Shown here: positions 1 through 64,000 of the stretch, piece after piece
How the letters are laid out: the number at the start of each line of letters is the position of its first letter
How positions within the stretch are numbered: the first letter of the stretch is position 1
Assembly: GCA_963575745.1 (NCBI GenBank)
Contig: CAUYUJ010000303.1
Span: forward strand, 310,001 to 374,000
DNA length: 64,000 bases
Direction: 5' to 3'
Origin: Prorocentrum cordatum
Lineage: Eukaryota
The notes under the pieces: generated by a model
The model's database searches: none
What the model was told of the DNA's origin: nothing
What the model saw: the letters and a program-made list of their open reading frames with translations, nothing else
Program-made: the position numbers and the translations under genes

Positions 1-238
1 CCAAGAGGCGCCCGGGAGGCCCCCAAGGGGTCCCGAAGAGGCTCACGAGGGGCCCCCCAAAGCCCCCCAAACGGCCCCCAAGAGACACTGAACCGGGCCC
101 CAAGAGCCTCGGAACTGCTTCCAGGATCTCCCAAGAGACTTGCCACGAGATTCGAACGAACTGTTCAGATGCTTCAATGAGGAGCGCCAGACGCCTCCAG
201 GACGACCCCAGATGGCCAGTTGTCGTCGCCGAGTTCGT

Positions 239-282
<44 letters not shown>

Positions 283-1289
283 GTCATCGTCGTCGTCGTC
301 GTGCGGAGGTGACATGACCACCTCAAATCATGACATCTCAGAGTCCACAGTTTACGAGGATGTCATAGGCGAACGTAGCTGGACCACCATAGGACAGGGC
401 ATGAGGTCAGAATTGCAAGGATATCTCAGGCCAATGTGTCCTGACCACCTCAGCTCAGGGCATCTCGGAATCCAGGGTTCCCCGGATGTCCCAGGCGAAA
501 GTGGCCGAGCCGCCATGGAGCGTGGTATCTCCTAGGTCGAGGATGTCTGAGGCGAAAGTGGACTGACCACCCCAGCTCAGGGCCTCTCGGATCCCAGAGT
601 TTCGAGGATGTCCTAGGCGAAAGCGGCCGAATCACCAGGGGGAACGTAAAGAACGGCCCAAGACGCTCCCAAGCAGTCCACAACACCATGTGGACGGCTT
701 TCCACGCTCCCAGGAGGCCTCCATAAGACCCCCATCGAGGTCCGAGAGGCGCCCCGGTAAAGCCCGAAGATGCCAAAATCGTAGATTTTGATTGTTGTTC
801 TGTGTTTTGTGACCTCGCGTGTTCGAACTTCCAACAGGGCAAGACCACCCAGGACGGGTCCTAGACGGGCCCAGACAACTCCAAAATTGCCGAAGAGGCG
901 CCCGGTACCGCGCCCCCCGGCCTCCCTGGGAGCTCCCAGAACTTTCCAGGACGCCCCAAGACAGCCCCAAGAACCCCTCATTATGCAAAAGAAAAGCCGA
1001 AGATGCTCTCAAACAGTCCAAAACAGTCTGCTGACGGCTCTCCAGACTTACGGGAGGCCTCCAGACGCCTCCAAGACATTGCATGAGAATTCTTTACGCT
1101 TCGCGTATCCCCACCAGCCCATCTCACAACAGTAACTCTTGCGAGGCATGCCGACAGTCGTGTGTTTCAGGCGTGTGTCCGCTTGCCCCCGCATGTCTCC
1201 CCTGTTCCTCCTTCCTCCCGCCTCCTTGTACATCCTCCTTGTGGGGGGAGCGGGAGAAGGACGAGGCGGAGGAGGAGGGAGAGAAATCG

Positions 1290-1720
1290 CTCCTCGTGGT
1301 TTGAGTCGTTTGGGGCTTCTCGTCCTGGTGTGAGTCGTTCGGGCCCTTTTTCCTGGTGTGAGTCGTTCGGGCTCTTCGTGGTGTGAGTCGTTCGGGCTCT
1401 TCGTCCTGGTGTGAGTCGTTCGGGTTTCTCGTGGTGTGAGTTGTTCGGGCCCCTCGTCCTGGTGTGAGTCGTTCGGGCCCCTCCTCCTGGTGTGACTCGT
1501 TCGGGCTCCTCGTGGTGTGAGTCGTTCGGGGCCCTCGTCGTGGTGTGAGTCGTTCGGGCTCCTCGTGGTGTGAGTCGTTCGGGCGCCTCGTCCTGGTGTG
1601 AGTCGTTCGGGCCCCTCCTTCTGGTGTGAGTCGTTCGGGCTCTTCGTGGTGTGAGTCGTTCGGGCCCCTCGTCCTGGTGTGAGTCGTTCGGGCTCCTCGT
1701 GGCGTGAGGCGTTCGGGCAC
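1290..1720. repeat. Minisatellite, about 26-32 bp unit (GTGTGAGTCGTTCGGGC[C]CTCGT[CCT]G)
   Basis: About 14 head-to-tail copies visible; a further copy lies near 63010-63050. Confidence 0.9.
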
Positions 1721-1729
1721 CTCGTCCCC

Positions 1730-2045
1730 TTTGGGGGCGTCTTGGGGGCCTCTTGGCGGCCCCAGGGGCTTCTAGGAGCGTCTTGGGTGCCTTGGGGGAG
1801 CCTCTTCGGGCCTCTTGGGAGCCTCTTGGAGGCCGTTTGGGGCGTCTTGGGGGCCTCTTGGCGGCCCCAGGGGCTTCCAGGAGCGTCTTGGGTGCCTCGG
1901 GGGAGCCTCTTGGGGCCTCTTGGTGGCCTCTTGGGGGCATCTTGGGGACCTCTTGGAGGCCTCTTGGGGGCCTCCTGGGGGGCCTCTTGGGGCCATCTTG
2001 GGGCCTCTTGGTGCCTCCTGGGCGCTTCTTGGGGCCATCTTGGAG
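1730..2045. repeat. Degenerate GGGGCCTCTT tandem repeat
   Basis: Repeated 10-11 bp units. Confidence 0.85.
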
Positions 2046-2520
2046 GGAATCGATCAAAGAAGAGGGGAGCTTTAATGAGCGCTGCCCCCTCAGAAGGGCA
2101 AAATGAGGCCAAAACTTTCGTAAAACCAATGATTCTGCCTTGAAAGAAGAGGGGAGCTTTAATGAGCGCTGCCCCCTCAGAAGGCCAAAATGGGGCCAAA
2201 ACCGTAGTAAAATCAATGATTTTTGCTTCAAAGAAGAGGAGAGGGTTTTTTCTCCCTCCCCCCGTCGGGGCCAGAATCCTCGTGAGGGGTGTCGTTTTTT
2301 AGCCCTCCCCGGAGTCGAAAATTACCCTCCCAACGACCCGCGGAGGGACCTCTCCAGGCCCAGGGGGAGGGGGTAGGGGGAGGGGTAAACCCCTCCCCGA
2401 AGGGGAAGAGGGGGGGTTGAGAACAGAGCGGGCTCTCTAAACCACTCACGCCCAAAGGGCTGGTGGGATTCCGAGAGACGCCCCGAGAGAACCCAAAGAG
2501 GGTAAAATCGTAAAATCGTT

Positions 2521-2557
2521 TCCGTAGCCATTTTGGCTCAAGCAATTTTGGCGCAAG
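2521..2557 (+). other. Dinoflagellate spliced leader (DinoSL) plus degenerate relict SL
   Basis: TCCGTAGCCATTTTGGCTCAAG (2521-2542) matches the 22-nt DinoSL consensus DCCGTAGCCATTTTGGCTCAAG exactly. It is followed by CAATTTTGGCGCAAG, a decayed relict. Confidence 0.95.
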
Positions 2558-2644
2558 CCAAATTAGTCAGCAAACAGTTCAACTTGTCTCGTCACCACAC
2601 CTGCGCTCTTCTCCGGGAATATCCCCCGCGGGCTTTGCTCTCCG

Positions 2645-3211
2645 ATGGCGGCGCCAGCGTTCGATGAGTCTTGGCGCTTAGACCCGATATTGGCGGGTGG
2701 CGTGGCGCCACCATGCGGAGCTGAATTTACGCGCTTCGTACCGCCGACGTTCAGCGCCCACGGGTGCGGGCCATTGTTCTCTCGCAAGGTTGGCGTCGTG
2801 AGGGCCCGCGCACCACATCCCGAGGACCTGGACGGCCTGCAGCGCGGGATGGTGGCGTCCGCGGAGCCAATCGCTTCGCGCGGCCCTGTCGGCGCAGAGG
2901 TGGGCGGCCCAGAGCGCGCGATGGGGGTGCTCGCGGAGCCGGATGCCTCGCGTGGCCCTGACAGTGCTCGTGCAAATTCGCTTGGGGCAGGCTTGGACGG
3001 GTCCGTGATCTTGAGAGGTGCGATCGGGGCAGCGATGGTGGCTTTGCGCTGGAAGCTGATCGGCAAGTCCTCCGCTCAGAGTTTCTCTGAGATCAACACG
3101 GAGACCACGCTAGTTGCGCCGGCCTCGCCACCACGGGCCGTGTTCAAATTCAGAGCTCGGTCATACGTCGCGGCACGTGCGCAGAAAGGAGACCAGCCGC
3201 GCAAGGCATAG
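2645..3211 (+). CDS. Hypothetical 188-aa ORF, first ATG after the SL
   Basis: Only its position supports it; no recognisable domain. Confidence 0.25.
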   Translation: MAAPAFDESWRLDPILAGGVAPPCGAEFTRFVPPTFSAHGCGPLFSRKVGVVRARAPHPEDLDGLQRGMVASAEPIASRGPVGAEVGGPERAMGVLAEPDASRGPDSARANSLGAGLDGSVILRGAIGAAMVALRWKLIGKSSAQSFSEINTETTLVAPASPPRAVFKFRARSYVAARAQKGDQPRKA

Positions 3212-4752
3212 TTGATATGTTTCGTCACGCGGTGCAGAAGCCACCCGCACTTGTGGATAACGAGGGGGCCGTTCTGCCGGCAGGTGCCCAGAGAAGGGTG
3301 AGGAGGAACGAGAAGGGGAGGAGCACGAGGTTGGTCGTGTCGCGAGGAGTGGCCTGCCGTTGATATTTGCACCGCTTTGGCGGAGCCTGCCATGATGCTG
3401 GTCAGGCCGCGGCAGTTCGGCCGCACTCGAGCACTCGTCCTGTGCTGGTTCGGCCCTGCGCCTGGAGCACGGAGTGCCCAGTCGCACTGCACAGCCGAGC
3501 TGGGCCTTGCCCGCCCACGTCGCGCGTTCGCGAAGCGCTGGAGAGGAACGTTGCCTCTGGACGGCCCGGGGCCGAGCATAGCAGACACGCTCGGGGAGCT
3601 CCTGGCGTGGGCAGTTCCTCGCGCGCAGTGCCGTGTTCGGGTCATCGTCTTGCTCTCGGATGCTCTCAGGGCTCTGGCAGGACCTTGAGGGATCTGCGGC
3701 AGCCCCTCACGGGCGCGGACGCTCTGGACGCCGCTCTCCTCTTTTCGGGTCCGTCCGTGTTCTTTCCCCACGCCCAGGATATGCGTGTGTGTCTCTCCAA
3801 CAGGTGTGTCTCCAATAGGTTCGTCTCCCACACAGCGTTCGGTGCGCTGCAGTGCTGCTATGATGCGACCGAGGGGGATTCCCATAGTGACACCATCATG
3901 TCCCATTGCGGCACCATCACCACCATCATCATCACCATTATCATCAGCAGCGTCATCACCACACTTCGAGGGACGCTCCGCTGCGATGGTAAAGAAGTGC
4001 CATCGCCCAGCGTATCTTGCAGTGGATCTCCCACCACCGCGCAGCTGCCCACCGTCGGTGGTGAAGTTGGAGGATATCCGAGCGTCCTAGCTCGTTGCCG
4101 CTCAAGCTGCTGGTCTATTCTGGTTCGGGGTCGTGAGCCGTCGGCCAGTTGGCGAACTGGACCATAGTCCCCATGCGTTTCCCACAGCTTGGAGAGCTAG
4201 AAGGCTACGCATCGTGGTCACATATTGTCAGCTGTGGCGACGCAGACTCCAGGATTTGCGTTTGCGCGAAAAAAACACCACACTTCGTGGGACGTCGAAT
4301 TGTTTGCACTGTATTGGCCTTTGGGGGAGACGCAAACATGAGTGGATGCTGCAGAGGTGCAGGTAGGAGCTTTTTTCCAGGTACATCTCTTCCGATGTTG
4401 TTGGCTCGCACAGGCGTGCTGCGTTTCATGGAACTGCTGCAAGCAAGCCAAGCGCACAGGGTGTCGAGATGTATCAGTTTGTACATAGATTGTTGTTTCT
4501 CCATGTCCAGACCCGCCGAGCATCCGTTTCTCGCAGGGCGATGGTTCAGTGAATGGGGCGGCAATGTAGCCATTTTCCGCGTCTTGAGACGCGCGGGCAG
4601 GCAGAGATTTTCCTGATGTGTCCACCAGCCAGGGGGTCACATCCCACAGGCGGCTTTCTCCGCGGCAGCGCTGGGCCCAAAATCGCAACATTGGGACGGG
4701 TTGAGTTCACGAGTGGAGTGAGTTAGTGTGTCGGAATGGGTAGGGTGATGCA

Positions 4753-5037
4753 ACTTTAAACGGAGAAGGTTAAAGGCGAGATGTATATCGAGCATGCACC
4801 GCTGCCGTGCCTGGCTCAAGCCGGGCCCGGCGTAATATGTGATTGTGCCTCACCGAGGCGCACGATTCGTATCTGAGATCGGAAAATACCTTTTCCATTG
4901 ACGATGCCTATTCTATCCTTTACTCCAGATCCCATGCTTCGTCTTGCTCTCTTGCTCATGCGATATGAGCCAAAGCTTGGGATATGGGAACGCCTAAGGC
5001 GTAACATATATCTAAGCTTACCAGCGCGATTTCGACT
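4753..5037 (+). repeat. 5' LTR
   Basis: ACTTTAAACGGAG...GATTTCGACT; differs from the 3' LTR at 2 positions by eye. Confidence 0.95.
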
Positions 5038-8000
5038 TGGTAGCGGAGCTGGCTACACTCTCGTGTGGCTGGCTCTCGCTCTAATACCAGTTATCCACGG
5101 CACAACTTGGTGGACTACTACCACGGTGGAATACCATGTTGCGCCGGCTCTGCGAGGAGCGGAGTCAGTCCGCGATCGAGCTAGCGGGGCAACCCGCGAG
5201 CTCGAGACGCTCTCTCTCACTTCACTGCGCCACTACACTCCAGACTTCCACCAGATGCCAATCGGCAACTCGATCGAGAACGTGGTCACCCTGCGGGGCT
5301 ACCCGCAGAGGGGCCACCTGCATCCCATGCCGGTCAGACGCCTCACGGCTACCACGCCCGAGCCTGACAAACCACAGCCTAAACCAATCACCGAAGCCGA
5401 GATGCACATGCACTGGATTAAGATAACTATCTTCGGCATTTTATGGGTGATATTGGGATGTGCTGTGGGCTACATGCGGCAAGGGATGGACGACACGCGT
5501 ACTACCGGCCCTTCATGGGACCCAGCCGGTACTACGCCCTTTCGCGAATACGTTCGCGAAGTACATGCATGGATAAACGCAACGAGCGGCAATATGACGC
5601 CACCTCAGCAAGCTGCAGCACTACAACGTGGCCTTCAAGGCCTTGCTCGTCGCATCGCCATGCAGGTCCCCTCCCAGATCATCAACTATGGTGTTACCGT
5701 CAACGGACAACCAACGGATGCAGTTACTTACATACTGTACCTATTGAGCACCAAATTTGAGAATCTGGAAGAAGAGCGCCAGCTCAACTCTGGCACTGCC
5801 CTTATCGACTTCCGCGTCGAAAGGGGCGAACGAATCGACTCAGTGTTAGCTCGATTCGAGATGGCCCGTGACGAGGCTAACTCTGTTGGCTTTGTCATCC
5901 CCAACTTTCAGATCCTAACGCTGATCCTTTTCAGAGCGTTAGGCGTTGGCGCGTCACGAGCCCAACACCTGCTGGAGCCCTTTAACCATCAGATGCCCAG
6001 GACACAAGCAGACTACGATAGGCTGCTGACCAGGATGAGGAACTACGGGCATGTTGCCGAACGCTCTCCTGGCAACATTGCGGGCATCTTCACAGGGCAT
6101 CACTCACATGCAGGTGTCTACGCCACGACTGCGGGGTCACCCGCTGGTCCTGGCGAGCCAAGTCCCTGGGCTGACTCAGCCGATATGCCCAACGAGGCCA
6201 CTACCCTCTTAGGGCAGACTGGCCAGGCATCAGCAGAGGCAGCGGAGGCGAACGCCTGGTCGAACTACACGCCGGGCGCCGCCTACACTGCAAGCCCGCC
6301 CTCGGGCACAACCCTCTGGGGCCAAGCGGAGTCATCCGCTCAAGGGTCTCAGCCACCCTCCCCGTTTGAATCTGGCACTGACACCGATACCTCATCTGAC
6401 GGTGATCACAATGGCATAGTCTCTGCTGGTAATGACTATCCAGCCGATGACACTCACCTTTCTGAACAACAAAGAGCGGAAGCCGCTTTTATGGCTTATC
6501 GCAAATCAAAACGCCGTTGGAGGCGCTTCATGAAGAAACCGGTCAGAAAAGTGAGACGTGCAGTACGCCGACATTTCAAACGATATGGAAAGGGTCGTGG
6601 CAAAGGGGGTCGCAGACGCCGTATGCATGGTAGGGGTATTACTGCTTTCCTCACGTCCTTAACTGACATAGTTTTTGAAGAAGTTCTTATCGGAGGTAAA
6701 GGTCGGGGTCATAGGCGGACCTCTGGTAAGGGAAAAGGGCGGAGGGGCAACCCTAGAGACGCTTCTGGCAACGTTATGAAGTGTCATACATGCGGTAGTA
6801 CAGAACATTTACGCGATCATTGCCCGGAGGGGAAAGGAAAGGGATCCGTACATTTGGCTCAAAACTCTTTTATGGACGACATAGACTATATTGACTACGA
6901 GTTTTACATCAACCCAGAAGCGGCTCCCGCCGCGGGCTCCTCCACGTACTACGTGATGGCCCGCTACGCTGATGTGACCGTAGCCTTGGAAGAGTACGCG
7001 GTGAACCTCTTCGACGAGTTCCACGGTTGGGACGAGGTCGACGAGACCGCGTTCAATGCTTGGTTCGGTCTTACAGCGGGGCCACCCGCCGGCGACGAGA
7101 TCTCCGAAGCGGAGACCGCCCCGGCGACCGAGGAGGAGCTCGCCGCCGCGCTGGCACCGCAGGTGATTGGCATGCCGTTGCTGCCAGATCCTCCGCGAGC
7201 CGGCTCGGAAGTGGGAGACGCTGATGACGAAATGCGGGGCCATCCCGCTTACTCTGACTCCGAAGAGGACTATAAGGACATGCTCCGAGAGCAGGTCGCA
7301 GAAGCAATCCAGCTCCTGAGTGCGCCAGCATACCAGCAGATAACCATGAACGGTTTACTGTCGCGCCCAGGGGCCGCAATGTTGCGTCCATACCTGGATT
7401 CGGACATGTCGGCACCACAGATGCTGACAGCACTCCAGATTTTAGCGGGGTCACCCGCCGAAGAGGCGCCAGCCGTAACAGCGGGGCCACCCGCTTGGTC
7501 TATGGAGGTATTCATGCAGGGCTGCGACCAAATGGACCTTAACAACCTCACGATGGAGCAGTTAACCGACATCGGGTACTTTAACAGCCCGCATCAGCAC
7601 GTATTCATGGTCCAGGACAGCTCAGAGGACTCGGAGGACAGGCGCTACGCAAAGAAGGACAGACAACCATCGCCACCCCGAGACCCAGAGCACGGTCGCG
7701 AAGACGAAAGGCCCATGGAACGTGGCAGTGCGTCAGCGGGGCCATCCCGCAGGAGGAGCCGTTCAGCTCCACGACGTCCCACACATGATGCATCAGGCTA
7801 CCCGTGCAGCACGGAGCACTCCGTAGGTGTATCCTCTCAGTACGTGCCGGAGTGGTACATCAATTGGTACCCCGGCTACTCGATGGAGGTTATCCGCCAC
7901 TGGTGGTCCAAAGAGTATTGCGCCAAACGGGACGAATCTGGCATGATAATACGTACCAAGGGTGGTAAGACTAAAACGCCAGAGGCTTGGGACCGAAGGA

Positions 8001-8944
8001 CCAAGAAACAGGAGATCATCAACGATCGCAAGACATACAGAAAACAAGTATGTCAATGCGAGCCCTTCAAGGGTCACATGCGCAGCTGTCCAATGGACCG
8101 CCCCTCCAGAAGCCCTCATCATGGTGAGACCCCTTGGAATTGGTCTCACGGAGATGACGCTGGCAACGTCCACGATCCTAATAAAAGGGTTCCTGGAGGA
8201 GGAAAGCGCATCACTGAAGCCGATCGCGTCCCTATGACCGAGGAGGATGCCAATGCGGTCAGGGAAAATTGGGAACAGCTTCCCAGAGACCATCGCCTCA
8301 AGGAATGGAACCGCCGATTCCATGAAGAGGCGGGGTCACCCGCAGAATCCAGCGGAGAAGCGGGGTCACCCGCAGAGCCCAGCGGAGAAGCGGGGTCACC
8401 CGCAGATGCTGCGCCAGCCGCTGGGTCAGCGGACGACGAGTGGATAGCTGTTGCCTCTGTCGCCGGATCCGCCGCCGGTACTGACCAAACCGAACTGAAT
8501 GAAGAATGGGCGGCGGAAGACGGCTCAGAGAATCCATTCCCTGATGGATGCGCCTGCTGGTACTACAGCTCCTCGGCACAGAAATGGTTCTGCACGAGGG
8601 TAATTTGCCGCCATGAAAATGGCAAGTACAAGTTGGCCATAAAGAATAATGCCGACATCGACCAGATGAGGCAGATCATTCATGATCATGGCCAGCCAGA
8701 AGGCCTTCCGAAAGACCCTCCTGGTCCACAGCCAGGCAAGGGCTCTGCGGGGCCACCCTTAAAGCGGCGTCAGCTGCAGCAGCGGGGACACCCGCAGGAC
8801 CAGGAGCCGATTCCTCATCTCCACCTTCTCCTGCGAAGAGGAACCCTTCTAAGAGCCCCGAAGGCACGCCGGGGCGTGTTAAGGCCAGAGGGATCGCCAA
8901 GGAAGAGGACCCTGAGCAGGAAGAGCCTGCCGGCCCGTCCGTGA
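4898..8944 (+). CDS. Retrotransposon gag-like polyprotein segment with CCHC zinc knuckle
   Basis: CHTCGSTEHLRDHC (CX2CX4HX4C) at 6782-6823 after a basic RG-rich tract; gag-like GPSWDP...FREYVREVHAW near 5505. The true start is probably downstream of the LTR/PBS, and a frameshift is likely near 8760. Confidence 0.8.
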   Translation: MTMPILSFTPDPMLRLALLLMRYEPKLGIWERLRRNIYLSLPARFRLGSGAGYTLVWLALALIPVIHGTTWWTTTTVEYHVAPALRGAESVRDRASGATRELETLSLTSLRHYTPDFHQMPIGNSIENVVTLRGYPQRGHLHPMPVRRLTATTPEPDKPQPKPITEAEMHMHWIKITIFGILWVILGCAVGYMRQGMDDTRTTGPSWDPAGTTPFREYVREVHAWINATSGNMTPPQQAAALQRGLQGLARRIAMQVPSQIINYGVTVNGQPTDAVTYILYLLSTKFENLEEERQLNSGTALIDFRVERGERIDSVLARFEMARDEANSVGFVIPNFQILTLILFRALGVGASRAQHLLEPFNHQMPRTQADYDRLLTRMRNYGHVAERSPGNIAGIFTGHHSHAGVYATTAGSPAGPGEPSPWADSADMPNEATTLLGQTGQASAEAAEANAWSNYTPGAAYTASPPSGTTLWGQAESSAQGSQPPSPFESGTDTDTSSDGDHNGIVSAGNDYPADDTHLSEQQRAEAAFMAYRKSKRRWRRFMKKPVRKVRRAVRRHFKRYGKGRGKGGRRRRMHGRGITAFLTSLTDIVFEEVLIGGKGRGHRRTSGKGKGRRGNPRDASGNVMKCHTCGSTEHLRDHCPEGKGKGSVHLAQNSFMDDIDYIDYEFYINPEAAPAAGSSTYYVMARYADVTVALEEYAVNLFDEFHGWDEVDETAFNAWFGLTAGPPAGDEISEAETAPATEEELAAALAPQVIGMPLLPDPPRAGSEVGDADDEMRGHPAYSDSEEDYKDMLREQVAEAIQLLSAPAYQQITMNGLLSRPGAAMLRPYLDSDMSAPQMLTALQILAGSPAEEAPAVTAGPPAWSMEVFMQGCDQMDLNNLTMEQLTDIGYFNSPHQHVFMVQDSSEDSEDRRYAKKDRQPSPPRDPEHGREDERPMERGSASAGPSRRRSRSAPRRPTHDASGYPCSTEHSVGVSSQYVPEWYINWYPGYSMEVIRHWWSKEYCAKRDESGMIIRTKGGKTKTPEAWDRRTKKQEIINDRKTYRKQVCQCEPFKGHMRSCPMDRPSRSPHHGETPWNWSHGDDAGNVHDPNKRVPGGGKRITEADRVPMTEEDANAVRENWEQLPRDHRLKEWNRRFHEEAGSPAESSGEAGSPAEPSGEAGSPADAAPAAGSADDEWIAVASVAGSAAGTDQTELNEEWAAEDGSENPFPDGCACWYYSSSAQKWFCTRVICRHENGKYKLAIKNNADIDQMRQIIHDHGQPEGLPKDPPGPQPGKGSAGPPLKRRQLQQRGHPQDQEPIPHLHLLLRRGTLLRAPKARRGVLRPEGSPRKRTLSRKSLPARP
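5038..5049 (+). promoter_or_regulatory. Primer-binding site TGGTAGCGGAGC (initiator tRNA-Met-like)
   Basis: Begins with TGG (complement of CCA) immediately after the LTR and resembles known iMet PBS sequences (TGGTATCAGAGC, TGGTAGCAGAG). Confidence 0.8.
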
Positions 8945-10419
8945 CGGAGAGGAGGAAGGCTTTCGCTGGACCATCAACCCCGATGCCACCAGCTGCTCAA
9001 GGCGACGTTAAGGAAGAAGATCGTGATCAGCCTAAGGCAGCTTTCCGAGGTGGCTGGGCTCCAACTCTGCATCAGCCGCGCCTTGCACCACGACCAGGCT
9101 CGGCACGCATGAAAGCACAGCCGAAGCCCGAGGCTGGGATGAGGTCGGTGCGGGCAGAGGCAGTCGCCAAGGCTAAGGAGGACAAGGGCCCTGCGGGGCC
9201 ACCCGCTAAAGCGGCGCCAGCCGCAGCAGCGGGGACACCCGCAGAAGGCACTCTCTCAAGAGAAGAACGCTTTAGAGCCCTCAAGGAATTTGGTGACCAA
9301 CAGAAACTAGCCGACGATGCGGTGGCAGCCCAAGATCACCAGCACTCTGGTGCAAGATCATCCACTGGAGCTGCCTCGGCAGCCGCAAGCTTTGCGGGGC
9401 CACCCGTTAAAGCGGCGCCAGCCGCAGTAGCGGGGCCACCCGTTAAAGCGGCGCCAGCCGCAGCAGCGGGGTCACCCGCAAGTTGGCAACCAGTGATGTC
9501 TGTCCTCAGGAACATCCCTCTGGGAGCCATTGAATATTGGCAAGGCATTGAAGGCAAAGGCCCAAAACGCACCATAAACCCACGAGTCACTCGAGATGAT
9601 ACAGATCGATACGAGGTCATTAATTGTCCTGTTCGTCGTAACTTCGAGTGCCGTAACAACTGGGAACGTGAACAACAAACCGTGGGAAATATGCTGCGTG
9701 ATAGGCCGCCATTGCGAGTCGCGCAGCACAGGGCAGAGCTCATGAAGGTCATGGAGAGGTTCGGCACGGATCCGACTCTGCCGCGCGACGGGCAAATGAC
9801 CAAGGTGTCAATATGGTTCTCTACAGCCCTACGCCAGAGTCCGTATTGGAAGGATGGATTCAGCCGACACTTCGAAAAGATTAGCACTTTCGATCCATGC
9901 GATGGCTGGGTTGTTGTTGACGATTTGCTGACAAACTGGACTGAAAATGATCAGTGGAAAGGCTATCGTGAAATGCACAAGGTGCTGATCAAGGGCAGGC
10001 CCCACACGTCATACGTGTATTGGGTGCTGCTAAACTGCTGTGAGATGATTGATAACCACGGCATGCAGAAGGGCAGGCTCCAGATGAAGTGCGTTGAAGA
10101 CAGTATGCTGCTGCCTCCCAGGTTCCGACCAACGGCACGCAGGCCACAGTACTTCATCAGAGCCACTAACGGCCACAGCAGTCCAGGCATCCACTGTCCC
10201 GAATCGCTTTATAAGCCGATCACAACATGGATGAAAGAACCAGACGACCCAGTATATTTCATCCACGGGACACAGTGGGAATATGTCAAGGACATCCTTG
10301 CTAATGGCCTTTCATGCCTCGCACAGGACAACCCTAAAAGACAGGGGGGGGCGCCAATTTGTACACGGCTGCCCCTACCTTCTGGGCGACCCGAGGATTC
10401 AATCGGGCATCCGTCCTGA
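8941..10419 (+). CDS. Polyprotein segment containing the N-terminal two-thirds of a Tpt1/KptA domain
   Basis: STALRQ...DGWVVVDDLL...KGRL...IRATNGHS...FIHGT...ILANGLS. Confidence 0.8.
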   Translation: MTERRKAFAGPSTPMPPAAQGDVKEEDRDQPKAAFRGGWAPTLHQPRLAPRPGSARMKAQPKPEAGMRSVRAEAVAKAKEDKGPAGPPAKAAPAAAAGTPAEGTLSREERFRALKEFGDQQKLADDAVAAQDHQHSGARSSTGAASAAASFAGPPVKAAPAAVAGPPVKAAPAAAAGSPASWQPVMSVLRNIPLGAIEYWQGIEGKGPKRTINPRVTRDDTDRYEVINCPVRRNFECRNNWEREQQTVGNMLRDRPPLRVAQHRAELMKVMERFGTDPTLPRDGQMTKVSIWFSTALRQSPYWKDGFSRHFEKISTFDPCDGWVVVDDLLTNWTENDQWKGYREMHKVLIKGRPHTSYVYWVLLNCCEMIDNHGMQKGRLQMKCVEDSMLLPPRFRPTARRPQYFIRATNGHSSPGIHCPESLYKPITTWMKEPDDPVYFIHGTQWEYVKDILANGLSCLAQDNPKRQGGAPICTRLPLPSGRPEDSIGHPS

Positions 10420-10560
10420 CTCGGAGGTGCTCATATTCTGCAGCATCAACAAGATGCTGTCCAGTGGCTTTACCCTATGGAGGTCAGCAAATGACATCGT
10501 CATGACACGGGGCCACGACGGCCGTATACCGCCCGATCATATCCTCCAGATTGTGAGCAT
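9800..10560 (+). CDS. TPT1: RNA 2'-phosphotransferase (Tpt1/KptA) domain, split by a frameshift near the G8 run 10344-10351
   Basis: Family motifs occur in order: LR(H>Q), DGWV, KxR, IRAxxGHS, HGT, GLS. The next frame continues RQFVH, SGIRPDSEVLIF, RSANDIVMTRGHDGRIPPDHI. Confidence 0.85.
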
Positions 10561-13500
10561 TGCGAAATATCGGGTCGGTGAAGCCTGGAGCAATCCGCTG
10601 GCTTATGACAAGTCGCGGAGGCGGGGCCAACCCGCGGACAGGATTCGCACCGATGACTACCTGCCACTTAAATTATGTGACAGAACTCTGCGTCTGATGG
10701 AAGATCACGCCATGTACCTAAAGGGCTGGTCTAAGACGGACGGTCGTCCATTTAACTTGATCATGACCGAACAAGATGTTGCTCCACGACCGTACCTCAC
10801 ACAGACAGTCCTCATGATAAGTGCCCAGGAAGACGAGGTCATGCCTGAAGCGGGGCCACCCGCAGGTGCGGGGACACCCGCGGCAGACACCCCGGATGGT
10901 TCATGGCAGCAAGTGGTCACACCAGTAGCGACGGTAGCATCTCCTTGGAGGCCGGACCAGCAGACATGGGTCCAGGCCCTCAACAGCTACTTGTCACCAG
11001 CCGACGTTTCTGGACTGACCGATCAGCTATACCGTGCTGACCCGTGGGCAGTGCATACAGGTATCCAAGATGCACGGCAGAGGAACCTGCGTACCCTTGC
11101 GGGGCCACCAGGCGTCCTAGGACCACAGCCACAGCGCCCTCCGCAGCAGGCTGGAGGCGCGAGGTTTGTCCCTATGGGCGGCTCCGATGGTGGCTCGCCG
11201 TTCCGGACTCCGCCGTCTGAGACGAGCGAGAACAGCTTGTGGCAAAGACTCCAGGCGATTCGCGGAAATCCAGCACTCGCGGCAGCACTCCAAGCAACCA
11301 CTCCCTTTGGCACTCCGAGGGGTAGTGAAGGAGGAGCAGCTGCGGGGTCACCCGCTGGGCGAACGCCTGCGGAGCCACCCGCACATGCGGGGCCACCCGC
11401 TGACGGACAGCAAGGTTCAGACTACGAACGTCGGGCAGCCAACCTAAGAGCACAGGCTACTTTTCTGCAGCAACAAGCTGATAGAGTGCCCAGCCTGTTG
11501 CGGAACCGCAACATAGATGTTACGAATCATGGCGACTTTCGGCCTCTCTGGAGCTGGACTTCTGAAGATGCTCCAAATGCTGATCCCACGAATCCATATC
11601 GACAGGTGTTTATTCCAGGAATAGCATCACACCCGATATATGGATGGGACAATCACGGTCCAGCAGAGGCGCAGGCCATGGACGCGCCGATGTACCCGGA
11701 GTACTACGCGCAGATGAATAACACCCCTATGATTGCGGGGCCACCTGCGAACGAATACACTCGGAATCTAGCCAATGAGATGTTTCGTTTGCAGTTTACA
11801 CGAGCGGTCGATGCGCAGTCTATGCCGCACTACGCCTACATGCCCACGCCGACGGACCCCGAGACCGTAGTTCAGCCAGCTGGTCTCGCGGTGCCAGCCG
11901 CTATGGGCAGCATGCCAGACTACATCCGCGACGTGCACAACACGCAGCAAGCGATACTGGCATCTAGGCAGCAGGCTCGGGACAACACTAGGCTGCGCCA
12001 ACAACGCGCGATCCAGAGAAGGATTGAGCGCGAGACCCAAGCGGGGACACCCGCAGAAGCGGGGCCACCCGCTGAACGGCCAGACAGACGGCCGCCACCG
12101 ACGCCATATCGGGAGGGCGAAACCACTTTCGAGCGCCAAGCTCGGACTCGCCCTGACGTGCCTGCTCCAGTCATTTCAGACTACAACTTCACACAGTGCC
12201 CAATCTGCATGGACAACTACGAGATGGGCACTACAGTGTGGAGACTGGCGTGTGGGCACTTCTTTCACGATATATGCTGGATCGTTGCACAGCAGCACGT
12301 CCGCAATCAGCGGCCAGGTGCGCCGAATGAGGCCCCCTGCGCTGTATGTCGTGGGCCGGGCATAGTTATAGCACACTTCCCGTATGCTGGACAGCGCGAC
12401 GCTGAATCAGAACAAGCGCGCCAGCAGGAAAGGTACGCGGCAGATGCCCGGGAAATGCGTCGGCCACGTGAAGCAGTGGAGGCACTGGAGGCTCGAGCCG
12501 CACAATCGGCGGAGCCATCCGCACGTGCCCCAGCTGCACAGGCATACCCCTGGCCAGCGCCAGAGCAAGGCATTCAGATGCCAATCCTGCCTACGCTTCG
12601 AGCGCAGGAGCCCCCAGCTGCGGGGCCACCCGCTGAAGCGGCTCCCGCCGCACAAGCGGGGCCACCCGCTGAAGCGGCTCCCGCCGCACAAGCGGGGCCA
12701 CCCGCAAATGGACCTCCAAATCCAGGTTTCCTGAGGACAATGGAGGCCAACATCAGGCGGAGTGGCAGGAGCGGAGGCGGGACTCGATGGCCAACTGGAT
12801 CAGCCAGGACCTCGCGAGTGGCAAGCCCGGTCAGCGCCAGGAGCCGGGCAAGCGCTGAGAGCGCAGAGGCAGCCCAGTTCCATACCACATTCATGATCGA
12901 TACAGAGGGGCTGACCTACGCACGTGACGACACGGACACGCTGCCACCAGGAGGTGAATGGATGTCCACGCTATCTGCGAATTATTGGGTCCTTGAGCAG
13001 GAACCAATTACCGTGGAGGAGCGCCGCCAGTATGAGCAGATGTGGTGCACCGAGCTGACCATGAGTCAATGGGTTCTTGAACAACGCCTGTTGAAGGGTA
13101 CACTCGGATCGCAGATCACGTACCACACCAATGACCATGGGACAATCGCTCTGGCAGCGCGCAATGGGACATTCTTTCCTGACGAAGATGGTATGCCCTG
13201 CATCTCGTTCATGCTGGACATTGGTTCCAATGTGAATATCATTGGATCCAACACGGCGCGAACCTTCCAGGAGATTATGGCCAGGTTCAACTACCGACCT
13301 GCCATATGCACCCTGAGCAAGACCCTCTACATCAATGGTGTTGGTGAGGGCGCTGCGATATGTCGGAAGATGGGCAACTTCACGATCGGGGTACAATATG
13401 CCAATGAGGCGAGCCCCCGTATTGAGGAGTATGCCTCCAACATCGCAGAAGGCTCGGGTGCCAATCTCCCGGCCATCTGGGGCCTAGGAGCCATGGAGGC

Positions 13501-14239
13501 ACGTGACACGATCATCGTGCTGAAGCCAGGCTACCAGAAGGTTATCTTCCCCAGCGGTGACTACACCCTGAAGCTGGGAAGAGGCGCCAAGGTCCTGAAG
13601 GCGAAGAAAACTCCCTCGGGACATCTCGCGATTCCCTGCGGTTTGTATGACGGGGCTAAAAGCCAGACGGCCACGAACACCTTCACAATCCGCAGCAGTC
13701 GAGATGGCTATACCGAGACGGAGAACGAAGAGGACCCCGTCAGTGCGGGGTCACCCGCCGAAGCAAGTGCGGGGCCACCCGCTGAAGCAAGTGCGGGGCC
13801 ACCCGCTGAAGCAACAGCGGGGCCACCCGCGACGGGACAGTCTATGACCGTCACGACCGATACGTACATTGTCGAGCCGTACATCGACGAGCAGCTCCTG
13901 GAAGACACGACCCGTTTGATCGTGGACAGGACGCTGAACAGCTGGTGGGAGGGCCAACAGTGTCCCGAAGGGACCTGGCCACATATGAAGGATGCCCTGA
14001 AGTCTAAGATCTTCTGGGCAGTCCAGGAGGCGGTGAATAAATGGTCGCCTGAGGACCAAGCGGGGCCACCCGCGTCACCGCCACCACCACCAAGCTACAC
14101 GGGCGGAGGTTCGTCGGACTCTGCGGGGCCAACCCGCGTGGAGATCGTTGGCGTGGCCACACCAGCGACTCCTGCGGAGCCATCCGCTAACAGCATGCCT
14201 CCGAGTCAGACGGCAACGTGGTCACACGACCGCCGCTGA
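10283..14239 (+). CDS. Polyprotein segment: Tpt1 C-terminus, low-complexity linker, RING-H2 finger, aspartic protease
   Basis: RING CPIC..LACGHFFHDIC..CAVCR at 12197-12352; retropepsin-like FMLDIGSNVNIIG near 13205-13245 with downstream PAIWG. Confidence 0.8.
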   Translation: MSRTSLLMAFHASHRTTLKDRGGRQFVHGCPYLLGDPRIQSGIRPDSEVLIFCSINKMLSSGFTLWRSANDIVMTRGHDGRIPPDHILQIVSIAKYRVGEAWSNPLAYDKSRRRGQPADRIRTDDYLPLKLCDRTLRLMEDHAMYLKGWSKTDGRPFNLIMTEQDVAPRPYLTQTVLMISAQEDEVMPEAGPPAGAGTPAADTPDGSWQQVVTPVATVASPWRPDQQTWVQALNSYLSPADVSGLTDQLYRADPWAVHTGIQDARQRNLRTLAGPPGVLGPQPQRPPQQAGGARFVPMGGSDGGSPFRTPPSETSENSLWQRLQAIRGNPALAAALQATTPFGTPRGSEGGAAAGSPAGRTPAEPPAHAGPPADGQQGSDYERRAANLRAQATFLQQQADRVPSLLRNRNIDVTNHGDFRPLWSWTSEDAPNADPTNPYRQVFIPGIASHPIYGWDNHGPAEAQAMDAPMYPEYYAQMNNTPMIAGPPANEYTRNLANEMFRLQFTRAVDAQSMPHYAYMPTPTDPETVVQPAGLAVPAAMGSMPDYIRDVHNTQQAILASRQQARDNTRLRQQRAIQRRIERETQAGTPAEAGPPAERPDRRPPPTPYREGETTFERQARTRPDVPAPVISDYNFTQCPICMDNYEMGTTVWRLACGHFFHDICWIVAQQHVRNQRPGAPNEAPCAVCRGPGIVIAHFPYAGQRDAESEQARQQERYAADAREMRRPREAVEALEARAAQSAEPSARAPAAQAYPWPAPEQGIQMPILPTLRAQEPPAAGPPAEAAPAAQAGPPAEAAPAAQAGPPANGPPNPGFLRTMEANIRRSGRSGGGTRWPTGSARTSRVASPVSARSRASAESAEAAQFHTTFMIDTEGLTYARDDTDTLPPGGEWMSTLSANYWVLEQEPITVEERRQYEQMWCTELTMSQWVLEQRLLKGTLGSQITYHTNDHGTIALAARNGTFFPDEDGMPCISFMLDIGSNVNIIGSNTARTFQEIMARFNYRPAICTLSKTLYINGVGEGAAICRKMGNFTIGVQYANEASPRIEEYASNIAEGSGANLPAIWGLGAMEARDTIIVLKPGYQKVIFPSGDYTLKLGRGAKVLKAKKTPSGHLAIPCGLYDGAKSQTATNTFTIRSSRDGYTETENEEDPVSAGSPAEASAGPPAEASAGPPAEATAGPPATGQSMTVTTDTYIVEPYIDEQLLEDTTRLIVDRTLNSWWEGQQCPEGTWPHMKDALKSKIFWAVQEAVNKWSPEDQAGPPASPPPPPSYTGGGSSDSAGPTRVEIVGVATPATPAEPSANSMPPSQTATWSHDRR

Positions 14240-14440
14240 CGGGGGCAGGCGGGCGCGCCGGCGGCGCTCGCTTGCGAAGAGAAGCCGAATACCGGCCTCC
14301 TCGCTACATACGTTGGCCGCGCTGAGGCCCGAGAGGAAAAATATCATTCAAAATGTCTTGTCATCGAAGATATTCGCACAGCTTGCGCTGAACTCCGAAC
14401 CCGTGGATATATATGCGACCGGATTACCCATAATGAGGTA

Positions 14441-17400
14441 ATGACTTCAACTGGAACACAGTATTTGGGAAATTTGTTGGCAGGAGACTACAATATGTTG
14501 TGGGTGGCCACACCCTCTGATTGGTACGTTCGTACTCCAGGAAAGAGGGCGGGACCACACTATCAACGTATACAAAATCTCCTGATCAAAGCGCGTGCTC
14601 TGAGGATGCAGATTGTTATCCTGGGGCCACCCGGGTATTTCTGGAAACAGGGTCCGATCAAAGATGTTATCGAAGATTTGAAGCTAAGCATTATACGAAT
14701 GAGACTCTGTCATTTCGGTATCAAGTTTGACCGCTCCAGTAAATATCCCAGTGGTTCTTATATACAAGTTGCTACATCTTGTCCTCATATACCGATAAAC
14801 TTATGGAGATGTACTTGTGGCTCACACAAAGAGCATGATTTGGATTGGTATGGCCAAGATCAGCAACGTGCCGAGTTTCGGCATAAAACTTTGGCTATCA
14901 TTATTGCACGCTTCCTTGATCAACTCAATAAAGCCAACATGATCAGGAATGAGCGGAGTGCGGTACACCTCAGTGTGTGTACTCGCGTTGACAAAAAGGT
15001 AAGACACTACGTCCCATGCCCACAAAAGGGCCCTCAATGGGACCATGTTGTTCGTAGATTCACGACCGACCTGGACACGAATAAGATCGTTCAAGATATC
15101 AGAATCCAGGATCAGCCGACTGGGTACAATCATGTAGCTCCATTGCCTGATGGGGTTACAAACATCAGTACTCGGTTATACTGGGAACCTCCGGCTCCAG
15201 TTCTTCACGGCGACGGTGAGTCGCGAAGGCCACGCCCAAAGCGTGTGACGATCGTCGATGACGATCGATCTCCTCCCCCTTCGATTGAGCGTTGCCAAAC
15301 GCGACCCACCTACTTTCCTGAAATTCCGTCACTTCCTGACTTAACAGCGGATTCCTCCGCAGCGGATCTCTCCGCGGAAACTGCGTTGCCCACTGATGCC
15401 AGGATAAAACAGAAAGAAAAGCAGAAAGCTGACGAAGAGGCTGGCATCAAACCAAAGAAAATCCCGAAGAAAGTGGAAGACGGCAACGACGACTGTGGAG
15501 AGGACCTCAAAGGGCTTGACTGCTCCACATATTTCAACGACGTTCCTCTTGACGACTCGGACTCGGACAGCGAATCAGAGGACATCTTCATGATGTTACC
15601 GGCGGGGCAACCCGCTGACTCACATGCTGATGTCTTCTCGATGGTCCAGTCATTATGCTACGGCAGAAACAATCAAGTGGACATGCTTGAATTATGTGGG
15701 GGCAAGGGTGGTATATCCATATTAGCCTTCAAGAGGGGACTCTCGTCAGGCGGGAACCTTGACAAGATATCTATGGTTGACCTTGGAAACTCGGAAGTAC
15801 AAAGAGCAGTCCTCCACTACCTCAAGACTTGCTTTGTCAAGATCACGATTCTGCAGCCAAGCTGCAGAACTACTGGACTTCCTTCATACTTCAATGCACA
15901 GGTCAATCATGATACGTGGCTTAAACACCACAAAGAGGACCTGCCTCACATCACGTTCTGTGGAACAGTCGCTCTACTACAAGACGACCTAAGACGTTTC
16001 TTTCTTAGGGAACAACCAATGGGCACGTGGGTGGATGAGATCCAGCCATGGAAGGAACTGGCACAACGCAAGGTCACTTGCCAAACGATTATTGATCAAT
16101 GCACGACTGGTCTCAAAGATTCGTTTGGACAATATATTCGCAAGCCAACACAGATGATGGCAAACAAAGAAGAGTTGTTGGCACCTTTCAGAGGCAAGCG
16201 TTGTCCAGGTAATCATGTGCACGCCAATGCTTGCAATAAAGAATTAGCAAGGGCGGCACAGTATACTTGCAGAATGCAGTCGCTGATCGTTGACGTGGTG
16301 CAAATCGCCAAAGATCTGTTTGCTTACGGTCGCGACCCATTCGCGAATCGTGAACGCAGCTATGCGTCCGTAACAAACAGTGCTGGCTACGACTTGGACG
16401 ACACAACAATCCAGAGACACCCAAACGGAGAAATCCGACGACCACCACCTGGCGGTCTTGGGCGCCCTGGCTGTGTGGACAACAATTACAAGCAATCACC
16501 AAAGCACAGCAGGGATCCGAAAATGTGTCGGTGGTATGATGTTGAACCATACTATTGGGACTGTCCAAGCTGTAAGAAGGAATATCAGAAGAGTAATCCT
16601 CACCACACCAAGATATCTGGCCAATGCAGATTCGCCGAAAAATGGAAGCTGCCAGATAACTTTGGTCAGCCGCGCCCGGCGGGGCAAGCAGCTCCTGCGG
16701 CGCCGGCCGCGGAAGCGGCTCCAGCCGCAGAAGCGGCGCCAGCCGCAAAAGCGGCGCCGGCCGCGAGAGCGCGCATACGCGCGCCTAGGCCGCCACGGCC
16801 CGGTGAGGGCGATCCAACCGCAGGCGCCAGCAGTCATGACATCACCAGAGCCGAAGGGGCTAATGGTGGCAACACTGGCGCTGGCAGCTCTGACGATCAC
16901 CGTAGACTGCCGCAAGTGGCAGCAAGGCGCGGACGCATGGAAGGAGGTGATCCTCCACCGCCGCCGCAGCCTCCTGTAGAGCCGAGGCCAAGGCCAAGGC
17001 TTCCTGATTGGACTCGTTTCGATGTTCAGCTCAGCCTTCAAAACCTGCGCAGCTTTGACCCAGCTGTAGTGCAGCGAGAACTCCGCAAGCTTCACTTGAG
17101 ATGGTTTCATGCCAAGGAACCAAAGATGCGGATGATTCTAGCTAAGGTTGGTCTGGGCGAAACCCGTTTGAGTCTGATTAAGGGCATTTGCGACTCATGT
17201 AGAGAATGTCGTGCCTGGGACAAACCAGGCAACACAGTGATGCCATCTGTGTCACTGCCAGGACATTTCAACGAGGAAGTCGAATGTGCTCTTTTCTTTT
17301 ACAAACAGGAACATATTGTTTTTCACATCATCGACCGTTGTATTCGTTGGGCAGCTGGTACAGAGATCCCCGATAAGACTATGCACACTGTTCTCGATGC

Positions 17401-19132
17401 CTATCACACAACTTGGATGCAGCATGGCCCTGCCAAAGTCTTATACTCCGACGGGGAAGGAGCACTGAATAACGATACAGCAAAGGCCATCCTTAAATCC
17501 AAGGGAACAGAGCTTCGTATCCGAGCGCGTGGCCAACACGCCACGACTATCGAAGCTAGGAACGGCATCCTGCGACACCTCATACACGTGATGGGAGAAG
17601 AATTGAATAGATTGAATATTCCTCTGAATTTCACTCGTCTTTTACATGGAGCCATGTTTGCCAGCAGTGCATTTACCTTCTACAACGGAGCTTCTCAGTA
17701 TAATGCGTTATATGGCAGACAACCAGCTATGCTTCCCGATTTCCCTGTCTTGGATCATGATCAGTCTGCTGAATCATCAGATCACTCAAGGGAGGAGACA
17801 ATCAGGAGGGTTAGTCTGGAGGCAATCACGCAGGCCACTGCGGTTGCCAAGACAAACAGGGCTCTTCGTACGAAGACTACTGCTACGGGTGAATTTCACT
17901 ACCGAGAGGGAGATCTCGTGGACTATCATCGCCCGACCACCACGAAAGATGACTGGGGTGGATGGAGTGGTCCATACCCGGTCATCCGCAACGAACCTGA
18001 CCGGGGTCAAGTCATCGTGAAGGTCGGCAGTCGCGAAGTGCGAGTACAGTATCCTGACACACGACATACGCTGTACATCGAAGCACTGATGGTCCGCGAG
18101 ATAGGATCGGACAATACGGCCCTTCGGACAGTATTGGCCTTTATTGCCGGTCTGTCAGCGGGGAAGCCCGCCATGACTTTTGGATACTTACCAGCGAAAC
18201 AGGGCCGGCTGCAGATGACTGCTGCGAGCCGGCTTTCGCCTAAAGTGCACCTGGCTCTTCAGTATCTCATTCGCAACTATTTTCGCATTGAAAACGTTGT
18301 TGCCGTACGACTTGCCAAGAGCCTGACTAAGTTGCCTGCTGCACCCTATGCAGACAGCTGTACACTAGTGCACTATGATAATGATGTGACCCCTGGCTTT
18401 CATTATTATGAAGCTGATGGCACCGCCTTGAACATCTACGACATCACAGGATCTACACACTCACGTATCATCCAGTGTCTCAAATCCAAGAAGCCGCCTG
18501 CTGGATTCGACCGAGACCTCACTAAATTTGAGGAACTCGCTGATGGTCCACCACCAAGCGAGTCACCTCCAGCAGCTGCTCCTGAGCAGCCTCCTGCGGA
18601 GAATGGTGGTCGGCTCCCGACCATCATAGAGGAAACAGAAGAAGATCTGGATGCCTTTGTCTTAAAGTCGTGGTATGCTGAACTGATGGATGACAGAACA
18701 CTCTTTGAAGCTGACACAGAAGAAGTCATGCATACAGTTCCGACATACATGACAGACACACAGTGTGTGTTAGTCTCTACGACCTGTGAAGATGTGCAAG
18801 GCCACTTGCCGGAGCGGGGTCACCCGCCAGGATACGACATGGACACCTCTTACTACGTTCCTTTGTGCCCACGGATCCGGACAACAAATATGATCTGGAT
18901 TCCGACGAGCACGGGAAGTACATCGAGCTCTGCTTCACAGCAGACATGTCCAAAGTCGTCCTGTCCGAGCAGCAACACCGATTGCTGGATGACAGCAGCG
19001 TCACAACTATGCGAGTATACGTTAGTGCTGCCTCCAAACGTGCCGTGGTCGTCAAGGAAGACGATCTACTCACGAAGGCCGACATTCAAGCGAATCCGGT
19101 CAAAGTTTCCAAAGCCCTATACACATAATTGA
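14441..19132 (+). CDS. Polyprotein segment: C5-DNA-methyltransferase-like domain and integrase
   Basis: MTase-like motifs LELCGGKGG, QPSC, REQP, DQC..G..RKPT at about 15670-16300. Integrase HLRWFH..CDSCREC zinc finger, YSDGEG, IEARN and SH3-like GDLVDY..WSGP at about 17080-18060. Frameshift likely near 18800. Confidence 0.85.
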   Translation: MTSTGTQYLGNLLAGDYNMLWVATPSDWYVRTPGKRAGPHYQRIQNLLIKARALRMQIVILGPPGYFWKQGPIKDVIEDLKLSIIRMRLCHFGIKFDRSSKYPSGSYIQVATSCPHIPINLWRCTCGSHKEHDLDWYGQDQQRAEFRHKTLAIIIARFLDQLNKANMIRNERSAVHLSVCTRVDKKVRHYVPCPQKGPQWDHVVRRFTTDLDTNKIVQDIRIQDQPTGYNHVAPLPDGVTNISTRLYWEPPAPVLHGDGESRRPRPKRVTIVDDDRSPPPSIERCQTRPTYFPEIPSLPDLTADSSAADLSAETALPTDARIKQKEKQKADEEAGIKPKKIPKKVEDGNDDCGEDLKGLDCSTYFNDVPLDDSDSDSESEDIFMMLPAGQPADSHADVFSMVQSLCYGRNNQVDMLELCGGKGGISILAFKRGLSSGGNLDKISMVDLGNSEVQRAVLHYLKTCFVKITILQPSCRTTGLPSYFNAQVNHDTWLKHHKEDLPHITFCGTVALLQDDLRRFFLREQPMGTWVDEIQPWKELAQRKVTCQTIIDQCTTGLKDSFGQYIRKPTQMMANKEELLAPFRGKRCPGNHVHANACNKELARAAQYTCRMQSLIVDVVQIAKDLFAYGRDPFANRERSYASVTNSAGYDLDDTTIQRHPNGEIRRPPPGGLGRPGCVDNNYKQSPKHSRDPKMCRWYDVEPYYWDCPSCKKEYQKSNPHHTKISGQCRFAEKWKLPDNFGQPRPAGQAAPAAPAAEAAPAAEAAPAAKAAPAARARIRAPRPPRPGEGDPTAGASSHDITRAEGANGGNTGAGSSDDHRRLPQVAARRGRMEGGDPPPPPQPPVEPRPRPRLPDWTRFDVQLSLQNLRSFDPAVVQRELRKLHLRWFHAKEPKMRMILAKVGLGETRLSLIKGICDSCRECRAWDKPGNTVMPSVSLPGHFNEEVECALFFYKQEHIVFHIIDRCIRWAAGTEIPDKTMHTVLDAYHTTWMQHGPAKVLYSDGEGALNNDTAKAILKSKGTELRIRARGQHATTIEARNGILRHLIHVMGEELNRLNIPLNFTRLLHGAMFASSAFTFYNGASQYNALYGRQPAMLPDFPVLDHDQSAESSDHSREETIRRVSLEAITQATAVAKTNRALRTKTTATGEFHYREGDLVDYHRPTTTKDDWGGWSGPYPVIRNEPDRGQVIVKVGSREVRVQYPDTRHTLYIEALMVREIGSDNTALRTVLAFIAGLSAGKPAMTFGYLPAKQGRLQMTAASRLSPKVHLALQYLIRNYFRIENVVAVRLAKSLTKLPAAPYADSCTLVHYDNDVTPGFHYYEADGTALNIYDITGSTHSRIIQCLKSKKPPAGFDRDLTKFEELADGPPPSESPPAAAPEQPPAENGGRLPTIIEETEEDLDAFVLKSWYAELMDDRTLFEADTEEVMHTVPTYMTDTQCVLVSTTCEDVQGHLPERGHPPGYDMDTSYYVPLCPRIRTTNMIWIPTSTGSTSSSASQQTCPKSSCPSSNTDCWMTAASQLCEYTLVLPPNVPWSSRKTIYSRRPTFKRIRSKFPKPYTHN

Positions 19133-20835
19133 AGACTTGGCTTGACAACAAATGCTTCCAGATGACTGACTTGAACAAAGCGTCGAACACCATGACTTCA
19201 CGCTATGTATACAAATGGAAGTTTGTCAAGAACGAGAAGGGCGACATGGAACGGACGATCAGGTTACGCTTAGTACTCCGTGGCTTCATGGACATTGAAG
19301 CCTTCGATGTCGAAACCTTCTCTGGCACAGCAAGGAGGTCAAACCAGAGACTGCTCGCAAGTTCTGCTGCATGCAGCAAAGCTTGGATCATCGCTTCCCT
19401 GGACATCAACATGGCTTTCTTAAAGGGACTGACCTATAGTGAGCTCGCCGCGGCAACGGGTGAGAAAGAGCGTGTGGTGTGCTTCACACTACCTCCTGGG
19501 TCAGCAGCTGTCCTTCGTACACTGCCAGGCTTTGAGTCACATGACGAATCAAAGCACTGTCTTCGGCGTCTGAAGCCGGGGACGGGCACGAAGGATGCTC
19601 CCAGGGCATTCTCGTTGAAGCTCAGGTCCATCACTCGGAGCTTTGGACTACAGCCTACGTCATACGACGAAGAATTCGAGATGAGCCCAAACCTCTTGAC
19701 AGCCAAACACGTTGATGACATTAATATGACTGGGAAGGAAGATGCTATTGACAAGTATGTCAAGTGTGTTGAAGATACGTTTGGAAAGTGCAAACTGAAC
19801 AAGCACACATACACAAACTGTGCCGTTCGGTACAACAAGACCGATGATGGGAGCGTCACTCTCGATCAGGACGAATACATCAAACAGCTTCGTCCTATCA
19901 CACATCCAGAGCTCACAGGCGCTGATCCTGAGAGTAAAGCGACAAAGACGATTTCTGATATGTTCGTCAGTCTTCGCGACGCTCTAGCCTATGCGTTGAT
20001 TACGCAGGTATGGCTGATGGTCTATGTTGTCTCACTACAACGTATCCAGGAACCGACAAACATCCAGGTACGACGACTAAACGCGGTTACCAGGAAATTG
20101 CAGGCAGGTCCGAAGAAGATCGTATATCAAGCTATGACTCCAACAGGAGAAGTCGACCTGCATAGCGACTCTGGCTATCGTCGTCTCAACGGAGACGAAG
20201 ACGACGAAGTCAAAGGCTATGGTATCCGCGGGGCTAACCTGCTGAGGCGTGGCCACACGCAAGCGGGGAAACCCGTCGTGCACCTGGTGGACGCATACTG
20301 CAAGTCTCATCGACTGCACGTGCGTTCGAGCTACTCTGCGGAAACACTGGCAGCAGCCCACAACTTGGAAGACTGCTACCCGACCATTGTAACGCTCCAC
20401 GAGCTACACTCGGGACCATTGACCCGCACACAGTTAAAGAACATATTGGAAATGGGTGGTCTATGTATCAAAGTCACTCTGACTATTGCTGCCGAGTCCG
20501 TCTTCAAGTCTTTGTCTAGCAAAGATCTGAAGAAGCCCACAGAATGTACTCTGCTTGGGCACATCAGCTGGATCCGCCAGATGATGGAGCGCGGAATCGT
20601 TGAAAGCGTTCAATGGTGTGACACGCGGGATATGACTGCCGATGGTCATACCAAAGGTAGTATTGACCGCGCGTTGCTCCTACAAGTAATGGCCGGCCAG
20701 CAATCCTTCAAGCACGAGCTGAAGAAACATACACCGTATAGGGCGGGCAGGTCGTCTCAAGACGGTCCTGCCTCCCGAGCTAGCGGGGAAACCCGCATGC
20801 AGGTGCGCTTTAGTAGCGAGGAAACTCGCCGGTAG
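19129..20835 (+). CDS. Copia-type reverse transcriptase and RNase H
   Basis: SRYVYKWK, RLVLRGF, LDINMAFL, GTKDAPRAF, HVDD (19708-19719); RNase H SDS, SSYSAE, MTADGHTK. The coding sequence probably joins upstream through the frame of 18865..19128. Confidence 0.92.
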   Translation: MKTWLDNKCFQMTDLNKASNTMTSRYVYKWKFVKNEKGDMERTIRLRLVLRGFMDIEAFDVETFSGTARRSNQRLLASSAACSKAWIIASLDINMAFLKGLTYSELAAATGEKERVVCFTLPPGSAAVLRTLPGFESHDESKHCLRRLKPGTGTKDAPRAFSLKLRSITRSFGLQPTSYDEEFEMSPNLLTAKHVDDINMTGKEDAIDKYVKCVEDTFGKCKLNKHTYTNCAVRYNKTDDGSVTLDQDEYIKQLRPITHPELTGADPESKATKTISDMFVSLRDALAYALITQVWLMVYVVSLQRIQEPTNIQVRRLNAVTRKLQAGPKKIVYQAMTPTGEVDLHSDSGYRRLNGDEDDEVKGYGIRGANLLRRGHTQAGKPVVHLVDAYCKSHRLHVRSSYSAETLAAAHNLEDCYPTIVTLHELHSGPLTRTQLKNILEMGGLCIKVTLTIAAESVFKSLSSKDLKKPTECTLLGHISWIRQMMERGIVESVQWCDTRDMTADGHTKGSIDRALLLQVMAGQQSFKHELKKHTPYRAGRSSQDGPASRASGETRMQVRFSSEETRR

Positions 20836-20943
20836 CGAGGCTACTCGCGCGCCCTTACCTTGTAGGCAGCCGCTGTTGCCTAGTACTGTTTTTTTTTCCG
20901 CGTAATGTAGTAATGCGGTGCTCGCTCGTCTCCCCCCCCTCCG

Positions 20944-21228
20944 ACTTTAAACGGAGAAGGTTAAAGGCGAGATGTATATCGAGCATGCACCGCTGCCGTG
21001 CCTGGCTCAAGCCGGGCCCGGCCTAATATGTGATTGTGCCTCACCGAGGCGCACGATTCGTATCTGAGATCGGAAAATACCTTTTCCATTGACGATGCCT
21101 ATTCTATCCTTTACTCCAGATCCCATGCTTCGTCTTGCTCTCTTGCTCATGCGATATGAGCCAAAGCCTGGGATATGGGAACGCCTAAGGCGTAACATAT
21201 ATCTAAGCTTACCAGCGCGATTTCGACT
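20944..21228 (+). repeat. 3' LTR
   Basis: Direct repeat of 4753-5037. Confidence 0.95.
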
Positions 21229-21699
21229 ATGCAATGCGGGCGGTGCCACTGGGCCCTTCGGTGGGGCACTCTGTGGGGTCACTAGAAGTATAGGGGGCAA
21301 GTCCTCAAGAGCGTGACGGCATCTGTTTTTGAGGCCGCCCTCGTGGGCGCGCCTGAGCAACGCCCGTGCACTAGGATGTATATTCCCACCGCCCTCGTCT
21401 CTGGCGGTCGTGGTCATTGGATGTATCAGCCAGCCCACGGTACGGGCAGGGAACACTGGATCCACGCTGGCCAATGCTTGGGGTCCACCGTGCACGCCGC
21501 TGCACAGGGTGATTTGTGCATCACGCGATTTTGCTGTTTCTGAGCAGACCTACCGGGTGTCGCATCGGAAGCGCGAGGTACAGTCGGCTTCTCGGCCAGT
21601 GAGCCTGCGCGCCAGCGGCGAGGCTGCTTAAAAGATACCAAAGACCAGGCTCGCAGCCCCTCGCCAGCGCGGAACAAAAAAAGAGAGGGTAAAATCGTC

Positions 21700-22260
21700 G
21701 ATTTCCAATTGTTTTTTCAATGTTTTTCGCCTTCTCACGTTTTCCCTCTTCCAACCCTCGAAGATCGAGGATTTGGAAAAAAAGGGAATTCCCAGAATTG
21801 TTTTTTGTTTGAAAGTGGATTCCTACTCGGAGATCCCACACATCCCCTGACATCTGGCCGGTACCGCGCCTCCCAGGTTCCCGGAGGGGCCCCAAGACGC
21901 CCAAGGACAGCCCAAGACGACCCCAAGGAGCCCCCAGAACGTAAAGAACGGCCTGACACGTTCCCGCGCAGCCCGAGACACCCTTCCGACGGCTCTCCAG
22001 GCCTCCAGGAGGCCTCCAGAACCCCCAGGGAATCCGGAAGATCCCACACCCCTGAGGGGCCCGGCTAACAAAACCCGCGAGGCACAAACAAAAGACAGCG
22101 CCGAACAGTGCCGAGGAATTGGAAAAACATGGAATTGGAAAAACATAGAAGTCCCATAATTTTGGTTGTCCAAGTTTGGCTCCCGATCTACTCTTGCACA
22201 ACAGACCACAATTCAGACCACCCCCCTCACCTCCCACAAAAGAACCCAGGAAGCCTTTGA
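21700..22260. repeat. Dispersed repeat related to 620-1085
   Basis: Shared blocks CCGGTACCGCGCC, AACGTAAAGAACGGCC, GACGGCTCTCCAG and GGAGGCCTCCAGA. Confidence 0.7.
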
Positions 22261-22421
22261 AGGCCCCAAATCGTTGAATACCTTAAAGGAAATGAATGAT
22301 TTCTGCGTTTCCGCACTTCCCCTTCTATGCGATTCCGAGGCTTGCGCAGGGCCTCCAAGGGAATCCCTGGACGCAAGAAGCGACCTACTGTATATTACAT
22401 GAGTTAGCCCTTCAAGCCTAG

Positions 22422-22462
22422 CTAGAACTTGAGCGCGCGCGAAGCGCGCGCGATGGTTCTAG
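22422..22462 (+). mobile_element. Canonical Helitron-type 3' terminus
   Basis: GCGCGCGC-GAA-GCGCGCGC hairpin (22433-22451), 7-nt spacer, then CTAG (22459-22462) followed by T and an (AT)n tract. Confidence 0.65.
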
Positions 22463-22465
22463 TAC

Positions 22466-22506
<41 letters not shown>
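22466..22506. repeat. (AT)n microsatellite
   Basis: Seen directly. Confidence 0.95.
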
Positions 22507-22508
<2 letters not shown>

Positions 22509-25107
22509 TTCGGATGCAACTCCTGGGATGTCAAATTCTGATTTTGCCCTGGTCCGAAGTCTGGCTTAATCCAGCTTAATCCCGCTTACTTCCGCTCAAT
22601 CCAGTTTCATCCTGTTTAATCCCGCTTAATCCGAGGCCCACTCCGGCGCAACAGCTCCCAAACGGGGCTTAATCCTCCTTCATCTTTCCGACGAGAATCC
22701 TCCCAGTAGTTGCCTCCGTTCTCCACCGCCGTGCCAGTAGTTGTCTCCTTCATCGAAAACCTCCCCGTAGTTGTCTCGCTCTCTCTCTCTCTGCCGTGCC
22801 TGAGCCTGCCTGCCTCGTTCTCTGTCGGACCGTCCGGTCAGCTGTCTGCCTCTTCCTGGTCCCCCGCCCGCGCAGAGCCCAGGAAGGGAAAAGACCCACA
22901 GGCACAAGGAATCGTCGATTCCCTAGAAAATATGAGGAAATGTGGGAGATGGAGGGGGAGACAAAGACCCAGAGACTATACGAAAATATGGGGAATCCTG
23001 TTATCTGTGTCTGTTCACCTGTGCGTCCCAGGGCCCGTTCAAGAGCGGGCTCCCAGAGTCGGCACGGCCTGTGCGCGTTGGCGGTCGGTGGCCCCGGCCG
23101 ACGCCTCGGGGCTCCCCGGGCGCCTGTCTTGCAGGAGAGGGGGAAGGGCACGCGCGGCGGCCGACACTCGGGGCGCGTTTGCCCCACGCCCAGCGAGAGG
23201 CCACGCCACCACGTCGGATTCATCGACGATGCGTCGCGATCCTCCGCCCCCATCTACAGTGGAGGCCCATGCCAAGATACACCATGCTTGCCTCCAAGGG
23301 TGCCCCGTGTTTTCTTGGGTTTCGATGGTTCTGCGATGGAAAGCGTGACGCTCCCATACCAAAAATCGATGGACGTCCTGGGGTCTCAGCGTTGGGTCTC
23401 TTGTGGAAGGTTTCTTGTGGTCGAGCAACTGCTGCAACCTTTCTCCGCAGATCACGTTCCTGCGCCGAGTGGCCGGCAGCGGCGGCGGGCGGGCGGCGCA
23501 CCGTGGGCGCAGAGGAGCGACGCGGGCGGCGCGGAGCGCAGCACAGGCGGGAGAGGGGTCTCAGGGCTGGGTCTCTTGTGGGAGGTTTCTTGTGGTCGGG
23601 CCCATACCGTCAACCATGATAGTAAGGATGGGGTAACTTTCCAAGGCTACCCTTGCATCCTTGCCCCGTCGGTATTCGGCATCCTTCGGCATTCTGCTGC
23701 GCTCCGCACGGAAAACGTCAACATGGCGTTCCAAGGCCCTTGCATCCTTACCGCGCATCCTGACTATCCTGGTTGACTGCACCGTACTCGGACCCCGTTC
23801 GGGAGGCCTGCAGAGGATTCGCGTCCCCCTGAGGAACGCCGTGGCAGGGAACCACGACCACTGCGCATGGCGCTGGGTTTCGCCCGTGTGCGAGTGAGTT
23901 GGGACTGGCGGAGGCGCTAGGTAGCAGGACCTCGAGATATTGCCGCATGCTGCAATAGATTGATTCGCGTCCTCTCCGCAGCGCCTGAGGCCTCGCAGGC
24001 TGCGGGGAGGCCGCGTGCCGAGCGCACGGGCGCAGCGGCGAACGGCCAGTGGTCAGCTGCGGCAGTCCGCCCTGCGGCCAGGGAGCCCCCTCGAGCGCTG
24101 GCGGCCGCCGTTGCAGGAAGCACATCCTCGCGCAGCCCAGGGCAGGCGTGCTCTGGATGTCACTTGCAGCTGCTTTGCCTCCTGTATGTTGCAGCGCTCG
24201 AGTAACATCCAACAAATCGTTCAAGTCGGTGGATGGTGACGCCGACCAGGCTGAAGGCGGCGACGAGGGCGGCAGACTCTGCGGTGCTCTTGTGTCGGAT
24301 CGCCAAGCGCGCGGCACGGGCGCGCGCGTGGCGGGCGCCGTGGAACAGAAAAACGGCCAGCGCTCGCCGGAGGGGCTCTCGGGGTCCACCTCGGGACGCC
24401 CAGGGGGGCCAGGTCGTGGCGAACGTTGCGGCCCGAGCCGTGGCCTTGACGACGCCCCACTGGGGGTAGTTGCGTCCTCCTGCGGGGACGTCTTGGCCCT
24501 GTCGACAGTTGAAGTGCGTTCACGATTCCGTGAAGCGTCCTTCCAGGGGGAGATGCCTTACGCACGCCAGTGGCCAGTCCACCAGCCACACCACAGTGCA
24601 ATGCAATGTCCGCACAGGCGGGCGTTGGAGGGGCGACAGCCGCCAGGCGCGGCCTTCCGAATTTCGCCCGACTGAGCAGAAGTATTCCCAATGCCGCGGC
24701 CGCACTTCTTGGGCGCAGCCCTCCGTCACAGATTGTGCCCCTGAGCATTCGCAGTACTCTTCCCAGGTTCCGCTTCGCCAACGCAATCCCACTTCGAAGT
24801 TTGAGAGACTTCTTGGGCTCGCTTCAGCCCCACGTCCCATCCTCCAGGAGGTTCAGCGTTCGATCCAGTTCTGGCTCTCCTGCTCCGGACAGCCATCAAA
24901 ATGGCGGCGTTCTTGTGAAGCCGCGAGCTTCGGCCAGCCTGTCAACGAACGAGTCAGAGTTCTTAGGCAAAGCATTGGGAGTCTAGGACTTGTTTCCCTC
25001 AGGACCCTTTCCCCCAATGCCAAGCAAATGCGCCTCGCTGTTGCGCAGCACACGGCGCTCTCTCCAGTGATTTGTTGAAAGTCATGGGCGGAGCGCTGTC
25101 CCATGCC

Positions 25108-25242
25108 CTTGGCATCGCTAGGACGTGTGCATTTGTTCTCGACGAGAACCATCGAGGACCATCCTGGACCATCGAGCAACAAAAAACACGCACGATACCG
25201 AAGCATGCACGGGAACTGGACGTTCGAGCGACGGCAAGTGCC
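25108..25242. repeat. Dispersed repeat of about 135 bp; second copy at about 34760-34892
   Basis: CTTGGCATCGCT..GAGAACCATCGAGGACCATCCTGGACCATCGAGC..CATGCACGGGAACTGGACGT occurs at both sites. Confidence 0.85.
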
Positions 25243-26257
25243 ACGTGACCATCCCGAAGGTGCACGCGAGCCGAGCGGCCCACACTGCGTGAGCCACCTG
25301 CACAGCACTCGCCAGTAGCAGCCTGCACTGTCGGCACTTGCACCTGCTGTGTGGAGGACGATCAGTTTGAGAGGAAGCATGTTGCCACATAATTTCCAGA
25401 TGTCTGAAAGATGTTTCAAATATGTGTTCAAATATGGTCTACACATTTTGAATACATCTTTAAAGCAATGGCCGCAGCCCCCCCCCCCTGGGATACGAAG
25501 GCCGCCTTTTGGCCCCCAAGCCAGTGCCACAGGTTGGTGCCGCACTCCAGCGCCTCGCCGCTGCTTTCATGCAGAGAGCACCGCGCAAAATGCGGCGGAC
25601 ACCAGCCTCGCGCGGGCCACGGGGCTTGAAGCAGGTTGCAGAGGCTGGCGCGCTGCCCACGCTGTGATGAAGTTCGCTGACCAACGCGCGCGGACTGGGC
25701 GACCGCTACAAGAGCCGCCTCGGTTCCCAACCTCCCGCCCGCCCCGCAGTCCACACTGGGCCAGATAGGCTGCGGCGATCAGCCCTGCAGCAGGGGTCGC
25801 ACGAGTTCACGTTCGCCGCATCCCAGTCACTCCCTCGCGAAGCTGGGTTCAATGAGCGCAGAGTCCCGCCAGGCAAGTTCTTGGCCCCAACAGCATTGCG
25901 ACAGCTCCGGGAGGCTGCCGCCTGGCTGCCATGGCAGGGCTGCGCCCGCATCGGCCTGTCGCTCTGCGGCATGCTCGCCCTCGACGGCACGGCTGGCTTC
26001 CCGATTAGCCTGCAGAGCAGAGTGAGCCGCGGGGAACGGTTTCAGTGGGCCCGACTCGCATGGCAGCTGGGATCTGCCCTGCGGTAGACCACTGCCACGC
26101 TTCCTGCTACTTGTCCCGCGGCCGCCCGACCAAAGCTGCTTGAGAGCATCCAGGGCGAGGGCCTTACCGCCGTGGTCCCAGTGACCGCAGCGCGCAGGGC
26201 CCTTCTTCAGGATGCACTTATTTTCTGTATATCTGTCCGTTCTTCCTGCTATCCAGG

Positions 26258-26295
26258 TCCGTAGCCATTTTGGCTCAAGGCCATTTTGGCTCAAG
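26258..26295 (+). other. DinoSL plus tandem relict SL
   Basis: TCCGTAGCCATTTTGGCTCAAG (26258-26279) followed by G-CCATTTTGGCTCAAG (26280-26295). Confidence 0.95.
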
Positions 26296-26366
26296 TTGGC
26301 ATGTGTCCCTGACAGGCTCCTAGCTGCCCAAAGTTGCTTCAAGAGGAGGGTTGCCGCGCGTGCCTC

Positions 26367-26954
26367 ATGCTCCTGCCAGGCTGCCCGCACCTGGTCTCGC
26401 ACAAGAGTAGGGCTCTGCTTTGTTGCGTCTGCGCATCGACACTTGCGAATGCGCTGCTAGCTTTGTTGTATCGAATGCCACTGCGCGCATTTTCCTCGAC
26501 GCCGCCTGCTAGTGTGTTGGGAGGGCCTCCGAAGTCAGCTGTTGCGGTGTTCGTGCAGATGGCGAACCCGTCTGTGTGGCCGCACCTTCGGGAGTGCGTC
26601 ACCAATGTGCGAGAAGGGGCCACCTGCACTTCTCGACAAGGGGCTCGGCTGACACGGAACGTGGACGTATACATCGGAATGATCTCAGGCAGCAACAATT
26701 CCAGCATCGCTGAAGACGCCCGCTTGCTGGTGCACAGGTGGAACATGGGGGGCGAGTACCAGGCGCGATTGATCATGAATTTCTCCCTCGAGAACAAGGG
26801 CGCCGACGTGGGCTTGTTCCTTCAACAAATCCAGCAGGTACTTGACCCATCGATGTACGAGTTTCTGCTCAAAGTGCATAGCAAACGTGCAGAAGCTTGG
26901 CGGTGTCAGATGTTGACGTCGCTTTGCGGAAGTAAGGATCAGGTGAAGCACATA
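26367..26954 (+). pseudogene. RgpF (rhamnan synthesis F)-like glycosyltransferase retrogene, 5' part
   Basis: N-terminal hydrophobic anchor; ENKGADVGLFL..YEFLLKVHSK..WR..LCGS fits the RgpF pattern ENRGRDIGPFL..YDYVLKxHTK..WR..LLGS. Confidence 0.75.
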
Positions 26955-27554
26955 TCTAAAGGCTGCCGCCTCTGCCGCCGACCCCAGGGAACATCGGGGA
27001 GGTTAATTTTCTTAGTGCGCGTGGATTTCGCGTTGTGCTTGTCCGTCCTTGGGATTCATCCAAGGGTGCAGTCGGGTAACCCCTTCATGAAGGCGGAACA
27101 GTTTTATTTTCGTCTTGGAGTTTTCTTCGGTTGTCTTGGGGGCTTATGTGGCGGTCTTGGGGGCTATCCCTGGGCCTTCTCGTGTGCTCGTGGGCCCAGT
27201 GGAGGGACGGATGTCACACGTCTGGGATCTCACAATGGGTCGGCGGAGTCGTCTCCCACGGAGGTCCGACAAAATTGATTGCAGCGGCGTCCTCAAGCAA
27301 ACGGAGGTCAGGTGTTCTGGGATGTCCGAGGTGGTGTAGGCCCGTTGCCTGGGGCGGACCCCTTTCGGCATCTTGCGAGGAGGAGGCAGCAGGGAGGAGG
27401 CAGGAGGGAGGATCAGGAGGAGGAGGGAGGAGGGAGGAGGGTGGAGGGAGAAGGGTTGACCGTCCGGTTCAAGCTTCTAAGTCTCTTTTCCTCATCCCTT
27501 CCCCCTCGGCCCCCTCCCTCTTTCAGTTGTTCCCTCCGGCATCTTTGACGGTGT

Positions 27555-30500
27555 TTGTCGCCGTTCAGTCCCTGTCCGTGTTGTTCGGTGTCCGCGCAAC
27601 GTTTCAATTCGGACGTGCAGTTGCCGCATCGGTTCCCCATCACAGATGTTTGTTGCACGTGCGGGAAAGCGTGCGATAAGAAGCTCAACGACGCAGCGAT
27701 CATCAAGGTCGCGCAGATGGCACAGGACGCACAAGCAGGGTACGCCTGCGACTACTGCACGAAGCGCCAACCCATGGCTTTTCACGAAGTGAAGGAGTGC
27801 TGCAAGGGAATAGTGAAACTTAACAGGCAGCTGCAGGGCGAGAATTCGAATCGGATCGGGAAGAGAGTAGCGAACCGAATCATGAGCGACGCGTATGGCA
27901 AGGGCATCGTGCGGGGGCAAGTTGAGTGTGCGAACCTGAGGGCGTTCGCGAGGGAGGACGACGTCACTGCGGCGGAATCATTGAAGTCGTGCCAGACCAC
28001 AGCCTTTTATGGACGCGAGTACGTGGACTTGGTCGAGCGCCTGGCAGACCGCACGCCAGGCGGGCGCAAAGCGCAGTTTGCTGAAGTGGACATGCGGCAG
28101 AGGAGACGCAGAAAGGTGACCTTCCGAGACGTGGCCATGTTGTATGGGCTGCGGCCGAACGTGCCCGACCTGTGGCACTTGTCGCCGTACGAGTTCGCGA
28201 CGTTCTGGACGCCGGTGTTGGTGTCGTTCACCACGAGAGTCGGGGATGCGGACCATCCCCGGCATCACGCTGTTTTGACGCAGAAGGGCATGGACAAGGT
28301 GCGCCAGAATTGTAAGAACCCGAGATGGGAGCAGGACCTGGAACCTGTGGAGGACTACATGGTGAAGGAAGGAGGAGGCGTCGACTGGGTGCCTTATCCA
28401 GAGACAGACGGGCGCGCCCACCTTCGTCACACGTGGGTGCTCAAGCGGAACAACAGACCCAAGGCACCAACCTTTTTCGGAGCGCCCGCGCCACGCGGAC
28501 GTCCTGGAGAAGCGGAGCGATCTGCGCGCATTGTCATGACGTACTTCCACCCGTGGACGTTGAGGCCCGACGCGGCCGACGCGCACGTCGTGTTCGCAGG
28601 GGGCCTGCGCGGCGACGCGCCGACGTGGGACGCGGCCATGGTGTCGTGGCTGGACGGCGGGGTGCAGACACAGGAAGCCGCGCGGTACGTGGGCAACTTC
28701 TTGAGTGTGTACCGCGTCCGGCCACGAGACACTGAAGGAGCGGGGGATGGGACCGACGAAGACGTGAGCGACGAGGAGTTGGACGTGGGCTTCGATCAGC
28801 TCGACGAGGCGCTGAAATCCCGCGTGGGCGGGAAGAGGCGCAAGGACGGCGACGGAGACAGCAGCAGCGAGGAGGACGACGCAGACCCCGGGCAGGGGGC
28901 AGGAGGCGTCTCCCACTACGAAAATTCGAAAGAGGGCATGAGCGTCGCGCAACAGGTGTGGGGGCTCCGCGATGGCGAAACGCCGTTGAGCGAGATTCCG
29001 GGTGCATGGCCCGCAGAGGAGCCCTGCGACGTTGAGCAGGTACTCAGAGAGGCGCGGAAATCTCGGAACAAGGAGCATTCCATGGCGGACCGACTGGCGG
29101 AGGCTGACGGCGCAGTTATCGTCGCTGGCCAGGCCGCGACATCGGAGGACGTTGCCGCGTGGCTCAGGGACCTAGAGGTCCGGGTGGACAAGCAGACGGG
29201 GCGGCGTGTTGTGAATGCGAAGCAGTTCGAGATGGTGATGCAGGTGGCGAATCGAGTAATGCGCGAGATAGACGGCGAGGGAAGTGAGGACGGCAGCATG
29301 GGTGAGCCGCTGCAGTGGTGCATGCACGGGGGCCCTGGGACCGGCAAGTCGCACGTGCTTCGCATTATTCGTCATGAGCTGTTCGAGAAGGTGATGAAAT
29401 GGTCAATCGGAGTGCACTTCCAGATAACCGCCTTGCAGGCCGTCATGGCTCAGCTGCTGGGAGGCGACACCATCCACCATGCGCGTGGCATTCCGGCCAT
29501 CAAGCGGGGGGAAGAGAAAGGGGGGGAGGACGTGAAGTTGCAGTACGAGACTGCGAAGCGACTGCTCCAGTGGAGGTGGCTCTTCATCGATGAGATAAGC
29601 ATGGTGAGCGCTAGACTGCTAGCAGAAGTGGACGCGAAACTTCGCGGGGTCATTCGGGACGTGGGCACGACGAAACTCGGCGACGATGGCGTTCCACGTC
29701 CGTTCGGCGGCCTGAACGTCGTGCTGAGTGGAGATTTCTGGCAGCTGGCCCCCCCTCACGGAGGCTTCCTCGCCGACGTCCCCACGGAGCGGATTTCGGG
29801 TGCGCGCAAGTACACTTCGCTGCCACCCGTGTTGCACGGGCAATCGCTACTGTGGGGCGGGGCCGAGTGTGGGATTCAGGGCGTGACAGAGCTGGAAGAG
29901 TGCGAGCGATGCGACGACGCCTGGTTGAAGGAGGTGCAGGAGGAATTCCGAAGAGGGTCGCTGTCGGCGGATGCGCACGCATTCTTGCACGGCCGGCATA
30001 CGACCGTTCCTGGGAGCTGGTTGGGGGGGGACGTATGCTGCGGGAATCGGGCGTGTCGGGAATTGTGCAGTGGCGGAAGGGACGCAGCGTCGTCAAGCGC
30101 GGGGCAACGACGGAAACGCCCCGTGACGCCGAAAGAGATCCGCGAGCAGGAGTGCAAGGTGTGCAGAGCGGAACGCGCACGCCGCAAGCTCGTGGTGGAT
30201 GGACCCGACGACCCGCGTCTGCAGTCAGACAAGTTCCTCGAGGCGCCGGGTGTGTTCCCAAACAACGACGTGAAGTACGAAGCGAACAAGCTCCGTGCGT
30301 CCCAGTACGCACGCAAACACAGGAAGCCGATGGTGTACGTCCCTGCGCGAGATACGCCAACGCCAGAGGCGCTGCGGGAGCGGCCGGATCTGCCGCAGCA
30401 GAAGATGGCATGGCTTCAACGCCACGACAAGGAGAGCGGGGACTTGTACGGCTTCTTGCCCATCGCTGAAGGCATGCCCGTCGCTCTGACCGATCATATC

Positions 30501-31412
30501 GATCGAAGCGAGGATAAAAACCTGCTGCGCGGTCGCGTGGGCCGGGTGCAATCCTGGGCATGCGACGGGGACGGCGTCGATGATCGAGTCACGCGCGGCG
30601 GGGAGACCATATTGAAGAAAACTCCAAAAGTGATTTTCGTGTTGTTCGACGAAGGCGATGGCGGGAACGGCGGCAGGAAGCCATGCCAGTGGACGATCGA
30701 GGGATTGAAGACGCCCGGCTTGTACCCCGTGATTCCGCAGAAGAAGGATTGGTTCGTGGACAAGGGCCGTCCGCATCCGCGACTGAAGGTCAAAAGACGG
30801 CAGTTCCCGCTGGCTCCGGCCTTCGGAGTGACGGCCCATGCGGCGCAGGGGCAGACGTTCAAGCAAGGTGTCATAGTGGACCTGAGCATCGGCGGGGGCA
30901 CGTCACCTCTGTCGAGCTACGTGGCACTGACGCGGGTGCAGCGCCGCGAGGACATGCTGATCTTTCGCCCTTTTCGATATTGCGCCGTATCAGAAGAAGG
31001 ACGAACGGAAGGGCCCGGACTTACTGCTGCGCACGTTGCGCGGAGAAGAATTGGACTGGGAGGCGATAGAGCGGGAGTTCATGCCGTCTGGCAGGTGCGC
31101 GGTCTGCGGGTGCACGAAGTACAAGAACATGTACCCGACGGTCGGGCAGTGGAGCCGCGCAAATGGGCTCCGCGTGTGCAGCGTGTGTCTGGAAGAGAAG
31201 AAGAGGTCCGGCACGCCATGGCAATGCATGGAGTGTGGCCTATGGAAGAGCCAGGAGGCGTTCCACGCGTCGCAGCACCACCCGTCGAAGTTGACCACGC
31301 GGCGCTGCGTGGACTGCCCCGAGAGGCGGAAGTGTTACGTATGCGAGGTGCGGAAGTACGAGGATGCGTTCGTGGAGTTGCAATGGGAGAAGGCAGGGAA
31401 CGCCCGATGTAA
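27555..31412 (+). CDS. Helitron RepHel C-terminal part: Rep motif III plus Pif1-family helicase
   Basis: NSDVQ..YACDYCTK (two-tyrosine motif III), GGPGTGKS (about 29328-29351), FIDEISMV, GDFWQL, RRQFPLAPAFGVTAHAAQGQT, YVALTRV. Frameshift near 30975. Confidence 0.9.
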   Translation: MSPFSPCPCCSVSAQRFNSDVQLPHRFPITDVCCTCGKACDKKLNDAAIIKVAQMAQDAQAGYACDYCTKRQPMAFHEVKECCKGIVKLNRQLQGENSNRIGKRVANRIMSDAYGKGIVRGQVECANLRAFAREDDVTAAESLKSCQTTAFYGREYVDLVERLADRTPGGRKAQFAEVDMRQRRRRKVTFRDVAMLYGLRPNVPDLWHLSPYEFATFWTPVLVSFTTRVGDADHPRHHAVLTQKGMDKVRQNCKNPRWEQDLEPVEDYMVKEGGGVDWVPYPETDGRAHLRHTWVLKRNNRPKAPTFFGAPAPRGRPGEAERSARIVMTYFHPWTLRPDAADAHVVFAGGLRGDAPTWDAAMVSWLDGGVQTQEAARYVGNFLSVYRVRPRDTEGAGDGTDEDVSDEELDVGFDQLDEALKSRVGGKRRKDGDGDSSSEEDDADPGQGAGGVSHYENSKEGMSVAQQVWGLRDGETPLSEIPGAWPAEEPCDVEQVLREARKSRNKEHSMADRLAEADGAVIVAGQAATSEDVAAWLRDLEVRVDKQTGRRVVNAKQFEMVMQVANRVMREIDGEGSEDGSMGEPLQWCMHGGPGTGKSHVLRIIRHELFEKVMKWSIGVHFQITALQAVMAQLLGGDTIHHARGIPAIKRGEEKGGEDVKLQYETAKRLLQWRWLFIDEISMVSARLLAEVDAKLRGVIRDVGTTKLGDDGVPRPFGGLNVVLSGDFWQLAPPHGGFLADVPTERISGARKYTSLPPVLHGQSLLWGGAECGIQGVTELEECERCDDAWLKEVQEEFRRGSLSADAHAFLHGRHTTVPGSWLGGDVCCGNRACRELCSGGRDAASSSAGQRRKRPVTPKEIREQECKVCRAERARRKLVVDGPDDPRLQSDKFLEAPGVFPNNDVKYEANKLRASQYARKHRKPMVYVPARDTPTPEALRERPDLPQQKMAWLQRHDKESGDLYGFLPIAEGMPVALTDHIDRSEDKNLLRGRVGRVQSWACDGDGVDDRVTRGGETILKKTPKVIFVLFDEGDGGNGGRKPCQWTIEGLKTPGLYPVIPQKKDWFVDKGRPHPRLKVKRRQFPLAPAFGVTAHAAQGQTFKQGVIVDLSIGGGTSPLSSYVALTRVQRREDMLIFRPFRYCAVSEEGRTEGPGLTAAHVARRRIGLGGDRAGVHAVWQVRGLRVHEVQEHVPDGRAVEPRKWAPRVQRVSGREEEVRHAMAMHGVWPMEEPGGVPRVAAPPVEVDHAALRGLPREAEVLRMRGAEVRGCVRGVAMGEGRERPM

Positions 31413-32031
31413 AGGAGGAATGTGCCTCGAGTGCGAGGAGCCCAAGCGGCACTTGAAGTGTTCACGCTGCGGCCAGGAGCAGATGCGTGTCGAATTTTCT
31501 AGAGCGGAGCAGTGCATGGACGAACCGACATGCAAGTCGCGTAAGGCGTCGCAGAGAAAGGAGGAGAAGGCGCAGGCGGAGGCAGAAAAACGGGCAGTAT
31601 GCTCTAAGTGCGGTGGGTCGAAGACGAAGGCAGAGTTTTCCAGGTACACTCTGGACCACGCGGACAGAGCGTCGGTAGTTTGTACCACGTGCGTGGACGC
31701 CGCGGCTGCAGAGCGGGACGCGCAATCAAGGAAGTATTTGAAGACGTGCGCGAGGTGCGGGAAACGTCAGCGGCGCGAGTTCTTTTCGGGTCGCATGTGG
31801 GCCAACGTGGCTGATCAGGACCGCAAGTGCATGCGTTGCGTCGAGGAGGCGAGGGTGCAGCGCGGATGTTGGAAATGCATAGGCTGCAAGGACGTGTTCC
31901 CGAAAGTGGATTTCTGCCGCTGGTTGGCCAAGCGGACAACGAAAACATCAGATGGGAAGCAACGCTGCAACCAGTGCTTCGAACACGAAGAGCGTAAGAG
32001 GAAGGAGGTCGCCGATCGGAGTTGGGAATAG
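31036..32031 (+). CDS. Cys-rich tandem zinc-ribbon tail of RepHel (frameshifted continuation)
   Basis: About six CxxC..F..CxxC modules directly after helicase motif VI. Confidence 0.75.
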   Translation: MRGEELDWEAIEREFMPSGRCAVCGCTKYKNMYPTVGQWSRANGLRVCSVCLEEKKRSGTPWQCMECGLWKSQEAFHASQHHPSKLTTRRCVDCPERRKCYVCEVRKYEDAFVELQWEKAGNARCKGGMCLECEEPKRHLKCSRCGQEQMRVEFSRAEQCMDEPTCKSRKASQRKEEKAQAEAEKRAVCSKCGGSKTKAEFSRYTLDHADRASVVCTTCVDAAAAERDAQSRKYLKTCARCGKRQRREFFSGRMWANVADQDRKCMRCVEEARVQRGCWKCIGCKDVFPKVDFCRWLAKRTTKTSDGKQRCNQCFEHEERKRKEVADRSWE

Positions 32032-32119
32032 GTGACAAAGAAAGGAAGGTCGCAGTAGCGATGACGCGGCGGGGCGTTGCAGAATGTCGCTCGTTGCGGG
32101 TGCCCTGCGCGGTCCCAGG

Positions 32120-33030
32120 AACTGAGTCTCCATGGGGTAGGGGTGTCGGGGCGTCGTGGGGGCGTGGTGGGGGCGTGGTGGGGGGTATCGGTTGGTTGTG
32201 GGCGACAAATGGTGGGGTGGGGGGCCACAAGAACAGAGGCTCCATGGGGTGGGGATGCCGGGGCGTGGTGGGGGGGTATCGGTCGGTTTTGGGCGACAAA
32301 TGGTGGGGTGGGGGACCCCAAGAACAGAGGCTCCATGGGGTTGGGATGCCGGGGCGTGGTGGGGGGTATCGGTCGGTTTTGGCGAAAAATGGTGGGGTGG
32401 ATGGCCCTAAGAACAGAGGCTCCATGGGGTGGGGATGCCGGGGCGTGGTGGGGGGCATCGGTCGGTTTTGGGCGAAAAATGGTGGGGGGTGGGGGGCCCC
32501 AAGAACAGAGACTCCATGGGGGAGTGATGCCGGGGCGTGGCGGGNNNNNNNNNNNNNNNNNNNNNNNNNNNNNNNNNNNNNNNNNNNNNNNNNNNNNNNN
32601 NNNNNNNNNNNNNNNNNNNNNNNNNNNNNNNNNNNNNNNNNNNNTGTGGGCGGAAAATTGTAGGGTGGGGGGGTCCGAAGAGCAGAGGCTCCATGGGGTG
32701 GGGATGCCGGGGCGTGGTGGAGGGTATCGGTCGGTTTGGGGCGAAAAAAGGTGGGGTGGGGGACCCCAAGAACAGGGTCCATGGGGTGGGGGTGCCGATG
32801 CGTGGTGGAGGGTATCGGTCGGTTTTGGGCGAAAACTCGTAGGTTGGAGGTCCAAGAACAGAGGCTCCATGGGGTGGGGATGCCGGGGCGTGGTGGGGGG
32901 TATCGGTTGGTTTTGGGCGAGAAATGGTGGGGTGGGGGGCCCCAAGAACAGAGGCTCCATGGGGTGAGGATGCCGGGGCGCGGTGGGGGGTATCGGTCGG
33001 TTTTGGGCGAAAAATGGTGGGGTGGGTGCC
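32120..33030. repeat. Subterminal minisatellite of element A (about 85-90 bp unit; contains an N-gap)
   Basis: Repeated CCAAGAACAGAGGCTCCATGGGGTGGGGATGCCGGGGCGTGGTG..TATCGGTCGGTTTTGGGCG. Confidence 0.9.
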
Positions 33031-33146
33031 GGGGCATGGAGGGGGGTGTTGGTCGATTGTGGTTTCGGGGGAGATTTCGGGCGAGAAATTGTCGGGTGTG
33101 GTATCCAGCTCAAACGGATATCGCACACGCCTCCGGGGTCGGCGGA

Positions 33147-33674
33147 TTGGATAGGCTTGACCATCAGCGAGATTTGGGCATATTGGGGCCATGGGCCCTG
33201 ACATGGCGGTATGACGATATGGTCGATCCTGTTAAAGTCCAAGACTCGTTTGACCATCTGGCCGGCTATTCATTTCGAGAGAATGCGGGGGGCGCTTGGA
33301 TGAGACGAGCTTGGGGTTTTCTGTATGACAATCACGTTGCCCTTCCTCCCCGTGACAAGTGGGCGATTGTTGCGGGAACTGCTTTCTGGGCCCGCTCAGC
33401 ACCGCTGTTGCGAAACCCATGTCTATTCGCCGCTATATCTCGGTGGCTGGCGATTTTGGAATATAGTTACGATTCAAACTGTCGTAATCAGACGGCTTGC
33501 CTAGATGTTTATGGATTGGAAAGGGTCCTTCCGACAATGATAGCATCTGAATACGCGCTTCTTGTTGCGGAGGCCCCCAACAAGTTCCGCCTACATGATA
33601 CACGCAACCACTGCTGCCGGCAGAGAGACTGCATGTCGTCATGCGCATACGCGCTACCTCCACCGAGTGTGTAA
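33147..33674 (+). pseudogene. RgpF-like retrogene, 3' part
   Basis: LDRLD..LGILGP..VAGTAFWAR..YGLERV are typical RgpF C-terminal motifs; in frame with the 5' part (CAC ATA | TTG GAT), giving about 371 aa. Confidence 0.75.
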
Positions 33675-34959
33675 GTAGAGCTTCGTGCGAGTCTGGCGGA
33701 CCAAACACATGCATCTCAGGATATCCTTTTAGACGGCTCAACAAGCCCCCATTGCTAAAATGAACGCCTCAGTATGTAATTATTTAATGTGTTCCGATGC
33801 CGGACAGCACACCATGTTGGCAGCGGATCGGCGGCTGGCCTATTCGACGCAGCACGCTTTGGCTCGATTTTCATGCGAACTCCTGTAGGCCGCCCTCTTA
33901 CGGACGAGAGGGTCGGGGAGCCATTCGTGTCGAACAAAAAGTCTCTCTGCTCTTCCTGCTTGTCTGCCAGCCAGTCTTCTTGGTTGCTTTGCATGCCGGA
34001 CGGTTTGCTGGCCGGCCTTCCCCTGTTCGATTAACCGGTTGCGTGCCCGTCCGTCTGTCTGCCTGTCCGCCTGCTTGTCGTGCGTCTGTCCCCCGGTCCG
34101 TCTGTCGGGTTGCCCATCCTTTCGGGGGCCCCCAAACGGTGTGGTGACCACAACGTGTGGTGAGTCGGTGGGGATTCGGGATCTTTTTTGTTCTGCGGCC
34201 CGCAAGGAAAAGTCCAGAGGCCGTGTCAATCAGGCAAACTGGGGCACAGAGCCAGATAATTCGTGCACATGCACAACAAATTGGGGAAAACGAGCAGAGG
34301 GATTCGGGATCACCGCACCGCACGGTTTTGGGACTCGAGGCCCCCTCCGAGGATGTCTCGGGCGACAGGGGCCTCTGGGGTCCCAAGACCGTGCGGTGAG
34401 GGAGCGTGCGGTGAGGTCTTGGGGGATTTCGAGGTCACTCCACGGTGCGTCCGTCACCGCACCGTTTCGGGACTCCAAATCATTCTGTGAGCGTGGGCAG
34501 GCGTGAGCAGGGGTCAGCGCGCGAGACTGCTGATTCGGAGGAGGGTTCTCGCCTCGCGCTCATGGAACGCAGAGGGATGGTGACGGACGCGGGCACAGGC
34601 AGGTTGTTTTGTGCATCCGATGTTATAGAAACTAGGTTTCAAGATGGTGAACACCCCCTGAATACTCAAAGGTTGTTTTGTTCTGGGTTTTGTTGCATGG
34701 TTTTTTGTCCGTTGTGTTCAGTCTTCGGTTTTTCAGTCTTCAATGTCAGGAATATTGCACTTGGCATCGCTCGGACGCGTGCATTTGTTCTCGGCGAGAA
34801 CCATCGAGGACCATCCTGGACCATCGAGCCAAAAAAACACGCACGATACCCAAACATGCACGGGAACTGGACGTGCGAGCGGCGGCAAGTGCATGCGACG
34901 AGCGCGTCGTAGAGTCGCTGAAGCATGCCGCGCGGCCGGGGCCGGCGCCTCCGTGCCAG

Positions 34960-35011
34960 CAGTACTGCGACGAGAACGACCTGCTCTTCATGGAGACGTC
35001 TGCGAAGACCG
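34960..35011 (+). CDS. Probable isolated exon of a Rab GTPase (Rab5-like, G5 motif)
   Basis: QYCDENDLLFMETSAKT flanked by CAG| and |GTGAG; no other Rab exon was recognised in the window. Confidence 0.55.
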
Positions 35012-36159
35012 GTGAGAGCGTCGCTGCCTTGGGACACCATGATCGGGGGTGGAAAAGAGGGGGGTGATGACAAGGGGGGGGTGGATTTCATGGCGCGGGC
35101 CATGATTTTTCCTCAGATTTCATGGCGCCTCTTCTGTTTTCATTACGTACCTGGCCCCCCCGCTGGGCCGCGCACATGCCGCCGGTCATGATTTGCACCC
35201 CCCCCTCTTGGACACCCCCCTCTTGGCCGCTCCCGACATGATCAACATGGCGGAATCCGCTTGATTTCTCAGTTCAACGGTCGTCAGATGTATCATCGGT
35301 CGCTGAAAGTAGGTACAGTGGAGGCGTTCAGCAAGAAACCAGATGCTGCTCGCCAGGGTACCCTGGGTTTCTTCGATCCTCGTGCTGCGCGGTGGCGTCC
35401 CGCGGCCGTGAAAGAAGCTGCTGCGTTCAGAGTGCTCTGGGTTTCTCCTCAGGTGTACCTTACGCGCAGGTTTTCAGGGGTTGGATTTCTTGCGAGGGTT
35501 TCTTGCGACCGAGCCCGTACTGTAGATCCAATCTACTTTAAGCGCCTTCCTACTTCAATGATCGAGTGGCTTCACCTTTCCCGTCCTCCTTCGGGGGCGA
35601 ACGGGACGGGCTTGGCTTTTTTTCTCCCCCCCGAGGCTTTTCTTTCCGCCCCCCCCCAGGGGAGCTTCGGGGGTCTGGGGGGGCCTTTTCTTTTCCCCCT
35701 GAGGGGGGGGCGGCGGGGGGGGCGTGGGCCTCGAGGCTTTTTTTTGTTCTCCCCTCGGAGGCTTTTTTTGTTCCCCCCTCGAGGCTGTTTTTTCCCCCAG
35801 GGGAGGGGGGGGTGGGGGGGGGGGGGCGGGGGGCCCGAGGCTTTTATTTTTTTCTTCGGATGCTTTTCTTTTTTTTTCTCCCCCCTCGAGGCTTTTTTGT
35901 TCCCCCCCGGGGGCCTCGAGGTTTTCATTTTTTCCCTCGGGTTTTTTTTCCCCCCTCGAGGCTTGTGGGGGAGGGGGGCGGAGGAGGGGGGGAGGGGGCC
36001 CCGCCGAAGGGGGGCTCCGGCGTGGGCCTGGGGATCTCGCCCCTAGGGGACTGCTGGGCAGGCGCCAGAGCTTGACGTCTCGCGGTCATATTGATGATGA
36101 CGGCGACGACGACGACGACTGCGGTGGCGACGACGACGGCGACGACGACGATGACGACG

Positions 36160-36420
36160 GCGGCGGCCAATGCATGCCAACGCAAGCCAATGCATGTCAT
36201 GGGATGCCAAATCATGCTAATGCATGCCAGCGCATTGGCATGCATTCGCATGCGTTGGCATGTATTTGCATGCATTGGCATGCATTGGCATGCGTTGGCA
36301 TGCATTGGCATGCATTGGCACGCATTGGCATGCGTTGGCATGCCTTGGCATGCATTGGCATGGATGGGTATGCTTCGGCATGCAGTTGCATGCTTTGGAA
36401 TGCGTTGGCATGCATTGGGC
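36160..36420. repeat. (TGCATTGGCA)n microsatellite
   Basis: Seen directly. Confidence 0.9.
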
Positions 36421-39400
36421 GGGGGCGCGAGTGGGCGGCGGGCGGGCGCGCGGGCGGGCGGCGGGCGGCGGGCGGGACCGGGATTTTAATAGAACTCCTA
36501 AGGAGGGTGTCTTGCAGCGGGAGCCTGTTGAGTACAAGGTGTTGTGTTGGGCACGGAGGTTGTTGAGTACTGGGTGTTTTGTAGGACACGGAGGCTGTTC
36601 AGTACTGGGTGTTGTTTTGGACACAGACAGAGCTGAGCACAAGGAGAGCGCGGGCGGGCGGCGGGCGGAATCGGGATTTTAATTGAACTCCTAAGGAGGG
36701 TGTCTTTCAGCGGGAGTATGTTGAGTACGGTGTTTTGTGGGACACGGAGGCTGTTGAGTACTGGGTGTTGTGTTGGACACGGGGGATGCGGAAGGGTTTC
36801 AGGGAAGGGCGCACCAGAGACCTCGAGCCACATATGTTTGAGTGTGATGATGATGTTGATGATGATGATGGTGTTGATGACGAGTGCTCATGTTAATTAT
36901 GAGTATGACAGGGAATGATCATGTAGGGGGATATTTAACATGGTAGTCCCCAGCTGGAGCCATGTCTTTTTCATGTGTCCAGGCCACCCAATGTGGTATC
37001 CAGCATGTGTGCCCCGAGTTGGAACCACGTGTTTTCACGTGTCCAGGCCACCCACGGGGGTATCTAACATGGAATTCCCGAGCTGGAGTCATGTGTTTTT
37101 GCGTGCCTAGGCCGCCCAGCGGGGTATCTAACACGGTTACCCCTAGCCGGAACACGATGTTTCACGTGTTCAGGCCACACCAGGAGGGCCTCTAGCATGG
37201 CGGTCCCGAGCTGGAGCCATGTGTTTTCAAGTGTCTTGGCCATCCAGGGGGGTATCTATCATGGTGGTTCCGAGCTGGAACCACGTGCTTTCATGTGTCC
37301 ACGCCGCATGGCGGTTCCGAGCTCAAAACACGCGTTTTCACGCGTCCAGGCCACAGGGGGTTATCTAACATTGTTAACCCGAGCTGAACCACGTGTCTTT
37401 CGCGTGGCGCGGCCAGTTTTCGGCCTCCAGATCCCCGTTCTGAGCCCCACGACCGTCTAAAAACGATCCCGGATGAGAAACTGACCCTGGGGAGAGGGTC
37501 GTGTCTTCTGGGGGCCGACTTGGGCCGTCTCAGGGGGCTCTTCACCGGTCTGACGCCTTCGGAGGGGCCGTCTTGAGGGGCCTCTCTCCCCCCCGCCTCT
37601 CTCTCTCTCTCTCCTTCTCTCTCTCTCTCTCTCCTTCCCTCCCTCCCCCCTTCTTGGGTGTTGTGTTGGATACGGAGAGCGAGGGCGGGCGACGCGCGGG
37701 CGGGCGGCGGGCGGCGGGCGGGATCGGGATTTGAATCGAACTCCTAAGGAGGGTGTCTTGCAGCGGGAACCTGTTGAGTAGAGGGGTGTGTGATGGACGC
37801 GGAGGCTGTTCAGTACTGGGTGTTGTGTTGGACACGGAAGCTGTTGAGTATTGGGTCTTGTGCTGGACACAGAGAGAGTTGAACACAAGGAGCGGGGGCG
37901 GGCGGCGGGCGGGCGCGCGCGTGGGCAGCGGGCGGCGGGCGGGATTTTAATAGAATTCCTAAGGACGGTGTCTTGCAGCGGGGACCTGTTGAGTACAGGG
38001 TGTTGTGTTGGACGCGGACGCTGTTGAGTACAGGGTGTTGTGTTGGCACGGAGGCTGTTGGGTTTTGTGTTCTGTGTTGGACACGGAGAGCGTTGACACA
38101 AGGAAAGCGGGGGCGGGCGGCGGGCGGGCGCGCGGGCGGGCGGCGGGCGGCGGGCGGGATCGGGATGTGAATCGAACTCCTAAGAATGGTGTCTCGCAGC
38201 GGGAGCCTGTGGAGTACAAGGTGGTGTTTTGGGCGCGGAGGCTGTTGAGTACTGGGTGTTGTGTTGGACACAGAGGCTGTTGACTATTGGGTCTTGTTTT
38301 GGACACAGAGAGAGTTGAACACGATGAAAACGGGGGCGGGCGGCGGGCGGCGGGCGGTATCGGGATTTTACTGGAACTGCTAAGGAGTGTGTCTTGCAGC
38401 GGGAACCTGTTGAGTACAGGGTGTTGTGTTGGGCACGGAGGCTGTTGAGTACAGGGTGTTGAATTGCGCGCGGAGGCTGTTGAGTATTGTGTTCTCTGTG
38501 TTGGGCACGGAGAGCGTTGACACAAAGAGAGCGGGGGCGGGCGGCGGGCGGGCGCGCGGGCGGCGGGCGGCGAGCGGCGGGCGGGATCGGGATTTGAATC
38601 GAACTCCTAAGGAGGGTGTCTTGCAGCGGGAGCCTGTGGAGTACAAGGTGTTGCGTTGGGCACGGAGGCTGTTGCGTACTGGTTGTTGTGTAGGACGCGG
38701 AGGCTGTTGAGGATTGTGTTTTGCGTTGGACACATCGACTTGAGCACGATGAGAGCGGAGGCGGGCGGCGGGCAGTCGGGCGGCGGGCGCGGGCGGGATC
38801 GGGAAATTAATGGAACTCCTAGGGAGGGTGTCTTTCAGCGTGAACGTGTTGAGTACACGACGTTGTGTTGGGCACGGAGGCTGTTGAGTACGCGGTGATG
38901 TGTTGGGCGCGGAGGCTGTTCAGTTTTGGCTGTTGTGTTGGGCACAGAAAAGCTGAACACAAGGAGAGCGGAGGTTGTTGGCGGGCGGGCGCGCAGGCGG
39001 GCGGCGGGCGGCGGGCGGGATCGGGATTTTGATAGAACTCCTAATGGAGGGTGTGTTGCAGCGGGGGCCTGTTGATTACAAGGTGTTGTGATGGGCACAG
39101 GGGTTATTGAGTATTGGGTGCTTTGTAGGACGCGGAGGCTGTTAAGTATTGGGTGTTGTGTTGGGCGCAAAAAAAATGAGCACAAGGAGAGCCGGGGCGG
39201 GCGGCGGGCGGGCGCGCACCTGTGCGGCGGGCGGCGGGCGGGATTTTATTACAACTCCTAAGGGTTGTCTTGCAGCGGGGACCTGTTGAGTACATGGTGT
39301 TGTGTTGGACACGGAGGCTGTTGAGTACTGGGTGTTGTGTTGCACGCGGGGGCTGTTGAGTATTGTGTTCTTTGTTGGACACGGAGAGCGTTGACACAAA

Positions 39401-41175
39401 GAAAGCGGGGCTGGGCGGCGGGCGGGCGCGCGGGCGGGCGGCGGGCGGCGGGCGGGACCAGGAGTTTGATAGAACTCCTACGGAGGGTGTCTTGCAGCGT
39501 GTGCTTGTTGAGTACAAGGTGGTGTGTTGGGCACGGGGGCTGTTGCGTACTGGGTATTTTGTAGGACACGGAGGCTATTCAGTATTGTGTTCTGTGTTGG
39601 ACAGAGAGAGTTGAGCACGATGACGGCGGGGGCGGGCGGCGGGAGGGCGCGCGGGCGGGCGGCGGGCGGCGGGCGGGATCGGGATTAGATTGGAACTCCT
39701 AGGGAGGGTGTTTTTCACCAGGAACCTGGTGAGTACGGGATGCTGTGTTGGGCACGGCGGCTGTTAAGTACTGGCTGCTGTGTTGGACACAGAAAAAGCT
39801 GAACACAACGAGAGCGGGGGTTGTTGGCGGGCGGGCGGCGGGCGGCGGGCGGGATCGGGATTTTAATAGAATTGTTGAGGGTGTCTTGCAGCGGGGACCT
39901 GTTGAGTAAAAAGCGTTGTGGTGGGTACGAAAGCTGCTGAGTATTTGGTGATGTGTTGGGCACGGGGGCTGTTGACTATTGTATTTCGTGCTGGAGACGG
40001 GGAAGGTTGACCACAAGGAGACCAGGGACGGGCGGCGGGCGGGCGCGCAGGCGGGCGGCGGGTGGCGGGCGGGATCGGGATTTTAATAGAACTCCTGAAG
40101 AGGGTGTTTTGCAGCGGGGACCTGTTGAATACAGGGTGTTGTGTTGGACGCGCAGGCTGTTGAGTACTGGGTGTTATGTTGGACAGAGAGTGTTGAGCAC
40201 AAGGCGAGCGAGGGCGGGCGGCCGGTGGGCGCGCCGGCGGGCGGCGGGCGGCGGGCGGGATCGGGATTTTTAATGGAATGATTTTAATGGAATGTTTAAG
40301 GAGGGTGTCTTGCAGCGGGGACCTGTTTAGTACAGGGTGTTGTGTTGGACACGGAGGCTGTGGGGTACTTGGCGTTGTGTTGGGAACGGAGGTTGTTGAG
40401 TTGTGTGTTTTGTGTGAGACACGGAAAGCGTTGACAAAAGGAGAGCGGGGGCGGGCGGCGGGCGGGCGGCGGGCGGCGGGTGGGACCGGGATTCGAATAA
40501 AATTCCTAAAGGGGGGGTATTGCAGCGTGTGCTTGGTGAGTACAAGGTGTTGTATTGGGCACGGAGGTTGTTGATTATTGTGTTTTGTGTTGGACACGGA
40601 GGCTGTTGAGTATTGGGTGTTGTTTTGGACACAGACACAGTTAAGCACGATGAGAGCGGGGGCGGGCGGCGGGCGGGCGCGCGGGCGGACGGCGGGCGGC
40701 GGGTGGGATCGGGAGTTTAATGGAATTTCTAAGGAGGGTGTCTTGCAGCGGGGACCTGTTGAGTACTGGATGTTGTGTTGGACGCGGAGGCTGTTGCGTA
40801 CTGGGTGTTGTGTAGGACACGGAGGCTGTTGAGTATTTGGTGTTGTGTTTGGCACAGGCGCGCGGGCGGGCGGCAGGCGACGGGCGGGACCGAGATTTTC
40901 ATAGAACTCCTATGGAGGGTGTCTTGTAGCGGGAGCCTGTTGACTACAGGGGGGTGTTGTGTTGGACACGGGCGTTGTTGAGTACAGGGGGTTGTGTTGG
41001 ACACGAAAGCGGTTGGGTTTGGGGTGGTGTTGAATACAGTGCGTGTGTGTGTGTGTGTGTGTGGTGGGGGGGGGGGGACGTGGAGGCTGTTGAGAACTGG
41101 ATGTTGTTCGGACACGGGGGATGCGGAAGGGGTTCAGGGAAGGGCGCACCAGTGACCTCGAGCCACATATGTTGG
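36420..41175. repeat. Satellite array, about 200-bp unit (GGCGGGC tract, GGGATTTTAATAGAACTCCTAAGGAGGGTGTCTTGCAGCGGG, CTGTTGAGTAC subrepeats)
   Basis: About 18 diverged units in two blocks (36420-36840 and 37650-41175). Confidence 0.92.
36925..37400. repeat. About 60-bp tandem repeat (TATCTAACATGG..CCCGAGCTGGA.CCA.GTGTTTTCA.GTGTCCAGGCCAC)
   Basis: About 8 copies. Confidence 0.85.
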
Positions 41176-41179
41176 TGAG

Positions 41180-41390
41180 TGTGATGATACTGTTGCTGCT
41201 GATGATGATGAGGATAAGGATGAGAATGATGATGAACATGATGATGATGATGATGATGAGGATGATGAGGATGATGATGATGATGCTGATGATGATGATG
41301 ATGATGCTGTTGAACATGATGATGGTGGTGATGATGATGATGCTGATGATGTTGATGATGATGATGATGATCATGATGATGATGAGGATG

Positions 41391-41461
<71 letters not shown>

Positions 41462-41530
41462 AATGATGACGACGACGATGATGATGCTGATGAGGATGAG
41501 GAGGAGGAGGAGGAGGAGGAGGAGGAGGAG
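41180..41530. repeat. (ATG)n and (GAG)n microsatellite
   Basis: Seen directly. Confidence 0.95.
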
Positions 41531-41939
41531 GTTTCTCGGGTGCCTCTTTCAGCTTCCAGAGAGCTTTTCGGGCCGTCTTGAGCCGATCTTGAAGGGCCCG
41601 TAGGCCGCTTTCCACGCTCGTAACACCTCAGGGGCCCGATGCGACAATCAGAGGAAAACCTTACGAGTTTGCGCATTGTGTTGTTTCTTTGCAGCGCTAG
41701 TTGGAGCTCCTTTGGGGCTTTCTTCGGCCGTCATTCGGACGCCATGCGGCGTGTTGGGGTTGTCTCTGCCGTTTTGGAAGTTTTGGCCCTGGCATCGGAT
41801 GTTGATGCTAATTCTAGGGCTTGTTTCGACAATCCACTTTAATTGCCCCCTTCATTTGCCACGGGGGGGGGGGGGAAGAACCCGCCTGGGGAAAATTATC
41901 CCAGTGCGACCCTACCTAGGAGTTGGAGCATTTAGGAAA

Positions 41940-42700
41940 GCAACATCTACATCTACACCGACAGCTACATTTACATCTACTCCTGCATCTACATCTACAG
42001 CAACATCAACAGCGAGACTCACATCTACATCTACACCTACACCTACATCTACACCTAAATCTACGTCTACATCTGCACTGCAGGTCCGGCTTTGCGTTGT
42101 TTTTGTTTTGTTGTGTTGTTGTTGCTGTTGATTTGCCTTTGTTTTGCTGATATGGTGTGCTATGCTATGTTATGCGGCGCTATGCTATGCTATGCTATGT
42201 TGCGCTATGCTATGCTATGCGATGCTTTGCTATGCTGCGCTATGTTATGTTATGCTATGTTATGCTAGGGTAAGCTCGGCTGCGCTGTGTTACGCTAGGC
42301 TATGGTATGCTATGATATGCTATGCTATGTTATGCTGCGCTATGCTATGCTATGCTATGCTGCGCTAGGCTATGATCTGATATGTTATGCTGTGCTATGC
42401 TGTGCTAAGCAATACAATGCTATGCGATGCTATGCTGCGCTATTGCTATGCTATGCTATGCTATGCTATGCTTGGCTATGCTATGCGGTGCTGTGCTATG
42501 CTAATGCTGCGCTGCGCCATGCTGCGCTAAGCTACGCTAAGCTAGGCTAAGCTAAGCCAAGCTAAGCTGAGCTAAGCTAAGCTAAGATGAGATCAGCTAA
42601 GCTAGGCTAAGTTAAGCTACGCTAGGCCAGGCAAAGCTAAGCTAAGCTAAGATGAGATAAACTAAGCTAAGCTTGGCTTAGCTTTGCTTAGCTAAGCTGG
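41940..42700. repeat. Compound microsatellites (ACATCT)n, (GCTAT)n and (GCTAA)n
   Basis: Seen directly. Confidence 0.9.
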
Positions 42701-43768
42701 GTGATCCCAGGGGGCGCAACTGAGGGAACCGCGGGGCGGATTCTGGGGGAACCGCCTGGGGCGCTTTCCACTGCCCGGCCCCTTTAAGCCCAGAGAGTAA
42801 GAACCCTTCTAGGCAGAGCCTGGGTAAGGAAAACACAACAGATCCCCTCCCGGGGGGGAACAACAAAAAACAGCTGGTGGAAAAAAAAAAAAAAGCTCCC
42901 CCCGGGGGAAAATAACAAAAACAACAAACAAAACAAAAAAACATAAAGAAAACGCCGCCGGGGGAAGAAAATACAAAAAGCGCCCTTCCAGGGGGGGAAC
43001 AAGAACCAACAAAAAAACTTCGGGGGGGGGAAGCCTCCCCCGAGCGGGCCCCTATCTACTTTCAACGCCTTCCTATTTCATATTTTTACCTACCTTTACG
43101 ACCGATGGGTAAGCGTGCCGAGCGCGGAATCTTGATTGAGCGATGCTCGCATTTGGGATCATAATACATCCGTGGAGTCCAACGCGATGGCGTGAGCGCG
43201 GTCAGCCAGGCAGCGGCTGGTGTTCAGGTGAGTGGGTATTGCTCCCGTGTCCCTGTGAGACAGGCAACTTTCTGTTGGAATTGGTTTGGGTCACCTGTTG
43301 CAGCGGCGTGCGCCGCCACGCGAAGTGATTGTTTTCACCGTTGGCATCGTCTACGGTAGGTTCGTGTCGAGCCGACGCGGCAGCGACCCCCCGCCACGGG
43401 CGTTCAAGGTTGAACGCCGACAGTGACCGCGAACCTGCCAATATGGAAAAGCCGCCGATCGCTCAAGGTTAAACGATCCACGCGGAGTCAGACACCAACG
43501 CAGGTGTCGGTGCGACGCGAGCCTGCCGTACTAGAGCTTACTGTCGCCGACCCCCCCCAGTCCTCCGTCCTCCCTCCGCCCTTTTTGGCCCCCCCCTTTC
43601 GTTTCTCCTTCGAGCGCTGGCTGGGAGGTGGCGAAAGTGGTGGATCCTCGTGAGGTCCAGTGCGCCACCCTCCCAGCAAGGCTCGAAGACCAGGAGCACG
43701 CAAAATCGAAGCCCAGCGTTGAACAAAAGCAACCTCACTAATCCAGAAGCCGCATTAAAGTGATCATT

Positions 43769-43880
43769 GAGGCCCTCTGTGACAGAGGGGGTGTTTTTTC
43801 GGAGGCCCTCTGTGACAGAGGGGGTGCGTTCGGAGGCCCTCTGTGACAGAGGGGGTGCGTTCGGAGGCTCTCTGCGACAG
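43769..43880. repeat. 31-bp tandem repeat with palindrome CCCTCTGT-G-ACAGAGGG
   Basis: 3.5 copies. Confidence 0.85.
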
Positions 43881-44310
43881 AGTTGCTCGTCATCCCGTTC
43901 CTCGTCATCCTGCTTCTTGATTTCGGATATGTCATGCTACCACTGCGCTCATCATCTTTGCGTCTGTGATCCTCGTCGTGTTTTTTTCCATGCGTCCTTT
44001 TCACAATTTCCACCACATTATCCTCCGTTGCCGTTCTGGCCCGCCATCTACCTCGTCACTCTCCTTCGTCTGCATGTCCTTATTCTTTTCCGCTCTTTTT
44101 TCGCCTCCCCCTCTGGTTCGATTTCCGCTCTTAGTCCACTTCGTTCATCCGTTTCCAACCCCCCTTCCTTTCAAGTTCTCCGCCGTCCAATCACATCGCG
44201 TCGTCCGTCGCCGCTATGCTCAAACCATCCCGCGCCCGTGGGATCGCCCGCGAGCACCGGTGCAGCTGGGCCCGTCGCGGCCTAACGCGCGCCTGCGCCA
44301 TCGTCTTGCA

Positions 44311-44744
44311 ATGGGCGATGCAGGCGGATACACATGGGGTGGCGCGGGAGGATGGTGGGATAGCCGCAGCAGCGGCTGGCGTGGCTGGGAGGACGGCCAT
44401 GATTGGTCAGCGAGGGGTTGGAGAGACTGGCGACAAGACGGGCACACGCCAACGGAGGACGCCAAATGGCGCGATGGCCCTGCCGCCGCAGCAGCGGCGG
44501 CGGTCTCGCCTCAACGGCCGTCTCGCTTCGCCGCGCTTAGCGTTGTGAGCCCCCGCGCCCCTGGTCTCGGCATGCCCGAATTCGATAATTTCGTGAGGGC
44601 TGCCCTCCGAAACTCACCAGAACCTGGGAACACAGTTTCAGGAGAGGGGTCGGGATCCCGAGCCGCGCCTGCGGCGCAGGAGCCCCGCGCCACCGCAGCG
44701 GCGGCGGCGCGCGGGCCCCAGGATTTTGAGAAGTTTGATGTTAA
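44311..44744 (+). pseudogene. Unknown gene, 5' part (G/W-rich N-terminus), split by element B
   Basis: ATG at 44311; reads ..QDFEKFDVN up to the element left end. Confidence 0.55.
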
Positions 44745-45935
44745 TCTAAAGGCTGCCGCCTCTGCCGCCGACCCCAAATTGGGGTACTGTGTTCGGTGTT
44801 TTGTGTTGTCGTGTTCTGTAGCTAATGGGCGACGCCGAAGTCGCCAGGCGCATGGCTGCCTTTAGAGCCGCCCGTTACCTGGTCGGGCGGCTGTGGTACC
44901 ACGTTGCTGGTGCACGGTCTTTGCGTTTGTTGCACTGGTGGGGAGGGGGGGGGGGCGGGACAGCCAAGTATCTCACACCCCTTTCACCCTAGGCAAGCGA
45001 GGGTCGGCGAATTGTCTTGCGGATCCGAGTCCTACTTCTACTCCTCGGGTTGGGAGGACGGGGTTGGGAGGAATGTTGGTGTCATCCATGCCGCCGCGCA
45101 TGTGGAAGGTGCTGATTGCACAGTCGTGCCTTGTACCTTCTCAAGCAGAGTTGTCTTTCTCACTGTGAGATGGCCCCCGAGGCCGAACACGCATTTTCCG
45201 TCGTGCTCGCGCGCCGCAGCGGGAGGGCCCGGAGGTTAAGTCGGGCGGGCCCCTCTACAGGGGGAATTTCCAAATATAGTCACACAAATAGTCCGGGGAC
45301 GATTTATTCATTCTTGTTGGTTATTTTTGATTATGTTTTCTGGCTTTTTGTCAAAAAAGGTTTGTCGAAAACCCGCCTGCAGGGGGGCGTGCCCGACTTA
45401 ACCCTGGAGCTCCTGCAGGGCTCTGCGGGCCGTCGGCCGGCTCCCGCGGCGCCGGCCACGGAAGCCCGGCGCGCGCGGCGACGCGGCCCGGCGGGAGCGC
45501 ACGACGCGAGGGGTTGAGGCGCCGAGGGTCCCTCGGGTGCGCAGCCAACGCAGGCCCCCTCGCGCTGCGAACAAGTCTCGACGGGGGGGCGGGGGAGGAG
45601 GGAGCCCTCCTGGGAGCAAGGAGAGGCGACACCACCACCGCCACCAGCGCGACGCGCCAGGGGGGGGGGATCTTTCTGCTTCCCGGTGGCGCGGTTCTTC
45701 CTGCCGGAGGTGCCCGCCCCCCCCCCCTTTTGTGGTGTTGCCCAGACCTTTCGCGCTGTGAAATCAACGCGACGGGAGTTCGGCCTCCGAGGGCCCTTCC
45801 CAGAATCCGGGCCGTCAACAAAAACGACTCGGGATGAAGAACCTGTCCCAGAGAAAGGGTCCAGACCTCTTATGGGGGTCGACGTAGCTAAAAAGTCACG
45901 ACGTCGGGGGTCTGGGAAGATGGCGGGGGGCGACA

Positions 45936-47252
45936 ATGGCCCCCCGGAGGGGGGTTGGAGCTCGCGGCCAGGGCCCTGGTAATTACCTCTCCAGGTCACG
46001 CGGCCCCCTCTTCTTTTTTCAATGGGTCCCTTGGCCCCCCCCCACTCCCTGTGCCGCGCACGTGCCTCTCGGGCCCTGCTCCGCGAACCCCCCTCTGGGA
46101 CGGCTCCCCTCTCGGACGCTCCGGCCACGCACGGGCGCGGAGCTTGCAGGCATCGCGTCTGTGATCTTGAAGTCGGGCGGCGACGACGATGCTGCTGCAA
46201 GCGTGGCCACGTTCGTGCACCAAGCTCTCGTGCGCAGGAAGGTGGTCGTGGATCTCATCGAGGGGGTGAAGGCTCGCGGGCATCGCGCGTACAGGAACGT
46301 GGACATGGATGAGGTCCGGAAAAGAGCCATGGAGCTGCCGGAGGAGGGCGTGCCACCGGAGATCATGCGCCTGGTACCCCTGGACGACGCGCTTGAGAAG
46401 ATCCAAATGCAGAAGGCGGCGACGCCCGTGCCGAGGCCCGACGGGCTACGTGAGGCGGGAGACATTTTGGATACTACGAAGGCGAACGCTGTGGTGTGTG
46501 AGAAAAGCAGTTTCGATGAGGGAGACATCAATGCGCAGCGGATTGAGGCCGTGCGGACCTTCGTGCAACGGCTAGATGAGGAGTGCGCGCATGGCGGGGC
46601 CGACGACACGTCGAACTCCAGCGAAGACGAGGAAGGCGGCTGGAAGGCAGAACGGGCAAGTAAACGCGGCCGCGTCCGCGAGCAAGCGGCCTCGAGCGCG
46701 GATGAGGCGGCGCGAGAAGCAGTGGAGCGCGACATGCTGAGTCAGGCCGGCCGCGAAAGGAAGCGCGTGGATCGGCTCCGCGTGCGCACTGGAAACGTTA
46801 TGATGGATCAGTTCGAGCCCTGGTATTTCGGCGTCGCGTTCGCGTTTCTGTTTAGGTATTGCACGGGAATGCCTGACTGCCCAGAGTTCATGAAGCGCCC
46901 GCGCCACCGACGGGGGAACGGGGCGCCGCGGGTGGAGCTGCCGCTGTGGGTGAGGATAATGAGTCGTCGCGTGGAGAGCCAGATTTCCCGCGACTGGCAC
47001 TTCGGATTCGTGTCGTGGAACCTTGTGTTTCGATCGGCTGTGAACCTGAGCAGGACGTGGTTCACGTATGTGACAGCGAACGCATCAGGCGAGGTCGAAC
47101 AGCTCTCTCCCGCGGAAATCGCGGAAGGAGTGAAGCAGATGTATCGCGCGCTCGACGGGAAGTACGTAGACATCAACAATAGGAAACAGAAAGTAAACGG
47201 CGACATGACCAAAAGTGCGGCACGTGCCAGGGTTGGGGAAAGCCGCCCATAA
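45936..47252 (+). CDS. Helitron RepHel N-terminal region
   Basis: VRRKVV.., QFEPWYFGVAFAFLF..G.PD, W.FGFVSWNLVFR resemble the region preceding Helitron Rep. Credible coding starts near 46140; frameshifts into the next ORF near 47215. Confidence 0.7.
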   Translation: MAPRRGVGARGQGPGNYLSRSRGPLFFFQWVPWPPPTPCAAHVPLGPCSANPPLGRLPSRTLRPRTGAELAGIASVILKSGGDDDAAASVATFVHQALVRRKVVVDLIEGVKARGHRAYRNVDMDEVRKRAMELPEEGVPPEIMRLVPLDDALEKIQMQKAATPVPRPDGLREAGDILDTTKANAVVCEKSSFDEGDINAQRIEAVRTFVQRLDEECAHGGADDTSNSSEDEEGGWKAERASKRGRVREQAASSADEAAREAVERDMLSQAGRERKRVDRLRVRTGNVMMDQFEPWYFGVAFAFLFRYCTGMPDCPEFMKRPRHRRGNGAPRVELPLWVRIMSRRVESQISRDWHFGFVSWNLVFRSAVNLSRTWFTYVTANASGEVEQLSPAEIAEGVKQMYRALDGKYVDINNRKQKVNGDMTKSAARARVGESRP

Positions 47253-48004
47253 GCTGCTGATGCACATAGAGCACACTTCGCGGCGACTGTCTGGAACGCA
47301 GGAAGCTCGTCGAGTCATGCGGTTTGAGACGAACGCGCTGCACGTACGGTACGGCGTCCCCATATTCGTAACTTTCTCGCCCGACGAAGGTCACAATCTG
47401 CTCATGGTGAGACTCTCGCGTAGTCGCAGGCAGGACCCCGTGCACAAGGCAGCTGATGATGAAACGCACTCGCGGCTGGCGGGGGGTCGGGGCTGGCCGC
47501 GCGTAGCCCCCGACATCGATGGGCTGCTCATGGACTTGCCGATGGCCACGGGGGAGGCAGGAGTGCCGCCATGGAACGAGCGCAGACGAATTCTCGCGAG
47601 AGATCCCATGGCCAGCGTGGACGGCTTCCGTATCCTGGTGGACGCCACGCTCCGTCACTTGTTCGGCGTGCGGACCTGTCCGAACTGCCCGCGGTGCAAC
47701 GAGGCGGAGAATGGGGCACCTTGCCAGGACCTGTTCGGGAGTAATGCTCAGCCCGGGGGAGGCGCGTTCGGGCGCGTTGATGCCTACTACGTGTCGATCG
47801 AAGCGCAGAAGTCCACGGGGTCTCTCCACGCGCACTGCCAGGTATTCATCCAGTGCCTGCACCAGCACACACCGCTGGAAGAGGTATTCGAAATCGTCCG
47901 CGACGAGGTGGAAGGCCGTGGAAGGAAGATCGTGGAGGATTATTTGAAGTATAAGAGTCGCGTGTGCCGCCAGGTTTACTCGGAGCAAATGACACAGAAG
48001 GAGA
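47215..48004 (+). CDS. Helitron Rep HUH endonuclease motifs I-II (truncated by gap)
   Basis: YGVPIFVTFSP (motif I), RDP, FGRVDAYYVSIEAQKSTGSLHAH (motif II; HUH at 47827-47835). Confidence 0.88.
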
Positions 48005-48104
48005 NNNNNNNNNNNNNNNNNNNNNNNNNNNNNNNNNNNNNNNNNNNNNNNNNNNNNNNNNNNNNNNNNNNNNNNNNNNNNNNNNNNNNNNNNNNNNNNN
48101 NNNN

Positions 48105-48565
48105 TTGGGACAGAATTTGTCGAGTGGGGGGCCCCAAGAACAGAGTGCTCTCGGGGTGAGAATGCCAGACGAGGGAGGAGCCAGGTGGGGGGCGTGGGTA
48201 GGTTTTGGGCCAGAATTTGTCGAGTGGGGGCCCCAAGAACAGAGCCAGACCAGGGAGGGGCCAGGTGGGGGCGTGGGTAGGTTCTCCAGAATTTGTCGAG
48301 TGGGGGGCCCCAAGAACAGAGTGCTCTCGGGGTGAGAATGCCAGACGAGGGAGGGGCCAGGTGGGGGGCGTGGGTAGGTTTGGGCCAGAATTTGTCGAGT
48401 GGGGGGCCCCAAGAACAGAGTGCTCTCGGGGTGAGAATGCCAGACGAGGGAGGGGCCAGGTGGGGGGCGTGGGTAGGTTTTGGGTCAGAATTTGTCGAGT
48501 GGGGGGCCCCAAGAACAGAGTGCTCTCGGGGTGAGAACGCCAGACGAGGGAGGGGGCCAGGTGGG
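48105..48565. repeat. Subterminal minisatellite of element B (about 100-bp unit)
   Basis: Repeated CAGAATTTGTCGAGTGGGGGGCCCCAAGAACAGAGTGCTCTCGGGGTGAGAATGCCAGACGAGGG. Confidence 0.9.
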
Positions 48566-48681
48566 GGCCGTGGAGGTGGGGGTGTCGGATCAGGTCGACG
48601 GCGGGGCGGCTTGGGGCGAAAAATTGTCGGGTGTGGTATCCAGCTCAGAAGGATATCGCACACGCCTCTGGGGTCGGCGGA

Positions 48682-49392
48682 TTATTTTTGAGTTATGAAG
48701 AGAGGCTCGGCACTTCGTTTAAGCAACACAATCAAGCGTTGAAATGGTGGCGCCATCTGAATGAAGACCCAACTGCCCCGTTCGAGTCAGAAGCCAAGTG
48801 GTATGACAATGCGGAGCCCACCATGGTCGCTGTTTGCGACCACGGTGCGAGGACGAGCTTTGGTTTCAAAAGCGACGAGGAAGTCCCTTGGCGGCGGCAA
48901 GAGATGGTGGCGACGCTCAGGGAGGAAGATATCAGGGAGGTCGTGGGGGGGCCCCGCAGCAGCGGGGCTCTGATCGGCTGCCCCCTCGAAGTCCGGCCAA
49001 ACAGCTACGACCACATGCGTCAGAGTATTGTGCGCGCGCGACAGTTCGCGGGGCAGCGGGTGAAAGTGAAGCTGCCGATGTGGGATTTCGTGTTGCACCG
49101 CGACGACGGGACAGGCGTCCGTTTACACCCGCACTGGGGCGACAGGAAGGTCGAAGCTCTGCCCCTCGTCCCCCACGCGGACACGGCGAGGCCACCAGCC
49201 GCGGGTTTGGGCGGGAGCGACGGGTCAGGAACTTTTCGCTGGCACAAGGACCTCGGTGTGGAGCGCAAGGTCAAGTTCGACGCCGCCAGAGAGAAGGGGA
49301 GGCCGACGCCTTCTCAGGGGCCCCGCAGCAGCGGGGCCGCGGCGTCCAGCACCAGGCCCTCGGCGTCCGCAGCAGCGGGTGGCAAACAGTAG
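48682..49392 (+). pseudogene. Unknown gene, 3' part
   Basis: Globular-looking sequence (FKQHNQALKWWR..WDFVLHRDDGTGVRLHP) starting exactly at the right end of element B. Confidence 0.6.
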
Positions 49393-52275
49393 TTTTGGGG
49401 CCGAATAACTCCCCAGACGATTTGGTTGCGGAGTAGATGGCTCCGCAGCAGCAGCGGGGCTCGAACGAAGGGCGCGTCGCATTTCGGCAGGGGCGCGCGC
49501 GTCGGCCGCCGAGATCGGGAGCGCGCGTGCAGGCGCCGTGGCGCGATCTTCGTTAGAAAGTCTTCCCTCTCCTCCCTGTCCCCCCATCCCGCCGCCCTCA
49601 ACGTCGGCTCCTCGCCGCCCGTTCCTCGTCGCTCCACGCCTGTTCGTTCTCCTCTAATTTCCTCTCCCGCTTCCTCGTTCTCTCCTTCCCATTTTCCCTC
49701 CACCCCATTGCATCCCTGGCGCCCCAGCGAAGTTCGCAGTTCGAAGTTTGAAGTTCGGAGTTCGAAGGTCGCAGTTTGAATTTCGAAGCTTCGCACTTCG
49801 AGGTTCGATCTTCGAACCTTCGTCATCTCGTCGTCGTAGTCGTCGTCCTCGTTCGTCGCCGTCGTTCCTCGTCGGCGTCGATTGTCGTTGTCGTCGTCGC
49901 TCGTTGTCGTCGTCGCCGTCGTCGTCGTGGTCGGCGTCGTCGTCGTCGGTCGTCGTCGTCGCTAGTCGTCGTCGCTGGTCGCCGTCGTGGTCATCGTCCT
50001 CGTCGTCGTCGTCGTGGTCGTCGTCGTCCTCGTTGTCGCCGTCGTGGTCATCGTCCTCGTCGTTGTCGTGAAACGCCCCACGTAGGAGGAGCAGAGAAGG
50101 GAGTAAGGAGAAATGATCACGGTGGAGGGAGGAGGGAGGATTGAACAGGAAGAGGAGGGCGCAGATGGAGGTAGAAGGGATGAGGTAGTTCAGAAGTGGG
50201 AGCAGCAGACTGGCGCAATGGGAAAAGCCATGTGAGTGCAGGGAGGGATGGAAATGCGATAAAGTGAAGCCGCAGCCGTTGCAGGTCTGCCCCCCGCCGC
50301 GCCCGCCCGCCTCCGCGACGGAACCGCGCAGGAGCCTCTGCCGAAGTCTCCGCAGCAGCGGGGACTGCCAGAGGAGGCTCCTTCGCGGCCTTTGCGCCGC
50401 TATGGCGAGCATCGCGGGCAAGTGCGACGTCGATGACTTCGAGCTCATCACGACGGAGGGCAGTGTTTGGAACTGGGCGACCATGGTGGCGCGGTTTTTC
50501 CAGTGGCGCAATCGTTGCCGCCATGCACGCGCCGTTGGAGAGAAGGGCCAGATGCTCGTCGACCAGGCGCGGCAGATGATGGAGGAGGCGCGCCGTACCG
50601 AGGAGAAGGACAAGATGATGCTTGAGATGTCGAAGAAGACGGTGAAGGACATCCCAGGCAATATTCGGCACTTTTGCCGCCAGCCGCACCAGGAGAGCTG
50701 AGCGGCGATCGGAGCTGGGCCGATAGAGGAGGATGAGGAGGAAGAGGAGGGGGGATGAGGAGAGGAGGAGGAGGGGGATGAGGAGTTGGAGGCAGCACGC
50801 GCACCCGCACTAAGAGCCGCCAGCCGCGCCCGTCTCCGAGCATGAAACCCGAGCTTGGCTGGAAGGGGGGAGGGTGGTAGCAGAAACAGCGCGGGACAGG
50901 GATGGGAGAGGTCACGCATCCGCCGCAGTAGCGGCGGTGGTACGACAGTTCTCATGGCGGCGCGGCGGTCGCTGAGAAATGGAGCACGTGCGTGGGCCTG
51001 CGTGCGCTTAATTATGAGTGGCTCTCGTCCCCTCCCCTCCTCTTCCTCCATGAGATCTCTCTCCTGGTGCATATCCCCTGCCAGGTCTCGTCCTGCTCCT
51101 CTATCCGCCCCCCCCTCGTCCGTTCCTGCCACCAGCCACATGGGGCGTTCTCAATCAACACCCCATTGAGTGTCCCCATGTGAAGGTTGCCCTTGTCATG
51201 AGGGCGGACTCGCAAGAGCCGAGTGGCTGAAGAACTAGTAGTTTGGGGTCCGAACAGCTCCCCAGACGATTTGGTTGTGGAGTAGGTGGCTCCGCAGCAG
51301 CGGGGCTCGAATGAAGGGCGCGTTGCATTTCTGCAGGGGCGCGCGCGTCGGCCGCCGAGATCGGGAGCGCGCGTGCAGGCGCCGTGGCGCGATTTTCGTT
51401 TTGAAGTCTCCCCTCTCCTCCCTGTCCCCCCATCCCGCCGCCCTCAACGTCGGCTCCTCGCCGCCCGTTCCTCGTCGCTCCACGCCTGTTCGTTCTCCTC
51501 CAACTTCCTCTCCCGCTTCCTCGCTTTTCCTTCCCATTTTCCCCCCATCCCAGTCCATCCCTGGCACCCCAGCGACGTTCGCAGTTAGAAGCTGGAAGTT
51601 CGGAGTTCGAAGATCGAAGTTTGAATTTCGAAGCTTCGCACTTCGAGGTTCGATCTTCGATCCTTCGTCATCTCGTCGTCGTAATCGTCGTCCTCGTTCG
51701 TCGTCGTCGTTCCTCGTCGGCGTCGATTGTCGTCGTCGTCGTCGCTCGTTGTCGTCCTCGCCGTCGTCGTCTTGGCCGGCGCCGTCGTTGTCGATCGTCG
51801 TCGTCGCTAGTCGTCGTCGCTGGTAGCCGTCGTGGTCGTCGTCCTCGTCGTCGTCGTCGCGGTCGTCGTTGCCCTCGTTGTCGCCGTCGTGGTCATCGTT
51901 CTCGTCGGCGTCGTCGTCGTCGTCGTTGTCGCGAAACGCCCCACGTAGGAGGAGCAGAGAAAGGAGCAAGGAGAAATGAGCGCGGTGGAGGGAGGAGGGA
52001 GGACTGAACAGGAAGAGGAGGGAGCAGGCAGAGGTAGAAGGGATGAGGTAGTTCAGAAGTGGGAGCAGCAGACTGGCGCAAGGGGAAAAGTCATTTGAGC
52101 GCAGGGAGGGATGGCATTGCGATAAAGTGAATCCGCAGCCGTTGCAGGTCTGCCCCCCGCCGCGCCCGCCCGCCTCCGCGACGGGGGCGGCCCGGGGCAT
52201 GGAGCAGCAAGGCGCGACTGGAACCGCGCAGGAACCTCTGCCGAAGTCTCCGCAGCAGCGGGGGCTGCCAGAGGA
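49390..52275. repeat. About 1-kb direct duplication (49390-50375 vs 51237-52275)
   Basis: Long colinear near-identical blocks, including TTCGAAG and GTC-rich tracts. Confidence 0.9.
50402..50701 (+). CDS. Hypothetical small helical protein
   Basis: ATG at 50402; coding-like composition, no recognisable domain. Confidence 0.35.
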   Translation: MASIAGKCDVDDFELITTEGSVWNWATMVARFFQWRNRCRHARAVGEKGQMLVDQARQMMEEARRTEEKDKMMLEMSKKTVKDIPGNIRHFCRQPHQES

Positions 52276-54927
52276 GGCCCCTGATGCAGTTCCGCATGGA
52301 ATGGCAGATTCAGCACCGGCCTCCGCAGCAGCGGGGGAGGAGGTTGCAACGAAACTTCGGACATTGCTTTCGTCGATGTCTGGTGCCCAGGAAAGCGTTT
52401 CGCAGAGCCTGCTGGCTGCTCAGGAAATCATGGAGAATGGCGAGATCGAAGAGGCGCGGAAGTTAACGGCCGCCGCCAACCGCCTTGTAGTCACAACGGC
52501 TAAGGAGGCGGCTTCCGCAGCAGCGGGGGCATCCGTGGAGCCAGGCGCCGCCGCAGTGGTAATCGAGCCTGGACAGAACGCCGCCCGCTCCGATGACCCG
52601 AGACCGAGATCTCCCTGCACGACTAATTGGCGACAACGGCAGGCTCTGATCGCAGCGCGCAAACTGCGTGAAAGCTCCCCCGCAGCAGCGGGGGCCCGCG
52701 CGATCAAGCCTCTCGCCCTGACCTCGAAGGCTCGGTCGCCAGCGCTTCCTGTCCAAGAGGGCTCCCCAGAGGAAGGCCGCCCGCACTTCCCATCGGAAGA
52801 GCGCGGCCCGAGCCATTCCAAGCCTCTTGTGCCCCTGCTGTACGACGACGAAGACCAGGTGCAGGAGGGGCAGACAGAGGCGCGCGCGAATCTGGCTTTT
52901 GCTTCCCTCGTCCTGCGCGCGGGCGCCCCCCTGTCGGATTGGGTCGCAGCTGTCAGGGACAGGCGCGAAGGGGTCGTCTTAGTCTCCTTCGAGCTTGGCG
53001 CACGCATCAATCGCGACCGGCGGAAGCAACATCTCGACGATCTCATCCGCCAGAGTGGCTTCCACGGGGAGGTCGCGCGCGAGTGCGTCGGGGCTCTCCT
53101 CTGGGTTCCCGAGCGCGTCGAGCAGTGCGAGGTGCTTCGCTGGCACTGCCACGGGAAGTTCCTGGTTCAGGCCTGGTCGGTGACCCTGGCAGCGGTGGCT
53201 CACAATCCGAAAGCAAAGGAAGGCAAACTCCCCATAGCAGTGGGGGGCGTGTTCTTCCGACACCAGACGAGCCTCGCGGGAAACCCGTGGCCCGAAAACT
53301 TCCGCAACGGGCTGCGGAACCTGGCGCTGTGGCACCGAGTGCGTATTCTCGCTGGGATCTTCGACGCAGACAGGGAGGATCTTTCGGAGCTGCTCAGAAG
53401 TTGCGGCGCGTCTGGTACAGGCGTACTCGGCTTGGCTTTGCGGTGTCCGACAAAAGGTTATCACGTGACGCACCCGCACTACATCGTGATTCTTGGCCCC
53501 GCTCAGGTTCGCGAGTGCCCTGCGGGCGGGCAGCCTGATCTGCCGCACTGGTTGAATCAGGTTTCCCAGCCTCCGCAGCAGCGGGGGCTCCTCACCAGGC
53601 TGCAGTACCGCCAGTTGGATTGGGCGGCGCGTCCGACCTGGGTCAGGCTCACGGACGCGGAGCGCAAGGAGCAGGAAACATATGACTGGCCGCACTTGCA
53701 CAGGGTGATCCACAAGGCCCAGGATGCGAACCGCCTCGCGGAACATGCCACACATTGTTCGTTTTTATAGAAGCCAAGAACAGGAAGTCTGGCAAAGGCG
53801 CCGCGGCCAGGAAGAAGGATCGGAAGCGGGAAGCCAAGTGGGAAAAACAGCGGGGAGAGTGGGCGGAGACAGAACCCGAAGCAACAGCCTCAGCAGCAGC
53901 GGAGGCGCACGGAGACCAGGAGGAGGCGGAGACAGAATCTGAAGCAGCAGCCTCCGCAGCAGCGGGGGCGCACGGAGCCCAGGAGGAGCTTGAGGGCGAC
54001 GGGCGCGACGCCGTCGACCTCTGCAGCCCCACGCCGCCCCAGGACGAACAGAGCAACCCTGACAGAGGTGAGAGGGAGGAGAAGAAGGAGAAGGATAATA
54101 TGAAGAAAAACAAGAAGAAGAATAACAAGAAGAAAGATATCAGGAGCAGAACCCCAAAGAGGACGAAGCCCTCGCAGCAGCGGGGGGGCAGCCGTTCCAC
54201 ACGCAGAGAGCGGGAGCAGAGGAGCAGAGACCGAATGAGGAGAGTGCCCTCGCAGCAGCGGGGGCGCAGCCGCTCCAGACGCAGAGGGCAGGAGCAGAGG
54301 AGGCGCAGCCGCTCCAGACGCAGTGGGCAGGTGGAGGGCGGCGACCGCAGGGCGGCGTGGGCAGGGTGGTTCCTGCCCACGCCGCCCGCGCACCCACCCC
54401 ACACAGGTCAGGTGATGCTGAGGCCGAGGGCATGGCGCCCGCTCCTCCCAGGCCAGATATGCCGTCCGCCAGGCATGCCGCCAATGATGCCACCACCACG
54501 GCCACCTCCCCCGCGTGGAGGAGGACGCCGCGGGGCCCCCCCGCTGGAGGAGACACCGCACCCTACGGCAGCGCGGCTCGTCCCGAGCCAGCCGCCGCAC
54601 CCTCCGCCGAAGCGGCTCCTGCCAAGAGAGTCGCAGACGCCCCCCCCTCTGGCAGCGCCGCTCGTCCCGAGGCCGCCGCCGCAGCCTCCCCCGCCGCAGC
54701 TCCTCTCCAGGGAGTCGCCGCTTCCTGCGGACACGTTTGCGTTCAACAGTGACGCGTTCGAGGCATTGTCGCGGCGCCGCAGCCCTTCAAGCGACTCCAG
54801 CTGGCGGCGCGCGGCTGCGGAGACCTCCGCAGCAGCGGGGGTGGTCTCCGCAGCAGCGGGGGTTATCATAAGAGATCTGAGGCGCGGGCTCGGCGCGCGC
54901 GCGCGAGGAGCCAGGCGCTCGCATTGA
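52127..54927 (+). CDS. Hypothetical protein (ORFs 52127-53770 and 53755-54927, probably joined across a frameshift)
   Basis: Alpha/beta-looking domain at about 52870-53770, then K/R/S- and P-rich tails; the overlap falls at a T-run near 53762. Confidence 0.5.
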
Positions 54928-55069
54928 GCGGCTGAAGAAATCGCGGTCGTTGTCGTCGTGCTCGTCGTCGTCGTTTGCTTTTTGCTGGGGGGGGAAGGAG
55001 GACGAGCAAGAGGAGGAGGAGGAGGAGGGGTCCTGCAGGGACCAGGGCCGACACCGGGACCAGGGGAAG

Positions 55070-55255
55070 AGCGGGACCGGGACCGGGAGCGGGACAGGGA
55101 CGGGGAGCCCAGGACGGGCAGCAGAACCGACCACGGGACCGGGACCGGGACCGGGGCCGGGACCGGGACCGGGACCGGGAACGGGGGTGCTGGTCCCGGT
55201 CCCGGTCCCGGTGTCGGTGCTGGTCCCGGTCTCGGGCTCCCGGTCCCGGTCCCGC
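55070..55255. repeat. (GGGACC)n followed by its inverse (GGTCCC)n
   Basis: Seen directly; self-complementary arrangement centred near 55185. Confidence 0.85.
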
Positions 55256-56294
55256 TCCATGTGTCAGCTCTTTGTCCCGCTCCCGATCTCTGCCGTGCCG
55301 TTTGGGTTCGAGATCGCCAGCCATGAAGGTTAGGAAGCCTGACACAAGGATCGGGCGATGCCGCATCGGCGAGAAGAGGAATAGGAAACCCGACACAAGG
55401 ACGGGACGATGCCGCGTCGGCGAGAAGAGGGCTTTTCGGAAACCGGATCACAGACCTCATTCGAGCAAGCGCGCTGGGGCGGCGGCTCGACCCACGGCAG
55501 CGTCGGCGAAGGCGGCCGCGCGGCCGCTAGCTCGGCGCAAGGCGAGCTCCAAGAAAGAAGCCCTCGCAGTAGCGGGGGCTGCTGTAGCCCTCGCAGCAGC
55601 GGGGGCTGCTGTCTTGGAGCGTGGTGGGTTGTGGGATGAGAAGACTGCTCGGAGGGCAGGTCTGGACGATGACGATCCATTCGATCAGGCACTTTGGTAC
55701 CGCGATCATTGGGGCAACTGGTACAAACTAGGGTCCAAGATGCCGCCAGTCGGCAGCTCCTGGCAAGAAGGCGCCGACCCCCTTCGCATGTAATTACGGG
55801 GCGGATGAACACGACAGTGCCCCCAGATGGTTGACTGCACGGTCCTCAGGATGACCACGACATCCCGAGCGCACAAGGGGAACGCCCCTCCGCAGCAGCG
55901 GAGGGATGTCGCGAGAATTTCTCCGAGGGGGGTTGTCCTCGGCGGAGGGGCGCACTCGCGCGCGCGCGGGGGAGCGCGGTTTCGCGCGCCGCGTGCGGCA
56001 TCGCATGCGGTGTGGGGAAAAACACGACATCTGTGCTGTCACCTATGTCCTGCTCTCTCCTTTGCTACGCTTCCCCTTGCACTCCCTCCTGCAATCCCCC
56101 GCCCGTCATTATGCCTTTGTAGTGATCATCGCTTCCATGCACGCAACTCACACAGCGCCCCTTTTCTCTCACAGATGGGTTCGGGGTGGGAAATCTTTCT
56201 CTCACACAGGGGGGGCCGATGTATCAATGCTTCTCCTGTTCAGGCGGATGTGCGCGTATCGAAAAACTGAGAAGGCCGCGTCGACCCGCCGTTC

Positions 56295-56362
<68 letters not shown>

Positions 56363-56585
56363 CCTCTATCTGCCTTTCCTCTCCTTCTCCTTTTGCTCAA
56401 GTGCGGGCAGGCCGCGGATCCGTGAGGCCCCTCCTTCTGCCCGCGCGCGCGACAGGCACTCGTGCTTCAAGCGGGGCCCCGCAGCAGCGGGGGCAACCGT
56501 CGCGGAGCATCTGTTTTGGAAGCTGCCCCCGCAGCAGCGGGGGCGCCTGGATAGATGTCCGAGGACATCAAGTCAGGCCCCCTGA

Positions 56586-59048
56586 ATGATGCCGCCACGT
56601 TGCGCAGCCGCTATGCCTTGGAAGGACTCCGAGGGCCAGCGGCTGAAGGCCAAAATTTCCTTGGAGGATATCTGCGTCCACCCGCAGAACAGAGGTGGGA
56701 CGTACCCCTCCGCTGCCGAAGTGGTTAATCTCCTGCGTGGCATTCTGAAAGACAGGTTCCTCTTGAACGAGGCGCAGCACGAAGCAGTGGTTGTTCAGGA
56801 ACTCCCTGCGGGGAAGAAGGCCGATTACGAGCGCCTCCATGGCAGGCCGTGCACGGCGCACGCGGACCACAAATTGCAGAAAACGGAATCCGTGGAAGCT
56901 CTACGCTCGGCGTACACAAGCTTGTCAACGTTCAACTACAGGGCGCTGAGCCACTGCACCCTAACCCTTGGTCTGCTGAGCCTCAAGCACGGCGCAGTGT
57001 GGGTCATTCCCGAAGACCACAAAGGATGTGGCTTGGAGGAGTTCCAGACAGGTACAGGTGGCTCCTGGGATATCCCAAAAATGCGTCGCGCACCGAAGTT
57101 CACAGAACTCATGGACGTGCTCGATAACGGTTTGCTTTGCGAGGTGCTCTCGTGGGAAATTCACTTCGGTGCCGTCTTCGCGCAAGGCCCCGCGATCATT
57201 TCCGCGGCCCTGAACGACCCACAGGGAAAAGGTGTGACCTCTCACGAAATCGAGGTCCTGACGTCCGTCGCTGATTTCGTCGCCACCGCAGCAGCGGCGG
57301 GCAAGACAGCATCGTGCGGATCTCAGACAGGACACCCCGTGAATATCTCGTACGACACTGTTCTCAAGGCTTGCGCGCAACGACATCCCGAGTACGCCAC
57401 GGCCAAATGGTTCGAGGACATGCTTACTTTCGTCATCAACGTGGGGGCCGCATCAGGGCAGCTCATACCGCAAATTCTAGATTATGATCGACGTTGGGTG
57501 GATCACAAAATACGCTCCCTGGCACCAGCCACATGGGGCGTTCTCAACCAACTCCCCATATATTGTCCCCATGTGGAGGTAGCCCTTGTCATGAGGGCGT
57601 ACTCGCAAGAGCCGGGGTGCGGACAATGCCCCGCGCCGGAAACGGCTTGGGGACACAGCGAGGGCAACAGTCGGATACAGGAGCTCAATTCTTTGTTGGG
57701 GTATGTCCGTCGCATATTGGCCCCCGCAGCAGCGGAGGCCCACGGGGAGGAGAAGAGCGCGATTTTGACCGCGGGGGCGGTTCTGACTGCGACGGACACC
57801 TTCTACCAGGCGTACGTAAGGGTGAAGGCTAACAAACCTCGTCTGGAGGCAGTTGTGGAGGCCGTGTGCGAGACAGTGCGTCCGTACTATGCTGAAGTAC
57901 GCGAGGCCTGGCAGAAAATGGAAAAGAACGCACAGAAAGAGTTCCCGCTCCCTCCTGCGCCGTGGACCGACAAGTTGCCCGCGGCCCCCGAGAACCCCGC
58001 TGGCCCTCGCAGCAGCGGAGGTGGCAAGGGCTCTCGCCCGCAGCCAGTTATTGATAGAGTTCAACGAAGAAGACAAGCCTCTGAACAGGCAGATGTCTGA
58101 AGTGTCCAAGCCCGTGAACAGCCTGATGGTGGTCCCAGTGAATCGTGGCACGCTTCGGCTCCGTCTGGCAATCTCGACACAGACAGGTGGCACCAAGCAA
58201 GCATCGCGGAAGTCATGACTGGCTTCCATCGTCACGCGGACACTTGCGCCCAACCCGTCCAGATGCAATATGACGTTCAGGCCGAGAGTGTCCATGTGGT
58301 GGCTACTGGGGACATCGCCGAGGGGGAACTGATGCTCTTCCCTTGCTGCCCCACCGCGAAGATTTTCCCGAAAGTCCCGAGCAATCCGCGGGCAGTGGAT
58401 GTGCTAGTCGGTGAGAAACGTCCGACTCCTGTCGAGAAAATGGAAAAATATTGGGCACAACTTGATTTCAAATTACCAGAGCTGGAGCTCAAGCCCGCGC
58501 CGCAGGAAGCGGCCTCCGCAGCAGCGGGGGCTGCACAGGGCGAGGCGCCCGTGGGTCCGCAGCTCGACGAGGCGGCCCCCGCAGCAGCGGCGCCTGCACA
58601 GGGCGAGGCCGAACAGGCAGAGAATCCGTGCCAGTTTAAGTTCGGAGGTACCGAGTCCTTGCACTTCTTTTGGGGAGTTGAGAGGATGACACCAGAAGAA
58701 CTTGCCCGAGCCCAGCTAGTGCAGGGACAGGAGCGCTGGAAGTTCAACGTTGCACTTCAACCGCTCGAGTTCCAGACAATGACAAAGTGCCAACCAGCCG
58801 CCCCCCTCCGCGTCTGCAGCGTGCTTGTCCCGTGCATGCACAACGCGGTGCCGCTGGTGCGCGGAGATCGGCTGATGCTGCAGATCACAAAGGAGAAGAG
58901 GGCCACCGACACCCAAAAGGAGAAGCAGGCATGGCAAAAGGAGCAGAAAGAGCAGGAGAAGAAACGGAAGAAGGACGCCGAGGAGGGACGGAAAACCCCC
59001 AAGAGCGGCAAGATGACAATCCCTGGCCAGGGGGCCCACTTCGTGTGA
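56586..59048 (+). CDS. Large hypothetical protein (56586-58100 and 58215-59048, probably one frameshifted gene), possible ParB/Srx-like N-terminus
   Basis: Long complex-composition ORFs; N-terminal ICVHPQNRGG..LLRGILKDRF is reminiscent of ParB-like folds (weak). Confidence 0.55.
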
Positions 59049-59984
59049 TCCCGCCGCAGCAGCGGAGGGTGCGCGAAACGGAGCGGCAGATGACAGCGGC
59101 CGATGATCCACCCGTCGCAGCCCGCAGCCGTCAGCTGGAGGGGAGGAGGAAAAGGGCGGGGAGAGGAGGTCGAAGAGGGAGGGGGGAGGGGGGCAGCAGA
59201 AACAGCACAAGACAGGGATGGGAGAGGTCACGCATCAGCCGCAGTAGTGTCGGTGGTACGTCAATTCTCATGGCGGCGCGGCGGTCGCTGAGAAATGGAG
59301 CAAGTGCGAGGGCCTGCAAATGCGGAAAATGTGAGTGCCTCTCGTCCCCTCCCCTCCTCTTCCTCCATGAGATCTCTCTCCTGGTGCATATCCCCTGCCA
59401 GGTCTCGTCCTGCTCCTCTCCCTCTAAGTTCGTCCTGCCCTCCCCTCGCGCCTCGCCTCCGTCTCCGTCCCCCCTCGTCCGTTCCTGCCTCCCTCCCGCG
59501 TCCTGTTTTCCTTTCTCCGTGCTCATCGCCCTGCTCATCGTCCTGCCGTCCTGTTCGCGGGACGCCCTGTGGGACAGAGGGGCGGTCGAAGCACACAAGG
59601 CCGAACCCTTCTGCGACAGAGGGGGCGGGGTCGTGCTTTTCCGCGCGCCCTCCTCTGTGAAACAGGGGTGGTCGTTCGATCAGGACGCCCCCCCCTGCGG
59701 GACAGAGGGTCGGTCAGAGCACACAAGGCCCCCCCTCAAGGGGCAGAGGAGCGGTCAAGGGACAGGGAAGGCAGTTGCGCTCGTTCGGAGAGAAGGAGGG
59801 GGATGGGTTGGATGAGATGGAAAGAAGCTCGTGGAGGGAGCATGATGCGGATGAGGAGTGGGGGGGATCTGTTCGAGACGAGGAGTCCGCTTTCCATAGC
59901 CGCTTTCAGGCGGTTCATTTGTGAGGGGGGCCGACACCTAGGACGCGCGCGCCTTCGCAGCAGCGAGGGCTTGCGCACGGCGGC

Positions 59985-60942
59985 ATGAAACGCAAGGCAG
60001 AGGACGCATGGCGGGAGGTCGCTGTCGGGAAAGCAGCGCGCCAAGATGGCGCGAGCATGGGGGTGCTCTGCGCGACGGGCGGGCTGTGCCGAAGTCACGA
60101 GGGAGCAGCGGGATTTGCCCTGGAATGCGAGGAGCGCTGTGTTGTCTTGGGCGGCGAGGAAAGCCTAGAAGCCTTCGTGCCCGTCGGAAAGCACCGCCTG
60201 TGGATGCTCAAGGTGGTCGGTGGTCACAGTGCCGTGAAGGGCGCTTTGAACGAAACAAACTTGTTAGATCAATTGCATGGGAAGCTTCGCGCTGGAGAAG
60301 GAGACAACGTGGATGAAGCGGCGACTCCTGTGAAAGAGGCCCCCGCAGCAGCGGGGGTTGCAGCAGGGTCCCCCGCAGCAGCGGGAGAAAAAAGGTCGGG
60401 ATCACATGGCGGATCTCCTCGGCACCGTCAAGGCCGCATCGAAAGCGAATAAAACCCCTGAGAAACAGAAAGGGTTTCCTCGAGGCACGCTCTGCAGAGT
60501 AACCATGCCGATGTCTCCTAAGCCAGATGAGGCCGACACGAAAGAGGTTAGTGTGTATGAGAACAGATATGGGCAACTACTCGTTCAGAGTCAGGACCTG
60601 CCTTGGCTTCTGCATTACCTGTACGAGGAGAGCCAGGGCAAAAGCTTCCCCGAACCCAACGACGACGACGAGGACGACGCTTTGGACGAGAAGCGCCCGT
60701 GGACCACCAGGTGGTGCCCCTCTGGGATGTGGACACTGGAGGTCAAAGGAGGGCCAATGGCAGGCCGAACATGGGCCTCCAGGATTCAGGATCTGAACGA
60801 GGAGAAATGGTCCACAGGCGTGGCGTTGACGGAAGTGACGACGCCCTTGAAACAGTCCACCCGTGCGCAGCAGAAGCAGGTTCTTCTAGCGTTCTTGGAG
60901 GACGTGGTCCAGAAAGCCATCGAGCAGGAAACAAAGCAGTGA
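59985..60942 (+). CDS. Hypothetical protein (59985-60452 and 60358-60942, frameshift near 60390)
   Basis: The paralog at 61846 reads through the same junction in one frame (AAGEKGRDPMADLLG), so the two ORFs are one gene. Confidence 0.65.
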
Positions 60943-61845
60943 TGTCCTCGTTGTCCGCTCGCTGGCGCGCGCCGCAGCAGCGGCGCGCTGACCGCTACAA
61001 CGGCTTTTTTTTATGCAAACAGACTCGGTGTGTGCACCGCACCAGCGGCGCGCTGACCGCTGAGGTGGATGCCTGCGGGTTCCTGTCGACTGGACAGGGG
61101 TTAGGGCACGCGCGGGGGATCGCGAGCCTGCGGCTCCCCAGCGCTCGCGCGCTAGAGGACAAACGGAACTCGCGGAATCTGGCGAGGACGGGGCGGAGGG
61201 GCTGGGGCCAGTAGGAGGGGGAGGGGGAGGGGGAGGAGGAGGAGGGGAAGGAGGAGCAACAGCAGCAGCAACAGCACACTAGCAGCACCGACAGGAGGAT
61301 CATTGCGAGGATGCGGCCGTTTGCTTGCCCTGCGGCGCTGGGCTCGAGACAAGAGGGCGGCCGCGTGTGCGCGCGCATGGCTTCGGCATCATGGCCGCCG
61401 CAGCCGCTCCGCCCCCAGACCCAGGCGGCGCTCGCCATGCAAACGCGCCTCTGCGGGTCGGGCACGACCGCGAGGTCAACGAATGTGGAGTTTTTATAGC
61501 AACAAGACAAAACTAAAGACCCCGACAGAGTGCTCATGAATCCACGGAAACTACAGAGACCAATATTTGGATTCGGGTAATTACGTTATGCGCCGCAGCA
61601 GCGGCGCGGCTTGCCATTATGAATCTGGCAAACGCACATGGAAGAATATTCATTTATGCTCGCAGTGGCCGTGGAAAAGCGACCACAAGCAGTGGTTAGG
61701 TTTTGGAGTCCGATGAGAAGTAGGAGGATTTGTTCGAGACGAGGAGTCCGCTTTCCATAGCCGTTTTCAGGCGGATCACCAGTGAGGGGAGTTGACACCT
61801 AGAACGCGGGCGCCTTCGCAGCAGCGAGGGCTTGCGCGCGGCGGC

Positions 61846-62383
61846 ATGAAACGCAAGGCAGAGGAAACATGGCGGGATGTCGTTATCGGGAAAGCAGCGC
61901 GCCAAGATGGCGCGAGCATGGGGGTGCTCTGCGCGACGGGCGGACTGTGCCGAAGTCACGAGGGAGCATCGGGATTTGCTCTGGAATTTGAGGAGCGCTA
62001 TGTTTCCTTTGGCGGCGAGGAAAGCCTAGAAGCCTTCGTGCCCGTCGGAAAGCGCCGCCTGTGCATGCTCAAGGTGGTCCGTGGTCTCAGTGCCGTGAAG
62101 GGCGCCTTGAACGAAACGACAATGTTAGAGCAAGTGCTTGGGAAGCTTCGCGTCGGAGAAGGAGACAACGTGGATGAAGCGTCGACTCCTGTGAAAAACG
62201 CTTCCGCAGCAGCGGGGGTTGCAGCAGGATCTCCCGCGGCAGCGGGAGAAAAAGGTCGGGATCCCATGGCGGATCTCCTCGGAACCGTGAAGGGCGCATC
62301 GAAAGCGAAGCAGGTGGCGGCGCGTCGCCAACCAGAGAAAACCCTTGAGAAACAGAAAATATTGTCTCGAGGCACGCTCTGCC
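61846..62383 (+). pseudogene. Truncated paralog of the 59985 gene
   Basis: MKRKAEETWRDV..; region 61730-62383 duplicates 59870-60495. Confidence 0.7.
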
Positions 62384-63009
62384 TCTCGCTCCGTGCGGTC
62401 GTCTTGGGCGGCGTCGGGCCTCCGCTGACTGATTACATGATGCATGTATGTATATGTTGTGTATGTATGGTGTGTCGACGTATATGTATGTACATACGTA
62501 TATGTGTGTATTTATATCTATATAGGTATGTATATATAACGCGGTCGCAGGGGCGTGGCCCGCGGCCCAGGGCGGGGCCCGAGACTCTGGGACAGGACAT
62601 AGGGCCTCATCATCGTAGGATGCTCATCATTCTCACCATCGCCATGATGGGGGGGGAGGAGGGGACAGCTACCAGCTGCGCGCTGGCGCCACCGCCGCCC
62701 CCCCGCGCCCGCTGGCGCATCCGCAGTGCGGCTGCGGGAGGGACTGCGCCTCAATTCCTGCAGAGGCGGCCTGCAGGCATGTTGCACTTGTGGCGTCTAG
62801 TACAAACGCCCGAGCGGCCCGCTTTTTTTTTGGGGGGGCTCTTGCTTCACGGTGGAAGAGGAGACTATCATCATCCCCCGTGCCGCGTTCGCCTTCCCTC
62901 GACGACGGCGTCGGCGACTTCCCACATTCTGGCCTTGTTTTCTGGGGAGTGTTCTCGGAGTCGTTCGGGGCGTTCGTTCGTGTGTGCATGCTTCTGAGTT
63001 TTCTGCGCG

Positions 63010-63196
63010 TCGTTCGGGCCGCTCGTCCTGGTGTGAGTCGTTCGGGCCCCTCCTCGCCAGCCCATCTCACAGCGGCAACCCTCGCGAAGCATGCCGACGG
63101 TCGTGTTTTTTTTTCAGGCGTGTGTCCGCTGGTCCCCGCATATCTCCCTTGTTCCTCGTTCCTCCCGCCCCCTTGTACATCCTCCTTGTGGGGGGA
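63010..63196. repeat. Fragment of the 1090-2468 element family
   Basis: CCAGCCCATCTCACA..GCATGCCGAC..CTTGTACATCCTCCTTGTGGGGGGA matches 1114-1249. Confidence 0.85.
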
Positions 63197-64000
63197 TGCG
63201 ACCGTTTGCTTGCCCTGCAGCGCTGGGCTCGAGACCAGAGGGCGGCCGCGTGTGCGCGCGCATGGCTTCGGCATCATGGCAGCCGCAGCCGCTCCGCCCC
63301 CAGACCCAGGAGACGCTCGCCCTGCAAACGCGCCTCTGCGGTTCGGGCACGACCGCGAGGCCAACGAATTTGTGGAGTTTTGGTACCAAGAAGGCAAAAA
63401 GAAAGACCCCGACAGAGTGCTCATGAACCCACGGAAACTAAAGGGGACAATATTCGGATTCGGGTACGTTATGCGCCGCAGCAGCGGCGCGGCTTGCCAT
63501 TATGACTCTGGCAGACGCATATGTAAGAATATTCATTTCTGCTCGCAGTGGCCGTGTCCCAGCGACCATCGTCTGGCGGACGGTTCTGTGGACTACAATA
63601 AGTGGTCAGACTTGCAAGCGCCCTGGCATTTAGGGCAATGCGCGGGCGGGTGGCCCGCAGGAGCGGGGGCCCCCGCAGCAGCGGAGGCGCCGGCCGAGGC
63701 GTGCGAGGTCCCTGCTGAAGCGGCAGCGGAGCCGTCGGTGGGCCCTGCTGAAGGCCCCGCAGCAGCGGGGCCGTCAGCGGAGGCGTGCGTGGCCCCTGCT
63801 GAAGTGGCAGCGGAGCCGTACGTGGGCTCTTCTGACGGCCCCGCAGCAGCGGGTGCGTCAGCGGAAGCGTGCGCGCCTCCTCCTGAAGTGGCGGCGGCAC
63901 CGTGCGCGTGCCCTTCTGCAGAGCCCGCAACAGCGGAGGCGTCCGTAGGTCCTGCTGGCGCGCATGGCGCCGACGCAATCGCCGAGGCCGCTTCCGCAGT

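Follow-up and report, generated by a model that had tools for sequence, protein, structure and literature searches.

A 16.5-kb Copia-type retrotransposon of Prorocentrum cordatum with Tpt1-like, RING-H2 and tandem DNMT-fold modules

Organization of the element

The stretch of Prorocentrum cordatum DNA analysed here (the window, 64,000 nucleotides) harbours at positions 4753 to 21228 an LTR element of 16.5 kb with a Copia-type reverse transcriptase (RT), which is unusually large; all features described below lie on the + strand. The two 285-nt LTRs (4753..5037 and 20944..21228) are 99.3% identical, with 2 mismatches in 285 nt, and have the termini AC...CT instead of TG...CA. They are bordered by the target-site duplication ATGCA, present on the left at 4748..4752 and, directly 3' of the 3' LTR, as the same 5 bases at 21229..21233. 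A primer-binding-site-like TGGTAGCGGAGC abuts the 5' LTR (5038..5049), which presumably resembles the 3' end of initiator tRNA-Met, and no purine-rich tract but a C-rich one precedes the 3' LTR. The 64-kb window contains no tRNA genes. A sequence-only reading of this DNA had proposed a young Copia-type element of unusual size; the LTRs, the 5-bp duplication and an RVT_2 match above its cut-off bear this out, and the two LTR differences agree with a young insertion.

Five stop-to-stop frames lie within the element (4877-8944, 8686-10419, 10235-14239, 14240-19132 and 19129-20835), abutting or overlapping as had been noted before. To be read as one ORF the window copy would need three frame changes, and two in-frame stops are present. 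With these frame changes, the TAA at 19126 and an LRQ in the Tpt1 domain, this copy is defective and unable to make the proteins.

Modules upstream of the in-frame TGA

The gag region (5510..6838), with a possible start MHMHW at 5402, was recognized by homology to a distant relative, P0064, of which residues 136-520 are 28-30% identical (BLASTP E 5e-43; also tblastn). It is capsid-like and ends in a zinc knuckle CX2CX4HX4C at 6782-6823, which Pfam zf-CCHC matches at E 0.053 only. About 2.8 kb of coding sequence rich in AGxPA linkers follows (6900..9700), for which neither a Pfam family nor a usable match in the ESM Atlas was found. Within this stretch, at about 8747-8760, comes the first of the frame changes, from frame 1 to frame 0; a 61-nt unit at 8737-8797 can be aligned to a 62-nt unit at 9183-9244. 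None of the variants listed for other copies corrects this frame change, and it may be a family trait. It lies within a repeat unit; the missing T at 18868 described below lies outside any run.

A Tpt1/KptA-like RNA 2'-phosphotransferase domain, disrupted in the window copy, occupies 9787..10513. Pfam PF01885 matches 9901-10323 with 32.9 bits (cut-off 26; profile positions 28-124) and, in the next frame, the C-terminal part at 10346-10513 with 23.2 bits (profile positions 123-177), and the region also matches TRPT1 in the PDB (7yw3, E 1.4e-7). The break consists of one surplus G within a run of eight at 10343-10350; base 10344 is omitted in other copies from the DNA runs X2 (depth 1120.8/1120.8), X9 (17.8/17.8) and X1 (138.4/357.9). 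In addition, the window copy has LRQ where four out of four other copies have LRH, a His-to-Gln change. So far Tpt1 has been seen only in copies from Prorocentrum cordatum, and it is absent from P0064 (3,301 aa).

The RING-H2 finger (C3H2C3; 12197..12349) scores just over the cut-offs of three Pfam models (zf-RING_11, 29.3 bits against 27; zf-C3HC4_2, 28.8 against 27; zf-RING_2, 27.7 against 27.3) and has a homologue in P0064 at residues 883-947. The earlier claim that Tpt1 and RING-H2 share the strand and reading path of gag, integrase and RT is upheld, with Pfam matches above the cut-offs for these two. Further downstream, 13202..13639 is a probable protease, judging from its position, the motifs LDIGS (13214-13228) and IWGLGAM (13475-13495) and 27% identity to P0064 residues 991-1129 (E 6e-13); it has no match in Pfam or the PDB, and its AlphaFold model, with a pLDDT of 29.5, was unusable.

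The in-frame TGA at 14237 is followed by CGG and lies at the start of a candidate readthrough signal (14237..14300), about 60 conserved nt with a 12-bp stem-loop at 14245-14275. The case for readthrough is drawn from a single relative, L001, which is 70% identical and has an in-frame TGA at the equivalent place. Between the two, conservation extends over TGACGGGGGCAGG and roughly 50 nt beyond it, whereas the sequence upstream of the TGA cannot be aligned. Synonymous change amounts to 0.38 in the first 35 codons against 0.69-0.82 beyond, and the consensus of the stem contains one compensatory pair. Compared with shuffled sequences, the stem-loop of L001 is more stable (z -3.18) and that of the window no better (z -1.13). 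Abundant variants in X2 keep the TGA in frame (14199->14236 joint with CCT, depth 577.4).

Modules downstream of the TGA

Two DNMT-fold domains follow, with no Met between the TGA and the first of them in the window. Domain 1 (14342..14965), found with AlphaFold and fold comparison, is degenerate; it has TPSDW and GPPG, and lacks the glycine loop, the Cys and the Glu. Domain 2 (15677..16327) carries ELCGG (15689), QPSCR (15854), REQP (16007), DQCTTG (16094) and RKPTQ (16139), and in an alignment of family members P-x-C is conserved, E is invariant and E-L-C-G-G is present; canonical C5-methyltransferases differ in having P-C for P-x-C and E-N-V for E-Q-P. The pLDDT exceeds 90 across both domains (in domain 1 for most of model residues 9-217), and the best Foldseek matches of the pair are nearly all DNMT2, DNMT3, DNMT1 and M.HhaI. 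With VIA-align, domain 1 superposes on M.HhaI 1svu_B (Z 11.1, rmsd 4.2, 178 aligned) and domain 2 (model residues 451-667) on DNMT3A 8tdr_A (Z 10.5, rmsd 3.9, 181 aligned). In a search independent of Foldseek, C5-methyltransferases fill ranks 1-14 among 48,161 chains, with short-chain dehydrogenases close behind (Z 8.8 at rank 15 as compared to 10.5 at rank 1). The DNMT-like domains matched no sequence profile, either with Pfam on window pieces and 22 family members or with a family profile against the PDB, and the pair shows no evident target-recognition domain. Judged from the predicted structures, the module consists of two tandem C5-DNA-methyltransferase folds, the first degenerate and the second motif-bearing. 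The C5-methyltransferase that had been proposed as cargo is thus supported at the level of the fold, though not by a Pfam or PDB sequence profile, and as a pair rather than a single domain. In the codon comparison with L001, both domains are under purifying selection, pN being well under pS (0.171 against 0.818 in domain 1, 0.194 against 0.765 in domain 2). A Cys/His-rich finger (CRWYD...CPSC...H..CRF; 16526..16633) follows; among the lineage matches, phmmer places it immediately 3' of domain 2 in dozens of relatives.

It had also been pointed out that DNMT-carrying retrotransposons occur in dinoflagellates. Those published are LINE and DIRS elements, and according to the same paper (PMC5890265) the Copia elements of Symbiodinium are without any DNMT domain. 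A Copia element with a DNMT-like module therefore differs from the elements reported there.

The integrase (17093..17533) combines a finger of the form H-x4-H...C-x2-C (17093-17209) with a core upstream of RT (17303-17533), which matches Pfam rve at E 0.012 and 16.3 bits, under the cut-off of 32.6; rve is found at the equivalent relative place in P0058, P0074 and P0042. In the window copy a 1-nt deletion (18868..18869) shifts the frame ahead of RT. Other copies have a surplus T at this point (depth 29.8/29.8 in X9, 306.3/1444.4 in X2 and 64.1/386.2 in X1), and the alignment with the relative P0193 follows one frame to 18868 and the other from 18871. The same alignment continues across the in-frame TAA of the window copy (19126..19128), a place that is coding in relatives. 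The RT (19147..19929), with HVDD at 19708-19719, matches RVT_2 at E 7.2e-12 and 45.8 bits (cut-off 31.6). An RNase H-like end of pol (20116..20832) was assigned from its position and from YSAETLAA (20332) and TADGHTK (20635), which we take to be RNase H motifs as in Copia elements; the region shares 71% identity with the end of P0193 and has no Pfam match to RNase H. The module order proposed earlier for the + strand thus stands for gag, Tpt1, RING-H2 and RT, whereas the integrase match is weak, the methyltransferase is seen by fold only, and protease and RNase H are without a profile match.

Relatives and copies

The DNMT-like module matches 1,228 representative proteins at E ≤ 1e-3. Eight of the 15 long matches scanned carry RVT_2, rve, integrase finger or RING; in seven of these eight the module is followed downstream by a match to RVT_2, rve or an integrase finger, and in P0064 a RING precedes it upstream. 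A single ORF of P0064 holds gag, RING, protease-like region, DNMT-like module and RT, and one of P0193 (2,159 aa, 51% identical) holds the DNMT-like pair, integrase region and RT. All eight named protein matches are from Prorocentrum cordatum, six at 91-95% identity and two at 77%, which points to this dinoflagellate as the host. Part of the element is present in 20 of the 24 listed runs (15 studies), and in each of the three DNA runs X1, X2 and X9 contigs span 30 out of 30 bins of 4500-21500, including the cargo, which makes a nested insertion unlikely. Word depth in X2 is about 2600 for Tpt1, 2781 for RING, 3150-3740 for the DNMT-like module and 4200-4545 for RT, although contig word depth is unsuitable for ranking the parts of a gene. 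Minor deletion variants occur, such as 7438->9193, which removes 1754 nt. The RNA evidence comprises 11 contigs from one metatranscriptome, possibly with DNA.

No LTR-like repeats bracket the cargo, and the direct-repeat families of at least 60 nt in 3000-23000 are the LTRs and linker repeats only. The earlier view of the cargo as an integral part of the element is therefore supported, since all bins are covered at similar depth, internal LTR-like repeats are lacking, and RING and DNMT-like module recur in single long ORFs of relatives. Tpt1 is so far found in Prorocentrum cordatum copies only, whereas RING and the DNMT-like pair go far back in the lineage, so that the cargo was not acquired in a single joint event.

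Family design and alternative explanations

With a probability of roughly 0.8, the locus represents a high-copy Ty1/Copia LTR retrotransposon with a two-ORF family design, in a copy that was inserted recently and has since become defective. The conservation of the TGA and its context in L001 suggests that this stop is not due to decay, and that two ORFs are probably joined by programmed readthrough; the single polyprotein of about 5,000 aa that had been envisaged is for this reason given up. In the proposed design, ORF1 would encode gag (capsid-like region and zinc knuckle), the linker-rich stretch, Tpt1, RING-H2 and the probable protease, and ORF2 the tandem C5-cytosine-methyltransferase folds, the Cys/His finger, integrase, RT and RNase H. 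Occasional readthrough of UGA-CGG with the stem-loop would yield an ORF1-ORF2 fusion, and could set how much structural product is made relative to enzymatic product. The motif-bearing DNMT-like domain may methylate cDNA or RNA of the element itself, the degenerate one serving as its DNMT3L-like partner. Tpt1 could strip 2'-phosphates from, or ADP-ribose-cap, the ends of element RNA or cDNA, and the RING may recruit ubiquitination to counter host factors or to serve particle traffic. Such functions would amount to the toolkit for RNA-end, ubiquitin and DNA modification that had been put forward before. In addition to the standard retrotransposon genes, this young copy, one of many in a marine dinoflagellate, carries within its 16.5 kb an enzyme of the RNA-repair type, a finger as in ubiquitin ligases and a hidden DNMT-like pair.

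The TGA could also be simple decay or the plain border of two independently translated ORFs, the family having either one ORF or a self-initiating ORF2. The region in P0064 is one continuous ORF with no stop at the equivalent place, predicted proteins of many relatives start with a Met 11-50 residues ahead of domain 1, L001 has a Met 19 codons 3' of the TGA, and the window stem-loop does not surpass its shuffles. We nevertheless consider this explanation unlikely, as it has to account for a stop, CGG and about 60 downstream nt kept between two elements with unalignable upstream sequence, for halved synonymous change just after the TGA, for a stem pair altered on both sides with pairing kept next to the z score of L001, for the missing Met in the window and for the in-frame TGA of the abundant X2 variants. 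Somewhat less improbable is that the DNMT-fold pair is not a DNA cytosine methyltransferase. It could then be a DNMT2-like enzyme that makes m5C in RNA, a methyltransferase acting on some other substrate, or a scaffold that binds nucleic acid without catalysis and that the Copia lineage needs for integration or particle assembly. The lack of profile-level resemblance to DNMTs, the non-canonical motifs without a target-recognition domain, the rank of DNMT2 chains among the best fold matches and the position of the pair immediately 5' of the integrase in all long relatives examined fit such roles. However, the DNA enzymes M.HhaI, DNMT3A and DNMT1 match the pair as well as DNMT2 does, and in the aligned members domain 2 keeps the glycine loop, the Cys after strand 4 and the Glu after strand 5, for which a scaffold would have no need.

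It is very improbable that the cargo falls outside the design, which would make the Tpt1, RING and DNMT-like segments either nested insertions or captured pieces of host genes, carried by an element that is dead and is amplified passively. The several breaks of the window copy, the confinement of Tpt1 to Prorocentrum cordatum copies with its absence from P0064, and deletion variants such as that of 1754 nt would suit passengers. Against this, the modules share one strand and reading path, with no stop from Tpt1 via RING to the protease-like region once the G-run is corrected; the repeat families hold nothing beyond LTRs and linker repeats; cargo word depth is similar to that of RT in three runs; RING and DNMT-like pair occur in the same order in relatives at 28-51% identity; pN is far under pS in both DNMT-like domains; and LRH is retained in the four other Tpt1 copies. 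That the assembler joined several repeats into an artefactual chimera is hardly tenable. Two 100-N gaps occur elsewhere in the 64-kb window, and of the three frame changes one falls within a homopolymer (G8), as is typical of assembly errors, but matched LTRs and an exact 5-bp duplication flank the whole element, the sequence is present in independent runs from 15 studies, every bin is covered by contigs and relatives have the same module order.

GC-rich hairpin motifs

The motif GCGGG-N4-CCCGC occurs at 32 sites in the 64-kb window, as compared to 0.37 expected, and 31 of these are inside the element. These sense-strand hairpins may work as RNA, packaging and template switching being examples of such a role, and most of them also encode the AGxPA linkers between modules. 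Four of the 31 do not encode AGxPA; two copies (5184..5306, at 5184-5197 and 5293-5306) lie upstream of the gag homology, and the long frame does not give AGxPA there. The codon set of the motif is fixed, although elsewhere in the element GCG, GGG and CCC account for only 25%, 16% and 17%, respectively, of the codons in their families.

Ends and core domains of the element

The element at 4753–21228 (+), which the sequence-only reading had described as a Copia retrotransposon with the order gag-Tpt1-RING-PR-MTase-INT-RT-RH in one probable polyprotein of about 5,000 aa, is real and mostly as described, with corrections needed for the methyltransferase, the protease, the single reading frame and the intactness of the copy. 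A repeat search identified its LTRs, at 4753–5037 and 20944–21228, as direct repeats of 285 nt with 99.3% identity (2 mismatches). The left junction reads ...GGTGATGCA followed by ACTTTAAAC... and the right one ...TTTCGACT followed by ATGCAATGC..., which implies a 5-bp target duplication, ATGCA, around the element; 5 bp is the usual length of the target-site duplication for Copia. The assignment to the Copia type is carried by the LTRs, this duplication and an RVT_2 match at 19147–19929 (Pfam, 45.8 bits against a cut-off of 31.6), whereas TG...CA termini and a polypurine tract are absent: the LTRs read AC...CT, and a C-rich tract, ctcccccccctccg, stands before the 3' LTR instead. The stretch 20836–20943 is pyrimidine-rich, with T9 at about 20891 followed by ctcccccccctccg. 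Directly 3' of the 5' LTR lies TGGTAGCGGAGC, which is primer-binding-site-like in appearance. Scans of the window for tRNAs and with Rfam gave no match, and self-BLAST found no second copy of the element in the window.

Among the other core domains, a putative integrase region is suggested upstream of RVT_2 by an rve match at 17303–17533 (E 0.012; 16.3 bits, under the cut-off of 32.6), which recurs at the same relative place in three relatives, likewise under the cut-off, and by an H-x4-H...C-x2-C finger found by motif search. The gag knuckle at 6782–6823 has a clean CX2CX4HX4C pattern, with zf-CCHC reaching only E 0.053, under its cut-off. For the protease proposed between gag and integrase, a D-I-G-S motif and homology to part of P0064, a relative protein of 3,301 aa encoded on a 105-kb contig, speak in favour, whereas neither Pfam nor the PDB gave a match; phmmer of this region against the PDB returned chance matches only (E above 1), the ESM Atlas unnamed clusters only, and the AlphaFold model from a 6-row alignment was unusable (pLDDT 29.5). 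RNase H gave no Pfam match in the element. A hydrophobic, helix-like stretch, WIKITIFGILWVILGCAVGY, is located at 5414–5473, just 5' of the gag homology, and P0064 likewise has a hydrophobic stretch ahead of its gag part.

Reading frames and state of this copy

The coding region is divided over five stop-to-stop frames of the + strand: P0001 (4877–8944, frame 1, 1355 aa), P0002 (8686–10419, frame 0, 577 aa), P0003 (10235–14239, frame 1, 1334 aa), P0004 (14240–19132, frame 1, 1630 aa) and P0005 (19129–20835, frame 0, 568 aa). The first frame change, from 1 to 0 at about 8750, lies inside a repeat unit that is 1 base shorter than its paralogue at 9183–9244, and none of the variants listed for contigs of the public DNA runs X1, X2 and X9 corrects it. 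Reading of the sequence around this change revealed no X XXY YYZ heptamer for -1 slippage, and a 1-nt loss within the repeat unit fits better than a slippery site. The change from frame 0 to 1, which interrupts Tpt1 in the window, is due to a G8 run at 10343–10350 that contains one G too many; most other copies are without this base, as it is missing from all depth in X2 and X9 and from 138.4 of 357.9 in X1. The change before the RT corresponds to a missing T at 18868, a base that is present in all of the X9 depth and in part of that of X2 and X1. In the alignment with P0193, a relative of 2,159 aa that is 51% identical over 99% of the query and has a single ORF for the DNMT-like pair, the integrase region and RVT_2, one frame is followed up to 18868 and the other from 18871. 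After correction at 18868, an in-frame TAA persists at 19126–19128, within sequence that is coding in P0193. Since one of the three indels is in a homopolymer (the G8 run), an assembly error is possible for that indel. The copy in the window is dead.

Gene models of Prorocentrum cordatum that match Tpt1 are chimeras in which pieces of the element are spliced into host-like genes. Models from different contigs join 7912 to 9745 (three models, GA..AG boundary) or 10122 to 13283 or 13295 (two models, GT..AG boundary), and no DNA joints at these places are among those listed for the contigs of X1, X2 and X9. The joins are treated here as gene-finder introns, for which real splicing of element RNA may be an alternative. 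The part between gag and Tpt1 where Pfam families are lacking (P0001 residues 900–1275) gave no usable match in the ESM Atlas. By eye, 8500–8700 (P0001 about 1215–1260; CACWYYSSSAQKWFCTRVICRHENGKYKLAIKN; CWYYSSSAQKWF...YKLAIKN) leaves the impression of a possible Tudor or SH3-like small barrel, to which Pfam and the ESM Atlas lend no support.

The tandem of methyltransferase-like domains

Instead of the single C5-methyltransferase that had been placed between protease and integrase, a tandem pair of predicted C5-methyltransferase folds is present, at 14342–14965 (domain 1) and 15677–16327 (domain 2); the proposed fold stood in both domains, and no sequence profile matches either. PF00145 gave no match in the window (whole frames and pieces) or in 22 family members, phmmer of P0004 against the PDB gave no methyltransferase match, and with a family profile no DNMT was found in the PDB. 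The module is nevertheless widespread. An HMMER search with P0004 residues 30–780 against 1.84 billion representative proteins yielded 1,228 matches at E<=1e-3, mostly from aquatic assemblies, 578 at 1e-10 and 105 at 1e-30, in two separate blocks (query residues 7–200 and 350–750). When 15 long matches were scanned with Pfam, RVT_2 was found in five, rve in three, an integrase finger in one, RING in one and no family in seven. In all seven long matches with RVT_2, rve or the integrase finger, that match is downstream of the DNMT-like module, and in P0064 the RING is upstream of it. A search for loci related to a single DNMT-like protein gave none in viral contigs and one in metagenome contigs, L001 (3,970 bp, with known DNA sequence), whose domain 1 is 70% identical, and a homologous-protein search with the pair gave three matches.

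The fold assignment follows from predicted structures. AlphaFold, with a 64-row alignment, gave pLDDT mostly above 90 at residues 9–217 and 436–666, with a disordered linker between them. Foldseek against the PDB placed DNMT2, DNMT3A/B/L, DNMT1 and M.HhaI on top (best E 6.9e-4), with one HemK-type enzyme at rank 9. Superposition with VIA-align gave Z 11.1 and rmsd 4.2 over 178 aligned residues for domain 1 with M.HhaI, and Z 10.5 and rmsd 3.9 over 181 for domain 2 with DNMT3A. In a Foldseek-independent search of 48,161 chains, ranks 1–14, with Z from 10.5 down to 8.9, were all C5-cytosine methyltransferases, and a short-chain dehydrogenase came next, close behind (Z 8.8). For these models the margin of the fold search is modest, yet the unbroken run of C5 enzymes on top is consistent; a fold in common is not in itself evidence of function.

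Canonical C5 enzymes carry an FxGxG glycine loop (motif I), a Pro-Cys nucleophile (IV) and Glu-Asn-Val (VI). In the family alignment, predicted strand 1 of domain 2 is followed by E-L-C-G-G-x-G, strand 4 by P-x-C, which hardly varies, and strand 5 by E-Q-P, whose Glu is invariant; Q-C-x2-G and K-K-P-T are kept farther along, and these places are those of motifs I, IV, VI and VIII. The first three all differ in sequence from the canonical motifs. Where domain 2 has its motifs, domain 1 shows T-P-x-D-W and G-P-P-G, and is therefore without the glycine loop, the Cys and the Glu. No target-recognition domain is evident next to the pair; a Cys/His finger is found in its place, and dozens of relatives also have such a finger after domain 2. 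According to the models, the module consists of two C5-methyltransferase folds in tandem that have diverged deeply, the first degenerate and the second with motifs retained. Comparison with L001 gave a nonsynonymous value of 0.171 against a synonymous value of 0.818 for domain 1, and of 0.194 against 0.765 for domain 2. The excess of synonymous over nonsynonymous change is large in both, and both domains have therefore been maintained by selection. A predicted complex of the two scored 0.12 against a mark of 0.34, which is neither for nor against binding. The Cys before YGRNN in the window is replaced in L001 by a nonsense codon (2131–2133), and the last part of this contig, 3000–3970, is a low-complexity repeat of GPLGPSW type with no relation to the element; the L001 copy is therefore likewise decayed or chimeric.

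Tpt1 and the RING-H2 finger

The other two cargo modules were borne out by profile searches. PF01885 matches at 9901–10323 (profile positions 28–124; 32.9 bits against a cut-off of 26), and its positions 123–177 continue in the next frame at 10346–10513 (23.2 bits). In a PDB sequence search the C-terminal lobe of Tpt1 matched mammalian TRPT1 (PDB 7yw3) with E 1.4e-7, and FIRATNGHS, FIHGTQW and GRQFVH align with the corresponding TRPT1 motifs. The catalytic set of Tpt1, established in work on the yeast and bacterial enzymes, is Arg-His-Arg-Arg. The Arg residues of FIRATNGHS and GRQFVH align to TRPT1, and the window copy has LRQ at the LRH motif, which is kept in 4/4 other Prorocentrum copies. 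With cellular Tpt1/TRPT1 the family has in common PF01885 positions 28–177, the match of the NAD-binding lobe and the motifs LRH, R..GHS, HGT and GR..VH, whereas it differs in the location of the domain inside a retrotransposon ORF, between gag and RING, in extra N-lobe insertions and, for the window copy, in Gln for His and the frameshift. Tpt1 queries in a word-index search gave eight matches, all named Prorocentrum cordatum (six at 91–95% identity, two at 77%), and judging from these Tpt1 seems so far confined to copies of this species. No report of Tpt1/KptA in any retrotransposon was found in the open literature, with subscription-only papers, Repbase and Dfam outside the scope. Its presence in such an element would suggest that retroelement RNA undergoes 2'-phosphate or ADP-ribose chemistry.

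For RING-H2, three Pfam models score 0.4 to 2.3 bits above their cut-offs at 12197–12349, where the ligand pattern C-x2-C-x14-C-x-H-x2-H-x2-C-x20-C-x2-C is that of a C3H2C3 finger. The RING loop behind the sixth ligand is one residue longer in most other copies than in this one, owing to three additional in-frame bases (G, then GT) at 12278–12283.

Copy number, relatives and integrity of the cargo

The G+C content of the window, about 0.6, agrees with that of the Prorocentrum cordatum genome. Part of 8000–17999 is held by 20 of the 24 public runs listed (15 studies), and the runs with the element are for the most part plankton metagenomes, marine or freshwater, together with coded organisms. 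On 4500–21500, contigs of the DNA runs X1, X2 and X9 cover 30/30 bins, with word depths across bins of about 800–5,800, 1,100–4,600 and 20–89, respectively, and the bins of Tpt1, RING and the DNMT-like pair are, by this coarse measure, within about twofold of the RT bins. This shows a high-copy family whose members generally carry the cargo, as far as word depth can indicate. Deletion forms are minor only; 7438->9193, one of them, reaches a depth of 25 in X1. The possibility that the cargo segments are nested insertions finds no repeats to build on, as the linker repeat is, besides the LTRs, the only direct-repeat family of at least 60 nt, and the cargo can be regarded as integral. In the RNA run X20, a metatranscriptome, 11 contigs cover 14/30 bins; given that the library may contain DNA, this is not proof of transcription.

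In P0064, gag, RING, the protease-like region, domain 2 and RVT_2 are present in one ORF (gag with knuckle 28% identity, E 5e-43; RING E 2e-6; protease-like region 27%, E 6e-13), and Tpt1 is absent. From sequence comparison, the RING and the DNMT-like pair are ancient features of the lineage.

A candidate readthrough signal and a GC-rich hairpin

The claim of a single polyprotein ORF did not hold: the element is not one ORF, and its in-frame TGA at 14237 has a counterpart in L001, likewise in frame and at the corresponding position, that stands directly ahead of RGQ(A/V)GA. In the DNA alignment of window and L001, TGACGGGGGCAGG and about 50 more bases are kept, and the upstream sequence does not align at all; UGA-CGG with about 60 nt is preserved in this relative, the one compared at the DNA level. 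The consensus fold has a 12-bp stem that begins 5 nt after the stop and contains one compensatory pair (C-G to U-A), and the fold z of the stem-loop is -3.18 in L001 and only -1.13 in the window. Synonymous change amounts to 0.38 in the first 35 codons after the TGA, versus 0.69–0.82 beyond. An abundant X2 variant retains the TGA in frame. No Met occurs between the TGA and domain 1 in the window, and the predicted proteins of many relatives start 11–50 residues before domain 1. We interpret the arrangement as two ORFs separated by a candidate readthrough signal, UGA-CGG, with one relative (L001) behind it.

Leaky UGA-CGG stop contexts occur in plant and animal RNA viruses (alphaviruses, tobraviruses), and gammaretroviruses use gag-pol readthrough, whereas Copia elements typically have one ORF, frameshifting or splicing. 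With viral readthrough the element shares the UGA followed by CGG, a predicted structured element a few bases downstream and a position between structural and replicative parts; unlike in the viral and gammaretroviral cases, its stop comes after the protease region rather than after gag. We know of no readthrough in Copia elements, and a conserved UGA-CGG readthrough signal would be a new expression device for this superfamily.

A second nucleic-acid feature is the hairpin motif GCGGG-N4-CCCGC, with 32 sites in the window versus 0.37 expected, 31 of them inside the element (5184–20796, sense strand). Twenty-seven sites are coded as Ala-Gly-x-Pro-Ala and clustered in linkers between ORF1 modules; of the other four, two (5184, 5293) precede the gag homology and two (18814, 20783) are in other frames. 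The hairpin codons are always GCG-GGG-xCA-CCC, whereas elsewhere in the element GCG, GGG and CCC account for 25%, 16% and 17% of the usage in their codon families; the loop is G-N-N-A in 30/31 hairpins, and flanks are unrelated among sites. These properties place the constraint, at least in part, at the nucleic-acid level. L001 has five such sites, with G·U or A-U as third stem pair, and the AGxPA peptide is wanting in distant relatives (14 in 101,324 residues). In four structural-variant joints, each end coincides with a hairpin copy or is no more than about 12 nt away from one. For Copia, a hairpin of 14 nt whose sites mostly encode a peptide linker would be a new architecture device.

Comparison with known systems and possible implications

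Retrotransposons that carry methylation enzymes are rare, and they are taken as evidence of mobile elements manipulating the epigenetic state of their host. That DNMT-bearing retrotransposons are known from dinoflagellates is correct for LINE and DIRS elements of Symbiodinium, next to a Gypsy element of a charophyte, whereas the abundant Copia elements of Symbiodinium are stated to be without any DNMT domain (de Mendoza et al. 2018, PMC5890265). SymbioDIRS-Dnmt3, SymbioLINE-Dnmt and KnitGypsy-Dnmt3, two of which are from dinoflagellates, share with the present element a C5-methyltransferase, here a putative one, inside the pol frame, and the logic proposed for them, that an element methylates its own cDNA, could be shared as well; in contrast, their DNMTs are Pfam-recognised and of DNMT3 or bacterial type (PMC5890265). 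Here, the carrier is a Copia element, and a profile-invisible tandem of a degenerate and a motif-bearing domain is situated between the protease region and the integrase.

A 2026 preprint from the same group catalogues known TE-borne DNMTs, and its accessible text has zero mentions each of Copia, Tpt1 and RING (Fernandez-Moreno et al., 10.64898/2026.05.21.726589). The EpiLTRs and DAM-LTRs covered in that text are likewise LTR retrotransposons that stack nucleic-acid- or chromatin-directed accessory domains, but they are chromovirus-like (Gypsy), come from Cymbomonas and Euglena, and carry DAM, DNMT4-like and chromodomain modules (10.64898/2026.05.21.726589). SmTCL of Symbiodinium microadriaticum resembles the element in being Ty1-copia-like, recently expanded, up to about 10 kb and with integrase upstream of RT/RNase H; the available portion of its description covers only RT, integrase, RNase H and LTRs, with accessory domains unmentioned there (Chen et al. 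2018, PMC5776459). For the three-module architecture as a whole, the remark that no report of it was known stood: it was not found in the open literature on Tpt1 or KptA in retrotransposons or on dinoflagellate LTR elements with methyltransferase, polyprotein and RING, again with subscription-only papers, Repbase and Dfam outside the scope. An inactive C5-methyltransferase fold beside a motif-bearing one is also found in DNMT3A-DNMT3L, and DNMT3L (2pv0_B) has Z 9.2 with domain 1. Unlike that pair, the two domains of the element are in one polypeptide, about 230 residues apart, and have about 10% identity to DNMT3 proteins; the likeness is one of predicted fold only, and pairing of the element's domains is hypothetical.

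If the fold call is right, the dominant retrotransposon superfamily of dinoflagellates, Copia, does bear a methyltransferase-like module, contrary to the earlier report, and the module would have been overlooked because no sequence profile detects it. In that case the authorship of dinoflagellate CG methylation would also become testable with a defined protein. Profiles made from the element's domains would improve the annotation of dinoflagellate genomes, where pieces of the element are now fused into host gene models. All functions of the cargo are those that we infer. The most far-reaching reading is that of an unrecognised Copia lineage of marine protists in which a cryptic pair of C5 pseudo-enzyme and enzyme methylates the element's own cDNA, with Tpt1, a UGA-CGG switch and dual-use hairpins as additions of the Prorocentrum family; we consider it unlikely, with a probability of roughly 0.15. 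It would make the DNMT-like pair a standing part of pol across a large lineage, and the most abundant dinoflagellate retrotransposons writers of the pervasive CG methylation of their host genomes. Tpt1 would heal or ADP-ribose-cap the ends of the element's RNA or cDNA, and some 30 GNNA-loop hairpins, mostly AGxPA linkers, would have a double use, as signals in the RNA and as sockets for recombination by which modules could be gained and lost.

Other features of the window

Upstream of the element, within 1289–2243, tandem arrays are present at 1289–1727 (periods 53/81/134 nt) and 1731–2043 (11/105 nt). Downstream of it, an open frame of 1,287 aa at 27549–31412 (+) encodes a PIF1-like helicase domain (PF05970, E 1.8e-15, residues 592–735) and may, from its sequence, belong to a Helitron-type or other helicase-bearing element. 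This frame is within a stretch of strong G-over-C skew, which is sustained and positive over 28000–42000 and reaches 0.44 at 38–42 kb. Further tandem arrays are found at 32170–33026 (period about 90 nt) and, as large arrays with periods of about 221 and 436 nt and GGGCGG-rich heads, at 37684–40857.

Follow-up and report, generated by a model that had tools for sequence, protein, structure and literature searches.

The window analysed here, a stretch of 64,000 nucleotides from the dinoflagellate Prorocentrum cordatum, holds one intact Ty1/copia LTR element (4753-21228, 16.5 kb), and an earlier note claimed that about 35 copies of a GCGGG-GNNA-CCCGC mini-hairpin, all on the + strand, run through it. 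The question raised by this locus is what maintains so many copies of one short inverted repeat inside coding sequence. We put about an even chance on the reading, taken as a whole, that they are selected hairpins of the genomic RNA, which sit in the leader and in the linkers between domains and probably provide multiple Gag binding sites in packaging.

The host element

The internal region between the LTRs is 15.9 kb and the polyprotein has about 5000 residues. The limits and domains of the element are as follows.

4748..4752, no strand: target-site duplication ATGCA, 5' copy (identical 5 bases follow the 3' LTR)
4753..5037, +: 5' LTR, 285 bp (99.3% identity to 20944-21228 over 285 bp, 2 mismatches)
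5038..5052, +: primer-binding-site-like sequence beginning TGGTAGCGGAGC, abutting the 5' LTR (read from the letters)
6490..6640 (approximate), +: arginine/lysine-rich stretch of gag, candidate RNA-binding arm (read in translation)
6779..6829, +: gag CCHC zinc knuckle (zf-CCHC E 0.13, under the Pfam cut-off; C-X2-C-X4-H-X4-C spacing visible)
10033..10513, +: Tpt1/KptA RNA 2'-phosphotransferase-like domain (PF01885, E 3.8e-07 and 8.3e-05)
12194..12352, +: RING finger domain (zf-RING_11 E 6.9e-07, zf-RING_2 E 3.3e-06)
13202..13672, +: conserved hairpin-free domain, probable retropepsin (from the translation, without Pfam match)
19147..19929, +: copia-type reverse transcriptase, RVT_2 (PF07727, E 7.2e-12)
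20944..21228, +: 3' LTR (aligned to the 5' LTR)
21229..21233, no strand: target-site duplication ATGCA, 3' copy (read from the letters)

The sequence at 5038..5052 presumably resembles the 3' end of initiator tRNA-Met. The coordinates of the arginine/lysine-rich stretch come from a residue count that starts at the zinc knuckle and runs backwards. Among the matches listed for the region 13202..13672, most align to query residues ~874-1030. The Tpt1/KptA-like domain is broken here by a change of frame, and other copies differ by 1 nt at 10344. The copy in the window is interrupted by frame breaks and by an in-frame stop, and is therefore possibly inactive. A Pfam domain search of the element did not find a DNA methyltransferase domain.

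Number, strand and position of the hairpins

A search of the whole window gave 30 exact matches to GCGGGGNNACCCGC, all of them on the + strand and lying from 5184 to 20796, against a mean of 0.03 and a maximum of 1 in 100 dinucleotide-preserving shuffles. When one mismatch was allowed, 38 rows were obtained (shuffle mean 1.03), consisting of 36 + strand sites within 5184-20796 and the self-complementary site 63663, which is reported twice, once on each strand. The 30 exact and 6 one-mismatch copies agree with the number and orientation given in the earlier note, whose listed positions all hold, with 9194 corrected to 9193. No exact copy was found in either LTR or in the 47.5 kb of flanks.

The bias extends beyond the one stem sequence. 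Any 5-bp Watson-Crick stem with a G..A loop occurs 48 times on + vs 6 times on - within the element, and 5 times on each strand in the 47.5 kb flanks. For 5-bp stems with 4-nt loops on the + strand of the element, the loop ends G..A were found 48 times and every other pair of ends at most 7 times; five hairpins with T..C loops on + read as G..A on -. The stem had been described as nearly constant and the loop as varying, and seven loop types were indeed counted at the 31 GCGGG....CCCGC sites: GCCA (13), GTCA (9), GACA (4), GCAA (2), GCTA (1), GAAA (1) and GAAG (1). Because position 3 is a pyrimidine in 26 of these 31 loops (GNCA), the main loop class of the window's family is GNNA and not the classical GNRA. 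The sites along the element are listed below.

5177..5204, +: 5' leader stem-loop capped by GCGGG-GCAA-CCCGC at 5184-5197 (stem 7 + 5 pairs, one mismatch)
5293..5306, +: GCGGG-GCTA-CCCGC, phase 2 of the open frame; leader or gag start
6131..6144, +: GCGGG-GTCA-CCCGC (AGSPA)
6326..6339, +: variant GCGGA-GTCA-TCCGC, A-T closing pair
7076..7089, +: GCGGG-GCCA-CCCGC (AGPPA)
7445..7494, +: two hairpins, 7445 (GTCA loop) and 7481 (GCCA loop)
8330..8403, +: three hairpins (8330, 8360, 8390), 30-nt tandem unit
8782..8795, +: GCGGG-GACA-CCCGC where two open frames overlap, RGHP in one and AGTPA in the other
9193..9242, +: three hairpins at 18-nt spacing, 9193 GCGGG-GCCA-CCCGC, 9211 GCGGC-GCCA-GCCGC, 9229 GCGGG-GACA-CCCGC
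9394..9479, +: five hairpins at 18-nt spacing (9394, 9412, 9430, 9448, 9466), GCGGG/CCCG[TC] alternating with GCGGC/GCCGC; G.U end pair at 9394 and 9430
10850..10881, +: two hairpins (10850, 10868)
11342..11400, +: three sites, 11342, 11369 (GCGGA/CCCGC, A.C closing mismatch) and 11387
11735..11748, +: GCGGG-GCCA-CCTGC, one G.U pair
11888..11901, +: variant GCGGT-GCCA-GCCGC, one U.G pair
12041..12072, +: two hairpins (12041, 12059) immediately 5' of the RING domain
12509..12522, +: variant GCGGA-GCCA-TCCGC
12620..12705, +: three hairpins (12620, 12656, 12692), 36-nt tandem unit 3' of the RING domain
13745..13830, +: four hairpins (13745, 13769, 13793, 13817), 24-nt tandem unit
14060..14073, +: GCGGG-GCCA-CCCGC
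14174..14187, +: variant GCGGA-GCCA-TCCGC
15289..15302, +: variant GCGTT-GCCA-AACGC
15602..15615, +: GCGGG-GCAA-CCCGC (AGQPA)
16733..16746, +: variant GCGGC-GCCA-GCCGC in an 18-nt tandem array, 16697-16764
18158..18171, +: GCGGG-GAAG-CCCGC (one-mismatch search)
18814..18827, +: GCGGG-GTCA-CCCGC, phase 2 (RGHP)
20247..20276, +: adjacent pair where the protein has a variable loop, 20247 GCGTG-GCCA-CACGC and 20263 GCGGG-GAAA-CCCGT
20783..20796, +: GCGGG-GAAA-CCCGC close to the 3' end, phase 1; 21-nt word in common with the leader copy
20816..20848, +: two hairpins, 20816 GCGAG-GAAA-CTCGC and 20835 GCGAG-GCTA-CTCGC, straddling the stop codon 20833-20835

The majority of the hairpins are in frame in variable inter-domain linkers, and three lie at the 3' end. 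No other copy covering 18166 has the loop G seen here: all covering contigs, X1 (21), X2 (2) and X9 (1), have A. The recurrence of a word near ~5177 and ~20776, which had been noticed earlier, is a 21-nt match between 5177-5197 and 20776-20796 with 95% identity.

Codon use and covariation within the element

As had been remarked, some copies are read in other frames: phase 0, with A-G-x-P-A or a one-residue variant of it as the peptide, accounts for 31 of the 36 sites, phase 1 for 2 (5184, 20783) and phase 2 for 3 (5293, 8782, 18814), and hairpins are also present in both untranslated ends. The codons GCG-GGG-xxA-CCC encode 26 of the 27 A-G-x-P-A peptides, for which the expectation is 0.65% per peptide; the 27th has CCT, with which a G.U pair is preserved. 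Outside the motifs, the share of GCG among Ala codons is 24%, that of GGG among Gly codons 16% and that of CCC among Pro codons 17%.

Covariation was measured on the 43 + strand sites that match GCG..G..A..CGC. Both free inner pairs are Watson-Crick in 41 of the 43, in six combinations. On this alignment 99.5% of cells are paired (91.1% in shuffles), 12 cells have changes on both sides vs 1.0 expected, and the covariation score is 0.213 vs 0.044; the observed value of each of these three measures was reached in none of 500 shuffles. The stem covariation that the earlier note had put forward as a check is thus present.

Related families and orthologous sites

Among 19 related loci, none contains the exact motif. 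In relatives whose RT identity is 57-83%, the hairpin has the same shape but other stems (TCACG/CGTGA, GCAYG/CGTGC, GCGAG/CTCGC), and the peptides are different. When the commonest gapped word was determined without regard to pairing, it proved to be perfectly inverted around a G..A loop in two loci, L008 (TCACG/CGTGA, 10 copies) and L014 (7 copies); in L001 it was GCGGG/CCTGC. Hairpins of the type GC[AG][CT]G-G.AA-CG[CT]GC, present in L004, L005, L006, L009, L012 and L017, are in phase 2 and read x-[HR]-G-[ND]-[VAT], not AGxPA. The loops of the relatives are GAAA, GGAA, GGGA, GAGA, GCAA and GTAA; across all families loop position 1 is G, position 4 is A and the stem length is constant at 5 bp. 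A tetrapeptide recurs at least 3 times in 27 of 134 relative proteins; among those 27, five proteins have PGNR (7 times), HGNV, TGNG or PGDR as the commonest one, and a sixth has EHGN. In the first four tetrapeptides the outer residues are encoded by reverse-complementary codons.

The window and L001 are 68.9% identical over 4608 columns, and the stem is still paired at 6 of 15 window hairpins; two of these 6 sites, 18814 and 20816, show compensatory double changes, the L001 ortholog of 18814 being GCGAG-GAAA-CTCGC. The ortholog of the 18158 site in L001 is likewise a hairpin, and both L001 and L016 keep the hairpin at 20247. Of 15 sequences compared at one orthologous protein loop, only 5 have a hairpin. 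Between L008 and L014 (96.2% identical), 1 of 80 stem positions differs, giving U.G, while loop ends differ at 0 of 16 positions and loop middles at 2 of 16, both A/G. An 87%-identical relative (P0136) has three hairpin copies vs the window's four at 13745..13830, with other spacers, and retains the AGPPA of the 14060 site.

Two results were negative. Many related loci, mostly short RT-domain contigs, show no hairpin excess. A strand-specific wobble test, which counted near-hairpins with one non-Watson-Crick pair, failed in the 19 loci (G.T 25 vs A.C 29 on +); the same count within the window was G.T 10 vs A.C 5.

Predicted folding

The leader stem-loop 5177..5204, a 12-pair stem topped by a motif copy, appears in the MFE fold of 5038-5254 and in the centroid fold as well; the z-score of the leader is -5.34 and none of 200 shuffles was as stable. 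The 3' region overall is not unusually structured (z -0.72). For a single isolated hairpin -9.3 kcal/mol is predicted. In folds with +-60 nt of context, the mean stem pairing probability exceeds 0.5 in 19 of 36 copies on + and 10 of 36 on -, and neighbouring copies can pair with one another.

Weighing of the explanations

The data support a signal that resides in the nucleic acid and not in the peptide. In the opposite case A-G-x-P-A would be a protein signal, such as a protease cleavage site or a flexible linker, whose shared codons derive from recent duplication. The 31 phase 0 copies between domains, the AGxPA retained in the 87%-identical relative, and the expectation that protease sites are family-specific and stand at domain borders agree with this, but dispersed copies with differing flanks use one codon set, phases 1 and 2 and the leader contain copies as well, and sister families share the hairpin shape and not the peptide, their glycine coming from different hairpin positions; perfect 5-bp inverted repeats around a G..A loop, seen in several independent families, would not arise by chance. 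We therefore hold the peptide explanation very improbable, and infer that selection maintains the fold. Slightly more credit, though still little, goes to a DNA-level signal, whether a dimeric DNA-binding protein sits on it, its CpGs are methylation targets or it forms a cruciform once the element is integrated: each stem is an inverted repeat, with at least 2 CpGs in most families, and the transition-type decay of stems to G.T and A.C resembles CpG deamination. Against it, orientation is uniform (48 vs 6), the reverse orientation GCGGGTNNCCCCGC is absent from + although it also encodes A-G-x-P-A, the conserved G..A is asymmetric and would not be needed by a reader of a double-stranded palindrome, and stem sequences vary among families and covary. 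The methyltransferase targets suggested in the earlier note are disfavoured because shape and strand are constant and sequence is not, and because no methyltransferase domain was found in the element. Least probable of all, in our estimate, are translational pause sites, at which hairpins would slow the ribosome so that each polyprotein domain folds before the next emerges; most copies do lie in inter-domain linkers, flanking the RING, protease-like and Tpt1 regions, but others are found in the leader or past the stop codon, pausing does not require a G..A loop or a family-typical stem, and a 5-bp stem (predicted -9.3 kcal/mol) is generally a weak obstacle to the ribosome.

The strongest competitor, which we nevertheless consider unlikely, is that the hairpins are self-propagating micro-palindromes without function: the hairpin would stall reverse transcriptase or polymerase and cause slippage or template switching, and by this mutational drive hairpin-bearing units would duplicate and then spread to other tolerant linkers. 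Many copies do stand in 18-, 24-, 30- and 36-nt tandem units, which slippage alone would multiply; relatives of 87% identity do not agree in their spacers or in the number of copies (four vs three); A.C mismatches equal G.U in frequency; and several split alignments of other copies end in or beside the motif (7438>9193, 9471>7491, 12609>12050), but these joints come from contigs at 80% likeness and are possibly alignment effects of the repeat itself. It accounts poorly for isolated copies that orthologous sites have retained despite 31% divergence, two compensatory double changes among them, for G and A loop ends in all families with stem length fixed at 5 bp, and for the copy on top of the long leader stem. 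Selection on nucleic-acid structure, as the earlier note proposed, is supported by fixed codons, stem covariation, sister-family architecture and compensatory orthologous changes; the case is weakened by the near equality of A.C and G.U in the relatives and by context pairing in 19 of 36 copies. Taken alone, a + strand fold under selection is very probable.

A candidate role

The evidence points to an RNA-level signal, most likely read by the element's own proteins. The motif would be a 5-bp stem with a 4-nt loop, G first and A last, that folds on the + strand genomic RNA and is written about fifty times into one element. Copies are probably tolerated where the protein is unconstrained, and may have multiplied locally by slippage of 18-36-nt units. 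Packaging, dimerisation and Gag binding, the roles offered in the earlier note, are candidate functions. We hypothesise that the hairpins offer many sites to an RNA-binding protein encoded by the element itself, the most plausible one being the Gag region with the arginine-rich stretch and the CCHC knuckle; Gag could thereby select its own long RNA and condense it into particles, and a family-typical stem could help each copia family to tell its own RNA from that of the many others in one genome. Such a packaging or self-recognition function, considered by itself, is tentative and rather less than evenly probable. We found no earlier description in the literature of such repeated hairpins in a retrotransposon.

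Comparison with known systems

Rickettsia palindromic elements and yeast mitochondrial GC clusters are mobile units of 30-150 bp dispersed genome-wide. They resemble the present hairpins in that hairpin-forming sequence is tolerated within reading frames; here, in contrast, the unit is 14 nt and limited to one element family, with none in the 47.5 kb flanks. The boxB hairpin of lambdoid phages, bound by the arginine-rich N peptide, has like our hairpin a 5-bp G+C-rich stem and a GNRA-like loop, and the candidate binder gag also has an arginine-rich stretch; boxB differs in its pentaloop, its one or two copies per transcript and its role in antitermination, whereas the element's binder is a sequence-based candidate. 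GNRA tetraloops have G at position 1 and A at position 4 as the element families do, but in 26 of 31 loops of the window's family the third base is a pyrimidine (GNCA).

The psi hairpins of HIV-1 and MLV are retroviral packaging and dimerisation stem-loops bound by Gag/NC. Stem-loops with these functions, also bound by Gag/NC, are described for Ty1 (PMC8396678, PMC6844567, PMC5454406). As far as these accounts go, the retroviral and Ty1 systems share with the element a leader stem-loop just 3' of the primer-binding site, a purine-containing tetraloop, and a Gag that has both a CCHC knuckle and a basic region; their signals are one or a few hairpins in the leader or gag start, whereas those of the element recur across the 15.9-kb internal region.

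The nearest known analogue is the lineage-specific repetitive structural motifs (RSMs) of coronaviruses, that is, repeated packaging-signal hairpins in the genomes of coronaviruses and other + strand RNA viruses (PMC8206606; bioRxiv 10.64898/2026.06.18.733228). According to these sources, RSM genomes carry two to eight copies vs 36-60 in the element, RSM loops are of other types, the hosts are viruses with a nucleocapsid protein and not an LTR retrotransposon, and a packaging role has been proposed or tested for RSMs, while the element's hairpins are known here from sequence. In the same accounts RSMs are, like the hairpins of the element, short repeated stem-loops with a conserved loop and a lineage-specific sequence, sited in the 5' untranslated region and between the domains encoded by the polyprotein reading frame.

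The repeated hairpin and its host element

The repeated motif, a mini-hairpin of the form GCGGG-GNNA-CCCGC with a 5-bp stem and a 4-nt loop, lies within a Ty1/copia LTR element of about 16.5 kb. The features of this element to which the analysis refers are as follows.

Features of the host element (window coordinates)
4753-5037: 5' LTR, 285 bp, by pairwise comparison
10033-10513: Tpt1/KptA RNA 2'-phosphotransferase-like domain, by Pfam
12194-12352: RING finger, by Pfam
14237-14239: in-frame stop in the window copy
20944-21228: 3' LTR, 285 bp, by pairwise comparison

The LTRs are in direct orientation and 99.3% identical (2 of the 285 positions differ), and a 5-bp ATGCA target-site duplication is present on both sides of the element. 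Directly 3' of the 5' LTR is TGGTAGCGGAGC, a primer-binding-site-like sequence that may be complementary to the 3' end of initiator tRNA-Met; a tRNA search of the window returned none for comparison. The internal 15.9 kb represents one long reading frame, which is split into five pieces in the window copy. Most other copies of the family differ from it by 1 nt at 10344 and at 18868 and by replaced segments near 8730-8795 and 14199-14242; since these differences join the frames, the window copy is slightly damaged, although its LTRs have hardly diverged. Programmed frameshifting at the frame changes was rejected, because at these points other copies show simple indels or a replaced segment, and no slippery site was seen.

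Pfam analysis placed a copia-type reverse transcriptase (RT; RVT_2, PF07727, E 7.2e-12) in the last frame, at the 3' end of the element. An integrase core (rve, PF00665) was detected upstream of the RT in relatives aligning over the same region; the Pfam search gave no integrase match in the window's own element, where the integrase was read by eye only. Downstream of gag and ahead of the protease-like region are the Tpt1/KptA-like domain and the RING finger, accessory domains not usual in copia elements; the RING region is common to relatives at 37-48% identity. The gag part contains an arginine-rich stretch and a CCHC knuckle (a weak Pfam match) about 50 residues apart, the coordinates of the basic stretch being approximate as they were derived from Pfam positions and residue counting.

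Parts of the element were found, among the matches listed, in 20 public runs from 15 studies, mostly marine, estuarine and freshwater metagenomes. The summed contig depth on the element reached thousands in two runs, so the family is very abundant, and 1363 variable places were recorded across its other copies. One RNA run yielded 10 contigs on the element, which is no proof of transcription as such a library may contain DNA. The RT has relatives in records named Polarella glacialis (46% identity) and Symbiodinium (about 43%). A word-based protein search with the hairpin-rich frame, in which relatives were crowded out by low-complexity words, gave only one match, to a Prorocentrum cordatum record, in which a fragment equivalent to 8% of the query is 98% identical. 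The host organism is a dinoflagellate.

The remaining 47.5 kb of the window, referred to here as the flanks, contains several other features.

Features of the flanks (window coordinates)
1289-2243: adjoining tandem arrays upstream of the element, periods 53/134, 11/105 and 87 nt
27555-31412 (+): open frame of 1285 residues containing a PIF1-like helicase domain (PF05970, E 1.8e-15)
37684-40857: large satellite-like array in which periods of 35 nt, about 221 nt and about 436 nt are nested
38-42 kb: strong skew of G over C, 0.43-0.45
41182-41499 and 42158-42698: long microsatellites, (TGA) in about 106 copies, (TGCTA)/(GCTAA) in about 85 and 35 copies

The helicase frame could belong to a Helitron-type element or be a cellular helicase gene.

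Abundance, strand and loops of the hairpin

The earlier note had described about 35 copies of the motif, with a nearly invariant stem and variable loops, all on the + strand. The search for GCGGGGNNACCCGC gave 30 exact matches, every one of them on the + strand and within 5184-20796; dinucleotide-preserving shuffles averaged 0.03 matches and never had more than 1. Tolerating a single mismatch brings the + strand sites of this interval to 36, which confirms the observation, and the sole match elsewhere is a self-complementary site at 63663. The loops vary as had been noticed: over the 31 GCGGG....CCCGC sites they are GCCA (13), GTCA (9), GACA (4), GCAA (2), and GCTA, GAAA and GAAG (1 each). The word said to recur near both ends was also recovered, as a 21-nt word around the first and last copies that is 95% shared.

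We then extended the count to all Watson-Crick stems of 5 bp that close a 4-nt loop with G as its first and A as its last base. The element has 48 such hairpins on the + strand and 6 on the - strand, and the flanks have 5 on each; when G.U pairs were allowed, the element contained 63 and 8, respectively. Of all + strand hairpins with 5-bp stems and 4-nt loops in the element, those with G..A loop ends occur 48 times and those with any other combination at most 7 times. Additional stems include GCGGC/GCCGC, GCGGA/TCCGC, GCGAG/CTCGC, GCGTG/CACGC and GCGTT/AACGC. Five hairpins of the element have the opposite polarity, with T..C loops on the + strand that correspond to G..A on the - strand, for example the GCGGC-TCCC-GCCGC units (12638-12651 and similar) that alternate with the main motif in a 36-nt array.

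The motif was compared with known classes of hairpin. Rfam matched no family and gave one sub-threshold chance match. The loops of the main class in the window are not of the GNRA type, 26 of the 31 being GNCA. The spread over unrelated genes and intergenic DNA that characterizes palindromic (RPE-like) insertions was not seen, no exact copy being present in the 47.5 kb of flanks. The features of repetitive structural motifs (RSMs) of the packaging-signal type were found: several stem-loops of the same shape with a common loop feature are dispersed in what would be the genomic RNA, their sequence is lineage-specific, and they are placed in the 5' untranslated region and between the domains of the polyprotein. 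There are copies on either side of the RING, protease-like and Tpt1 regions, and three hairpins lie at the extreme 3' end, one of them spanning the stop codon.

Covariation of the stem

To avoid selecting sites for pairing, we collected all + strand sites of the pattern GCG..G..A..CGC (n=43), in which the outer three pairs and the loop ends are fixed and the two inner pairs are left free. Both inner pairs were Watson-Crick in 41 of the 43 sites and one further site had a G.U pair; the combinations were GG/CC (30), GC/GC (4), GA/TC (3), AG/CT (2), TT/AA (1) and TG/CA (1). In the alignment, 99.5% of cells were paired compared with 91.1% in shuffles, 12 cells were changed on both sides compared with 1.0 expected, and the covariation score was 0.213 compared with 0.044. 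The covariation proposed in the earlier note as a check of structure is thus present in these sites, none of 500 shuffles reaching the observed value of any of the three measures. When the partner columns were slid by 1-3 positions, pairing fell to 36-52%.

Nucleic acid structure and encoded peptide

In the open frame of the element, 31 of the 36 copies are in phase 0 and read A-G-x-P-A or a one-residue variant; two (5184 and 20783) are in phase 1 and three (5293, 8782 and 18814) in phase 2. Comparison with an 84%-identical relative indicated that the copy at 18814 is truly translated in phase 2, as R-G-H-P. Outside the motifs, GCG makes up 24% of Ala codons, GGG 16% of Gly codons and CCC 17% of Pro codons, giving a joint expectation of 0.65% per peptide; GCG-GGG-xxA-CCC was observed in 26 of the 27 A-G-x-P-A peptides, and the 27th uses CCT, by which a G.U pair is kept. 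In 26 of the 27 the middle codon has A as its third base, and where it encodes Ser it is always TCA (8 of 8), a codon that accounts for 20% of Ser codons elsewhere. The reverse orientation GCGGGTNNCCCCGC, which likewise encodes A-G-x-P-A, is absent from the + strand. A peptide repeat or protease cleavage site would leave the synonymous choice free, and with one codon set in 26 of 27 peptides this explanation is unlikely.

In the 5' leader, minimum-energy and centroid folding alike give a stem of 7 + 5 pairs with the 5184 copy as its cap. The leader as a whole is much more structured than shuffled versions of it (z -5.34), none of 200 shuffles folding as well. The earlier note had also named methyltransferase targets as a possible function. 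A DNA methyltransferase in the element was rejected, since Pfam found none, and the dinoflagellate copia elements in the available part of one report are without DNA methyltransferase (PMC5890265).

Hairpins in related copia elements

Scanning metagenomes by RT alignment yielded 19 related loci with 35-83% identity. A scan with the protease-region protein gave 54 pattern matches and no relatives, and scans of viral contigs, by tandem-motif pattern and by RT alignment, found nothing. The exact motif is present in none of the 19 loci. We then sought, blind to pairing, the commonest gapped word of five letters, four free positions and five letters.

Commonest gapped word in the window and in three related loci
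Window: GCGGG....CCCGC, 31 copies
L008: TCACG....CGTGA, 10 copies
L014: TCACG....CGTGA, 7 copies
L001: GCGGG....CCTGC, 3 copies

The words of the window, L008 and L014 are perfect inverted repeats, that of L001 pairs with one G.U, and the loops of all four are G..A nearly throughout. Hairpins of the type GC[AG][CT]G-G.AA-CG[CT]GC occur in six further loci (L004, L005, L006, L009, L012 and L017), and L005 has the additional stems ATCCG/CGGAT and GCTTG/CGAGC. GNRA loops are present in L001, L004, L005, L008, L012 and L014; G..A is common to all families. Summed over the 19 loci, there are 32 Watson-Crick hairpins on the + strand and 13 on the - strand (57 and 29 with one G.U allowed), an excess confined to few loci; many short contigs that cover mainly the RT domain have none.

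In related families the hairpin is read in phase 2 as x-[H/R]-G-[N/D]-[V/A/T]-x, where the final base of the stem plus two bases of the loop make up the glycine codon and the outer two codons are reverse-complementary, so that the peptides differ between families while the hairpin shape is alike. In 27 of 134 proteins from further relatives some tetrapeptide recurs at least 3 times. The commonest is PGNR (7 copies), HGNV, TGNG or PGDR in five of these 27 and EHGN in a sixth; the outer residues of PGNR, HGNV, TGNG and PGDR have reverse-complementary codons. Complementary codon pairs were found in 26.1% of 820 x-G-[ND]-y peptides and in 18.2% of 8059 x-G-[not N or D]-y peptides, an excess that is only modest, being diluted by conserved domain positions; the recurrent tetrapeptides are clearer. 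Downstream of the RT/RNase H, L008 (4123-5217) and L014 (2981-3595) have a second open frame with four and two family hairpins, respectively, in the same reading phase; it may be a further gene or else belong to the beginning of an adjacent element.

Aligned sites were compared between window 16300-21000 and L001 (68.9% identity over 4608 columns). Of the 15 window hairpins in this stretch, 6 align with an L001 sequence whose stem is paired.

Window hairpins whose L001 counterpart has a paired stem
16295: single C/T change, pairing kept
18158: one change, giving G.U
18796: loop changed, stem kept
18814: GCGGG/CCCGC in the window, GCGAG/CTCGC in L001, compensatory double change, peptide altered too
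20247: identical stem
20816: GCGAG/CTCGC in the window, GCGGG/CCTGC in L001, compensatory change plus one G.U

The GAAG loop at 18158 is private to the window copy, position 18166 being A in all covering contigs from three runs. L008 and L014, which are 96.2% identical, have 8 hairpins in common; 1 of 80 stem positions differs, giving U.G, none of 16 loop-end positions differs, and 2 of 16 middle positions differ, both A/G. A variable protein loop after the RT domain carries a hairpin in 5 of 15 sequences, in each case of the type typical of that family. In the linker that precedes the RING finger, the window has two AGxPA copies and 39-45%-identical relatives have RGNA or RGNL, a comparison at the peptide level only.

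The earlier note's proposal of selection on nucleic acid structure is accordingly favoured over a peptide signal by the fixed codons, the covariation, the varied phases and peptides across families, and the compensatory changes.

Strand of the fold and origin of the repeats

Folded alone, the hairpin is stable (-9.3 kcal/mol). In folds including 60 nt on either side, the mean stem pairing probability exceeded 0.5 in 19 of the 36 copies on the + strand and in 10 of 36 on the - strand, the number on the + strand being this low because neighbouring copies compete. Pairing in + strand RNA alone should favour G.U over A.C. The counts of G.U and A.C were 10 and 5 in the window and 25 and 29 in the 19 loci, and A.C-mismatched forms such as GCATG-GAAA-CACGC are recurrent. 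Strand-specific pairing gains no support from this test, and it is the G..A loop and the orientation that carry the strand signal.

The main rival explanation is that the hairpins are functionless and have spread because they themselves tend to provoke slippage or template switching. Many copies lie in tandem units of 18-36 nt, which slippage would multiply, and at one place with four copies in the window, a relative of 87% identity has three, separated by different spacers. Some contigs from other copies give split alignments with breaks in or beside hairpins (window 7438-9193, 7491-9471 and 12050-12609), which may reflect deletions, rearrangements or recombination between copies, or an effect of aligning repeats; as these contigs were placed at 80% likeness on a repeat, they give a hint only. 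Functionless spread is made less likely by the compensatory changes and the conserved loop ends. Stems that are nearly uniform in one family and differ from one family to the next would fit family-specific recognition and, equally well, homogenisation by copy-choice among hairpins.

Significance and comparison with known systems

Across families, the 5-bp stem, the G..A loop, the sense strand and the placement in the leader, inter-domain linkers and 3' end are constant, and the stem sequence, reading phase and encoded peptide vary. This is as predicted by selection on a single-stranded fold, and not by a peptide signal or a site in double-stranded DNA. The motif is real and far beyond chance, and its best explanation is an RNA hairpin under selection that recurs along a giant copia element and in relatives of that element. 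Selection very probably acts on the fold of the + strand, whose carrier is most likely the genomic RNA; plus-strand DNA is also compatible.

By likeness to described motifs, the hairpins may be putative repeated structural motifs of the packaging type. They would offer many candidate binding sites for the element's own RNA-binding protein, which might use them in picking out and compacting a genomic RNA of great length. It is a tentative and on balance doubtful extension that a whole clade of giant dinoflagellate copia elements carries in-frame hairpin 'barcodes', each element having in its leader and inter-domain linkers dozens of copies of a family-typical 5-bp stem with a G..A tetraloop, which act as orthogonal many-site packaging signals by which the Gag of each family selects and condenses its own RNA of about 16 kb from among the many families resident in the same host. 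It would, if true, represent the first case of dispersed packaging signals among retrotransposons, with about fifty repeats inside the reading frame and a stem that changes by family while the shape is kept. RNA structure would then dictate recurrent peptides of the polyprotein (AGxPA, HGNV, PGNR), an instance of how it can impose short repeats on a protein. The elements would also provide a testable system for many-site, family-specific RNA recognition, resembling proposals for large RNA virus genomes, and the hairpin a simple signature by which the copia elements so abundant in dinoflagellate genomes could be classified from sequence.

To our knowledge, the choice of RNA for packaging in LTR retrotransposons is poorly understood outside Ty1 and retroviruses, and the packaging hairpins known to us from these number one or few and lie in the leader only. 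In the full-text literature searched, which takes in few subscription journals, we found no account of tetraloop hairpins repeated in frame, either in dinoflagellates or in any retrotransposon, and no paper joining tetraloops with dinoflagellate transposable elements. Dinoflagellate copia elements are described as abundant and heat-activated, with no mention of such motifs in the accessible parts of the reports (PMC5890265, PMC11453091). The nearest described system is that of the coronavirus RSMs, which, according to the part of the source available, are lineage-specific, number two to eight copies, are situated in the 5' untranslated region and between domains along the polyprotein frame, and have been proposed as packaging signals (PMC8206606). 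Compared with these, the copia hairpins are unusual in their copy number and in their host.

Follow-up and report, generated by a model that had tools for sequence, protein, structure and literature searches.

The window, a 64,000-nucleotide stretch of DNA from the dinoflagellate Prorocentrum cordatum, contains one LTR retrotransposon of 16.5 kb at positions 4753-21228, and all of the features described here lie on its forward (+) strand. The 285 bp 5' LTR (4753-5037) and the 3' LTR (20944-21228) were detected as a 99% direct repeat and are identical at 283 of 285 aligned positions, with copies of the target-site duplication ATGCA immediately outside them (4748-4752 and 21229-21233). The element is young. 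Directly after the 5' LTR is the sequence TGGTAGCGGAGCTGG (5038-5052), read as a primer-binding site complementary to the 3' end of a tRNA (...CCA) and kept at the matching place in the related metagenome contig L001, where it is read as KLGSGAG. A scan of the 64-kb window for tRNA genes returned none, so that there are none here to pair with this site, and no purine-rich tract was found upstream of the 3' LTR. There are no further copies of the element elsewhere in the window by tblastn with five element ORFs. An Rfam search of the element gave no matches. A 14-nt hairpin motif is present in 30 strand-specific copies, all of them confined to the element and dispersed in linker codons.

ORF1 encodes, in order, a gag-like part, a zinc knuckle, a conserved pre-domain, a Tpt1/KptA domain, a RING finger and a protease motif. 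The gag-like part (5030-8347, in the frame of the ORF at 4877-8944) is 49% identical to the L001 ORF over 5030-7180 and 28% identical over 7238-8347 by tblastn; its CX2CX4HX4C zinc knuckle (6782-6823) was read directly, the Pfam zf-CCHC match reaching only E 0.17. The pre-domain (9517-9801), which aligns to the relatives P0003 and P0006 and to L001 and matches no Pfam family, lies directly upstream of the Tpt1/KptA domain (9802-10560). This domain is placed after the gag zinc knuckle and before the RING finger (12197-12349), which is matched by zf-RING_11, zf-C3HC4_2 and zf-RING_2 (E between 7e-7 and 3e-6, all exceeding their cut-offs) and is kept in P0003 and L001. A putative aspartic-protease active-site motif, LDIGSNVNIIG (13214-13246), was called by motif only, and is conserved in P0003 and L001 as LMDIGSNVNIVG. 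ORF1 is closed by an in-frame TGA at 14237-14239, and ORF2 goes on in the same frame.

The first domain of ORF2, X1 (14333-14959), may be likened to DNA C5-methyltransferases by its predicted fold and lies upstream of the integrase. The AF2 model has a local pLDDT of about 60-80, structure comparison with VIA-align gave a Z of 10.8 to M.HhaI with DNMTs in all 21 of the top 21 rows, and the best Foldseek match was DNMT2 (E 6.5e-4); there is no Pfam DNA_methylase match in any of the six aligned members of the ORF2 region. A second domain, X2 (15602-16189), is conserved in an alignment of five relatives, and its motifs ELCGGKGG (15686-15712) and QPSCRTTG (15851-15877) resemble by eye what we take to be DNMT motifs I and IV; AF2 confidence for X2 is low and the protein-atlas lead was only 0.84. 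The HHCC finger and D, D-35-E core of an integrase (17093-17566) were read directly, and these motifs are the main basis of the call, since Pfam rve scores only E 0.013 (16.1 bits), under its cut-off. It is followed by a Copia-type reverse transcriptase with an HVDD motif (19147-19929; RVT_2, PF07727, E 7.2e-12, 45.8 bits against a cut-off of 31.6) and by the RNase H end of pol (20197-20760), which has 83.5% amino acid identity to the 5' end of L001 and motifs that were read directly. The order is thus PR-IN-RT-RH. Pfam searches of the gag, pre-domain, protease, RNase H and ORF2 regions returned no protease or RNase H family, and a PDB sequence search with ORF2 and the reverse transcriptase ORF returned nothing meaningful. 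The LTRs, the target-site duplication, the RVT_2 match and an integrase before the reverse transcriptase, the last identified mainly by motif, support the assignment of the element as a Copia-type LTR retrotransposon.

The Tpt1/KptA domain has, in its predicted model, an N-terminal winged-helix RNA lobe and a C-terminal NAD+ lobe of ADP-ribosyltransferase type, and is split by a +1 frameshift. As a result PF01885 (PTS_2-RNA) is matched twice, in the ORF at 8686-10419 (30.2 bits, E 5.6e-7, profile 67-124) and in the ORF at 10235-14239 (23.2 bits, E 8.1e-5, profile 123-177). When a one-base step is made through the G8 run, the resulting peptide, P0001, gives a single PF01885 stretch of 61.6 bits (E 1.3e-16, cut-off 26), although in this copy the HMM covers only profile 67-177, compared to profile 5-177 in the unbroken relatives L001 and L002 (61.8 and 62.1 bits, E about 1e-16). 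A PDB sequence search with the Tpt1 peptide matched 7yw3 and 7yw2. The AF2 model of the domain has a pLDDT of 83.9 and a pTM of 0.73, and at E<=0.001 all 22 of its 22 Foldseek hits in the PDB are Tpt1/KptA structures, with TM by target of 0.39-0.72 over about 120-260 columns, so that both lobes are covered in most hits. The best of these are 7yw2 (E 4.4e-13, TMt 0.68) and 6e3a (TMt 0.72), and the closest matches in both sequence and fold are mouse and human TRPT1 (7yw2 and 7yw3; E 4e-13 and 4e-12). Taken together, the profile match and the predicted fold show that the domain encoded here genuinely belongs to the Tpt1/KptA fold family and is an integral part of ORF1. The sequence-only reading had proposed a Copia element encoding Tpt1/KptA between gag and protease, to be checked by a PF01885 search of the frame-corrected peptide and by structure prediction, either of which might have come back empty. 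Both matches are present, and the proposal is borne out by the HMM, the predicted fold, the anatomy of LTRs, target-site duplication and putative primer-binding site, and the domain order.

Within the domain, the motifs LRQ (9829-9837), KGR (10069-10077), IRA-NGHS, HGT (10258-10278) and GRQFVH (from 10352) are found in the order expected from that earlier reading, between the near-identical LTRs with their ATGCA flanks. According to the available text of PMC6333775, Tpt1 has an essential tetrad, Arg-His-Arg-Arg, by which solved Tpt1 holds the 2'- and 3'-phosphates of the junction, and H-G-T and S-G-x-R have NAD+-contact roles. Alignment to canonical Tpt1s places the first two tetrad residues at the RH of LRH and the other two arginines one each in K-x-R and R-x-[HF]-V-H, and it identifies the NAD+-contact motifs in the element as IHGTQW (10258-10278) and QSGIRPD (10400-10420). 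The numbering of yeast Tpt1 presumably gives the same tetrad assignment. The arginines of LR, KGR and IRA had been taken to be the retained catalytic ones; this holds for LR and KGR, but the Arg of IRA, though conserved, is outside the tetrad in this alignment. The window copy does keep the third tetrad Arg, which is that of GRQFVH and comes just past the frameshift. The reported replacement of the LRH His is real in the window copy, where Arg-Gln stands in place of Arg-His (9832-9837, with Gln at 9835-9837) and the tetrad reads Arg-Gln-Arg-Arg and not Arg-His-Arg-Arg, but it is private to this copy or its subfamily, LRH being present in six out of six P. cordatum sibling proteins. Of the eight more distant relatives whose sequence spans this position, seven also have the RH, as do L001, L002 and L003. 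K-x-R is at least 90% conserved across 34 aligned rows, and the Arg of GRQF[VI]H is found in 11 of the 12 rows covering it; in the transcript-like relative P0009, Ile replaces this third tetrad Arg.

Comparison of contigs across sequencing runs shows how widespread the frameshift is. The G8 run that holds it (10344-10351) is one letter shorter (G7) in all four contigs of run X5, in the one contig of run X12, in both contigs of run X2, and in three contigs of run X1 that make up 138 of 358 depth. The G8 form accounts for about 61% of the depth in run X1, so the broken form is common to a subfamily and is no mere assembly slip. A programmed +1 frameshift of the Ty1 kind was considered for the G8 run and set aside, because in the relatives and in most other copies the run is G7 and the frame continues unbroken. 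On the sequences compared, both the frameshift and the Gln in place of His are damage belonging to the window copy or its subfamily, and neither is a trait of the family. The Tpt1 of the window copy is probably inactive, since its HMM match covers only part of the profile, its His is Gln and its frame is broken.

A scan of metagenomes with a five-row alignment (A5) produced 140 pattern matches and three confirmed loci, and a scan of viral contigs with the same alignment produced 64 pattern matches and none confirmed. Contig L001 carries the 3' end of pol, then an LTR and primer-binding site, and then a single unbroken frame of 2653 aa containing the zinc knuckle, Tpt1 (at about residues 1380-1625), RING and protease motif, that is, gag-Tpt1-RING-protease. 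By the Nei-Gojobori method, the one pair of metagenome contigs used for dN/dS, L001 and L002, has an omega of 0.116 for Tpt1 (dS 0.92, 241 codons), with 0.54 for the pre-domain and 0.79 for the adjacent linker; L003 was excluded because it is frameshifted. Between the window and P0003, which are 45% identical, conservation in ORF1 is highest in the Tpt1 C-lobe (10186-10501), where it is 50-62% per 50 residues, against 46% for the RING, 50% for the protease and 18-30% for the linkers. In the P. cordatum gene models P0002, P0008 and P0014 the N-lobe is joined straight to the protease region, and they are deletion derivatives or else products of gene-model splicing.

In the tree, the Tpt1s of the elements form their own clade, apart from the canonical ones and on a long stem branch. 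Constraining the element clade to group with canonical cluster P0125, which includes Symbiodinium natans TRPT1, was not rejected (p-AU 0.70) and gave a likelihood 14.7 lnL better than the quick free search, for a group that was chosen post hoc, after the tree was seen, so a dinoflagellate host origin of the element Tpt1 is compatible with these sequences. It had been anticipated that the domain might prove absent from sibling copies, nested within host TRPT1 and evolving neutrally. It is instead found in frame in divergent relatives, and the unbroken L001 frame, the omega of 0.12 and the separate clade indicate an old, selected acquisition, and no one-off capture. These sequence comparisons show that purifying selection has maintained the Tpt1 domain throughout a diverged element lineage, seen both in P. 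cordatum-like DNA from dinoflagellates and in marine metagenomes.

What the domain does for the element may be considered from its place in the polyprotein and from its kept residues. Tentatively, the favoured reading is that in intact copies a packaged Tpt1 removes 2'-phosphates from RNA and so spares cDNA synthesis a block. Made at Gag-level stoichiometry within the polyprotein, the domain would be carried into the virus-like particle, and there it would use NAD+ to strip 2'-phosphates off RNA. Candidate targets are the genomic template or the tRNA primer, for example after cleavage and rejoining of the tRNA-ligase type. Internal 2'-phosphates stall reverse transcriptases, and such a residue would then no longer block cDNA synthesis. 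This chemistry is favoured because the family keeps the whole tetrad (Arg-His-Arg-Arg) that grips junction phosphates; both the 2'-phosphates on element RNA and the packaging of the Tpt1 domain are conjecture. The element Tpt1s are far from canonical, at 25-62 Pfam bits compared to 119-510, so that a changed substrate or a loss of activity is possible.

The domain might instead ADP-ribosylate the 5'-phosphate ends of RNA or single-stranded DNA, as mammalian TRPT1 and bacterial KptA do. Such capping would shield cDNA ends or fragments of element RNA from exonucleases or from sensing. The neighbouring RING, which the window, P0003 and L001 all conserve, might recognise the mark or extend it, a link between RING and ADP-ribose that comes from the DELTEX ligases. 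That mouse and human TRPT1 are the top matches in sequence and fold is in keeping with this, as TRPT1 and KptA catalyse such marking according to the portions available of PMC10415124, PMC12678800 and PMC6582358. The fully kept tetrad, however, fits either chemistry and gives the 5' end no preference, and end marking is considered credible and unlikely.

Counter-defence, in which the domain would repair tRNAs, of the host or serving as primer, after cleavage by host anticodon nucleases, or modify host targets together with a RING E3, is an improbable role. Phage KptA is found in RNA-repair sets, with a proposed role in tRNA repair alongside RNA ligases, and KptA is present in RNA-virus polyproteins, in the available text of a survey of viral NAD+/ADP-ribose systems (PMC9503650). 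Pfam, however, identified no RNA ligase, 2H, Macro or Nudix partner in any element ORF, and the Gag-level position in ORF1 suggests action within the particle, less in the cytoplasm at large.

Loss of catalysis, with the fold retained in Gag as a structural element or to bind RNA or NAD, would account for the low Pfam scores, the long stem branch, the Gln and broken frame of the window copy and the Ile of P0009. It is very unlikely given that the tetrad, HGT and SG-R are kept in nearly all intact relatives, that omega is 0.12 and that the C-lobe is the best-conserved part of ORF1. An artefact, either a host TRPT1 gene or pseudogene within or beside the element or a chimeric assembly, might be suspected from the two 100-N gaps in the window and the several frame breaks in the element, but is close to refuted, as the gaps (32545 and 48005) lie well away from the element, independent metagenome contigs and proteins have the domain in the same ORF next to the same neighbours, all 30 element depth bins are covered in four out of four sequencing runs compared, and the element Tpt1s are one clade apart from the canonical.

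Removal of 2'-phosphates continues to be the preferred role, and a broader, rather doubtful proposal can be built around it or around end marking. This giant Copia lineage may have its own particle-borne nucleic-acid-modification kit, with Tpt1 and a RING E3 on the Gag side, DNMT-like modules on the Pol side and about 30 copies of one RNA hairpin, and 2'-phosphate removal or ADP-ribosyl end marking would be a required step of dinoflagellate reverse transcription. Were this true, retroelements would face a natural barrier in 2'-phosphorylated RNA. An accessory enzyme that is fixed in a retrotransposon reveals which host pathways limit replication, and the limit to which a selected Tpt1 in the Gag-side polyprotein of this highly repeated dinoflagellate Copia points is RNA 2'-phosphate or ADP-ribose chemistry. 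A distinct and easily recognised subfamily is also added to Tpt1, a family that may have roles beyond tRNA splicing. The testable question that this raises is whether a 2'-phosphate on template or primer blocks the reverse transcriptase of the element, and whether the Tpt1 of the element lifts the block.

Compared to Ty1/copia (Pseudoviridae), the element has the same LTRs, 5-bp target-site duplication, PR-IN-RT-RH order and RVT_2, and a putative tRNA-type primer-binding site. It differs in its 16.5 kb length, about three times the usual size, in an ORF1 that holds Tpt1 and RING and ends after the protease at an in-frame TGA, in the about 900 extra residues before the integrase in ORF2, and in being without a purine-rich tract before the 3' LTR. 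With cellular Tpt1/TRPT1/KptA its domain has in common the HMM match, the predicted two-lobe fold, the family's Arg-His-Arg-Arg tetrad, K-x-R, HGT and SG-R. The cellular enzyme is free-standing, whereas this domain forms part of a retrotransposon polyprotein and has diverged strongly (about 62 bits, compared to 119-510). Its N-lobe is longer and has inserts, and the motif GRQF[VI]HGCPYLPGD is specific to the family.

No description of Tpt1/KptA in a retroelement was found in the literature searched (retrotransposons with Tpt1/KptA/PF01885, dinoflagellate Copia, and P. cordatum LTR elements), and the viral NAD+/ADP-ribose survey names no retroelement with KptA in its available text (PMC9503650). 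The same text describes KptA domains embedded in the polyproteins of a small number of positive-strand RNA viruses, namely Beihai picorna-like virus as well as Botrylloides leachii nidovirus. These are likewise KptA-family domains inside the polyprotein of an RNA-templated replicator, but theirs are animal RNA viruses, and here it is a dinoflagellate LTR retrotransposon with the domain in a Gag-side ORF beside a RING.

Captured host enzymes are present in the retrotransposons SymbioLINE-Dnmt, SymbioDIRS-Dnmt3 and KnitGypsy-Dnmt3, with Ka/Ks below 0.2, as described in the accessible part of PMC5890265. As there, a host-type enzyme is fixed in the coding region and under purifying selection (0.12 here) in dinoflagellates; the enzyme here is Tpt1, of the ADP-ribosyltransferase fold, instead of a DNMT, and the element class is Copia. 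The accessible part of that paper states that Symbiodinium Copia elements are without any DNMT domain, whereas ORF2 here has a DNMT-like predicted fold. The capture of nucleic-acid-modifying enzymes by dinoflagellate retrotransposons, seen for DNMTs in LINE and DIRS, is thereby extended to a new enzyme class and to Copia.

The Tpt1 domain that the sequence-only reading placed between gag and protease of a Copia retrotransposon is present, spanning 9802–10560. The Pfam family PF01885 matches two overlapping frames (profile 67–124 in the ORF 8686–10419, profile 123–177 in the ORF 10235–14239), which join at a run of eight G residues (G8) at 10344–10351. With this run taken one step shorter, the 275-residue peptide (P0001) matches PF01885 at 61.6 bits (E 1.3e-16), and among PDB sequences it matches human TRPT1, mouse TRPT1, and yeast Tpt1. 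The AlphaFold2 model of the domain (34 aligned sequences) has a pLDDT of 83.9 and a pTM of 0.73, and every one of the 22 Foldseek matches in the PDB at E ≤ 0.001 is to a Tpt1/KptA structure, and most of these alignments extend over ~220–260 columns, so that both lobes are matched. Profile search and structure prediction, both suggested in that reading as checks, thus confirm the observation and support its structural interpretation.

The surrounding sequence is a 16.5-kb Ty1/copia-type LTR retrotransposon, recently inserted. Its 285-bp LTRs, direct repeats of family D14 on the + strand (4753–5037 and 20944–21228), mismatch at 2 of 285 positions, and are flanked by a 5-bp target-site duplication, ATGCA (4748–4752 and 21229–21233). 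Immediately 3' of the 5' LTR is a putative primer-binding site, TGGTAGCGGAGCTGG, complementary to the 3' terminus of a tRNA. In a stop-to-stop ORF map (standard code), long + strand frames run in series from 4877 to 20835. The last ORF matches Pfam RVT_2 (E 7.2e-12), a Copia-type reverse transcriptase, and upstream of it the HHCC finger and D, D-35-E core motifs of an integrase (Pfam rve match weak, E 0.013) indicate the order PR-IN-RT-RH. A zinc knuckle motif (CX2CX4HX4C; 6782–6823, + strand) lies upstream of Tpt1 and a putative protease site, LDIGSNVNIIG (13214–13246, + strand), assigned on motif grounds, lies downstream; no Pfam protease family matches in the element. The LTRs, RVT_2, zinc knuckle, and protease motif together bear out the location of Tpt1. 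There is no purine-rich tract before the 3' LTR in 20880–20943, which instead contains a T9 run and a stretch of pyrimidines that ends in C8.

Downstream of Tpt1 there is a RING finger (12197–12349, + strand; three Pfam RING models above cut-off), itself an unusual domain for a retrotransposon. It lies between Tpt1 and protease and is conserved alongside Tpt1 in two relatives (P0003 and L001). ORF1 (gag-Tpt1-RING-PR) is ended by one in-frame TGA at 14237–14239 (+ strand), beyond which ORF2 (DNMT-like-IN-RT-RH) goes on in the same frame, an arrangement that suggests stop-codon readthrough. Short indels at 14191–14242 vary among other copies. The frame also changes between the ORFs 4877–8944 and 8686–10419 (overlap 8686–8944), and again near 19130 (18868–19132), other copies having an extra T at 18868.

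In an alignment with canonical Tpt1s, the catalytic tetrad corresponds to Arg-His in LRH, Arg in K-x-R, and Arg in R-x-H-V-H, a mapping checked against the residue numbering of yeast Tpt1. These residues, Arg-His-Arg-Arg, are essential in Tpt1 (PMC6333775), and the window copy has LRQ, KGR, and GRQFVH. Three arginines are therefore kept and the His is replaced by Gln, as had been read from the sequence, but the Arg of IRA, which had been counted as catalytic, is conserved yet outside the tetrad; the third Arg is that of GRQFVH.

In a word-indexed protein search, P. cordatum gene models yielded pieces of 95–96% identity, and relatives of 42–54% identity came from metagenomes of ENA and JGI and from a EukProt set that is labelled Pyramimonas sp. 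CCMP1952. LRH is present in all 6 P. cordatum proteins covering the site. When contigs of four public sequencing runs were compared with the element, the base at 10344 was omitted in 4/4 contigs of X5, 1/1 of X12, and 2/2 of X2, and in three contigs of X1 (138/358 depth); the resulting G7 gives an unbroken Tpt1 frame. By these counts G7 is the norm, with G8 common to some of the copies of a single run, which together with the siblings' LRH makes the window copy a damaged one within a family that is otherwise intact. In the gene models P0002, P0008, and P0014 the N-lobe is joined directly to what should be the protease part, reflecting either deletion in derivative copies or an artefact of splice modelling. 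Seven element-type Tpt1 fragments (P0009, P0012, P0013, P0015, P0017, P0022, P0024) come from the set labelled as the green alga Pyramimonas, so either the host range is wider or that set is contaminated or mislabelled.

The same architecture is seen in relatives. The 1627-aa protein P0003 carries PF01885 and RING in the same order as in the window. In the 8780-bp JGI contig L001, the 5' portion is a pol 3' end (83.5% protein identity to window 20197–20760), followed by the identical PBS string and a single unbroken 2653-aa frame containing a gag-like region, zinc knuckle, the pre-domain (9517–9801 in the window), Tpt1 (PF01885 profile 5–177, E 1.1e-16), RING, and protease motif. When the window is aligned with P0003, conservation within ORF1 is highest in the Tpt1 C-lobe (50–62% per 50 residues), against 46% for RING, 50% for the PR region, and 18–30% for linkers. 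The dN/dS test suggested in the sequence-only reading (Nei-Gojobori; one contig pair, L001 and L002, the frameshifted L003 being excluded) gave an omega of 0.116 for Tpt1 (241 codons, dS 0.92); the corresponding values are 0.54 in the pre-domain and 0.79 in the linker upstream.

With the protein P0006 as query, an exhaustive phmmer search returned 395 representatives at E ≤ 0.001, of which 60 reach E ≤ 1e-10, the best being short element-type fragments and the remainder canonical Tpt1s. The 58 longest hits score 119–510 bits against Pfam when canonical and 20–51 when element-type. The canonical hits P0038 and P0123 comprise a 776-aa metagenome protein with four tandem Tpt1 domains and a 409-aa protein in which Tpt1 is fused to an RNase_T exonuclease domain. 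In a tree of the 57 of 76 domain hits that cover the C-lobe (19 partial rows dropped), the 11 element rows group as a single clade (SH-aLRT 91; 97 with one long-branch fragment added), set off from 45 canonical rows by a long stem. The phylogeny, another suggested check, thus places the element Tpt1s apart. A constraint grouping this clade with the canonical cluster containing Symbiodinium natans TRPT1 is not rejected (p-AU 0.70), and a dinoflagellate host origin would be compatible with the tree. The finding is a conserved subfamily of Tpt1 that resides in a lineage of Copia elements.

The element also contains a 14-nt motif, GCGGGG-NN-ACCCGC, in 30 + strand copies between 5184 and 20783 (for example at 7076, 9193, 12620, 13769, and 15602), with none on the - strand or elsewhere in the 64-kb window. 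It folds as a hairpin with a 5-bp stem and 4-nt loop (-8.6 to -14.3 kcal/mol, six instances). There are 28 in-frame A-G-x-P-A peptides in the element ORFs, 25 encoded by exact copies and 3 by near-variants, using GCG in 28/28, GGG in 27/28, and CCC in 25/28 sites, against shares of 24%, 15%, and 17% of their codon families in the rest of the element. At the following synonymous site, just beyond the motif, variation is free, which with the fixed codons indicates constraint at the nucleotide level. With the variant GC[GA]GG...CCTGC (AGQPA), there are 17 A-G-x-P-A sites in L001 and 5 in the contig L003. All sites are within inter-domain linkers, and the motif may serve as a signal in the RNA, as a protease site, or as both. 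A deletion form (7438–9193) in contigs of two runs skips 1754 bases and has its ends at two copies of the motif.

The rest of the window has long satellite arrays at 36192–42700: a repeat of 10 bp, of GCATGCATTG type, at 36.2 kb, units of ~215 bp between 36.4 and 41.0 kb, and 9–15-bp and 10–15-bp repeats at 41.1–42.7 kb. GC skew is strongly positive over 28–42 kb (up to 0.44). Two pairs of direct duplications (49448–52140 and 59862–63372; ~1.85 kb apart, 87–93% identical) and two 100-N assembly gaps (32545–32644 and 48005–48104) are also present.

Being in ORF1 before the protease, the Tpt1 domain would be expected to be produced along with Gag and packaged into the particle. There it might remove 2'-phosphates from the RNA template or primer, using NAD+, and so keep reverse transcription unblocked; this is the tentatively favoured function, at somewhat under even chances. 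Pfam searches of the element returned no partner domain for RNA repair (ligase, 2H, Macro, Nudix). ADP-ribosyl capping of RNA or cDNA 5'-phosphate ends, ranked second, is rather unlikely, and counter-defence or host manipulation less likely again. That the domain is a non-catalytic relic is the least probable of these.

Two conserved domains upstream of the integrase in ORF2 are found in five relatives. The first (14333–14959, + strand) is predicted to have a DNA C5-methyltransferase-like fold: the 800-residue ORF2 model is of low confidence (pLDDT 44 overall, 60–80 locally), its residues 32–240 match DNA C5-methyltransferases (Z 10.8 to M.HhaI; DNMTs in 21/21 top rows), and its best Foldseek match is DNMT2 (E 6.5e-4). 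The second (15602–16189, + strand) has the strings ELCGGKGG and QPSCRTTG, which resemble DNMT motifs I and IV. Pfam DNA_methylase has no match in ORF2, and neither domain has any Pfam match.

No description of Tpt1 in a retrotransposon was found in literature outside subscription journals. A survey of viral NAD+/ADP-ribose systems reports KptA as rare in eukaryotic viruses and embedded in polyproteins of a small number of positive-strand RNA viruses; the passages covered mention no retroelement (PMC9503650). Another report describes DNMTs under purifying selection that were captured by LINE and DIRS elements of dinoflagellates and by a Gypsy element of a charophyte, and it states that Symbiodinium Copia elements are without any DNMT (PMC5890265). 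A Copia element with a DNMT-like module would add to the captures reported for dinoflagellate LINEs and DIRS elements.

Follow-up and report, generated by a model that had tools for sequence, protein, structure and literature searches.

Two gene-splitting insertions in Prorocentrum cordatum point to one Helitron2-type (HLE2) family with defined ends and an ATT target

In the window (the 64,000-nt stretch of Prorocentrum cordatum DNA analysed here), two host genes appear to be interrupted by long inserts, referred to as A and B. The question was whether both inserts belong to one family of mobile element, where its ends lie, and what kind of element it is. Mobile elements are poorly annotated in the huge, repeat-rich genomes of dinoflagellates. 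Standard Helitron finders, which search for TC...CTRR ends, would miss a family that lacks CTRR. A sequence-only reading of this DNA had proposed a non-canonical Helitron family; its claims are taken up below where the respective results are given. Feature coordinates are listed in Table 1.

Table 1. Positions of the two inserts, their parts and the host genes in the window.
Feature	Position	Strand	Remarks
Host gene split by A, upstream part	26313-26954	+	RgpF-like protein; junction after ...SKDQVKHI; 79 homologues
Element A	26955-33146	+	ends located; 6192 nt
Left terminal sequence of A	26955-26986	+	identical in B and 4 metagenome loci; upstream flanks beyond the preceding A differ
Stem-loop in left end of A	26960-26971	+	AGGC-TGCC-GCCT; 4-bp stem, 4-nt loop
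Internal right-end-like motif in A	27215-27250	+	CACACG...GGGTCGGCGGAGT; ~260-295 nt from left end; aligned to both right ends; suggestive only
RepHel remnant ORF of A (P0001, 1285 aa)	27555-31412	+	two-tyrosine motif GYACDYCTKRQP near start; PIF1-like helicase at residues 590-733 and 1066-1140
Cys-rich C-terminal tail of A protein, other frame	30961-32028	+	aligns to C-termini of relatives
Subterminal minisatellite of A	32170-33026	+	period ~90 bp; broken by gap 32545-32644
Right terminal sequence of A	33076-33146	+	ends CACACGCCTCCGGGGTCGGCGGA, then TT; inverted repeat 33135-33145
Host gene split by A, downstream part	33147-33674	+	begins LDRLDHQ...
Host gene split by B, upstream part	44311-44744	+	...RGPQDFEKFDV-N; 83% to P0181 residues 7-84, 64% to P0173 residues 1-113
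Element B	44745-48681	+	ends located; order: left end, Rep part, gap, minisatellite, right end
Left terminal sequence of B	44745-44776	+	inverted repeat 44765-44775
Internal right-end-like motif in B	44972-45013	+	CTCACACCCC...GGGTCGGCGAATT; suggestive only
B ORF1	45888-47252	+	residues 80-442 match P0016 residues 557-958, between DUF6570 and Rep
B ORF2, Rep domain Helitron_like_N	47209-48003	+	motifs PIFVTFSPDE and LHAHCQV (HUH); ends at gap 48005-48104
Subterminal minisatellite of B	48111-48573	+	period 99/176 bp
Right terminal sequence of B	48611-48681	+	inverted repeat 48670-48680; then TT
Host gene split by B, downstream part	48682-49392	+	begins LFLSYEERLGTSFKQHNQ...; 26 homologues; P0181 and P0173 span the junction

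The left ends of A and B are identical over 32 nt, and the base directly before them is A in both, as had been read from the letters. Exactly two copies of the left end TCTAAAGGCTGCCGCCTCTGCCGCCGACCCCA are present in the window, both on the + strand (26955 and 44745; 0 expected). The right end CGCACACGCCTCNGGGGTCGGCGGA likewise occurs exactly twice, at 33122-33146 and 48657-48681 (0.01 expected), so that the shared termini are beyond chance. The common right block, previously given as about 70 bp with TT behind it, measures 73 nt at 93% identity with the following TT included. The subterminal inverted repeat that had been claimed was located in both elements: the 11-nt sequence CCGCCGACCCC lies at 26975-26985 in A and at 44765-44775 in B, and its complement GGGGTCGGCGG at 33135-33145 and 48670-48680, respectively. 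The repeat is perfect over 11 nt (12 nt in B). A 5' TC is present in both elements, and the ends read GGCGGA(TT) on the + strand and TTTAGA(T) on the - strand. The earlier statement that neither element ends in CTRR thus applies in either direction.

Less remained of the hairpin AGGC-TGCC-GCCT. It is present in the left end, but its stem is only 4 bp and it folds no better than shuffled sequence (-3 kcal/mol, z +0.76 vs shuffles). Hairpin stability was not above shuffles at either end, the right end of the metagenomic copy L002 (see below) coming nearest with z -1.85. The hairpin is weak and without thermodynamic support; its position fits the HLE2 stem-loop beside the inverted repeat. On the - strand, 1-3 nt separate the 5' end from the inverted repeat; the partner repeat is found about 20 nt before the 3' end, with a palindrome behind it. 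This terminal layout is the Helentron/DINE-1 plan, so that the ORF runs in reverse relative to the ends. The asymmetric repeat and hairpin layout named by the sequence-only reading accordingly matches that plan, but only on the strand opposite to the ORF.

For the insertion sites, homologues of the split genes were compared with both flanks. At A, the two flank alignments abut with no residue lost or gained in 15 of the 38 homologues aligned to both flanks (for example P0095, between residues 92 and 93); in the remaining 23, the alignment ends before the junction or contains small indels. The empty site reconstructed from homologues reads ...CACATATTGG..., and excision of exactly 6192 nt puts the host gene back in frame and in alignment with intact homologues. 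The boundaries proposed for A were in this way matched exactly at an empty site. At B, the junction fits P0181 and P0173 to within 1 nt; the joined host frame is 1 nt short, and a five-T run is located at 48685-48689. Two host genes are disrupted by A and B, and the homologues agree with the claimed gene splitting to the codon at A and within 1 nt at B. No paralogues of either insertion site were found inside the window.

The target is ATT, of which AT is the most that could be duplicated. The registers AT^T and A^TT and a 2-nt AT duplication fit the empty site of A alike. Insertion took place into a single ATT without target duplication beyond this 2-nt ambiguity. Of the earlier claim of insertion at an AT without a longer duplication, the second part held, but the site is more exactly ATT, as seen at 6/6 left and 3/3 right junctions when the metagenomic copies are included.

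That A and B might be introners, spliced from the host transcripts and leaving both host genes functional, has some points in its favour. Dinoflagellates are introner-rich, and Helitron-derived introners are described for fungi in the available text of PMC12130899. The gene model P0092, which is 100% identical to the left flank of A, continues for two codons into A before it skips to 27249. This model, however, stops before the downstream half of the gene, 0/3 equivalent excision registers of A start with GT, GC or GA and end with AG, and the elements are 6 kb or longer. The introner reading is therefore considered scarcely credible.

At the DNA level, A and B have both ends and the minisatellite core in common and little else. 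Element A continues from its left end with some 600 bp of unrelated DNA, two thirds of RepHel from the C-terminal side, the minisatellite and the right end. In B, the left end gives way to about 1.4 kb that shows no homology; then come the N-terminal RepHel part, which extends to the HUH motif, and a gap. Assembly gaps of 100 N lie at 32545-32644 in A and 48005-48104 in B; the apparent length of B (3.9 kb) is not real because of the latter. The minisatellite core CCCCAAGAACAGAG, which had been noticed as common to both subterminal arrays, gave 11 matches at ≤1 mismatch (6 in A, 5 in B) vs 0.07 expected in the window.

The A protein (P0001) is 52% identical to P0005 over residues 12-1156. Its helicase was recognized as PIF1 in Pfam (E 1.8e-15) and matched PIF1 chains in the PDB (E 1.5e-10). 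Near 30975-30990, at a four-T run, the frame switches into the C-terminal tail, which consists of repeated CxxC...F..W...CxxC modules and shows a weak Stc1 match (E 9.6e-4, below cut-off). Alignment with relatives showed the modules to be a conserved array, in agreement with the zinc-ribbon tail of the earlier reading. In B, ORF1 passes into ORF2 by a 1-nt frame shift at a four-A run (~47209-47216). ORF1 had no match in Pfam. ORF2 was assigned to Helitron_like_N with 40.6 bits (cut-off 28.9; E 4e-10), and the Rep part of B had no match in the PDB at E 1. Rep and helicase coding is thus present, with Helitron_like_N in B and a YxxxY motif plus PIF1 in A. Within the window, the HUH (B) and two-tyrosine (A) motifs sit on different copies; the HUH and YxxDY columns are kept in 14 relatives.

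In comparison with full-length relatives, the parts of B map to P0016 residues 557-1213, and homology of A begins at P0016 residue 1354 and runs onward. Four P. cordatum gene models contain a B-like Rep (88-93% identity) and an A-like helicase (91-98%) in one protein. A and B as unrelated elements with only their ends in common were rejected, because consecutive stretches of the same relatives are matched by their coding parts, which also occur together in these models. By the same alignments, A is an internally deleted copy that has lost the N-terminal RepHel including the HUH motif, and B has lost the first part of the protein and is interrupted by the assembly gap. Both elements are 5'-deleted, and neither is a complete autonomous element; as assembled, neither is predicted to move by itself.

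A cut-and-paste element with inverted repeats and a 2-bp AT duplication, in which RepHel would be cargo or a neighbouring remnant, was also weighed. It would explain the 11-nt inverted repeat near both ends, and the empty site formally fits an AT duplication. The left repeat, however, is positioned 20 nt inside the end, unlike a terminal inverted repeat, and no DDE or other transposase families were found in A, B or L001-L004. RepHel is the only enzyme that the ends enclose, and the layout agrees with HLE2 ends as published. A cut-and-paste origin is accordingly regarded as very improbable.

For class assignment, relatives were searched for further domains. P0016 and P0042 carry Rep and PIF1 in one chain, with DUF6570 confirmed by hmmscan. 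Among those listed, DUF6570 is present in 13/87 relatives in one listing and 39/120 in the other. It gave no Pfam match in B itself, whose homology starts inside the DUF6570 of P0016 and P0042. No AP-endonuclease domain was detected by Pfam in A, P0016, P0042, P0005 and P0015, and the domains precomputed for the 87 + 120 listed relatives include no endonuclease family. The relatives, with a RepHel of ~2100 aa or more, include gene models from Symbiodinium, Durusdinium, Effrenium, Polarella and Prorocentrum. Some P. cordatum gene models fuse Rep fragments with a cellulase or cold-shock domain.

In the available text of PMC11417382 (the HELIANO paper), DUF6570 is proposed as HLE2 marker, insertion between T and T is given as the HLE2 rule, short terminal or subterminal inverted repeats of 12-16 nt are described, and an ORF reversed relative to the ends is termed 'HLE2-reverse'. 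Of the registers at the empty site of A, AT^T fits the T/T rule; A^TT and the AT duplication fit the site, too. Taken together, A and B are very probably two insertions of one Helitron-like rolling-circle family of HLE2, Helitron2-type, whose RepHel would lack an endonuclease and which would be widespread in dinoflagellates. The earlier Helentron/Helitron2-type reading is carried by RepHel coding, the DUF6570 of relatives, gene splitting and paired ends, the match to the HLE2 layout being judged from descriptions in the available parts of PMC4067079, PMC5148889 and PMC11417382.

Further copies were retrieved from ocean metagenomes by exact 31-mer match, so that identity inside the left end is by construction. 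The same left end is present on four contigs (L001-L004) in other contexts. All left junctions (6/6; A, B and L001-L004) read A followed by TCTAAAGG, with unrelated DNA upstream. L002 is a complete 1.26-kb non-coding copy composed mostly of tandem repeats, with a right end reading ...CACACGCCTCC-11 nt-GGGGTCGGCGGATT. Three right ends are known in all (A, B and L002, the only one of the four metagenome loci that shows one), and TT follows in 3/3. Left and right ends thus pair independently in L002, in keeping with the expected pairing of termini, here looked at in metagenome contigs. Both ends are common to coding (A, B) and non-coding (L002) copies; L001, L003 and L004 show the left end alone. 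Viral contigs searched with either end gave 0 matches. An R/G/A-rich open frame of 1795 aa in L003 had no Pfam match, no likeness to A or B and no Atlas neighbour, and is probably not a real gene; the minus-strand frames of L003 had no Pfam match either. L001 and L003 are 99.7% identical over 1304 bp and have different flanks. Because these near-identical copies occupy different sites on two metagenome contigs, the family is perhaps still moving in natural marine populations.

The non-coding copy raises another reading, in which the ends are those of a short non-coding (HINE/DINE-like) family, with L002 as an example, and A and B are chimeras whose first 270-300 bp are a miniature element. Transposition from one end of a RepHel element would then have continued until it reached the terminal signal of a miniature that was nearby or nested, and the RepHel pieces would be truncated passengers instead of the cognate enzyme. 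In both A and B, a right-end-like motif of the same strand indeed lies 230-295 nt inward of the left end, and the exact 9-mer GGGTCGGCG is rare in the window. RepHel homology in A and B begins abruptly in mid-protein after 0.3-1.1 kb of unrelated DNA, and the DNA just inside the left end is different in each copy, apart from L001 and L003, which represent one element. The motif in its loose definition is, however, not above random sequence (17 seen vs 13.6 expected). The internal motifs are also degenerate and do not directly adjoin the RepHel homology, and RepHel has the same orientation and order relative to the ends in A and B. A chimeric origin is rated as unlikely. If true, the internal motif would record a transfer that started at the end of a RepHel element and stopped at the terminal signal of a nested miniature. 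It would refine and not replace the assignment to a Helitron-like family, because the elements stay in the same family even so.

From A, B and the relatives, a full HLE2 element can be proposed. Its left end would consist of TCTAAAGG..., a small stem-loop and the 11-nt inverted repeat. One very large + strand RepHel gene would follow, with N-terminal region, DUF6570, HUH/two-tyrosine Rep, long linker, PIF1 helicase and zinc-ribbon-like Cys tail, and then the minisatellite and the right end ...CACACGCCTC-GGGGTCGGCGGA. By analogy with the known mechanism of the family, the Rep tyrosines would nick one strand at one end, the helicase would peel the nicked strand off to the other end, the ends would be joined into a single-stranded circle, and the circle would be inserted at ATT.

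The family is new and well defined, and the kind of transposon is already known; the known picture of how Helitron-like elements work is unchanged by it. The sequence-only reading had called the dinoflagellate version little characterised. No family ends were described in the literature found on Helitrons in dinoflagellates, of which main texts were available in part and supplements may hold such data, but a dinoflagellate Helitron2-like RepHel is already in print (PMC8788227), and the novelty is therefore smaller than implied. Tentatively, the family may be the first dinoflagellate member of a deep Helitron2/Helentron-related lineage for which both ends, an ATT target, an empty site and a miniature derivative are defined; with the same reserve, it may still be mobile, the internal motif may record a chimeric origin and the zinc-ribbon tail may act as end reader. 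With its two ends known, its target defined and an empty site checked, the family can serve as a seed for genome-wide annotation, including that of gene models in which parts of the transposon are joined to host genes. According to the available text of bioRxiv 10.64898/2026.09.23.753693, ocean protein catalogues are rich in such Rep, DUF6570 and PIF1 domains, a signal that is easier to interpret once the element behind it is known. Helitron biology gains an HLE2 form that has a reversed ORF and no endonuclease and comes from a third eukaryotic supergroup.

With canonical Helitrons (HLE1; Helraiser, PDB 7lcc), the family shares an HUH/two-tyrosine Rep fused to a PIF1-like helicase, the TC start in ORF direction, the A before and the T after the element. 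In contrast to these, it has inverted repeats and lacks both CTRR and the hairpin 10-12 nt before the 3' end. The match to Helraiser was a weak one, in the helicase (E 4.7e-5), and a profile of 15 family sequences found PIF1 helicases in the PDB and not Helraiser at E 0.01. In the available text of PMC8788227, the RepHel CAE7237458.1 of Symbiodinium microadriaticum branches outside Helitron2 + Helentron. By description it is likewise a dinoflagellate RepHel without endonuclease, in an element termed Helitron2-like; that text, unlike the present analysis, gives no end sequences or target site.

Helentron, HINE and DINE-1 elements, as described in the available text of PMC4067079, agree with the - strand layout in the inverted repeat 1-3 nt from the 5' end, the short internal repeat CGCC...GGCG nested in it, and a partner repeat, with a palindrome behind it, some tens of nt before the 3' end. 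Tandem repeats are frequent inside them, as in L002, and a minus-orientation ORF is known from Helentron-Da-40. They differ in the AP-endonuclease, which is absent in A and the 87 + 120 listed relatives, in the distance of the 3' repeat from the end (38-60 nt in mite elements vs 20 nt here), and in the T runs at both boundaries, which are missing here.

Close in layout, too, are the HLE2-reverse elements (FoHeli3-5 of Fusarium oxysporum and proto-Helentron of Phytophthora), compared by description in the available text of PMC5148889 and PMC11417382. Their end sequences are unrelated to those found here, and their target is plain TT instead of ATT. RepHel is much larger in the relatives of the present family, and the repeated Cys-module tail and the minisatellite adjoining one end are features of the latter. 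Common to both are a RepHel without endonuclease domain, DUF6570 (here in relatives), short inverted repeats (here 11-12 nt) of which one is subterminal, the absence of CTRR and of a long target duplication, and the direction of the ORF; a small stem-loop between left end and left repeat, in ORF direction, agrees by position, its fold here being no better than shuffled sequence.

Elements A (26955-33146, plus strand) and B (44745-48681, plus strand), which each split a host gene, were compared by pattern search of the window and by BLAST. The 32-nt left-end string TCTAAAGGCTGCCGCCTCTGCCGCCGACCCCA was found only at 26955 and 44745 (0 expected), and the right-end pattern only at 33122-33146 and 48657-48681; with both end strings unique to these two sites, the elements stand where the sequence-only reading had placed them. 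BLAST of A against B returned the 32-nt left block at 100% identity, a 73-nt right block at 93% identity and minisatellite units, and no similarity beyond these. The minisatellite core CCCCAAGAACAGAG, already read as common to both elements, gave 11 matches at up to one mismatch (6 in A, 5 in B) versus 0.07 expected. In an 11-nt inverted repeat connecting both ends, CCGCCGACCCC lies 20 nt in from the left terminus, and GGGGTCGGCGG stops 1 nt short of the right block's last base. The proposed left-end hairpin was present at 26960-26971; its fold was no more stable than that of shuffled sequence. Because an assembly gap lies inside B, its assembled length does not give its true size.

For independent copies, metagenome contigs were scanned for the 31-nt left end, which yielded four loci (L001-L004). 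Agreement within these 31 nt follows from the search itself, in contrast to the sharp drop in similarity at the left-end boundary across the six left junctions (A, B and the four loci). All six junctions read ...A followed directly by TCTAAAGG, and the DNA preceding this A was unrelated among them (TTTA, CGGA, TCAA, TTTA, CATA, TTAA). L001 and L003 agreed at 99.7% identity over 1304 bp of element sequence and had different flanks, and thus represent a single element present at two sites. L002, largely made up of tandem repeats, is a complete 1.26-kb copy, with its right end (...CTCACACGCCTCC-cgcttacgcaa-GGGGTCGGCGGATT) just before the contig terminus. Since L002 has both ends, left and right ends pair in an independent, non-coding copy. 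Conserved ends are common to coding and non-coding copies of the family, and near-identical copies occur at different sites. On the 18-kb contig of L003, the element with the same left end also contains an R/G/A-rich open frame (4866-10250; at least 1795 aa), for which no Pfam match and no similarity to A or B were found.

The insertion site of A was analyzed using homologues of the interrupted gene. P0002, the left host-gene flank, had 79 homologues in the representative library; 38 of the 79 could be aligned to the right flank (P0003) as well. For 15 of the 38, the flank alignments abutted with no residue lost or gained (e.g. between residues 92 and 93 of P0095, and 223 and 224 of P0093); in the other 23, local alignments ended a few residues before the junction or had small indels elsewhere. 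The abutting alignments yield an uninterrupted gene, ...QVKHI-LDRL... (DNA ...CAC ATA TTG GAT...), and the extra DNA in the split gene amounts to exactly 6192 nt. Homologues thereby served as empty sites, and they agree with the boundary of A as first read. Both junctions contain A and T, so that one and the same empty site results from any of three cut registers (A^TT, AT^T, ^ATT) and from a 2-nt AT duplication. The junction of B was spanned by homologues P0181 and P0173. Joined by the same rule, its flanks read ...GAT GTT AAT TAT TTT (D-V-N-Y-F; D-V-D-Y-F in relatives); the join fits but is 1 nt short within a run of five T, so the boundary of B is confirmed to within 1 nt. The family inserts precisely into ATT with a target duplication of at most 2 nt. 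Of the insertion at AT without longer duplication proposed from sequence, the size of the duplication holds, and the target is more exactly ATT.

The annotated gene model P0092 (250 aa, window 26334-27400) matches A's left flank at 100% identity. It runs two codons into A and resumes at about 27249, directly after an internal right-end-like motif, which places an annotated intron inside the transposon end. The gene interrupted by A is flanked by a 138-bp direct repeat (25104-25241 and 34756-34892, 93% identity). Downstream of the host gene of B, a duplication of about 1 kb with a low-complexity repeat was observed (49385-50382 and 51233-52282, 91% identity).

Homologues of the coding remnants were then used to compare A with B. 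P0001, the remnant of the Rep-helicase (RepHel) protein in A, had 87 homologues, the named ones being from Polarella, Durusdinium and Symbiodinium. The Rep of B had 129; among the 120 listed, the nearest named ones were Prorocentrum cordatum models (89-93% identity), and Effrenium was also represented. On P0016, a long relative with DUF6570 (residues 456-617), Rep (967-1167) and PIF1 (1938-2079) domains, B ORF1 corresponds to residues 557-958, B ORF2 to 958-1213 and A to 1354 onward. In four P. cordatum models, a B-like Rep (88-93% identity), an A-like helicase (91-98%) and the tail are joined in one protein. Judged by this successive coverage and the joined models, A and B are complementary remnants of a single element type. 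Both are 5'-deleted: past unrelated DNA, RepHel homology begins 598 nt from the left end of A and 1381 nt from that of B. The C-terminal tail of A gave only an Stc1 match in Pfam, below threshold. The P. cordatum models P0254 and P0278 combine a cellulase (PF02015) or cold-shock (PF00313) annotation with Rep, helicase and tail segments of the family; they are either other copies in or adjoining genes, or chimeric gene models.

Each of the three frame breaks (two transposase remnants, one host gene) comes down to a run of four or five identical bases that differs in length by one base. Length differences of this kind typify the consensus errors of long-read assemblies. Since all three follow this pattern, the disruptions may be assembly errors and not mutations, and the apparent pseudogene lesions possibly not real.

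Coordinates of coding remnants, frame breaks, assembly gaps and satellite repeats in the window
Feature	Position	Details
Long ORF of A (P0001)	27555-31412	start just before motif GYACDYCTKRQP; PIF1-like helicase
C-terminal tail of A	30961-32028	array of CxxC...F..W...CxxC modules, conserved in relatives
Frame break in A	near 30980 (30975-30990)	1-nt difference, run of four T
Assembly gap in A	32545-32644	100 N
10-bp repeats	36190-36430	
~220-bp repeat	36425-40950	with 35-bp sub-repeats
(GAT)n-like repeats	41110-41600	
GCTAT-type repeats	42100-42700	5/10 bp
ORF2 of B	47209-48003	Helitron_like_N above Pfam cut-off; PIFVTFSPDE, LHAHCQV
Frame break in B	near 47212 (47209-47216)	1-nt difference, run of four A
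Assembly gap in B	48005-48104	100 N
Frame break in host gene of B	48685-48689	1-nt difference, run of five T

The region between A and B (36190-42700) is mostly satellite DNA. Upstream of A, five very long open frames (1355, 577, 1334, 1630 and 568 aa) follow one another at 4877-20832 on the plus strand. They encode a RING finger, a reverse transcriptase of Copia type (RVT_2; 19129-20832) and pieces of a Tpt1/KptA RNA 2'-phosphotransferase, divided between 8686-10416 and 10235-14236. The chain probably represents a large retroelement or a fused array of mobile genes.

By analogy with established HUH/two-tyrosine RepHel transposases, a strand would be nicked at one end, displaced by the helicase and cleaved at the other end. 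The ends would then be joined to a single-stranded circle, which would insert at the target. Both A and B contain a degenerate right-end copy 230-295 nt from the left end. The first 270-300 bp of each may accordingly be a miniature element, and the arrangement suggests that A and B arose by transfer stopping at the terminal signal of this element. Because the loosely defined internal motif was not above random expectation, both proposals are offered as hypotheses.

A dinoflagellate Helitron2-like RepHel branching outside Helitron2 and Helentron is already in print (PMC8788227), and an abundance of dinoflagellate transposon domains (DUF6570, Rep, PIF1) in ocean data has been reported (bioRxiv 10.64898/2026.09.23.753693). 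Literature searches found no account of the ends, target or non-coding derivatives of such a dinoflagellate family. The family definition is useful for annotation.

The canonical Helitron signature fails for A and B, which lack CTRR as the sequence-only reading had stated, and a family profile searched against PDB did not reach Helraiser, a canonical Helitron. Helitron2 and other members of Helitron-like group 2 (HLE2) are characterized by stem-loops and by short inverted repeats placed asymmetrically, and their insertion point lies between two T. A marker of HLE2 is DUF6570 (PMC11417382); it was present in 13 of the 87 P0001 relatives and 39 of the 120 listed relatives of the B Rep, and was not detected in the Pfam search of B. 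Helentrons and DINE-1/HINEs carry one repeat at 2-4 nt from the 5' end and its partner at 38-60 nt from the 3' end. Further traits are a palindrome on the 3' side, a short nested repeat and, in many cases, tandem repeats inside the element; in at least one such element the ORF runs in the minus orientation (PMC4067079). The ends of A and B follow the same plan when the minus strand is read: one repeat lies 1-3 nt from the 5' end, CGCC...GGCG forms a nested pair, and the partner repeat, followed by AGGC-GGCA-GCCT, is 20 nt (versus 38-60 nt) from the 3' end. As the plan fits on the minus strand, the ORF of A and B is reversed relative to the ends. No endonuclease family was found in A or among the relatives listed, which argues for a Helitron2-type element and against a Helentron. 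The earlier Helentron/Helitron2-type assignment is supported and, going by domain content and published descriptions, is narrowed to Helitron2-type.
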